Assembly: GCA_002269645.1 (NCBI GenBank)
Contig: NIVC01004691.1
Location: 1 to 37,932 of the forward strand
From: Macrostomum lignano
Lineage: Eukaryota
DNA: 37,932 nucleotides
Reading direction: 5' to 3'
The notes under the pieces were generated by a model. It was not told the origin of the DNA and did no database searches. It saw only the letters and a program-made list of their open reading frames with translations. Of this stretch, positions 1 to 37,932 are shown one piece after another. The position numbers and the translations under genes were made by a program. Within the stretch, counting starts at the first letter, position 1. Each line of letters begins with the position of its first letter.

Positions 1-1468
1 TAGAATCGAGATAATGTGGAACATACCCTAAAGTTCTAGCTAAACTTTTCCACCAAAAAGAAAAAATGAGAGCAACAAAACTATTACTCATGCTGTTTCT
101 GCACCACAGCACTTTTAGCTCGCACTGCTCGCAGTTGTTAAACTAACTAAACTAAGAATTCATAAACATTTCTGAAAACCGTTGTGAACCCCTACAGAAA
201 TTTTAGTCTCTTAACTTAGACGACTGGAACATCGGCCAGACCCAATGTCACATGCTTGTAATCATTCCCTGCAGTCTACTGCTTTGAGCTAAACAGTAGG
301 CTTATTATTTACGAGCTATTTGTGGGATCTGTATGCATGCAAATTTGTTTATTTCACCATCTTCGAAAAAAAATAAATAAAGAACTCTAAAGTTCTCTGT
401 AAAACTGAAGTTCTCTTTTTTGTACAGCACTGGCGTTAGGCGGTGTACAGAGAACAGTGCATGCTTGGTCGGGAAGCATTTGCACGATACAGATCGAGCG
501 TGCGTCCTCTGCTTCTCTTTCTTCTCTTTCCTGGCATGCTACGTACAGAAGTGTGGTGGGCAACTGTGCGCACGCATACGGACCCATACTCCTACCCTAT
601 TTAAACAATTCTACTGACTGAATTTTCATGGAAAAGCGGAAAAGCCGTGGGTTTTACTTGGATGTGACTTGGATCTGCCACAGAGTTACGCGGCTTCGCC
701 TGTAAAATCATGGGTTTTCCACGATGCTTCTTCCTAACTTTTCTTGTATAAAATCCGCAGGAAGCTGGAGTTGGCCCACATCTCTTGGTGAGTATGAGTC
801 CACATGGACAGTGAGTTGAGTTTGTGCACATTTAGTTACAATGTGCACAAAAGTTTTTAAGAAATTTTAGCATACTTTGATGGCCATGTTAAAGAGTCCC
901 TTCTGTCAAATGATATTTTTAAGGAAAGATAGAAGGAAGCAAAAATAGTCAAGAATGTTAAACAAAATACTTTTTGTTCCCACAGAATTTTCTACCATCG
1001 TTCGATTAACAGACATTCTCGTTATCGAGTCCTTAGTGGCTGTGTGTGTATTGTATTTCTATTGCTAAATGGTTTCGAATTAAACGTACATTGGGGTTCA
1101 TCAGAGTCACTAGAATGTAATTTTGCTCATGTAAGTCAGAGAAAAGGCTTGGTCTGTCTCAGCAGATGTAATTTTATATTTAAAATCAAATAAAAAGTCA
1201 AATCTGGACGCTTATTCCATATGAAATTCCTTGGTTGGGTTAACTAAAAGCCAAGTTGATTGTGTCACTACATCCGGGTACTAAAACACTAAAATACTTA
1301 AATTAGAAGTAGGCTCGTACGTGTACAAGAAGTTTGATGGCATTTACGAATATCCAGCTTGTTCGGCAATTTCCCGTCTTTACCCATAAATGCTGAGCGC
1401 GGGACACAGAATCTCCTGCATGCAGCGTCCACCTCACATCGCGTTTTTAGGTGCCGGAAGTGAGCGAA

Positions 1469-4400
1469 ATGCGGCTGAATCTGCAGATAGTGATGGGCAG
1501 AAGCCTGGCGACTCTTCTGCTGCTGTCTGCCACACTTCAAATGTGAGTCATGCGACGCTCAATTTCTTACACCAGCTGGGATTCCTGTTGCGGAATCCGG
1601 TTTTTGCTTGGGGTGAATCATACAGATTGGGTCATCATACTGATTGGGTCATCATACTGATTGGTCATCATACTGATTGGGTCATCATACTGATTGGGTC
1701 ATCATACTGATTGGGTCATCATACTGATTGGGTCATCATACTGATTGGGTCATCATACTGATTGGGTCATCATACTGATTGGGTCATCATACTGATTGGG
1801 TCATCATACTGATTGGGTCATCATACTGATTGGGTCATCATACTGATTGGGTCATCATACTGATTGGGTCATCATACTGATTGGGTCATCATACTGATTG
1901 GGTCATCATACTGATTGGGTCATCATACTGATTGGGTCATCATACTGATTGGGTCATCATACTGATTGGGTCATCATACTGATTGGGTCATCATACTGAT
2001 TGGGTCATCATAATGATTGGGTCATCATACTGATTGGGTCATCATACTGATTGGGTCATCATACTGATTGGGTCATCATACTGATTGGGTCATCATACTG
2101 ATTGGGTCATCATACTGATTGGGTCATCATACTGATTGGGTCATCATACTGATTGGGTCATCATACTGATTGGGTCATCATACTGATTGGGTCATCATAC
2201 TGATTGGGTCATCATACTGATTGGGTCATCATACTGATTGGGTCATCATACTGATTGGGTCATCATACTGATTGGGTCATCATACTGATTGGGTCATCAT
2301 ACTGATTGGGTCATCATACTGATTGGGTCATCATACTGATTGGGTCATCATACTGATTGGGTCATCATACTGATTGCTAAGGGTAAAAGCAAAAAAAACA
2401 ATTTTACTAAAGTTTCGATGTCATTTCTTTCATTTCTAAAATCTCTTAGCTACTCACCACAATGCCACAAAACTAAGTATTTAATATTTTGCGTTTATCT
2501 AACCTAAGATCATAAATAGGGTGCGTCTGCATTAACTTTCAACACTAAATTTACCACACCAAATCTACTGTCCCGCCCATTCTTCTTCAGAGCTCTGGCA
2601 GGCAACCAGTACTGCTATCCGCGTGGCAACACCAATGAGTTCCAGCTCAGCCTTGAGTTCACTGAAGATCGAATCATTCCTAAAACTGACGCGGACCCTG
2701 TGCCTGAGGAAGGGCTCAACTGCAAATGGAAGATTCTGACCGACCATCTTGGCAATGCCGTTGTGGTTCTGACTGGCTTTGACACGGAGGCTCACGTTAA
2801 ACAGCAGAGGTGGACACGATCTGTGGATTCAGCAGAACAGCATCAACTGATGCGATACGAACTGCACTCGAAGGCTTCGGACTGTAAGCAGAGCGCTCTG
2901 AGCACAGTTAAATATGTAGTTAAATTATTGATTTTCAACTTCCAGTTCTAACCATATCTGTGAACGAGCAGTTAGTGGTTTTTGTCCCATGCTGCTGACT
3001 GCTAGCTTGTGCTCTATAAAACCAGCCAAATGCATTCATTCTTACCCTGCCAACACAAATCCCAATGCATATACAGCGACTTGCTCGTCGCCTTCAACAA
3101 GCGAGCCAAAGCCAGTGGAGCTGGAGATGCTGCGCGTGCTGCAACTGACGAAAGGGTACGATAGAGCTGGTCCGTTTCTGAAAACAATTTTATTAAATCA
3201 ATTTCTTACTCGAAACTAATCAGTGCACTCTACATAAAACTGCAGGAGCTACCTGACGGTCTCATTCTGGCTGAATCGGAGAAGCTCAGCGAATATCCCG
3301 GGTCTACAAATTCGCCTGATGGAGCCGGGATTCTGCGGCAGAAGCATGACTAATTTTGAGAGCAACTGCTACACCACTGGATCGGTTCGTCGGAACCTGA
3401 CTGCTGAGCTGGCTGCGATGAGCGCTGACAGCGGAGTCATGAGGCTCGCCAGCTTCAACAGCTCCGCGGCTCTGCAGAACTTCGTCAAAGAGAGTAAGCT
3501 GGAGTGAGCCGGTGGCTTTTTAAACACTTAGCGGAACGAAAAAAAATGTACGAATTACAAGTAAATAAAGACTATACATCTTAAAACAGGGATGAGTACT
3601 GCTATGTTAGTGAATTTCCCTCAATATATTATGTCAGGAATGGATTAGGGATAAAAACAAAGCCATCCCTGCAATAGCACAATAAATGACACTATAAAAA
3701 GTTTATTTAAATTGCAATCAAATTAAGTAAAATACTTTATTCCTTTGCTATTGAATTTAATGGCCCCTGAGTATGAGTGCGAATGAGCCTTTCCCTGAGA
3801 AATTCCCTGAGGTATTCCGACGGTTAATGTCCGTGCTTACAGCTTGCATTGAATCAACTTGAAGTCTATCACCAAATTTTAGAGTACGGAAAAATTTCTG
3901 GTCAAGAAAGCTGGTAAATTCATGTCTTGTACCCGTCATATCAATACCAAACCAATATTAAAAGCTAATCACAACGTAACAGCGCAGGTAAGAAAGAATG
4001 CATGTGTAGCCTAAAGTTTTGCCTTGACAAGTGCATGGCATAAAGTGCTGCTGTGTATCCATCAGATTTGAACAATTGCTCAAAAATGCTCATTTTCGCC
4101 ACTGAAAAAAACTTTGTCACCAGATTACCAATCATAATCAAGACAATGATTAAGAGGTTTAATCACACTCTGTAGGTAATTTAAGCCGAATTAATTGGCG
4201 AATTTTCAAATTAATAATAATAATTAATGCAAATTAAAAACTGCATTTCCAAATACGCTCTTATTTCAATAAAGTTTTCAAGTTAAAAACCGTCGTTTTA
4301 TTTGCTGTTGCATCTCATACCCCAAGCTCCTAAGGCCTAAGTTACATAATTTTTGCAATATGCATGCTTCAAACAGCATCAATAATATGGCCCATGATAC

Positions 4401-5462
4401 CAGATAGCGCCATAATCAGAAACATAAAGTTGTCCTGCACTTACTTTTATATCGATAGTTTTCATATTATTATCGAATAATATTCACAAGTTTCAGGCCC
4501 ACAAAGCCGTTATGTCAAACCGCCGCAAAACCCACAATAGGAGCAGTAACGCACGAGAGATGTACCGGTAAATTCCACGCCTGCAGTAACTTAGAAATGG
4601 CTTTCGTTGCCAGCTTATTGAACGCATGCAGTGTCCTTTACTGAACATCGCTGTTTACCTTGGGTTGTAGACCGCACACCTTAACTTTTGCACAATTTCA
4701 CTCCCCTTGAACACCGGCTTCAGGCCAGCGAACTCGCGTCGGCTCCGGCCTGAGCACCCGCATCAAGGAGCCGCTGAATCTCGCACAGAGGCTTCGCATC
4801 GGACTGTTCTATGAGCACAGGACCAAGAAAGTCTTCTACCTGAACTGCGGGGCAGAAGGCTGCAAAATGGCTGAGTTCGAGGATGCTGATAAGCTGTGAG
4901 TTTCTTAACTTGAGAATTGCAGTTTATCTGCTGTCAGAACAATTGGCTCGCTAATTAAATCAAATTTCACAACTCTTTACACTTTAATTCCAGAAACCAT
5001 ACCGTCCAGAGTACGAACTCCTCAGTCTACTGTGGTTCACTCAGAGCTGTCAATCTTACCATTGATGGTGAGGTACTCGGGCTGGTGAGCTTTACGGACT
5101 GCAGTGAGCAGCTGCCGGCTCTGATCAGCTTCCCGGATGCGGCCAGAAACAGATGCGGAGACTCGAGCCAACCTGTGCTCAACTGGATGCTTGCGGCTGC
5201 CCAGCCGGCTGCGGAAGAAGAGCAAACAAGTCCCAGTCCTGAACGGATGAGGCTGATTATGGTTCAATTTGTGGCTGCTGGTTTGATTCTATTGTTATTT
5301 CTCTCTACTTTAACGCTAATTTTTATGAAACAACTGCAATGCCTTCAACGTGAAGCAGCAGCTTCGCCAAAGACGGTCCCAAGCCCCGTTGAAAAAGGAG
5401 GAGGGCCTGAGGGGGCCTGCCAATCCGACGCCCAAAAACCTCTGGTTCATTCTGCGCCTTAG
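1469..5462 (+). CDS. Copy 1: intact spliced gene for a 444-aa type I membrane protein (signal peptide, CUB-like domain, C-type lectin-like domain, stalk, TM, ~45-aa tail)
   Basis: Exons 1469-1542, 2591-2883, 3077-3155, 3246-3493, 4724-4895 and 4994-5462 all have GT-AG borders and compatible phases (2,1,2,1,2), totalling 1335 nt = 444 aa + stop. Signal peptide: MRLNLQIVMGRSLATLLLLSATLQIALA. CUB-like motifs: GLNCKWKI, VVLTGFDTE and GSYLTVSF..GLQIRL. CTLD motifs: C..TNFESNCY, RLASFNSSAALQNFV, LRIGL and C..FTDC. TM: LIMVQFVAAGLILLLFLSTLTLIFM. Exon borders are conserved in the paralogs. Confidence 0.85.
1625..2376. repeat. 17-bp minisatellite (GATTGGGTCATCATACT) x ~44 in intron 1 of copy 1
   Basis: Directly visible, near-perfect tandem array. 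Confidence 0.97.
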
Positions 5463-6907
5463 ACGTCGCAGCTGAATGCTAAAATGTGGATGGAGTTACG
5501 CAACACCCATCACCTTTCCCTGGTAGCCTGACAAAGGCTACAGCACGCACATAAAACAGCTTGAAAGCCTACCAGCTCTCATTTAGTCACGCTAATCATC
5601 TCGTTTTGATCAGCCAATATCCGCGCTTGCAAAAGAGACCAAGTTATTCATAGTCTGTTTACCCGAAATCCAGTTTCACTTCCTCATCGGATGCATCCGG
5701 TAAATGACTGGTTTGAAGATTCAACAGACAATATTTTATGATTTTGTTGCTGGTGTTAAATAAGTGTTAGCAGCTTTACTAAGAATGAACTACGAGGATT
5801 GAGTGAGAAGTTCGCTAGCTGTTATATGCGAGTGATCACTGTATACTTATGCTGTCACTATTATGCAACAATTTTTCTGCTTTATAAATGCGGTAATCGC
5901 TGTAAATATTATAAATATTTCATTTACTTAGAATTCATTTACTGCTTTACCTTATCCATCCACACATCTTTTGATGTTTTCACTGCACTAACGCGAAAGA
6001 TGTGTGGAATAAGGATTGTTGCTTAGTTTGTTGCTGAATTAAACAGTGGTGAAAAAACGAGCGCATGGACAATTTTGGCCATTGTTTAACATTTTACCTA
6101 CTAACCTAGCCATTCTTTCTGTGACAGATCTGCGAAGTTTACGTTTGTTACGAAAGTGTAAATTTACGAGCGTATATTGATGCACATAGCAATAAAATTT
6201 ATTAAAAATGTTGATTAACCTGTCACTTGAAGAATCCAGCAGACATGAAGTTATTTAAGAACTATGCAAGTTGATAACTAAGTGAATGATGATTAAGGTA
6301 GTCAGAGAGATACTTTCAAGAATAATCTAGAAAGTAGGCAATCGAAAAACTTCCTTAAATTAATGCCTAAATTAAATAAAAATAAATACAACAAAAATGA
6401 GGAAGAAGAATAATTATGGAACTTAATAATGATGCAGCTGTAAGATTGTAAAAATTCTGTAGTGAAAAGTTGATTATTTGCATAAATATAGGCATATTTG
6501 CATAAACCTTTAAGATGTGACGCAGTTGTTAAAGCATCTCAAATTAAGGCTGTAGCTGCTGCATTGATTTTACGAATTCGGAATGTCATAACCAACCGAC
6601 TGAAATTACCATGTCATAATTGTAATATTGTATACTTATGTACTGTACATGTCCTGAAGGCAGCATCAAGCTGGCAAGAAAAGCTGCGAGTATTAATTTA
6701 TGTTTTTAAGGAATAGAAAACCAAAGGCTTTTACCTGCACGACGGGCATTTTCGAGAGTGCGACAAATTCCGTCTGAGTGACTCCCCACGACCGGAGCCA
6801 AATTATTAGTGTTCTCCTGCTTGGAAAATGCATATAAAGTTTGAAAAATCTTGCTGGGCAATCCAGGCAATCCAGGCTAGGTGCGAACCCGCGATACATA
6901 CATGAGG

Positions 6908-7095
6908 CTGGCGAAATCTGAGAAATGTGAAAGACAAGGAATGGGAAATCTGGGGAATGTGAACTCTCGGGGAATGTAAAATCAGAAGAAAGTGAATCTT
7001 GAGAGTGGGATTGGGATTGGGAATTTTGGGATTGAAAAATGTAAGGAACATAATCTTGTTAATGTAGAATCTGAAGAAACTGGAAGGCTTGTGAA
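6908..7095. repeat. Degenerate ~16-bp array (GGGAATGTGAAATCTG-like) at a unit junction
   Basis: Repeated GGGAATGT(G/A)AAATCT variants immediately before the junction motif at 7101. Confidence 0.7.
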
Positions 7096-9261
7096 TGTGC
7101 CCCAAAGTTTTAGCTAAATTTTCCACCAAAGATACAAAGACATTGTAATGTCTATCTCATATATAAATTTTCTTTACATTTCATTTATAATATTTAGAAT
7201 TCATTTACTGCTTTGTTACTTTCATTTACGTCGTTGGTACATAGAGACGGCTGTCTGAGCTTCTGCGGGGCACAGTGTTGCCCGATCAGAATTTCATACT
7301 GTCTTCCAGGCCCAGTAGCAAGTACTTTTGACCATTATTCCACAGTTTCTCTTAATTGTGCATTCACCCTATGTGCAAATTCCATCCCGGAGTGAGTGTT
7401 TTGTCACGTGGGTTATTTTATCTACCCGTCACTATCTTTGCACTACCGTGAAATAAGTGTGGGATAGTGGTAGACTGCTTTACACGAGTGTACAAGCATC
7501 CTGAAAACACCTGCAAAAAATGAAGTAATTCAGGAATTAAACAATCAGATGACTACGTGATCGATAGCTAAGGTAAGCAGAGAGTTGAACGTTAATAATC
7601 TAGAAAGTATGCAATAGGAAAACTACATTTATATTTTAAGAGACCGATGATATAAGGTAATCAAAGAGAAATAGTTGCGTTCCCGAAGCCAGCCAGATTT
7701 CATGTCTCATTTTACATCTAGCTGTAAGATTGAAAAGCTGATGGAAATGATCGACTGGTTTTTTGCATAAATATAAGCTCCGTCATATTTAAGAAAAACC
7801 TGGTCTACTTTAGTTGTGGCACAGTTCTTGAAGCATCTCAAATGAAGGCAGTGGTTACTAAATTCAATTTATTAATTCGGAATTGTCTAACTATTGTTTA
7901 GTGCTTGCATTCTTCTAAGGTACGAGTAGCCTACCGGCGCAACGCTTTTGACGACATCGTCCCACAACGAGCGGTAACGTTTTACCATTTTAACCTTTTT
8001 AACATTTAGACGATAGAGTATTAAATATAGCTGTACGAGCTAGTTCATGTTCACGCTTCAATTCTTTGTACAAGTGTCTTGAAGTTGTCTCTCTACCCAG
8101 TGCGAGTCAAAATCCGACGTACGATTAGCAATATTAGCAAAATTAGCAATATTTTATCGTTCAGTCTTGGAATTACCACACCTGGTATGGAGTTTATCAT
8201 AACAGGGTTTGCAGCTGAGGCTTTTATTGGGGGCTGCGTCTTGGCAAGTGGCGCCATAGCAAGAGGCGCCAGCGCCATGGAGACGCGCCAGCACAAAGTG
8301 GCGCCAAGGGGCTGCTGATGAGGCCAAAGTAGCCAAAGTGGCTGTTGGAGAACTGCTAGAATTGAGATCAGAGGCGTCAAACCTGCTTTGAAGGGGCGCC
8401 AAGTCAGCGGGAAATCAGCCATTATTTTTGACAGCCTTTTTGGAGGGCCGGGTCTTCTTGGCCCCCTCCCTAGCCACGGCCTGATCATTTAACCCTCAGA
8501 TTAGTAAGAGACAATTAACTAAGTACCTCGTTTCAAAACTTGTTTGCGATATCATTTTCAGGTTTGTTAATTTTTAATAATTGTAAGCACTGGAAAAGCG
8601 AGCACTGGAGAAGCGCTTAGGTTTCCGCAAGCCAGCCAGCAGCTTGCGAACGTGTGATACAGAAAACTTGCAGGAAAATGCGTTGGGTTTGGGGGTTGAC
8701 CGTTTCCTAACGACGGCACAGAGAGAAACTGCGTGAGCGCTAAACCTACCCCGCTAAAACTATACATTTTTTGCATTATACATGTACTCGTACATGAACC
8801 TATGCGTTCTTGTTGACTAGATCAAATACACTGCCTTAAAAATATTCGGTACTGCAAATTCTGAGATGTGAGCCTCGCACTCATAATAGGGCCTTTACAG
8901 GCCAGTGTGTTTGAAAGTCTTTCTGCCATGCAAGCAGAAGATACGAGAAAAAAAACTTGTTAATGAGAGTAATGACTTTTAGAAATAAAGGAGCGTTCAG
9001 CACAGAACAGAGAATTCCCTTGTACTTGCACATGCAGATGGCTCTCTTCAGATGTGTTGCTAAAAATAGCTTCTGGGTGCGGGCGGCGTCCAGCTCGCAC
9101 AAGCAGGCAGGCCACGTATCGCGGGTTTGCGCCTTGTCTCCAGCCTGCTGGCTGACGCTGGCGCCCTGAATTCGGTCGGCGACGTGGCCTTCCTTTGCGA
9201 CTTGTACCGCTAATGTCAAAGGACTGTCAGCGTATCTTGCTGTTTTCCTTGCGACGCCGAG

Positions 9262-9490
9262 GAAATCTGGGAATTTATAATTTGGAATTGTGAAATCTGG
9301 GAAATGTAAAATCTGGGGAATGTGAAATCTTAGGAACGTGAAACATGGAGGAAAGCAAAACCTGGGGAATGTGAAATCTGAGAAATTTAAAATCTGGGGG
9401 GGTATAAACTCTGAGGGAATGTAAAATCTGGGGGAATGTGAAATCTGGGAGATATGAAATCTGGGGAATGTAGAATCGAGAAAATGTAAA
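9262..9490. repeat. Degenerate ~16-bp array at the A/B junction
   Basis: Repeated GGGAATGTGAAATCTG variants. Confidence 0.85.
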
Positions 9491-10369
9491 ACCTACCCTA
9501 AAGTTCTAGCTAAAGTTCTCCACTAAAAAGACCAAATGAGAGCGACGAAACTTATATTCAAGCTGTTTCTGCCCCACAGTACTTTTAGCTCGCACAGCTC
9601 GCAGTTGTTGAACTAAACTAAAAGAAGAATTCATAAATATTCTGAAAACCGTTGTGAATCCGGACAGAGTCCATAAAGACAATTTTAGTCTCTTAACTTT
9701 GACGACAATGACATCCGCCAGACCCAATGTCACATGCTTGTAATCATTCCCTGCAGTTGACTGCTTTGCCTTTGGGCTTTGAACTTTGAACAATAAATAA
9801 AGAACTCTAAAGTTCACAGAAAAACTAAAGTTCCCTTTTTGTACAGCGTTAGGCGGCGTACAGAGAACAGTGCATGCTTGGTCTGAAAGCGCATGCACAG
9901 TACAGATCAAGCGTGCGTCCTCTGCTTCTCTTTCCTCGCATGCTACGTACAATGGTGATGTAAAGGGCGGCAACAACGCACGCATACACCCACACTCCAA
10001 CTCTATTTAAACAATTCTACTGACTGAATTTCCATGGAAGAGCCATGGAATTGCCTTTTAGTTGTACTTGAAAAAAGGGCAAACTCCAACTGCTTAAGAG
10101 AAAATTTGCCGCGGAAAAGCCGTGGGTTTTACTTGGATTTTACTTGGATCTGCCACAGGGTTTCCTCAGCTTCGCCTGTAAAATCATGGCTTTTCTACTT
10201 CGTAAGATTTCTCATAAAGTCTACAAGAAGTTGTAAATTGGCCAACATCTCTTGGTGAGTATGTGTCCACATGGACAGTGAGTGAGCACATTTGGTTACC
10301 ATAGTTTTCAAGAAATTTGAGCATAATTTGATGGCCATGTTAAAGAGTCCTTTTTTGTTAAGTTAGAAT

Positions 10370-10549
10370 CAGTAGCGGATTTAGAGGGGATTTACAGGGC
10401 GCGCGGCCCTCCCGTCGAGTTTGATTTTTTATTTTTTTATATGAAAAGTACACATTTTCAGGTAGCTACATATACGTGTAAATGATATGCACAAACATGC
10501 ACCTTAGTAGTCTGCGCCCCCCGTACAAAAATTTCTGGATCCGCAACTG
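10370..10549. mobile_element. 180-bp MITE with CAG-ended TIRs (hAT-like)
   Basis: TIRs CAGTAGCGGATTTAG and CTGGATCCGCAACTG (12/15 match). No clean TSD. Absent from the other units. Confidence 0.65.
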
Positions 10550-11453
10550 AGCTAGATAAGATAGCTACAGTATGAGTAAAGAATGTCAAAAGTTTTTCTA
10601 AGCTCCTAGATTTTATATTTTACGTAATTAAACTAACAGTTTTTTGTTCGCGAGGCCTTGCATATTGGGCTATATACAGTACATGCTCGTACATATATCG
10701 TATTGCTGAATTCGATGGATGCGCGGATGGATTTTCACTGTAATATATGATATATCATGCTCATTCATGTAACTACTCGGGTCATTAGAGTATAGCAAGC
10801 ATTCAAGTATAATTATGGTCGAGTGAACCATGATTACTTGCTAGCTGCTACTCGTACATTTCATTTTAAGTCAAATAAATATATTAAAATCCCTGTTTGG
10901 AATTTTCGTGGAAAACCTGGTAGCGGTATCTGCGCTTAACTTAGAAAACTTATATGAGCTAGGTTTTTGCGCAATAAATACATTTATAAGTTGGTTTTAT
11001 TTTTTTAAATTTACTCGTTATCGTAAAAAATTTTTTTTGTTTTTTAATTTAAAAACAATCGATGGAGTTCGTCGTACAGCAATGTGACGAACTACGAGCG
11101 TCAGACCGATGTCAGCAAACCATTATTGCGTTGCGGCAGCATCTTCGATGATACATGCAATATAATCGAACAAACACATTTGGAAATCAGATGACGTTTC
11201 AAAATAGATTTTTTATATACTCGTAATTATACATGCATACTGTTATATTGTTCTGTTGCACGAAAGAAAACCTCAAGAGAACGAGCCTAGGGCTGTTTAC
11301 GCGGGTTTGTGCCAGACGTGCACTGTAAGGGGGGGGTGCTTTCACAAGGTCGAAATTTCACAACGTCGAAATTTCACAACGTCGAAAAGTAAATTATCTC
11401 ACTATAGGTCGAAACTTTACAGGGTTGAAATTTTAGAACATTGAAAGCTTAAG

Positions 11454-11766
11454 CAGTGGTAGCGCAGTATCTCTGGTTGGGGGGGGGGCAGTAGTTAGGT
11501 GGTCACCCCTTTACAATTAAACCCTTACCCTTACAAGGCGGTCACACTTCTTACAAAACGAATTTACAACACGAAAATTCTTATAAAAATGCATTTTTAA
11601 TCATTGATGCAAGTTGCATTACAGGGGTGACCATCTCCCTCCATTCCTAGGGTCTTTTCTAGGGCCGTGGGGATGGTGGGGTCGTCACCCCCCCCCTTGA
11701 GACAGTGACCTGTGGTCACCCGGGGGCAGTTGCCCCCCCTGCCCCCTCCCCCCTGCGCCGTAACTG
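11454..11766. mobile_element. G/C-run-rich MITE-like element with degenerate CAG-ended TIRs, nested in a GTCGAAATTTCACAAC-repeat element
   Basis: TIRs CAGTGGTAGCGCAG and CTGCGCCGTAACTG (10/14 match); flanks agree at only 5/8. Related GTCGAAA repeats occur at 11340-11440 and 11780-11815. Confidence 0.5.
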
Positions 11767-12352
11767 AACTCTAGCAAGAGACTTCATAAGGTTAAAATTT
11801 CGCTAGATCGAAATTAAAATTAAGCGTATTACGAACGTACAAAAGAAGTTTTTAGCCTCTGCAAAATTTAGTCAAAAATTTTTGTTGTTTAAAGGGGGTG
11901 CCTAGCGGGGCTACCGCGTGGCTCAGCCCAACAACTTATTCCAAGCAATTGAACTGGCGCTTTTTGTCTGACCCCAATTAAAATTTTTGTTCTCTCTTTC
12001 ACAATTCAAGAATTTCATACTGATAAAAAATCCATACGTACTTTATTGCTTGCAGCTAGAGTTCCTGGAGTTTAAAACTGGACTAGAGTCATGTAATTGT
12101 CCCTACATGTACATTCGGTACGAGGACATAAATCAGAGTGCAAAAGTTAGTAGTACATGTATTCATGTACTTATGATTGGGGGGACCATAGTTAGGTAGG
12201 TGACCCCACCCAGCGAATTTTACAGTTGGTGCAATGCATTACACAAAAATCTTGGAAATTTAGTCCAATTAATAAATACGAGCACTAATATACCTCACGT
12301 AAAAGTACTTTGATTTTAATGCAAATTTCTTTTGGGCAGTTTCAAGCCTCCC

Positions 12353-12358
12353 TATAAA
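12353..12358 (+). promoter_or_regulatory. TATA box of copy 2
   Basis: TATAAA 84 nt upstream of the ATG, retained at the same spacing although the surrounding sequence is diverged. A CCGGAAGT (ETS-like) motif lies just before the ATG. Confidence 0.5.
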
Positions 12359-12436
12359 TCCTGATGCAGAAAGAAACAGAGTCTACATACTGCATCTAAC
12401 CCTAATCGGGATTTTTAGATGCCGGAAGTGAGCGAC

Positions 12437-15400
12437 ATGCGACTGAATCTGCAGATAGCGATTGGCAGAAGCCTGGCGACTCTTCTGCTGCTGTCTGCTG
12501 CACTGCAACTGTGAGTGATGCGCAGCTTAATTTCTTGCACCAAATTAGCCACAACTGGGATTTCTGAGCGGAATCAGGTTTTTTGCTTAGGGTGGGTTGA
12601 ATGCTTTTGGATGTCACACTGCATGGGGGCGCCATGCTTGGGGCATAATACTGATTGGTGGGGGTGTCATACTGTTGGAGCGCAGTCGTTCGTTCGTTTG
12701 GAGGCTGTCCTTTGTGAGGCTGTCCTTGCTGCACAGTTCTTTGGAGGGCTGTCCTTAACGAGAATGGTGCTTGCAGTGTATGAATTTTAATTTGATTAGG
12801 CCTATATCTTAATACTGTAGCTGCAAAACAGCAAGTCTTTTTGCACGCCATTTCTTGTGTTTCTACTATCAGTAGGACAGTAAGAACTCATCTCTTTATC
12901 GTTTTGAAATTGGTAAAAATATTAATTTTATCGCTAAATCGATCGCGCGTCCTTACTCCAATGCGTAGAGTACAGATATTTATTGGTTTCTGGTCAGTGT
13001 GCGATTAATAACTGAACCGACGAACCAATAAATTACCTCATTGAAACAATTCTCCCACAATATCCTAACAAGTCCGATTTTTTAACAAAGGGGAGTGACC
13101 CTTCCGTAGTTTTAAACTACAATATCTATTTTACAACAGCAAAGCTACTTTTCTATTCTTCTCCCAGAGTTCTCGCTGGCAACCGGTACTGCTATCCGCG
13201 TGGCAACATCAATGAGTTCCAGCTCAGCAAAAAACTCGAGTTCATTGAGGATCGAATCATCCCTAAAACTGACGCGGACCCTGTGCCTGAGGAAGGGCTC
13301 AACTGCAAATGGAAGATTCTGACTGACCACCTTGACAAAGCCGTTGTGGTTCTGACTGGCTTTGACACGGCGCCTCACCAAAGCAAGCGGAGGTGGGCAA
13401 GATCTGTAGATTCAGCTGCACAGCAACCGATGCGATACGAACTGCACTCGAAGGCTTCGGACTGTAAGCAGAACTTTGAGCACAGTTAAACTTGCTATTA
13501 TACTCGTACATGTAGTATTGGTTTCGATTTCCAGTTCTAACCATTACCGTAAACAAGCAGTCAGTAGTTTTTGACCCATGCTAGCTGGTACTTAATAAAA
13601 ACAGCAAATGCTTTCATTCTCACCCTGCTAATAAAAATCCCAATGCATTTCCAGCCACTTGCTCGTCGCCTTCAACAAGCGAGCCAAAGCCAGTGGAACT
13701 GGAGATGCTGCGCGTGCTGCAACTGACCAAAGGGTACGATAGAGCTGGCCAATTCTCTGAGATCTATAATTCTGTAATTGAACTCAACCACTGCACTCTA
13801 CATAAAAACTGTAGGAGCTACCTGACGGTCTCATTCCGGCTGAATCGGAAAAGCTCAGCGAATATCCCGACTCTGAGAATTCGGCTGATGGAGCCGGGAT
13901 TCTGCGGCAGAAATGTGACTAATTTTGAGAGCAGCTGCTACACCACTGGATCGGTTCGTCGGTCCCTGACTGCTGAGCTGGCTGCGATGAGCGCTGACAG
14001 CGGAGTCATGAGGCTCGCCAGCTTCAGCAGCTCCGCAGCTCTGCAGAACTTCGTCAAGAGAGTAAGCTGGAGTGAACCGGTGGCTTTTAAAACACTTAGC
14101 GAAATGAAACAATAATGTACGAATTACTAGTACATGAAGACTATATATCTTAAAACAGGGCTGAGTGCTGCTGTGTTAGTGAACTTCCCTCAATATACTA
14201 CATGCATGTCAGGAATGGATTAGGGATAAAAACAAAGCCATCTTAGAAATAGCACCTTAAATTACACTACAAAAGCTTATTTAAATTGCAATCAAATGAA
14301 GTAAAATTCTATATTCCATTGCACATTAGCTATTGAATTTAATGGCTCCTGAGAATGAGTGCAAATGAGCCTTTCCCTGAGAAATTTTAACTGAGAAATT
14401 CCCTGAGGTATTCCTACGGTTAATGTCTGTGGCGTGCAGCTTGCATTGAATCAACTTGAAGTCTATCACCAAATTTTAGAGTACAGTAACATTTCGGGTC
14501 AAGAAAACTGGTAAATTCAGGTCTTGTACCCGCCATGTCAGTACCAAATCAATATTTAAAGCTTATTACAACGTAACAGCGCAGGTAAAGAAAGAATGCA
14601 TGCGTTGCCAGAAGTTTTGCCTTGATAATTGTGCTGCGGTGTACGAGCGTATGCATCAAATTTGAACAATTGCTCAAAAATGCTCATTTTCGCCACTGAA
14701 AAAAAACATTTTTCACCAGATTGCCAATCATAATCAAGACAATGATTAAAAGGTTTAATCACACTCTGTAGGTAATTTAAGCCGAATTAATTGGCGAATT
14801 TTCAAATTAATTAATAATAATTAATGCAAATTAAAAACTGCATTTCCAAATTCGCTCGTATTTCAATAAAGTTTTCAAGTTACAAACCTGCTTCGTTTTA
14901 TTTGCTGTTGCATCTCATACCCCAAGCTCCTATGGCCTAAGCTACATAATTTTTGCAATATGCATGCTTCACACAGCATCAATAATATGGCCCATGATAC
15001 CAGATAGCGCTATAATCAGAAACATAAAGTTGTCCTGCACTTACTTTTATATCGATAGTTTTCATATTATTATCGAATAATATTCACAAGTTTCAGGCCC
15101 ACAAAGCCGTTATGTTAAACCGCCGCAAAACCCACAATAGGAGCAGTACGCACGAGAGATGTAAATTCCTCGCCTGCAGTAACTTAGAAATGGTTTTCAT
15201 TGCCAGCTTATTGAACGCATGCAGTGTCCTTTACTGAACATCGCTGTTTACCTTGGGTTGTAGACCGCACACCTTAACTTTTGCACAATTTCACTCCACT
15301 TGAACACCGGCTTCAGGCCAGCGAACTCGCGTCGGCTCCGGCCTGAGCACCCGCAGCAAGGAGCCGCTGAGTCTTGCACAGAGGCTTCGCATCGGACTGT

Positions 15401-16097
15401 TCTATGAGCACAGGACCAAGAAGGTCTTCTACCTGAACTGCGGGGCAGAAGACTGCAAAATAGCTGAGTTCGAGGATGCTGATAAGCTGTGAGTTTCTTA
15501 ACTTGAGAATAGCAGTTTATCTGCTGTCGGAACAATTGGCTGGCTAATTAAATCAAATTTCACAACTATTTACACTTTAATTCCAGAAACCATACCGTCC
15601 AGAGTACGAACTCCTCAGTTTCCTGTGGTTCACTCAGAGCTGTCAATCTTACCATTGATGGTGAGGTACTCGGGCTGGTGAGCTTTACGGACTGCAGTGA
15701 GCAGCTTCCGGCTCTGATCAGCTTCCCGGATGCGGCCAGAAACAGATGCGGAGACTCGATCCAACCTGTGCTCAACTGGATGCTTGCGGCTGCCCAGCCG
15801 GCTGCGGAAGAAGAGCAAACAAGTCCCAGTCCTGAACGGATGAGGCTGATTGTCGTTCAACTTGTGGCTGCTGGTTTGATTCTATTGTTATTTCTCTCTA
15901 CTTTAACGCTAATTTTTGTGAGTCGACTGCAATGCCTTCAACGTGAAGCAGCAGCTTCGCCAAAGACGGTCCCAGGCCCCGTTGAAAAGGGAGGAGGGCC
16001 TGAGGGGGCCTGCCAATCCGACGCCCAAAAACCTCTGGTTCATTCTGGCTACAGCACGCACATAAAACAGCTTGAAAGCCGACCAGCTCTCATTTAG
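12437..16097 (+). pseudogene. Copy 2 of the CUB-CTLD-TM gene, with one frameshift (true pseudogene or consensus error)
   Basis: Exons 12437-12510, 13168-13463, 13655-13733, 13815-14061, 15317-15488 and 15587-16097. Exon 4 is 247 nt instead of 248 (AAA to AA at 14056-14057), giving a premature TGA early in exon 5. All splice sites are intact. Confidence 0.75.
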
Positions 16098-16699
16098 TCA
16101 CGCCAATCATCTCGCTTTGATCAGCCAATATCCGCGCTTGCAAAAGAGACAAAATCATTAATAGTTATGGAGTCTGTTTGCTCGAAATCCAGTTTCACTT
16201 CCTCATCGGATGCATCCGGTAATGACTGGTTTGAAGATTCAACAGACAATATTTTATGATTTTGTTGCTGGTGTTAACTAAGTGTTAGCAGCTTTACTAA
16301 GAATGAACTACGAGGATTGAGTGAGAAGTTCGCTAGCTGTTATATGCGAGTGATCACTGTACACTTATGCTGTCACTAATATGCAACAATTTTTCTGCTT
16401 TATAAATGCGGTAATCGCTGTAAATATTATAAATATTTCATTTGTTTATAATTCATTTACTACTTTACCTTATCCATCCACACATCTTTTGATGTTTTCA
16501 CTGCACTAACGCGAAAGATGTGTGCAATAAGGATTGACTGCTTGGTTTGTTGCTGAATTAAACAGTGGTGAAAAAACGAGCGCATGGACAATTTTGGGTA
16601 TTAATAGTATTAGTAGGTAAATTCAAAGCCTGCAAAATTATTTTAACAAAATTATTGTACCTACTAATCTAACCATTTTAACTGTAACCCTTTTGCGAA

Positions 16700-18720
16700 A
16701 TTTACGTTTTGTCATGAAAATGATGAATCCAAATCCCGCGCTAGCACATGGGCTCTAACTTTACCAGCCTACTAACAGTGGGCAGTGGGCATTTTATCCT
16801 TTTTTGTTAATTGTCATAGAATCTATACTAGATATAATGTTTGGTCATACTAGTAGTCATAATAACATAGGCGCAGCTTTTTGGGTCATAAATCATCGCT
16901 TTCGAAGCTGGTCTGACAGCCACCTGCGCCTCACTCAGTGTTAAGGCGGGTGCCAGATGGTCTGAGAGGATGCGGGCGGTAGCTTTTTTCTCATCATTTT
17001 GACAGGCCATCAAGATTTATGAGGTCAGAGCCTATTGTTCGTGTTCACTCAAGCGTGTGACAGCTTTGACAGCTATGCGTTTTACCCCTAAAAGTACCTT
17101 GGGATTAGCGATTAGCAATTTCTCTTCATTATCTTCACTTTCTATTTAATAAGAGCTTGCTAATGTATATTTTTTCATCAATTTCTGTCAATCCTACGCG
17201 AAAAGTCATAAATCATTTTGTTGCGATTTTGATTGATTTATGGCCGCATCTGTCATCTTTTTACGACCCTGTGGGAACTGATAGGATCTCTCGGTCACGT
17301 GATTATGGGTAGCAACAAGCTTAGCCAATCAGAAAATTCGGCGCTCATTTTAACAAAACGGCTCAGCCAATCAGAATCAACGTGTTCCATTATAACAAAC
17401 TGCGGTCCAGTTGGCGGCTATTTAAACCGGTGTTTTTGGCCCGCTCGGACCTCAACCTCCTGGGACCTTGGCCTAGCTTGAGACCTCCCGGAGCCTGACC
17501 GTCGTTTCTTGATCCCCGGATTGCGACTTCCCCCCCATCATCATCAAGGACGAGTCCCCCGGTCATCAGCAGCGAACATCAAGTGAAGAGCATCACCTGC
17601 TAGCTAACAGCGAAGATTGTGACAGCATCATCCCGAGTCTACAGCTGCAGAGCATCAAGCCGATTCGGTCACTGTGGATTACCTGGTCTCCGGCTGTTGA
17701 GTTTCTGATTGGTTGGGTGAGAGGCTACCTAGACTTGCTTGATTGGGTGATCCCTTATCTGTCCCCTTTTTCAGTAGCTGAATTAGGCGCACACTTTTGC
17801 TCATTTTGTTCAATAAGTGCTGTTGCTGAGGCAGAAATCATTCAATAATACTGCTAGTAGTCTAAAACTCCAATTCAATCTGAGGTGTGAAGTGATCTAA
17901 GGAGAAGGTTAAATCTAACAGTTATTTTTATCGGCTTTATTTCTTTGTTCGCCGATGGCTCAGATGAGTAGCTAAGCTAGTAGGCGCCGGTCACAGTGGA
18001 CCAATGGCAAGGCGGTTCTCAGTCGACCAATCTATCAAATCAGTGAGCAAAACTGCCAGAAGTGCAGAATCGGCGCCAGAGATGTACTTTGTGCACTCTA
18101 GGGTAGCCAAGCGGCTCGGGTAAATGAATCATGCGAGGTCTCTGAAGTTCGAGTTAGCCTATCATCAGCGCTATGATAGGCTAGTTGGCGCGTTGAAGGC
18201 CAAAAGTACATATCTTCGTATTTAGCAATGTAATAGTACATGTAGCTACCCCATAGACTCGCCACTGCAAGAATCCCCTGCACAAGTCCCCTCTGTACCT
18301 GCATGGCCAATGCGATCTAGTCCCAGCAGTGTCCCTTATCATCGGCTATGACTTCGAGATTGACAGCAAAAAGACACTAGTTGCAAGGTAAGTGCAAAGC
18401 CCCTTCTAGTCGGAAGCCCGATTTCGAGAGTCCCGGTGTGGTGAGCCAGGACGTACGGGCTGGTGGCAGCGAGTTAGCTAATCTGCGGATTAACTAATTT
18501 CTACCTTCAAAATTCTCCCTGCTTGTCTCTCGCTGTCCCTCTCTTAGCTATAGGACCAAGACTGCTCGCCACACGATCAAGCTACCATGGGGCTGACCAT
18601 CTGACAGGAGTGGGGGGCCAGGGCTCTAATTGATTTATTTCTGAGCCTGAGGCCCGAAGGCTTCCCTAACAAGGAGCCCAAAGGTCGAAACCCATCAAAA
18701 ATGTAATAAATTTACTAGCG
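16700..18720. mobile_element. Unit-B-specific ~2-kb insertion, probably a decayed retroelement or LTR remnant
   Basis: No counterpart in other units. Paired AGCCAATCAGAA boxes and a TATTTAAA box at ~17320-17430. No recognisable transposase or RT ORF. Confidence 0.35.
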
Positions 18721-19411
18721 CATATAGCATGCACATGGCAATGAAATTTCATTTCATTCCGTTTAATTTTCAGCATTGTTTATTTTTTTAATAACTGTTT
18801 CCGAGATTAGAGGCTGCAGCAGCCAGCAGCCTGCGAACGCGTGACACAGAAGACTCCCAACAAAATGCGTTGAGGGCAGGGCACAGAGAGAAACTTCGTT
18901 GAGCTGTAACGCTACACTCAAACTATGCATTTTTGCATTGTGCCTATGCGTTCCTGTTGACTATCAAATACCCTGCTTTGAATATTCTGTGCTGCGAATT
19001 CTGAGATTTGGGCCTCACTCATAATAGAGCCTTTACAGGCCAGAGTGTTTGAAAGTCTTTCTGCCATGCAAGCAGAAGATAACAGAAAAAACTTGTTAAT
19101 AACGCAAACGTTTAAAAATTAAAGAGCGTTCAACACAGACCAGAGAATCCTCTTGCACTTTCACATTCAAATGGCACTATACAGATGTGTTGCTAAAAAT
19201 AGCTCTGGGGTTCGCCTTGCGTACATGGGGTGAGAGCGGCTGGCAAAATCAAGCTGTCCCATGCACGTATCGCGGGTTCGCGCCTTGTCTCCAGCCTGCT
19301 GTCTGACGCCGGCGCCCCGGATTCAATCGGCGACGTGGCTTTTCTTTGCGACTTGTGCTGCTACCGTCAAAGGACTCTGACAGCGTATCTTGTTGTTTCC
19401 TTGCGACGCCG

Positions 19412-19808
19412 GGAAATCTGGGAATGTATAATTTGGGGAATGTAAGATCTGTGGAATGTAAAATCTTAGGAATTTGAAATCTTAGGAATTTGAAATCATA
19501 GGAATTTGAAATCTTAGGAATTTGAAATCTTAGGAATGTAAAATATGGAGGAATGCAAAATCTGGGAATGTGAAACATGGAGAAAAGCAAAATCTGCGAA
19601 ATGTGAAAGCTGGGGGTGCAAAATTCGTGGAATGTAAAAGTTGGAGAAAGTGAAATCTAAGAAATGTAGAATTGGAGGAATGTAAAATTTAAGGAATGTG
19701 AAATCTGGGAGATGCAAATCTTAGGAATGTGAAAGCTGCGGGAACGTAAAATCTGGGGGAATGTACGAGCTAAAATCTGGGGAATGCAGAATCGAGATAA
19801 TGTGGAAC
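19412..19808. repeat. Degenerate ~16-bp array at the B/C junction
   Basis: Repeated GGAAT(G/T)T(G/A)AAATCT variants. Confidence 0.85.
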
Positions 19809-21302
19809 ATATCCTAAAGTTCTAGCTAAAGTTTTCCACCAAAAAAGACTAAATGAGAGCTATGAAACTAATACTCAAGCTGTTTCTGCACCACAGTACT
19901 TTTAGCTCGCACTGCTCGTTGTTGAAATAAACTAAAAGAAGAAATCATAAATACATTTTGAAAAACCTTGTGAATCCCGATAGAACCCATAAAGAAAATT
20001 TTAGTCTCTTAACTTCGACAATAAGGACATCCGCCAGACCCAATGTCACTTGCTTGTAATTTTTATTTTATTCCCTGCAGTTGACTGCTTTGAGCTGAAC
20101 GGCAGGCTATTATTGTTTACGAACTATTTGTGGGATCTGTATGCATGTAATTTTTTTATTTCACTACCTTTAGAAAGAACAAAAAATAAAGAACTCCAAG
20201 TTCTCGGTAAACTAAAGTCCCCTTTTTTGCACAGCACTGACATTATGCGGCATATAATGAACAGTGCACGCTTGGTCTGAAAGCGCATGCACGATACAGA
20301 TCGAGCGTGCGTCCTCTGCTTCTCTTTCCTCGCATGCTACGTACAATAGTATGGTACAGGGCGGCAACTGTGCGCACGCATACACCTGCACTCCTATAAT
20401 TCAACCCTCTACTTTAACAATTCTACTGACTATCCATGGGAGACATGGAATTGCCTTTTAGTTGTACTTGAAAGGAGGGAAAACTCGCTGCTTTAGAGAA
20501 AATTCACCGCGGATAAGCCGTGGGTTTCACTTGGATCTTCCTGAGAGTTACCGCGGCTTGGCCTATAAAATCATGGGTTTTCCACGGTGCTCCCCTCCTA
20601 AATTTTCTCTTATAAAGTCTGCAAGAAGTTGGAGTTGGCCAACATCTCTTGGTGAGTGTGAGTCCACATGGACAGTGAGTTTAGTTTCGTGCACACTTAG
20701 TTGCCATAATTTTTAAGAAATTTGAGCATAATTTGATGGCAATGTTAAGAGTCCTTTTTTGTCAAATGAGATTTGTTTAAGGAAAGATCAGATAGAAGGA
20801 AGCAAAAATGGTTAAGAATGTTAAACAAAATATTTTTTGTTACCGCAGAATTTTCTACCATCGTTCGATTAACAGGCATTCCCGTTCTCGAGTCCTTAGG
20901 GGCTGTGTGTATTGTACTTCTGTTGCAAAATTATTTTTGAATTCAACGTACCTGATTACTTTCTTTGCATGTAGTATCATAGCTACAGGGGTTCATTAGA
21001 GTCACTAGAATGTAATTTTGCTCATGTAAGTCAGAGCAAAGACTGAGCCTGTCTCACCAGATGCAATATTATATTTAAAATCAAATAAAAAGTCAAATCA
21101 AGACGCTTATTGCATGTGAAATTCCTTGGTCTCAGGGTTGGGTTAACAAAAAGCCAAGTTAACTGTCACTACATCCGGGTACTAAAACAGAAATCGGATT
21201 GCTAAGCGATTAGAAGTGATTAGAAGTACGCTCGTACGTGTACAAGAAGTTTTGATGGCATCTACGAATATCCAGCTTGTTCGGCAGTTTCACGTCTTTA
21301 CC

Positions 21303-21308
21303 TATAAA
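21303..21308 (+). promoter_or_regulatory. TATA box of copy 3
   Basis: TATAAA 82 nt upstream of the ATG. Copy 1 has CATAAA at 1385-1390 at equivalent spacing. Confidence 0.5.
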
Positions 21309-22617
21309 TGCTGAGCGGACACAGAATCTCCTGCATGCAGCGTCCACCTCACATCGGGATTTTTAGGTGCCGGAAGCGTCCGACATGCGACTGAATCTGC
21401 AGATAGTGATGGGCAGAAGCCTGGCGACTCTTCTGCTGCTGTCTGCCACATTTCAAATGTGAGTGATGCGACGCTTCATTCATTAAACCAACTGGGATTT
21501 TTTTGCGGATTAACATTTGCTTAAAGGTAGGCAGAATGTTTTGGGATGCTACTCTGGGGGCGCCATACTAATTGGGCTGTCCTTTGTGGGGCTGCCCGCT
21601 GTGGGATTGTTCTTTGGGGACCTGTCCTTGCGAGGCTTGCGCTGTCAATGTACATTAATGTACGAAAGTTAATTGGATTATATCATAGTGCTGTAGCTGG
21701 ATAAACAGAACTTGTTCTACACGCGATATTTTCTTGTCTTTCTACTTATCAGTAGGATGGTAAGTAGATACTCACCCATTTTATCGTATTGAATTCCGCT
21801 AGAATGTTGCCCCAAAATCGATGGCATTTCTACACGTACATGCGTATAGAGCATAGCTAATGATAATAATATATTACTATACATTCTATACATTATTAAA
21901 ATATAAAACGTTTTCTTTTTACAGGTCGGTATGGGAGAAATAACTGAAGTACCGACCGAAAAGCCAATTAATCATATAATCAACAACACATTTTGCCAAT
22001 AATAGCTCAGAAAATAACGTTTTTAGTAGACCAAATCTTAAGTGGGCCTTCCAGTAACTTTTGAGTGTCCATTTACAATAAATCTACTTTCCCGCCCTTT
22101 TTTCTTTAGAGCTCTGGCAGGCAACCAGTACTGCTATCCGCGTGGCAACACCAATGAGTTCCAGCTCAGCAAAAAACTCGAGTTCATTGAAGATCGAATC
22201 ATTCCCAAAACTGACGCGGACCTGTGCCTGAGGAAGGCCTCAACTGCAAATGGAAGATTCTGACTGACCACCTTGACAATTCCGTTGTGGTTCTGACTGG
22301 CTTTGACACGGAGGCTCGCGTAAACGAGTGGAGGCGGACAAAATCTGTGGATTCAGCTGCACAGCAACAACCGATGCGATACGAACTGCACTCGAAGGCT
22401 TCGGACGGTAAGCAGCGCTTTGATCACAATTAGAGAATATTCTATAAGCTGTGCAATAATGTTAATTGTTGAAGAAGACAGCAGGCCTTTAGAGCATCAA
22501 TTTTAGCCGTCTGGTCGCCAACGAAGAGAGTTGATAATAATAGTGATTATGAAATCAAACTTCACGCCTTTGCATAAATGCCTAGTATAGCTGACTCAAG
22601 GCAGTTGTAATGGTCTA

Positions 22618-22926
22618 GGGGTTGTAGCCTAGTGGTTAGAGCGTCGGACGCACAACGTGAAGGTCGGGGTTTCGATTCCCGATCCCACTGGAACAATTTG
22701 TGTCCTTGAGCAAGACACTTTACTCTGCATTGCTTCAGTTCACCCAGCTGTAAAATGGGTGCCAGCATTAGCTGGGATAAGTGAGGGTGTGTGTGTCGAC
22801 CCCCCAGTCCTTGGACTGAACAGCCGTACGCAGACTTCAGACGCGCCGCGCAATAGCTGCGGCTGAGCTGTCGGTTGCACATCTGCCCATTGGGCAGGTG
22901 TAATCAATTATTATATTATTATTATT
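22618..22926 (+). mobile_element. tRNA-derived SINE with a CORE-like central domain, in intron 2 of copy 3
   Basis: A-box TAGCCTAGTGG and B-box GGTTTCGATTCC, then GTGTCCTTGAGCAAGACACTT...CTGTAAAATGGG resembling the MIR/CORE domain. It has an (ATT)n tail and GCAGTTGT..AATGG on both flanks, and is absent from copy 5 at the homologous site (~37090). Confidence 0.85.
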
Positions 22927-24170
22927 AAAGTAAGCAGTTGTCGAATGGCATCTGTGAACAAGCAGTCAGTGGGTTTTACCCACGCTGCTGACTGCCAGCT
23001 GGAACTCGATAAAACCAGTCAAACACTTCGATTCTTACCCTGGCAATGCGAACCCCAATGCATTTCCAGCGACTTGCTCGTCGCCTTCAACAAGCGAGCC
23101 AAAGCCCGTGGAGCTGGAGATGTTGCGCGTGCTGCAACTGACGAAAGGGTACGATAGAGCTGGCCTGATGCTGGACCAATTCTTTGAAATCCATAATTCT
23201 GTAATTGAACTCAACCACTGCACTCTACATAAAAACTGTAGGAGCTACCTGACTGTTTCATTCCGGTTGAATCGAAGAAGCTTTGCGAATATCCCCGGTC
23301 TACAAATTCGCCTGATGGAGCCGGGATTCTGCGGCAGAAGCATGACTAATTTTGAGAGCAACTGCTACACCACAGGATCGGTTCGTCGGAACCTGACTGC
23401 TGAGCTGGCTGCGATGAGCGCTGACAGCGGAGTCATGAGGCTCGCCAGCTTCAGCAGCTCCGCGGCTCTGCAGAACTTCGTCACAGAGAGTAAGCTGAGT
23501 GAACCTTGTTGATTCTTTAGTCTTAGCCGAACAAAATTTAATAAAGACTATGTCTTACAACAGGGCTGAGCACTGCTGTGTTTAGTAAAATTCCCTAAAT
23601 CTATTATGCCAGAAATTGATAAATAAGCCATCCCAGTAATAGCATATTTAATGACACTATAAAGGCTTATTTAAATTGCAATCAAATGAAGTAAAATACC
23701 TTATTGGATTGCAAATCAGCTATTGAATTTGATGGTCCCTGAGAATGTGTTCAAATGAGCATTTCCCAGAGAATTTTTGCCTGAGAAATTCCCTGAGGTA
23801 TTTTTACTGTTACATTACAGCTTATGCATTGAAACAACTTAATGTCTATCACAAACTTTTACAGTACAGTGAAATTTTGCGTCAAGAATGCTGGTAAATT
23901 TAAGTCTTGCACGCGTAAAGTAAGAATGCATGCATAGCCTAAAGTTTGCCTTCACAAGTGGTCAAAAGTACTGCGGTGTATGCATCAGATTTGAACAATA
24001 GCTAAAAAATTCTCAGTTTTGCCTCTGGAAAAAACGTTTTTTGCCAGTTTACCTAGTTCAAAGCCAAGACTCTAAAAAATGAAAGCCAAATTAATCGGGC
24101 CAGGTCCATTGGCAGCTTACGTGTATCGCAAAAAGTTGCAAAACTTCACGGTGTTCCAAATGCAAAAAAT

Positions 24171-24437
24171 CCTCATTTGCCAAATACCGACTTGCCGATT
24201 TCCCGACTCGCCGAATCTCTGGTAATGCCTGTGGCCTGTGCTAGCTAACAGATAGCCTTTCTTTGTTCAAACTTTTTGTATATTTTTGCTTATCATCATT
24301 TACTCTACTATTTCTTAAATACGAGCGTAGCTATTAGTAGAGATAGTATTACTTAAGTTAGTCACTTAGTAAGTCGATCGGCGACTCGGGATTCGGCGAG
24401 CTGAGAATCGGCAAATCAGGCTTCGGCGAATCGGAGG
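24171..24437. mobile_element. Foldback/MITE-like insertion in intron 4 of copy 3
   Basis: ~47-bp imperfect inverted repeats (24171-24217 and 24390-24437) built of TTGCCGA/TCGCCGA motifs. Absent from intron 4 of copies 1 and 2. Confidence 0.6.
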
Positions 24438-27124
24438 TAAACCACGTTAAGGTCTTATGCCCTAACGAGCATATTTTTGCAATGTGCATGCTTGATCATC
24501 AATAATATGACACATGCTACCATTAAAATAGCACAATTTACACAGCACAACAAAAAATTGAAACATAAAATTATCGTACCCTTTTAATTCTACACCTATA
24601 GTTTTCATGTTTTATCGATCAATATGCACAATTTTAAGGCCAGCACAGCCGTTATGTTTAACAATGGTTCAACAATTGTTCAACAATTTCAAAAACCACA
24701 ATAGGAGCAGTACGCACTAGAGATGCTTTTCCCACGCATGAAATACCTTAGAAATGGCTTTCGTTGTCAGCTTATCATGCGCAGTGTCCTTTACTGAACA
24801 TCGCTGTTTACCTTGGGTTGTAGACCGCACACCTTAACTTTTGCACAATTTTCACTCCACTTGAACACCGGCTTCAGGCCAGCGAACTCGCGTCGGCTCC
24901 GGCCTGAGCACCCGCAGCAAGGAGCCGCTGAATCTCGCTCAGAGGCTTCGCATCGGACTGTTCTATGAGCACAGGACCAAGAAGGTCTTCTACCTGAAAT
25001 GCGCGGCAGAAGCTGGCTGCAAAATGATGGAGTTTGAGGATGCTGATAAGCTGTGAGTTTCTTAACCTATTGACAAAAATTGATTTTCATTCACAGCAAT
25101 TGGCTCTCTAATTAGTTTATACCTTCACACTCCTGAAATTTGAATTCCAGGTACCATGCTGTCGAAACTACGAACTCCTTTGTCTCTTGCGGCTCGCTCA
25201 GAGCTGTCAATCTGGGAGCTGGTGGTGAGGTACTTTGGCGGGTGAGCTTTAGGGGCTGCAGTGAGCAGCTTCCGGCTCTGATCAGCTTCCCGGATGCGGC
25301 CGGAAACAGATGCGGAAACTCAAGCCAACCTGTGCTGAGCTGGATGCTTGCGGCTGCCCAGCCGGCTGCGGAAGAAGAACAGACCGAAGGAACTAACTCG
25401 AAGTCTAAGAACAGACTAAATCCCAGTCCTGAAGGGATGAGTGTGCTGAGCATGGTTCTGCTTGGGGCTTTTGCTACCACTCTATTAGCACTTATCTTTA
25501 CTTTGACGCTACTTTTTATGAGAAGACGGCCATGCCTTCAATATAGAGCAGTAACTCCGCCAAAGACGGTCCCAAGCCCGGTTGAAAAAGGAGGAGGGTT
25601 TGATAAGGTCTGCCAATCCGACTCTGGAAAACCTCTGGTGTAACGGAGGCAGCGTCTTAGGCGTCATGCAAACAGATTGACGCAATAATCAGCACCTTTC
25701 CCTGGCAACCTGACCAAGGGTAGAACACACACACATAAAAACAGCTTGAAAGCCTTTTAGCTCGCATTTTGCCCTGCTAATCTTGTTGGCTTGATCAGCC
25801 AATAACAGAGCTAGCAACAGATACAGAATTATCCATGACAGCTGAGTCTGATCAGCCGAAATCAAGTTTCACTTTCTCATCGGAAGATCCAACAAAACCG
25901 TATTTTGGGGATGTTGCTGCTGCTGTTAACTTGTGAACTAAAAAGTAAAAACCTTCAATTGCCTCCTGAGCAGCAAAAAGAAAGTCTTCAGAAGTTCAAT
26001 GAAGAGCTTCAACACAGCCCACTGAGTGAGAAACATGCCAGTTCTATGTAAATATACAGTTAATTGCTTTGTAAATATGCCGCTTTTGTTGCAGAATAAT
26101 AACTTTGCTGTATAAATACGACAAATACGCTCGCATCGGCATTGTAATGTTTATTTTGTGTAAAATTTCTGTACATTTCATTATTTGGTGTTCATTGCTT
26201 CCCAAAGTTGCTCCCTAAAGCACATTTACCAATGTTTTGTCTTGTACCCCTCTTTATCTATTCACTACCGTTAGCGAAGTGTGAAATGATGGTAGACTGT
26301 TTAGAATGCATTTTAGCTGAGTTAATTAAATAAGTAGTGGCTGATAAACGAGTGCATTGAGACTGAGTGTTTCGCACTAATCTACTCGTAGCAGTTGTAT
26401 ACTTAACATTTTGCAAAATTTATGATTTTAATGCAAGTGTACCTGAATTAGTGTGAATTTACGAGCGTATAATAAAAAACTGATTTACCTGTCATTTGAA
26501 GAATCCAGCAGAAACGCAGTAATTCAAGAATTGTGCAATCTAATATCTCAATTATCGGTGATTACGGTAGGCAGAGAGCTGCTTTCAAGAATATTCTTGA
26601 TGAGTAGGCATCGAAAAACTGCCTGTAAGTCATCCCTGAGTTGAATAAGAATAAAGGTAAGTAGAATAACAGGGAAGAATAATTGAATGTATTGAATGCA
26701 TTTCATTATGAAAAGATCATAACCGAGTGCCCATAGAATCCGACAAATGGGCGCATTGCACCGACGAATAACGACGTTGGCTGAACGTCCCTGCATTGTA
26801 AAAGTACCTGCGTTTACCTGCAGCGTCACGTGTGTCGGATTTCTGTACGGGATTATTAGAATGATGCGAATTTAACCTTTTTTATTCTTTAGACAACAGA
26901 GTATTAAATCTAGATGTAGTTAGTGTTCGGGCTTCATTTCTTTGTACAAAGTGTCTTGAAGCTGCATCTCTACCCAGTGGGTGGGAGTCAGAATTCGACG
27001 GAAATGTTTTATCGTCAAGTTCTAAAATTCCCGGACCTGGTTTGGAGTTCATCATATCAGGGTTTTCAGCTTTTAGGCTTTTTATTGGGGCTGTGCCTTT
27101 CAGGGACGACTGCAATGAGAGGCG

Positions 27125-27845
27125 CCAGGACCAAGGGGCTTTAGCACCAAGGGGCTTTAGCACCAAGGGGCTTTAGCACCAAGGGGCTTTAGCACCAAGG
27201 GGCTTTAGCACCAAGGGGCTTTAGCACCAAGGGGCTTTAGCACCAAGGGGCTTTAGCACCAAGGGGCTTTAGCACCAAGGGGCTTTAGCACCAAGGGGCT
27301 TTAGCACCAAGGGGCTTTAGCACCAAGGGGCTTTAGCACCAAGGGGCTTTAGCACCAAGGGGCTTTAGCACCAAGGGGCTTTAGCACCAAGGGGCTTTAG
27401 CACCAAGGGGCTTTAGCACCAAGGGGCTTTAGCACCAAGGGGCTTTAGCACCAAGGGGCTTTAGCACCAAGGGGCTTTAGCACCAAGGGGCTTTAGCACC
27501 AAGGGGCTTTAGCACCAAGGGGCCAGCACCAAGGGGCTTTAGCACCAAGGGGCGCCAGCACCAAGGGGCTTTAGCACCAAGGGGCTTTAGCACCAAGGGG
27601 CTTTAGCACCAAGGGGCTTTAGCACCAAGGGCTTTAGCACCAAGGGGCTTTAGCACCAAGGGGCTTTAGCACCAAGGGGCTTTAGCACCAAGGGGCTTTA
27701 GCACCAAGGGGCTTTAGCACCAAGGGGCGCCAGCACCAAGGGGCGCCAGCACCAAGGGGCTTTAGCACCAAGGGGCTTTAGCACCAAGGGGCGCCAGCAC
27801 CAAGGGGCGCCAGCACCAAGGGGCGCCAGCACCAAGGGGCTTTAG
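27125..27845. repeat. 16-bp minisatellite (CACCAAGGGGCTTTAG, variant CACCAAGGGGCGCCAG) x ~45
   Basis: Directly visible tandem array with two interspersed variants. Confidence 0.97.
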
Positions 27846-28819
27846 TTTTGCCAGCCTATTTGGAGGGCCCTTCCCTGGCCACGCTTCTGATCTTTTTTAA
27901 TCAAAGAAGAGATTGATAAGAAAGTGGAAAGAAATTAGATAGAAGGAAAATAGAAGGTAAGATAAAATTAGTATATAAGTTACAAAATATGTTTATTTTG
28001 TCATCTGCAGTTTCTTTTATTCTTTTAATAACTGTAAGCACCGAAAAAGAGCTTGGTGGTGAAAAGAGCTTGCATCGAAGTGGAAAAACAACGACCTCTA
28101 CTCGTCTTGACCATGAAGCTATCCAAACAGACCAGCTTAAGAAAGCCGACCTCAATTCCCAAAGGACAATAACGAAGCTGAGATTTGAGGGCCAAGCTAG
28201 CAGCCTACGAACGCGTGACACAGACTCCCAGCAAAATGCGGGGGTTGATGGTTGCCTTAACAACAGCACAGAGAGAAACTGCAGGAGCGCTAACTCTACC
28301 CAACTCAAAATATTCATTTTCTGCATTGTGCCTATGCGTTCTTGTTGACTATAAGATACACTGCTTTGAATAATATTCGGTACTGCGAATTCTGAGCTGT
28401 GAGCCTCGCGCTCAATAGGGCTTTTGGAGGCCAGTGTGTTATTATTACATCGCTGAAGTCCTTCAGCGATGCAATAATAAGATAACAGGAAAAAAACTTG
28501 TTAATAACGTTTTAAAAATCAAGGAGCCTTCAGAAAAGACCAGAGAATCCCCAAGTTGTACTCTACAGATGTGTTGCTAAAAATAGCTCTGGGGTTCGCC
28601 CCTGCGTACATGGGGTGAGGGCGGCGTCCAGCTGGCACAAGCAGGCAGGCCGCGTATCGCGGCTTCGCGCCTTGTTTGCAGCCTGCTGGCTGACGTTAAT
28701 GTACCGGATTCGGTCGGCGACGTGACAATCCTTCACGACCTGGTCCAGAGGCGCGCCCTGTGCCGCTTCCGTCTAAGTAATCTGACAGCGTAATCTTATT
28801 GATGCTTCTTTACGAAGCC

Positions 28820-28943
28820 AGGGAAATCAAAGAAATGTAGAATTTGGGAACGTAATATTTGGGGAATGTAAAATGTAAGAAATGTAAAATTCAGGGATGT
28901 GAAATCTGGAAAATATGAAATATGGGGTAATTTGAAACATACC
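28820..28943. repeat. Degenerate ~16-bp array at the C/D junction
   Basis: Same motif, ending GAAACATACCC. Confidence 0.75.
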
Positions 28944-29743
28944 CAGTGCCCGAAAATTCTAGCTTAAGATGTCCGCCTAAGGTACAAAATGAGAGCAGCG
29001 AAATTAATGCTGTTTGTGCACCACACGTACAGTACCTTGAGCTCGCAGTTGTGAAACTAAACTAAAAGAAAGATTACAAAAATAAACTTTTAATCCCTTA
29101 GTTTAGACGAGAGGGACATCCGCCGGACTCAGACGTAATTTCACATGCTTATAATCTTATTCCTTGCAGTTGAGTGCTTTGAGCCGTGAGATGAGTCTAT
29201 TAACTACGAACTTTTTGTGGGAACTGTACCATATATTGCGTATTCATTTATTTCGCAACCTTTCAAAATAACAACAAAAAAATCTAAAGTAACTTGGAAC
29301 AAAACTGAAGTTCCTTTTTTGTACAGCACTTGACTTTGGGGGGGGGGAGGCGTACAGCGAACAGTGCATGCTGCTTTGGAAACTGCTTTGGTACAAGAAG
29401 CGTGCGTCCTTCTGCTTCTCTTTCCTCGCATAGTACTCGGCGGCATAGATCCGCATTCCTGTATTGTATCGGCTAAATTTCCATGGAAAAGCCATGGAAT
29501 GGCCTTTTAAAAGTACTTGGAGACTTATTCACAGAAGAAAAATCCGCGGAAAAGCCGTGGGTTTCACTTGGACTTGCCACAGAGTTACCGCAGCTTCACC
29601 TGTAATTAAAATCATGCGTTTGCCACGGTTGCTACCCCCCATCAAAATTTGCAAATATTGCAAGAAGCAGAGAAACTTCTTTTGGTTAGTACACAGAGAC
29701 AATGAGTTAAGTTTCGTGCACATTTAGTTGAGTCTGTGGCAGT

Positions 29744-30675
29744 TGACTGCCACAATTTGACTGCCACAATTTGACTGCCACAATTTGACTGCCACAATTT
29801 GACTGCCACAATTTGACTGCCACAATTTGACTGCCACAATTTGACTGCCACAATTTGACTGCCACAATTTGACTGCCACAATTTGACTGCCACAATTTGA
29901 CTGCCACAATTTGACTGCCACAATTTGACTGCCACAATTTGACTGCCACAATTTGACTGCCACAATTTGACTGCCACAATTTGACTGCCACAATTTGACT
30001 GCCACAATTTGACTGCCACAATTTGACTGCCACAATTTGACTGCCACAATTTGACTGCCACAATTTGACTGCCACAATTTGACTGCCACAATTTGACTGC
30101 CACAATTTGACTGCCACAATTTGACTGCCACAATTTGACTGCCATAATTTGACTGCCACAATTTGACTGCCACAATTTGACTGCCACAATTTGACTGCCA
30201 CAATTTGACTGCCACAATTTGACTGCCACAATTTGACTGCCACAATTTGACTGCCACAATTTGACTGCCACAATTTGACTGCCACAATTTGACTGCCACA
30301 ATTTGACTGCCACAATTTGACTGCCACAATTTGACTGCCACAATTTGACTGCCACAATTTGACTGCCACAATTTGACTGCCACAATTTGACTGCCACAAT
30401 TTGACTGCCACAATTTGACTGCCACAATTTGACTGCCACAATTTGACTGCCACAATTTGACTGCCACAATTTGACTGCCACAATTTGACTGCCACAATTT
30501 GACTGCCACAATTTGACTGCCACAATTTGACTGCCACAATTTGACTGCCACAATTTGACTGCCACAATTTGACTGCCACAATTTGACTGCCACAATTTGA
30601 CTGCCACAATTTGACTGCCACAATTTGACTGCCACAAGTTGACTGCCACAATTTGACTGCCACAATTTGACTGCC
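29744..30675. repeat. 14-bp minisatellite (GACTGCCACAATTT) x ~66
   Basis: Directly visible, with only isolated substitutions. It explains the three long repetitive minus-strand ORFs. Confidence 0.97.
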
Positions 30676-30697
30676 AAAAGTACCAAACGTACCATAG

Positions 30698-30896
30698 AAA
30701 CCATACTGCTTTGAGTACAAACTCCTCAGTCTTCTGTGACTCACTCAGAACTGTCAATCTTATCATTGATGATAAGAGCCAACAAGAGATGATAATTAAG
30801 AGAGAAAACTCGAGCCAACCTGTGCTCAGCTGGATGCTTGCGGCTGCCCAGCCAACTGCAGAATACGAGCTAAGAACAAGCAAGTCGCAGTCCTAA
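30698..30896 (+). pseudogene. Copy 4 remnant: internally deleted exon 6 only, lacking the TM
   Basis: The sequence NHTALSTNSSVFCDSLRTVNLIID...NSSQPVLSWMLAAAQP matches exon 6 and is followed by 3' flank homology. Exons 1-5 and the promoter are absent; a 14-bp minisatellite sits in their place. Confidence 0.8.
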
Positions 30897-33004
30897 AAGA
30901 ATGAGTCTGATTTTGGTTCGCCAGTCAACTCTAGCTCGTATTTGATCAGCCAATAGCCGCGCTTGCAAAAGAGACCAAACTATCCATAATTATGGAGTCT
31001 GATTACTCGAAATCCAGCTTCACTTCCTCATCGGCTTCATCGAGTAGATGTCAGGTTTGAAGATTTTGTGTTTTAGTTGTTGGTGTTAACTAAGCTTTAC
31101 TAATCGTAAGAATAATAGTTCACAGCCTCAAAGCTCTTCATTGAAACTATAAGAGGATTGAATGAGAAATATGCTGTTACATGCGAGTGATGACTGTATA
31201 ATTATGCTGTTACTGTTCTGCTGTTTAAATGCTGTAAATCTCTGCAAATATCGGAAATATTTATCTAGAATCTAGAAAGAAGGCAATCGAAAATGTAATC
31301 ACTGGATTAAACATTTGTAAGAGGAAATAAAACAATAACGAGGAAGAAAATATAATTAAGTAACGATAAAAAATCCGAGAACTTAATTAACAGTAGAACT
31401 ACCCAGAGGGGGCATCCCCCTGACAATTTTTTGCTGCGCCGTACTGGAGCAACGCAGACATACGAAATTCAAGAACACAGGCAAAAATTTTGTTGCGCAC
31501 CTTCTCAAACAAGAATCAAGTCGCCAGCCCTCCGGACCGTCGAGATATTTGACGATTCTGCCAGAAGGTCTGATTTTTCCCATAAGCGCCAGTGTATTCA
31601 GTACACCCCTGTGCGCCAATCAACACTGCGCCTCAGTGCAGCCTTGCCAAGCCTCCAAATTTCATCAGCACGTCGACCACATGTGTCCGCATCAGCTCTT
31701 ACTTCGTTGGTCACTAGCCTTCACCCAGGCGGAGCTTCTGGACCTTCCACAGGTGGCACCAGGTGACTATAGACACGCTGTTGCAAATTTATCTAGTTTC
31801 GATGATCAAGCGAGATCCAGTAGGCAAGCTGCTGGACATCCTCAGCTGGTATCTCAAGCATTCCGTTATCACCCCGGTACTTTTGAGCCAATGAGAGTCA
31901 GCACCAAGGGGCGCCAGCACCAAGGGCTGTTGTTGGGGCCAAAGTAGCCAAAGTGGTGGTCGGGGGAACTGCTAGAATTGGGAAAAGAAGCGCCAAACCT
32001 GCTGAAGAGGCGCCAAGTCAGTAGGTACTCAGCCATTAGCTTTGCCAGCCTATTTGGAGGGCCGGATCGCCCTTTGGCCCTTCCGTGGCCACGCTCCTGA
32101 TCTTTTTAATCAAAGAAGAGATTAGTAAGAAAGTGGAAAGAGATTAGAAAGAAAGAAAATAAAAAGTAAGATAACATTCAGTAAGTATCTAAGTTACAAA
32201 ACTTGTTCGTGTTATCATTTGCAGTTTCTTTCATTCTTTTAATACCTGTCTGTAAGCACCGGAAAAGCGCTTGCATCGAAGTGGAAAAAACAACAACCTC
32301 TACTCATCTTGACCAAACCTATCCAAACAGACCAGCTTAAGAAGCCGATCTCAATGCCCAAATGACAATAACGAATCTGAGATTTGAGGGCCAAGCCAGT
32401 AGCCTGCGAACGCGTGACACAGAAGACTCGCAGCAAAATGTGTTGAGAGGCGGGGGTTGATAATTGCCATAAAAACAGCACAGAGAGAAACTGCGTGAGC
32501 GCTAAGCCTACCCCGCTCAAAATATTCATTACTTCTGCATTGTGCGTATGCGTTTTAGTTGACTATAAGATACACTGCTTTGAATAATGTTCAGTACTGC
32601 GAATTCTGAGCTGTGAGCCTCACACTCATAATAGGGCCTTTAGAGGCCAGTGTGTTTGAAGTCTTTCTGCCATGCAAGCAGAAGATAATAGGGAAAAACC
32701 TGTTAATAACGTTTAAAAATCCAGGAGCGTTCCGCACAGACCAGAGAATCTCCTTGTACTTGCACATGCAGATGGCTCTCTATAGATGTGTTGCTAAAAA
32801 TAGCTTTGAGTTTGGCCTGCGTACATGGAGTGAGGGCGGCGTCCAGCTGGCACAAGCAGGCAGGCCATGTATCGCGGGTTCGCGCCTTGTCTCCTGCCTG
32901 CTGTCTGACGCCGGCGCCCCGGATTCAGTCGGCGACGTGGCTTTTCTTTGCGACCTGACCCAGAGGCGCGCCCTGTGCCGCTGTATTGTTGTTTATTGCG
33001 ACGC

Positions 33005-33368
33005 CGGAGAAATATGGGGAATGTAAAATTTTTGGAACGTAAAATCTTGGGAATGTGAAATATGGTGAGCGTGAAATGCAAGGAATGTTAAATCTGGGAA
33101 ATGTGAAATCTGTTGATGCAAAATCTGGGGAATGGGAATTCTGGTGAATGTGAATTTCGGGGAATGTGAACTCTGGGGAATGTGAAATCTGGGGAATGTG
33201 AAATCTGCAGAATGTGAAATCTGCGGAATGTGAAATCTGCGGAATTTTAAATCTGGGAATGTGACATCTGCGGAATTTTAAATCTGAGGGAATGTCAAAT
33301 CTGAGAAATTTTTAAAATCTGGAATGTGAAATCTGGGAGATGTAAATCTGAGGAATGTGAAACATACC
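33005..33368. repeat. Degenerate ~16-bp array at the D/E junction
   Basis: Same motif, ending GTGAAACATACCC. Confidence 0.85.
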
Positions 33369-34501
33369 CTAAAGTTCTAGCTAAAGTTTTCCACCAGAAA
33401 AGACAAAATGAGAGCGACGAAACTTATATTCAAGCTGTTTCTGCACCATAGCACTTTTAGCTCGCACTGCTCGCAGTTGTTGAACTGAACTAAAAGAAGA
33501 ATTCATAAACACATTCTGAAGACCCTTGTGAACCACTAAAGAAAATTTTAGTCTCAACTTTGACGACAATGACATCCGCCAGACCCTACGTATGTCAAAT
33601 GCTTGTAATCATTCCCTGCCGTTGACTGCTTTGCCTTTGGGCTTTGAGCTTTGAACAATAAATAAAGAACTCTAAAGTTCACAGAAAAAACTGAAGTTCC
33701 CTTTTTTGTACGAACGTAGAGCGTTAGGCGGCGTACAGAGAACAGTTCATGCTTGGTCTGAAAGCGCATGAACGATACAGATCTCTTCTGTCTCTCTTTC
33801 CTGGCATGCTACGTACTCGTACAATAGGGCGGCAACTGTGCATACACTCACACTCCAACCCTATTTAAATAATTCTACTGACTGAATTTCCATGGGAGAG
33901 CCATGGAATTGCCTTTTAGTTGTACTTGAAAGGAGGGGCAAATTCCAACTGCTTTAAGAGAAACATTCGCCGCGGAAAAGCCGTGGGTTTTACTTGGATT
34001 TTACTTGGATCTGCCACAGAGTTACCGCGGCTTCGCCTGTAAAATCATGGGTTTTCCGTGGTGCTCCCTTCCTAAATTTTATTGTATAAAGTCTGCAGGA
34101 AGTTGGAGTTGGCCAAAATCTCTTGGTGAGTGAGTCCACATGGACAGTGAGTTGAGTTTCGTGCACACTTAGTTACCATAGTTTTTAAGTGTCCCCTTTT
34201 GTCAAATGATATTTAATTGAGGAAAGATAGAAGGAAGCAAAATAGTAGTTAAGAATGTTAAACAAAATATTTTTTGTTCCCACGGAATTTTCCACTGTCG
34301 TTCGATTAGGGGCTGTGTATTGTGTATTGTACTTCGATTGCTAAATGATTTTCGAATTCAACGTACGCGATGATTTCTTTGTAATACGAGTGTACATGCA
34401 GTACACGTACATACGAGCGTACATAGCTACCGGGGTTCATTAGAGTCACTAGAGTATAAGTATGTTCAGGTAAGTAAGAGCAAAGGCTGAGTCTGTCTCA
34501 C

Positions 34502-34699
34502 CACTGGCGTATTCAGGGGGGGGGCGGCCTGGCCTGGGGTGGTGGGGTTGGGCGCGGCCGGTACCAAAAACCATGAGACAATTGAGTGCCTGCGGCTCTA
34601 AAATGAGTGCCTGCGGCGCCAAAAGTGGCACTGCAGGCATGAGACTTGGCCAGCCAGGTCAACCCGGCCCCTAAATTGAAATTCCTGGCTACGCCACTG
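34502..34699. mobile_element. 198-bp hAT-like MITE with 8-bp target site duplication
   Basis: TIRs CACTGGCGTATTCAGG and CCTGGCTACGCCACTG (13/16 match). TGTCTCAC is duplicated at 34494-34501 and 34700-34707. The empty site TGTCTCACCAGATG is present in unit C (~21050). Confidence 0.9.
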
Positions 34700-34943
34700 T
34701 GTCTCACCAGATGCTTCATTACATATAAAATCAAAGAAAGAATTAAATCTACACGATTTTACAGCTATAATTCCTTGACAGCAGGGTTAGGTAAACTACG
34801 AGCTAAAAGCCAAGAAATGTGTCACTACATCCGGGTACTAAAACAGAAATCAGATTGCTAAAATTAGAAATTTCGTATAGTACGCGTACAAGAAGTTTGA
34901 TGCAATTTACGAATATCTTTGTTCAGCAGTTTCACGTCTTACC

Positions 34944-34949
34944 TATAAA
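34944..34949 (+). promoter_or_regulatory. TATA box of copy 5
   Basis: TATAAA 80 nt upstream of the ATG. Confidence 0.5.
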
Positions 34950-35023
34950 TGCTGGCGCAGACACAGAATCTCCATGCTGCGCCCACCTCTCATCGCGAAT
35001 TTTAGGTGCCGGAAGTGAGCGAC

Positions 35024-37905
35024 ATGCGACTGAATTTGCAGATTGTGATAGGCAGAAGCCTGTCGACTCTTCTGCTGCTGTCTGCCACATTTCAAATGTG
35101 AGTGATGCGATGCTCAAGTTCTTGCACCAACTGGGATTTTTGTAGCGGATTTCAGGTTTTGATTGGGGTGGTTTAGATGCTTTTGGATGCCACACTTTGG
35201 GTGCGTCATATTGATTTCGGCGTCACTGATTTGGTCATCATACTGATTGGGTCATCATACTGATTGGGTCATCATACTGATTGGGTCATCATACTGATTG
35301 GGTCATCATACTGATTGGGTCATCATACTGATTGGGTCATCATACTGATTGGGTCATCATACTGATTGGGTCATCATACTGATTGGGTCATCATACTGAT
35401 TGGGTCATCATACTGATTGGGCCATCATACTGATTGGGGTGTCATGCTGATTGGGGTGTCACACTGATTGATTGGGGTGTCATGCTGATTGGGGTGTCAC
35501 ACTGATTGATTGGGGTGTCATACTGATTGGGATGTCATACTGATTGATTGGGGTGTCATACTGATTGATTGGGGTGTCACACTGATTGATTGGGGTGTCA
35601 TACTGATTGATTGGGGTGTCATACTGATTTGGATGTCATACTGATTGATTGGGATGTCATACTGATTGATTGGGTGTCATACTGATTGATTGGGGTGTCA
35701 CACTGATTGATTGGGGTGTCATACTGATTGAGGTGTGATACTGATTGGGGTGTCATACTGATTAATTAGGGTGTCATACTGATTAATTTGGGTGTCATAC
35801 TGATTAATTTGGGTGTCATACTGATTAATTGGGGTGTCATACTGATTAATTGGGGTGTCATACTGATTAATTGGAGTGTCATACTGATTGGGGTGTCATA
35901 CTGATTGGAGTGTCATACTGATTGGGGTGTCATACAGATTGGAATGTCATACTGATTGATTGGGGTGTCACTGATTGATTGGGGTGTCACTGATTGAGGT
36001 GTCATACAGATTGGAATGTCATACTGATTGATTGGGGCGTCATACTGATTGGGGTGGCGATGTACTTTGTTGGGCTGTCTTTTTGGGGGCTTCCCATTAT
36101 GGGACTGTTATTTGGGGGCCTGTCCTTGCGAGGCTGACGCGGTCAGTGTACATTGATGTACGAAATTTAATTGGAATTTTGCCACAAAATCGATGGCATT
36201 TCTTCACGTTCATGCGTATTGCTATTGATAATAATATATTACTATGTATTCTGTATATTTTTAAAATATAACACAAATTAATTAACAGGTCGGTATGCGA
36301 GAAATAAACTGAAGTACCGACCGAAAAGTCAATTAATCGCATAATCAACAACCCATTTTGCCAATAATAGCTCAGAAAATAACGTTTAAGAGATAAAATT
36401 TTAAGTGAGCTGAGCCTTCCAACAACTTTTCACTGTCCATTTACAAAAAATCCTACTCCTCCTCATTCTTCTTATCCACAGAGCTCTGGCAGGCAACCAG
36501 TTCTGCTATCCGCGTGGCAACACCAATGAGTTCCAGCTCAGCAAAAAAATCGAGTTCATTGAAGATCGAATCATTCCCAAAACTGATGGAGACCCTGTAC
36601 CTGAGGAAGGCCTCAGCTGCAAATGGAAGATTCTGACTGACCATCTTGACAATGCCGTTGTGGTTCTGACTGGCTTTGACACGGAGACGCACTTAAGCGA
36701 GCGGAGGTGGAAAAGATCTGTGGATTCAGCTGCACAGCAACAACCGATGCGATACGAACTGCATTCAAAGGCTTCGAACTGTAAGCAGCGCTTTGAGCAC
36801 AGTTAGTGAATAAATAATAATATTCGATTTTGTCTAGTTACTCTTTTGCTAGAAACAGAACATCTAAAAGCTGTTCAATAACGTTCATTCAGTTAATTAC
36901 CAACAAAAGGCTCAATACAGATAATAAAGCATCTAATTAGCCGTCTGGTAGCCAAACGAAGAGAATTAATAACTCTCTTAGAGTTATAAAGAGTTATATA
37001 GTTTGAGGAAGTTAAAATCAAATAGTAGAGATGATAAGATTGAACTTCACGCCTACTTATAAATGCTTTGTGCAGTAGTGAAGTCTGCACTTGTTGAATG
37101 GCAAGTGTGAGCGAGAATTTTGTTTTAATGCCCCACTACTGACTTCTAGTCGGTACTAGATAAACGCAGTCAACTCCCAATGGAACTTGAACTTTTCAGC
37201 GACTTGCTCGTCGCCTTCAACAAGCGAGCCAAAGCCGTGGAGCTGGAGATGTTGCGCGTGCTGCAACTGACGAAAGGGTACGATAGAGCTGGCCTGATGC
37301 TGGACCGATTCTTTGAAATCCATAATTCTGTAATTGAACTCAACCACTGTACTCTACATCAAACTGTAGGAGCTACCTGACGGTCTCATTCCGGCTTAAT
37401 CGGAGTAGCTCAGCGAATATCCCTGGTCTACAAATTCGCCTGATGGAGCCGGGATTCTGCTGCAGAAACATTACAAATTTTGAGAGCAACTGCTACACCA
37501 CAGGATCGGTTCATCGGAACCTGACTGCTGAGCTGGCTGCGATGAGCGCTGACAGCGGAGTCATGAGGCTCGCCAGCTTCAGCAGCTCCGCGGCTCTGCA
37601 GAACTTCGTCACAGAGAGTAAGCTGGAGTTAAGAGGTGGCTTTTGCACATATTTGCACAAATGCACATGGGTTTGGGATAGGAAGCACATTTTAAATGTT
37701 ACACAATTTCACTCCACTTAAACGCCGGCTTCAGGCCAGCGAACTCGCGTCGGTTCCGGCCTGAACACTCGCAGCAAGGAGCCGCTGAATCTTGCACATG
37801 GCTTCGCATTGGACTGTTCTATGAGCACAGGACCAAGAAGGTCTTCTACCTGAACTGCGGGGCAGAAGACTGCAAAATGGCTGAGTTCGAGGATGCTGAT
37901 AAGCT
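35024..37905 (+). pseudogene. Copy 5 of the CUB-CTLD-TM gene, exons 1-5 (runs off the window), with two frameshifts
   Basis: Exons 35024-35097, 36482-36780, 37200-37277 (78 nt vs 79), 37370-37617 and 37735-37905 (171 nt vs 172; CAGAGG to CATGG near 37799). Intron 4 is only 117 nt versus 1230-1388 nt in copies 1-3. Confidence 0.75.
35228..36052. repeat. 17/21-bp minisatellite in intron 1 of copy 5
   Basis: About 12 GATTGGGTCATCATACT units, followed by degenerate GATTGGGGTGTCATACT and GATTGATTGGGGTGTCATACT variants. Confidence 0.93.
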
Positions 37906-37932
37906 GTGAGTTTCTTAACTTGACGACAAAAG

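What the first reader, a model, noticed from the sequence alone, without database searches (positions are those of the whole stretch)
1469..37905. Hidden tandem family of CUB-CTLD single-pass receptors undergoing birth and death
Seen: five paralogous loci plus one gene-less unit, recoverable only by splicing six exons. One locus is intact, three are frameshifted and one is a remnant. Established: CUB domains and CTLDs are extracellular recognition modules, and tandem clusters with pseudogenes, mosaic copies and variable ectodomains are typical of immune, allorecognition and gamete-recognition genes. Inference: this is a lineage-specific, rapidly diversifying cell-surface recognition cluster. 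I do not recognise it as a named gene.
Basis: partly seen in the sequence, partly recalled or inferred. Interest (0 to 1): 0.85.

Follow-up and report, generated by a model that had tools for sequence, protein, structure and literature searches.

The report
Flatworm tandem CUB-like/CTLD-like membrane gene family
This contig of the flatworm Macrostomum lignano carries a tandem array of already-annotated but uncharacterised single-pass membrane protein genes with very divergent CUB-like and C-type-lectin-like modules; the array is real, but the "pseudogenes" are probably sequencing errors and there is no sign of rapid ectodomain diversification.

Summary
The window is the whole contig NIVC01004691.1 of the M. 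lignano Mlig_3_7 assembly. All five junctions match RNA-seq-based GenBank models of paralogues. There are five loci in five ~10-kb units (A intact; B, C, E each broken by 1-nt deletions; D an exon-6 remnant); I found no sixth, gene-less unit. All four frameshifts are homopolymer contractions relative to near-identical, intact counterpart loci on other contigs of the same PacBio-CLR assembly, so they are more likely consensus errors than pseudogenes. Genuine decay does exist (remnant D on four contigs, a TAA nonsense copy elsewhere), and so does mosaicism (A is C-like 5', B-like 3'). Fold claims are only moderately supported: no Pfam hit in any of 25 members, but Foldseek matches CUB domains (TM ~0.5-0.57) and family profiles hit almost only CTLDs in PDB (E >= 0.004). 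The ectodomain is conserved (dN/dS ~0.4); variation lies in one loop and the TM/tail. The family was found only in M. lignano. It is an ordinary lineage-specific expansion, already in databases as "hypothetical protein".

The parts
1469..5462 (+). Locus A: intact six-exon gene, 444 aa (exons 1469-1542, 2591-2883, 3077-3155, 3246-3493, 4724-4895, 4994-5462). Signal peptide aa 1-~28, CUB-like module ~29-173, CTLD-like module ~174-345, stalk, TM 376-399, tail of ~45 aa.
   Evidence: ORF, GT-AG. (junctions match annotated paralogues). (GenBank BOX15_Mlig023137g3 = 1469-3507, exons 1-4 plus read-through). (single hydropathy peak, 381-399). (five N-x-S/T sequons, all in module 2).
12437..16097 (+). 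Locus B: six exons (12437-12510, 13168-13463, 13655-13733, 13815-14061, 15317-15488, 15587-16097). One 1-nt deletion (AAA->AA) at ~14056 in exon 4 shifts the frame. The 3' end is extended (…HSGYSTHIKQLESRPALI*) because an ~80-nt deletion removed the A-type stop.
21385..25643 (+). Locus C: six exons (21385-21458, 22110-22407, 23070-23148, 23242-23489, 24878-25052, 25151-25643). One 1-nt deletion at ~22223 in exon 2 (TT->T relative to the counterpart on NIVC01000712.1). The rest of the gene is open, with a type-2 stalk/TM/tail.
   Evidence: (counterpart L2_a is an intact 455-aa ORF). (introns 0.10% different). (GenBank 130-aa model at 23120-23512).
30698..30920 (+). Locus D: exon-6-only remnant with an internal deletion, no exons 1-5 and no TM. 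It directly follows a 14-mer minisatellite.
   Evidence: (99-100% identical copies on three other contigs, so this is an old, genuine gene fragment).
35024..37905 (+). Locus E: exons 1-5 (35024-35097, 36482-36780, 37200-37277, 37370-37617, 37735-37905); exon 6 lies beyond the contig end. Two 1-nt deletions: ~37237 (CCC->CC, exon 3) and ~37799 (TT->T, exon 5).
   Evidence: (counterpart = P0006/BOX15_Mlig008400g2, intact 454 aa). (1 substitution in 870 exon bases; introns 2-4 identical).
1..37932 (+). Five tandem repeat units (about 1-9470, 9471-19787, 19788-28940, 28940-33342, 33343-end), each with a 'head' upstream of exon 1 and a 'tail' carrying degenerate 16-mer arrays.
1617..2376 (.). 17-bp minisatellite (~45 copies, ~99% identical) inside intron 1 of locus A. 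A homologous 17/21-bp array lies in intron 1 of locus E (35197-36056). It is absent from introns 1 of B and C.
   Evidence: intron-1 lengths differ between homeologues.
29589..30681 (.). 14-bp minisatellite (~78 copies) occupying the place of exons 1-5 in unit IV, abutting remnant D.

Best explanation
The window is one of about three homeologous or redundant copies of a Macrostomum lignano gene cluster. The cluster encodes a lineage-restricted family of type I membrane glycoproteins. Each protein has a signal peptide, a highly divergent CUB-like beta-sandwich, a highly divergent C-type-lectin-like domain lacking the Ca2+/sugar motifs (so probably a protein-binding rather than a sugar-binding module), a stalk, one TM helix and a short variable tail. 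SHOWN: the six-exon structure, the junctions, five loci in tandem, mosaicism between neighbours, one old remnant, and purifying selection on the ectodomain. INFERRED: (1) the proteins act as cell-surface receptors or adhesion molecules whose conserved ectodomain binds a common ligand, while the exchangeable stalk/TM/tail cassettes vary coupling or trafficking; (2) the array evolves by unequal crossing-over and gene conversion; (3) the four 1-nt frameshifts in B, C and E are most likely uncorrected PacBio homopolymer errors in a small multi-copy contig, so these loci are probably functional genes.
For: Source and annotation: (contig NIVC01004691.1; BOX15_Mlig023137g3). Gene model. All five junctions are identical in nine annotated paralogues, whose models are RNA-seq-derived (PMC5730564). 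Topology: one hydropathy peak at 381-399, an A-x-A signal-peptide end, and five sequons only in the ectodomain. CUB-like module: invariant C33...C69-x-W71 across 12 divergent members, and Foldseek top hits to neuropilin, Neto2, C1r/C1s, MASP-1, PCPE-1 and Kremen CUB domains, TMt 0.5-0.57, E 1e-4 to 4e-3. CTLD-like module: 20/20 and 23/24 PDB profile hits are CTLDs aligned at the canonical C..W..F...CY..S....T..A......LA..S start, best E 0.004; the predicted order b-b-a-a-b...b-b-b fits; Cys pairs C179/C190 and C302/C325 sit at the C0-C0' and C2-C3 positions. Selection: ectodomain pN/pS 0.44, TM/tail ~1. Mosaic. Frameshifts as likely errors: all four are homopolymer contractions in the window relative to intact counterparts. 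C vs L2_a introns differ by 0.10% and E vs L1_a introns 2-4 are identical, while the exons carry 3 one-nt deletions against 6 substitutions. 4 of 13 differences are 1-nt indels (P=0.034 at a 10% expectation) and in 4/4 the window is the shorter. The assembly is PacBio CLR + Canu + Pilon with 180 Mb of >=95% redundant blocks.
Against: No Pfam CUB or Lectin_C hit in any of 25 members even at E<=10. The module-1 profile has no PDB sequence hit. The AF2 model is only moderate (pLDDT 62; the second half of the CTLD-like module is 45-60) and CUB superpositions are loose (rmsd 6-8 A). The C. perfringens enterotoxin C-domain scores as well as CUB. Foldseek lists never showed a CTLD hit for module 2, because the listed top 50 were all beta-sandwich matches. 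The second CUB disulfide and the CTLD C1-C4 disulfide are missing in this subfamily. Without reads, real homeologue-specific frameshifts in a neopolyploid (PMC10733133) cannot be excluded. There are no expression or functional data.
Confidence: 0.68

Rival explanations
1. One reading: a rapidly diversifying immune, allorecognition or gamete-recognition receptor cluster undergoing birth-and-death, with three true pseudogenes and variable ectodomains.
For: Tandem array, mosaic copies and remnant D. A TAC->TAA nonsense copy and partial copies exist on other contigs. pN/pS is ~1.2 in loop aa 81-110. The C. elegans CTLD+CUB clec genes are pathogen-responsive (PMC8051790).
Against: Ectodomain pN/pS is 0.39-0.44 and module 2 is almost invariant among 10 paralogues. 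The only region of the ectodomain at or above 1 is a loop with pLDDT below 50, which is more simply explained by relaxed constraint. The most variable part is the TM/tail, not the recognition surface. The frameshifts look like consensus errors. No expression evidence points to any tissue.
Confidence: 0.12
2. The frameshifts are real: B, C and E on this contig are young homeologue-specific pseudogenes, decaying because the neopolyploid genome carries redundant intact copies on the other subgenomes.
For: M. lignano has three subgenomes (S, L1, L2) with redundant gene copies (PMC10733133). Intact counterparts exist. GenBank's pipeline called only a 130-aa ORF at locus C and nothing at B or E. The assembly was Pilon-polished with DNA and RNA reads, which should remove many errors.
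Against: All four lesions are 1-nt homopolymer deletions, with the window always the shorter copy. The loci are ~99.9% identical to their counterparts, so four frameshifts would have had to arise almost without accompanying substitutions. Polishing is unreliable in >=95% identical multi-copy regions.
Confidence: 0.3
3. The two ectodomain modules are not homologous to CUB and CTLD at all, but are novel or convergent folds. The weak matches would then reflect generic beta-sandwich geometry and a short Cys-rich motif.
For: No Pfam hits. There is no PDB sequence hit for module 1. Enterotoxin C-domain hits tie with CUB. CTLD profile hits cover only the first ~60 residues, with E >= 0.004. UniRef names for relatives are inconsistent: CUB, ZP, Tub, LAM_G, ricin-B, PAZ.
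Against: The unanimity of CTLD hits (43 of 44 across two searches) at the correct domain start, the CTLD-like a/b order in the model, Cys spacing matching C0-C0' and C2-C3, the CUB hallmark C...C-x-W, and many independent CUB structures among the top Foldseek hits.
Confidence: 0.15

Closest known systems
Caenorhabditis elegans clec family (CTLD proteins, many combined with CUB, e.g. CLEC-4, CLEC-41/42; PMC8051790)
   Same: A large lineage-specific invertebrate expansion of proteins that combine CTLD and CUB modules behind a signal peptide, with members often in genomic clusters and most of unknown ligand.
   Different: The nematode proteins are mostly secreted, are recognisable by SMART/Pfam, and often carry two CTLDs and two CUBs. 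The flatworm proteins are TM-anchored, have one CUB-like module followed by one CTLD-like module, are too divergent for Pfam, and have no expression or pathogen-response data. No sequence homology between the two families was detected here.
NK-receptor-type CTLDs (CD69, NKG2A/KLRC1) and DC-SIGN/DC-SIGNR/Endo180 CTLDs
   Same: These are the best and almost the only PDB sequence-profile matches. They share the long-form N-terminal beta-hairpin Cys pair and the a1 region. Like the CD69 and NKG2 CTLDs, the family has no EPN/QPD or WND Ca2+/sugar motifs.
   Different: Those receptors are type II membrane proteins and have no CUB. Here the protein is type I. The C1-C4 disulfide is absent in this subfamily, 'WIGL' reads 'RIGL', and similarity is detectable only over ~60 residues at E >= 0.004.
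CUB domains of neuropilin, Neto2, C1r/C1s, MASP-1, PCPE-1
   Same: Top Foldseek matches (TMt 0.5-0.57). The first CUB disulfide and the C-x-W motif are conserved, and the module sits at the N-terminus of a receptor ectodomain.
   Different: There is no Pfam or sequence-profile match. Only one Cys stands where the second disulfide should be. The module is longer (~145 aa) and has a disordered, variable loop (aa ~92-111). The superposition is loose.
Vertebrate attractin (CUB + EGF + kelch + PSI + CTLD single-pass receptor; from my own knowledge, not tested here)
   Same: A type I membrane protein that contains both a CUB domain and a CTLD.
   Different: Attractin is much larger, has a different architecture, and is a conserved single-copy gene. 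No homology was detected.

Membership tests
CUB domain (Pfam PF00431) | Significant match to the family sequence profile | tested here: not met
   No hit at E<=10 for locus A or for any of 25 family members. The module-1 profile finds nothing in PDB sequences.
CUB domain (Pfam PF00431) | Jelly-roll beta-sandwich fold of ~110 aa superposable on solved CUB domains | tested here: inconclusive
   In the AF2 model (pLDDT 62 overall), module 1 is mostly 66-88. Foldseek top hits include more than 10 independent CUB structures, TMt 0.5-0.57, E 1e-4 to 4e-3. However, rmsd is 6-8 A and an unrelated enterotoxin beta-sandwich scores equally.
CUB domain (Pfam PF00431) | Four conserved cysteines forming two disulfides (C1-C2, C3-C4) | tested here: not met
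   C33 and C69 (with W71) are invariant in 12 divergent members, which fits C1-C2. Only one further Cys (C125) lies in the module, so the second pair is absent.
C-type lectin-like domain (Pfam PF00059) | Significant match to the family sequence profile | tested here: not met
   No Lectin_C hit in any member.
C-type lectin-like domain (Pfam PF00059) | Detectable homology to solved CTLDs | tested here: inconclusive
   Family profiles hit 20/20 and 23/24 CTLD chains (CD69, DC-SIGN/R, MRC2, NKG2A) at the canonical domain start. Best E is only 0.004 and only ~60 residues are covered.
C-type lectin-like domain (Pfam PF00059) | Conserved cysteine framework (C0-C0', C1-C4, C2-C3) and WIGL motif | tested here: inconclusive
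   C179/C190 (C0-C0') and C302/C325 (C2-C3) are present and nearly invariant. C1 is replaced by M/S in this subfamily but is present ('AIC') in the distant paralogues P0012 and P0034, which also carry extra C-terminal Cys. 'WIGL' reads 'RIGL'.
C-type lectin-like domain (Pfam PF00059) | Ca2+-dependent carbohydrate-binding motifs (EPN/QPD and WND), which define true C-type lectins | tested here: not met
   Direct reading of aa 255-335 of locus A and of alignment A6 shows no EPN/QPD, and 'WND' is 'FTD'. If this is a CTLD, it is the non-lectin kind.
Type I single-pass membrane protein | N-terminal signal peptide, one TM helix, N-out topology | tested here: met
   The sequence MRLNLQIVMGRSLATLLLLSATLQIALA|G is present. 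There is a single Kyte-Doolittle peak (2.59) at aa 381-399. All five N-x-S/T sequons lie N-terminal to the TM. No dedicated predictor was available.
Birth-and-death tandem multigene family | Tandem paralogues with gene remnants or pseudogenes and recombinant (mosaic) copies | tested here: met
   Five tandem loci. Remnant D is conserved on four contigs. A TAA nonsense copy (L4_b) and partial copies lie on other contigs. Nearest neighbours conflict between exons. The three frameshifted loci do not count as secure pseudogenes.
Diversifying recognition receptors (immune, allorecognition or gamete) | Elevated dN/dS or hypervariability on the ligand-binding ectodomain | tested here: not met
   Ectodomain pN/pS is 0.44 (median pairwise 0.39). 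Module 2 windows are 0.26-0.76. Only the loop aa 81-110 (1.23) and the TM/tail (1.4-1.5) reach or exceed 1.
Diversifying recognition receptors (immune, allorecognition or gamete) | Tissue-specific expression and population polymorphism | not testable with these tools
   The gene IDs are absent from searchable papers and from two supplement sets. No read data were available.

The most novel reading that the evidence does not exclude
The RNA-seq-derived GenBank models that join exons 1-4 of one copy to exons 5-6 of the next copy downstream (P0001: L2_a + L2_b across 16 kb; P0009 likewise) might be real transcripts rather than mapping artefacts. The array would then work partly like protocadherin or UGT1 clusters. 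Alternative 5' ectodomain cassettes would be spliced onto different CTLD-C-terminal/stalk/TM/tail cassettes, which together with recombination would explain why tails vary while the ectodomain stays conserved. This would be in a Macrostomum-restricted orphan receptor family.
Probability: 0.07. Interest if true: 0.7.

Novelty: new member of a known kind. Interest (0 to 1): 0.3.

Why it matters
The value is modest. The work defines and correctly models a Macrostomum-restricted family of about 15-25 gene copies. Databases currently list these as 'hypothetical' proteins, with truncated models (locus A, 235 instead of 444 aa), chimeric models (P0001, P0009) or no model at all (B, E). It also shows that the second module is a cryptic CTLD that Pfam misses. 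The case illustrates a general trap: apparent 'pseudogenes' in multi-copy regions of long-read assemblies of a neopolyploid can be homopolymer errors. If the proteins proved to be receptors with a conserved ligand-binding ectodomain and swappable tails, they could be a tractable target in a transgenic flatworm model. Nothing here yet points to a new principle.

Tried and rejected
1. Pfam on the spliced 444-aa protein, on distant relatives and on all 25 aligned members gave no CUB or Lectin_C hit.
2. PDB sequence search with the single protein gave only noise, and the module-1 profile gave nothing.
3. The first AlphaFold run, with nine near-identical sequences, had pLDDT 34 and was unusable.
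4. Foldseek against the viral library, intended to expose a CTLD match for module 2, returned only beta-sandwich hits.
5. Rfam found no RNA family on the contig.
6. Ten large non-family ORFs in intergenic or intronic DNA have no Pfam domain, so I found no second gene type in the units.
7. Literature and supplement searches for twelve Mlig gene IDs found nothing.
8. Searches for 'Macrostomum + CUB domain' and 'Macrostomum + C-type lectin' returned only adhesion-protein papers and an unrelated gut gene.
9. I rejected UniRef's 'CUB domain-containing protein' label as evidence, because close relatives are auto-named ZP, Tub, LAM_G, ricin-B, PAZ or kinase.
10. I rejected P0020 (a bacterial SpaA-repeat protein) as a false positive.
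11. I considered intron 3 as possibly coding, because it is open in frame in B and C. I rejected this because all nine annotated paralogues splice it out and it is closed in A and E.

Full report
SOURCE. The window is eukaryotic: ~42% GC, with ~10-kb segmental repeats and several minisatellites. A protein search placed it in the free-living flatworm Macrostomum lignano. A later search showed that a GenBank protein (P0035, BOX15_Mlig023137g3) lies on a contig of exactly 37,932 bp. Look-ups then confirmed that the window is the whole contig NIVC01004691.1 of assembly Mlig_3_7 (GCA_002269645.1), in + orientation.

OBSERVATION: THE GENE MODEL. The exons are 1469-1542, 2591-2883, 3077-3155, 3246-3493, 4724-4895 and 4994-5462. 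All introns are GT-AG, and the ORF is 1335 nt, or 444 aa. Nine annotated M. lignano paralogues of 272-485 aa show the same five junctions (...TFQ|IALAG......KASD|ATCSS......LTKG|SYLTV......FVTE|SQRTR......DADKL|NHTV...). The Mlig_3_7 annotation is derived from RNA-seq (StringTie/TACO/TBONE; PMC5730564), so these junctions carry transcript support. On this contig GenBank annotates locus A only as a 235-aa product: exons 1-4, then read-through of the exon-4 donor (...KESKLE*). At locus C it annotates a 130-aa single-exon ORF that retains intron 3. The family is therefore not hidden, but locus A is under-annotated, and I saw no model at locus B.

OBSERVATION: THE LOCI. BLAST with locus-A exons and nhmmer with exon profiles built from seven copies find exactly four multi-exon loci. 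These are A, B (12437-16097), C (21385-25643) and E (35024-37905, truncated by the contig end). There is also one remnant, D (30698-30920), made of two pieces of exon 6 with an internal deletion, and nothing else. Self-alignment gives five units, starting near 1, 9471, 19788, ~28940 and 33343.

Spliced at the homologous sites, A is intact. B is shifted by a 1-nt deletion in exon 4 (AAA->AA, ~14056). C is shifted by one in exon 2 (~22223). E is shifted by two: exon 3 at ~37237 and exon 5 at ~37799.

ARE THE FRAMESHIFTS REAL? Other contigs of the same assembly carry colinear copies of the cluster. NIVC01000712.1 (L002) matches window 19170-30340 at 98.4%, and NIVC01003947.1 (L001) matches 24674-37932 at 95-98%. 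This fits the three subgenomes (S, L1, L2) and the assembly redundancy described for this neopolyploid (PMC10733133; 180 Mb of >=95% identical blocks).

At each of the four lesion sites the counterpart has one more base in a homopolymer: TT vs T, AAA vs AA, CCC vs CC, TT vs T. The counterpart genes are intact six-exon ORFs. L2_a (455 aa) corresponds to C, L1_a = P0006 (454 aa) to E, and L2_b (460 aa) is the B-like copy.

The window loci are almost identical to their counterparts. For C vs L2_a there are 5 exon substitutions and 3 intron mismatches in 2,890 nt, and introns 3-5 are identical over 1,579 nt. For E vs L1_a there is 1 exon substitution and introns 2-4 are identical over 628 nt. Three frameshifting deletions against six exon substitutions is an implausibly indel-rich spectrum for real mutation. 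Across the near-identical stretches, 4 of 13 differences are 1-nt indels (P=0.034 at a 10% expectation), and the window is the shorter sequence in all four.

The assembly is PacBio CLR assembled with Canu and polished with Pilon, and short-read polishing is unreliable in multi-copy regions. I therefore rate consensus error at roughly 2:1 over genuine young pseudogenes. Without reads the question stays open. Single-base indels are also common in non-coding alignments, so the exons are not visibly protected from them.

GENUINE BIRTH-AND-DEATH SIGNALS. Remnant D is present at 99-100% identity on three other contigs, so it is old and real. One public copy (L4_b) has a TAC->TAA nonsense substitution. 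Partial copies also exist: on L003, part of exon 4 with exons 5-6; on L002, an exon-6 fragment.

Mosaicism is clear. Exon 1 of A is 97% identical to C but 91% to B. Exon 6 of A is 98% and 95% identical to B (first and second halves) but 83% and 81% to C. L3_a changes partner within exon 6. Unequal crossing-over or gene conversion in a tandem array explains this. Cluster order also differs between homeologous contigs.

WHAT THE PROTEIN IS. The sequence shows a signal peptide ending in A-L-A|G and one strong hydrophobic segment at aa 381-399. All five N-glycosylation sequons lie in the ectodomain. The tail is ~45 aa.

Neither Pfam nor PDB sequences recognise the single protein. An exhaustive HMM search of 1.84 billion representatives found 22 proteins. 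One was a bacterial false positive. Every hit that carries a source name is from M. lignano; the remaining hits were one unnamed Logan fragment and a few I did not look up. The distant paralogues are 20-40% identical and keep the same two-module layout. None of them has a Pfam domain.

MODULE 1. Across 12 divergent members only C33, C69 and W71 are invariant. That pattern is the CUB hallmark C...C-x-W. With a 25-sequence alignment AlphaFold gave pLDDT 62 and pTM 0.58, with an all-beta module 1 that is mostly at pLDDT 66-88. Foldseek's best PDB matches are CUB domains of neuropilin-1/2, Neto2, C1r, C1s, MASP-1, PCPE-1 and Kremen (TMt 0.5-0.57, E 1e-4 to 4e-3). They are interleaved with the C. 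perfringens enterotoxin C-domain. The second CUB disulfide is missing. Verdict: a CUB-like beta-sandwich, moderately supported.

MODULE 2. Family profiles hit almost only CTLDs in the PDB: 20/20 with the full profile and 23/24 with the module-2 profile. The hits include CD69, DC-SIGN/R, Endo180 and NKG2A. They align at the canonical CTLD start, with best E of 0.004. The predicted order is two strands, two helices, then a series of strands, and the Cys pairs C179/C190 and C302/C325 fit a long-form CTLD. The a1 cysteine is lost in this subfamily but kept in the distant paralogues P0012 and P0034. There is no EPN/QPD or WND motif, so any CTLD here is of the non-lectin kind. The Foldseek lists never reached module 2. 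Verdict: a CTLD-like module, moderately supported.

SELECTION. Nei-Gojobori estimates were made over ten genomic copies, with the four deletions padded for the analysis only. Pooled pN/pS is 0.39 for module 1, 0.50 for module 2, 0.44 for the whole ectodomain and 0.92 for the stalk/TM/tail. In sliding windows only aa 81-110 (1.23; this window spans the pLDDT<50 loop at aa 97-109) and aa 381-430 (1.4-1.5) exceed 1. Module 2 is nearly invariant among the close paralogues. This is the opposite of the variable ectodomains expected for diversifying recognition genes.

COMPARISON AND NOVELTY. The nearest documented analogue is the C. elegans clec expansion. It has 288 CTLD proteins, about half with extra domains such as CUB, and CLEC-41/42 are secreted and bind bacteria (PMC8051790). 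The flatworm family differs in being TM-anchored, in its CUB-then-CTLD order, and in being too divergent for Pfam. It is a new member of a known kind: lineage-specific invertebrate CTLD/CUB surface protein arrays. It is already deposited, but uncharacterised and partly mis-modelled.

LIKELY MECHANISM (inferred). These are cell-surface receptors or adhesion molecules. Their conserved ectodomain binds a common, probably proteinaceous, ligand. Recombination shuffles the stalk/TM/tail cassettes.

Noticed in passing
L002 10001-29025 (P0001); L004 18130-24315+ (P0009): Two GenBank gene models are chimeric. P0001 joins exons 1-4 of one copy (L2_a) to exons 5-6 of the next full copy 16 kb downstream (L2_b), skipping L2_a's own exons 5-6 and the D-type remnant. 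P0009 does likewise. This is either a multi-mapping artefact or real inter-copy splicing.
   Followed up: partly
window 3156-3245, 13734-13814, 23149-23241, 37278-37369: Intron 3 (81-93 nt) is open and in frame in loci B and C (ORFs 13693-14115 and 23108-23512) but closed in A and E. GenBank's 130-aa model at 23120-23512 retains it. All full-length annotated paralogues splice it out.
   Followed up: partly
window 37618-37734 vs 3494-4723, 14062-15316, 23490-24877: Intron 4 is only 117 nt in locus E (and in L1_a and L4_a) but 1.2-1.4 kb in A, B and C. This is a large intron indel that separates two lineages of copies.
   Followed up: no
window 1617-2376 and 35197-36056: Homologous 17-bp (17/21-bp in E) minisatellites sit in intron 1 of A and E but not of B or C. 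Array length differs strongly between homeologues (E intron 1 is 1384 nt; its counterpart is 2936 nt).
   Followed up: partly
window 29589-30681: An almost perfect 14-bp minisatellite (~78 copies) ends 17 bp before remnant D and occupies the position where exons 1-5 should be. This creates 326-413-aa artefactual ORFs on the minus strand.
   Followed up: no
window 9261-9494, 19413-19754, 27024-27845, 33010-33378: Degenerate 16-bp arrays (consensus about GGGGAATGTGAAATCT) mark the tail of every repeat unit, just upstream of the next unit's head. One of them (27120-27845) has expanded to a near-perfect array.
   Followed up: no
window 22408-23069 (intron 2 of locus C): Intron 2 is 662 nt in C against 193 nt in A and 191 nt in B. 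The extra ~470 nt holds a 106-aa minus-strand ORF (22562-22882) with no Pfam hit. It may be a small transposable-element insertion.
   Followed up: partly
locus C exon 6 (25151-25643) and paralogues P0004, P0006: Type-2 cytoplasmic tails contain L-Q-Y-R-A-V, which fits the ITIM-like / YxxPhi consensus. The A/B-type tail (…CLQREAAAS…) has no tyrosine at all. Tails fall into at least three cassette types.
   Followed up: no
locus A protein aa 125 and 343: The ectodomain has ten cysteines. After the expected CUB and CTLD pairs and a C273/C278 loop are assigned, C125 (module 1) and C343 (end of module 2) are left over. An inter-module disulfide is therefore possible.
   Followed up: no
window 5455-5535 vs 16047: Locus B (like public L2_b/P0001) lacks ~80 nt that in A contain the stop codon. 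This gives an alternative 16-aa longer C-terminus (…HSGYSTHIKQLES·PALI).
   Followed up: partly
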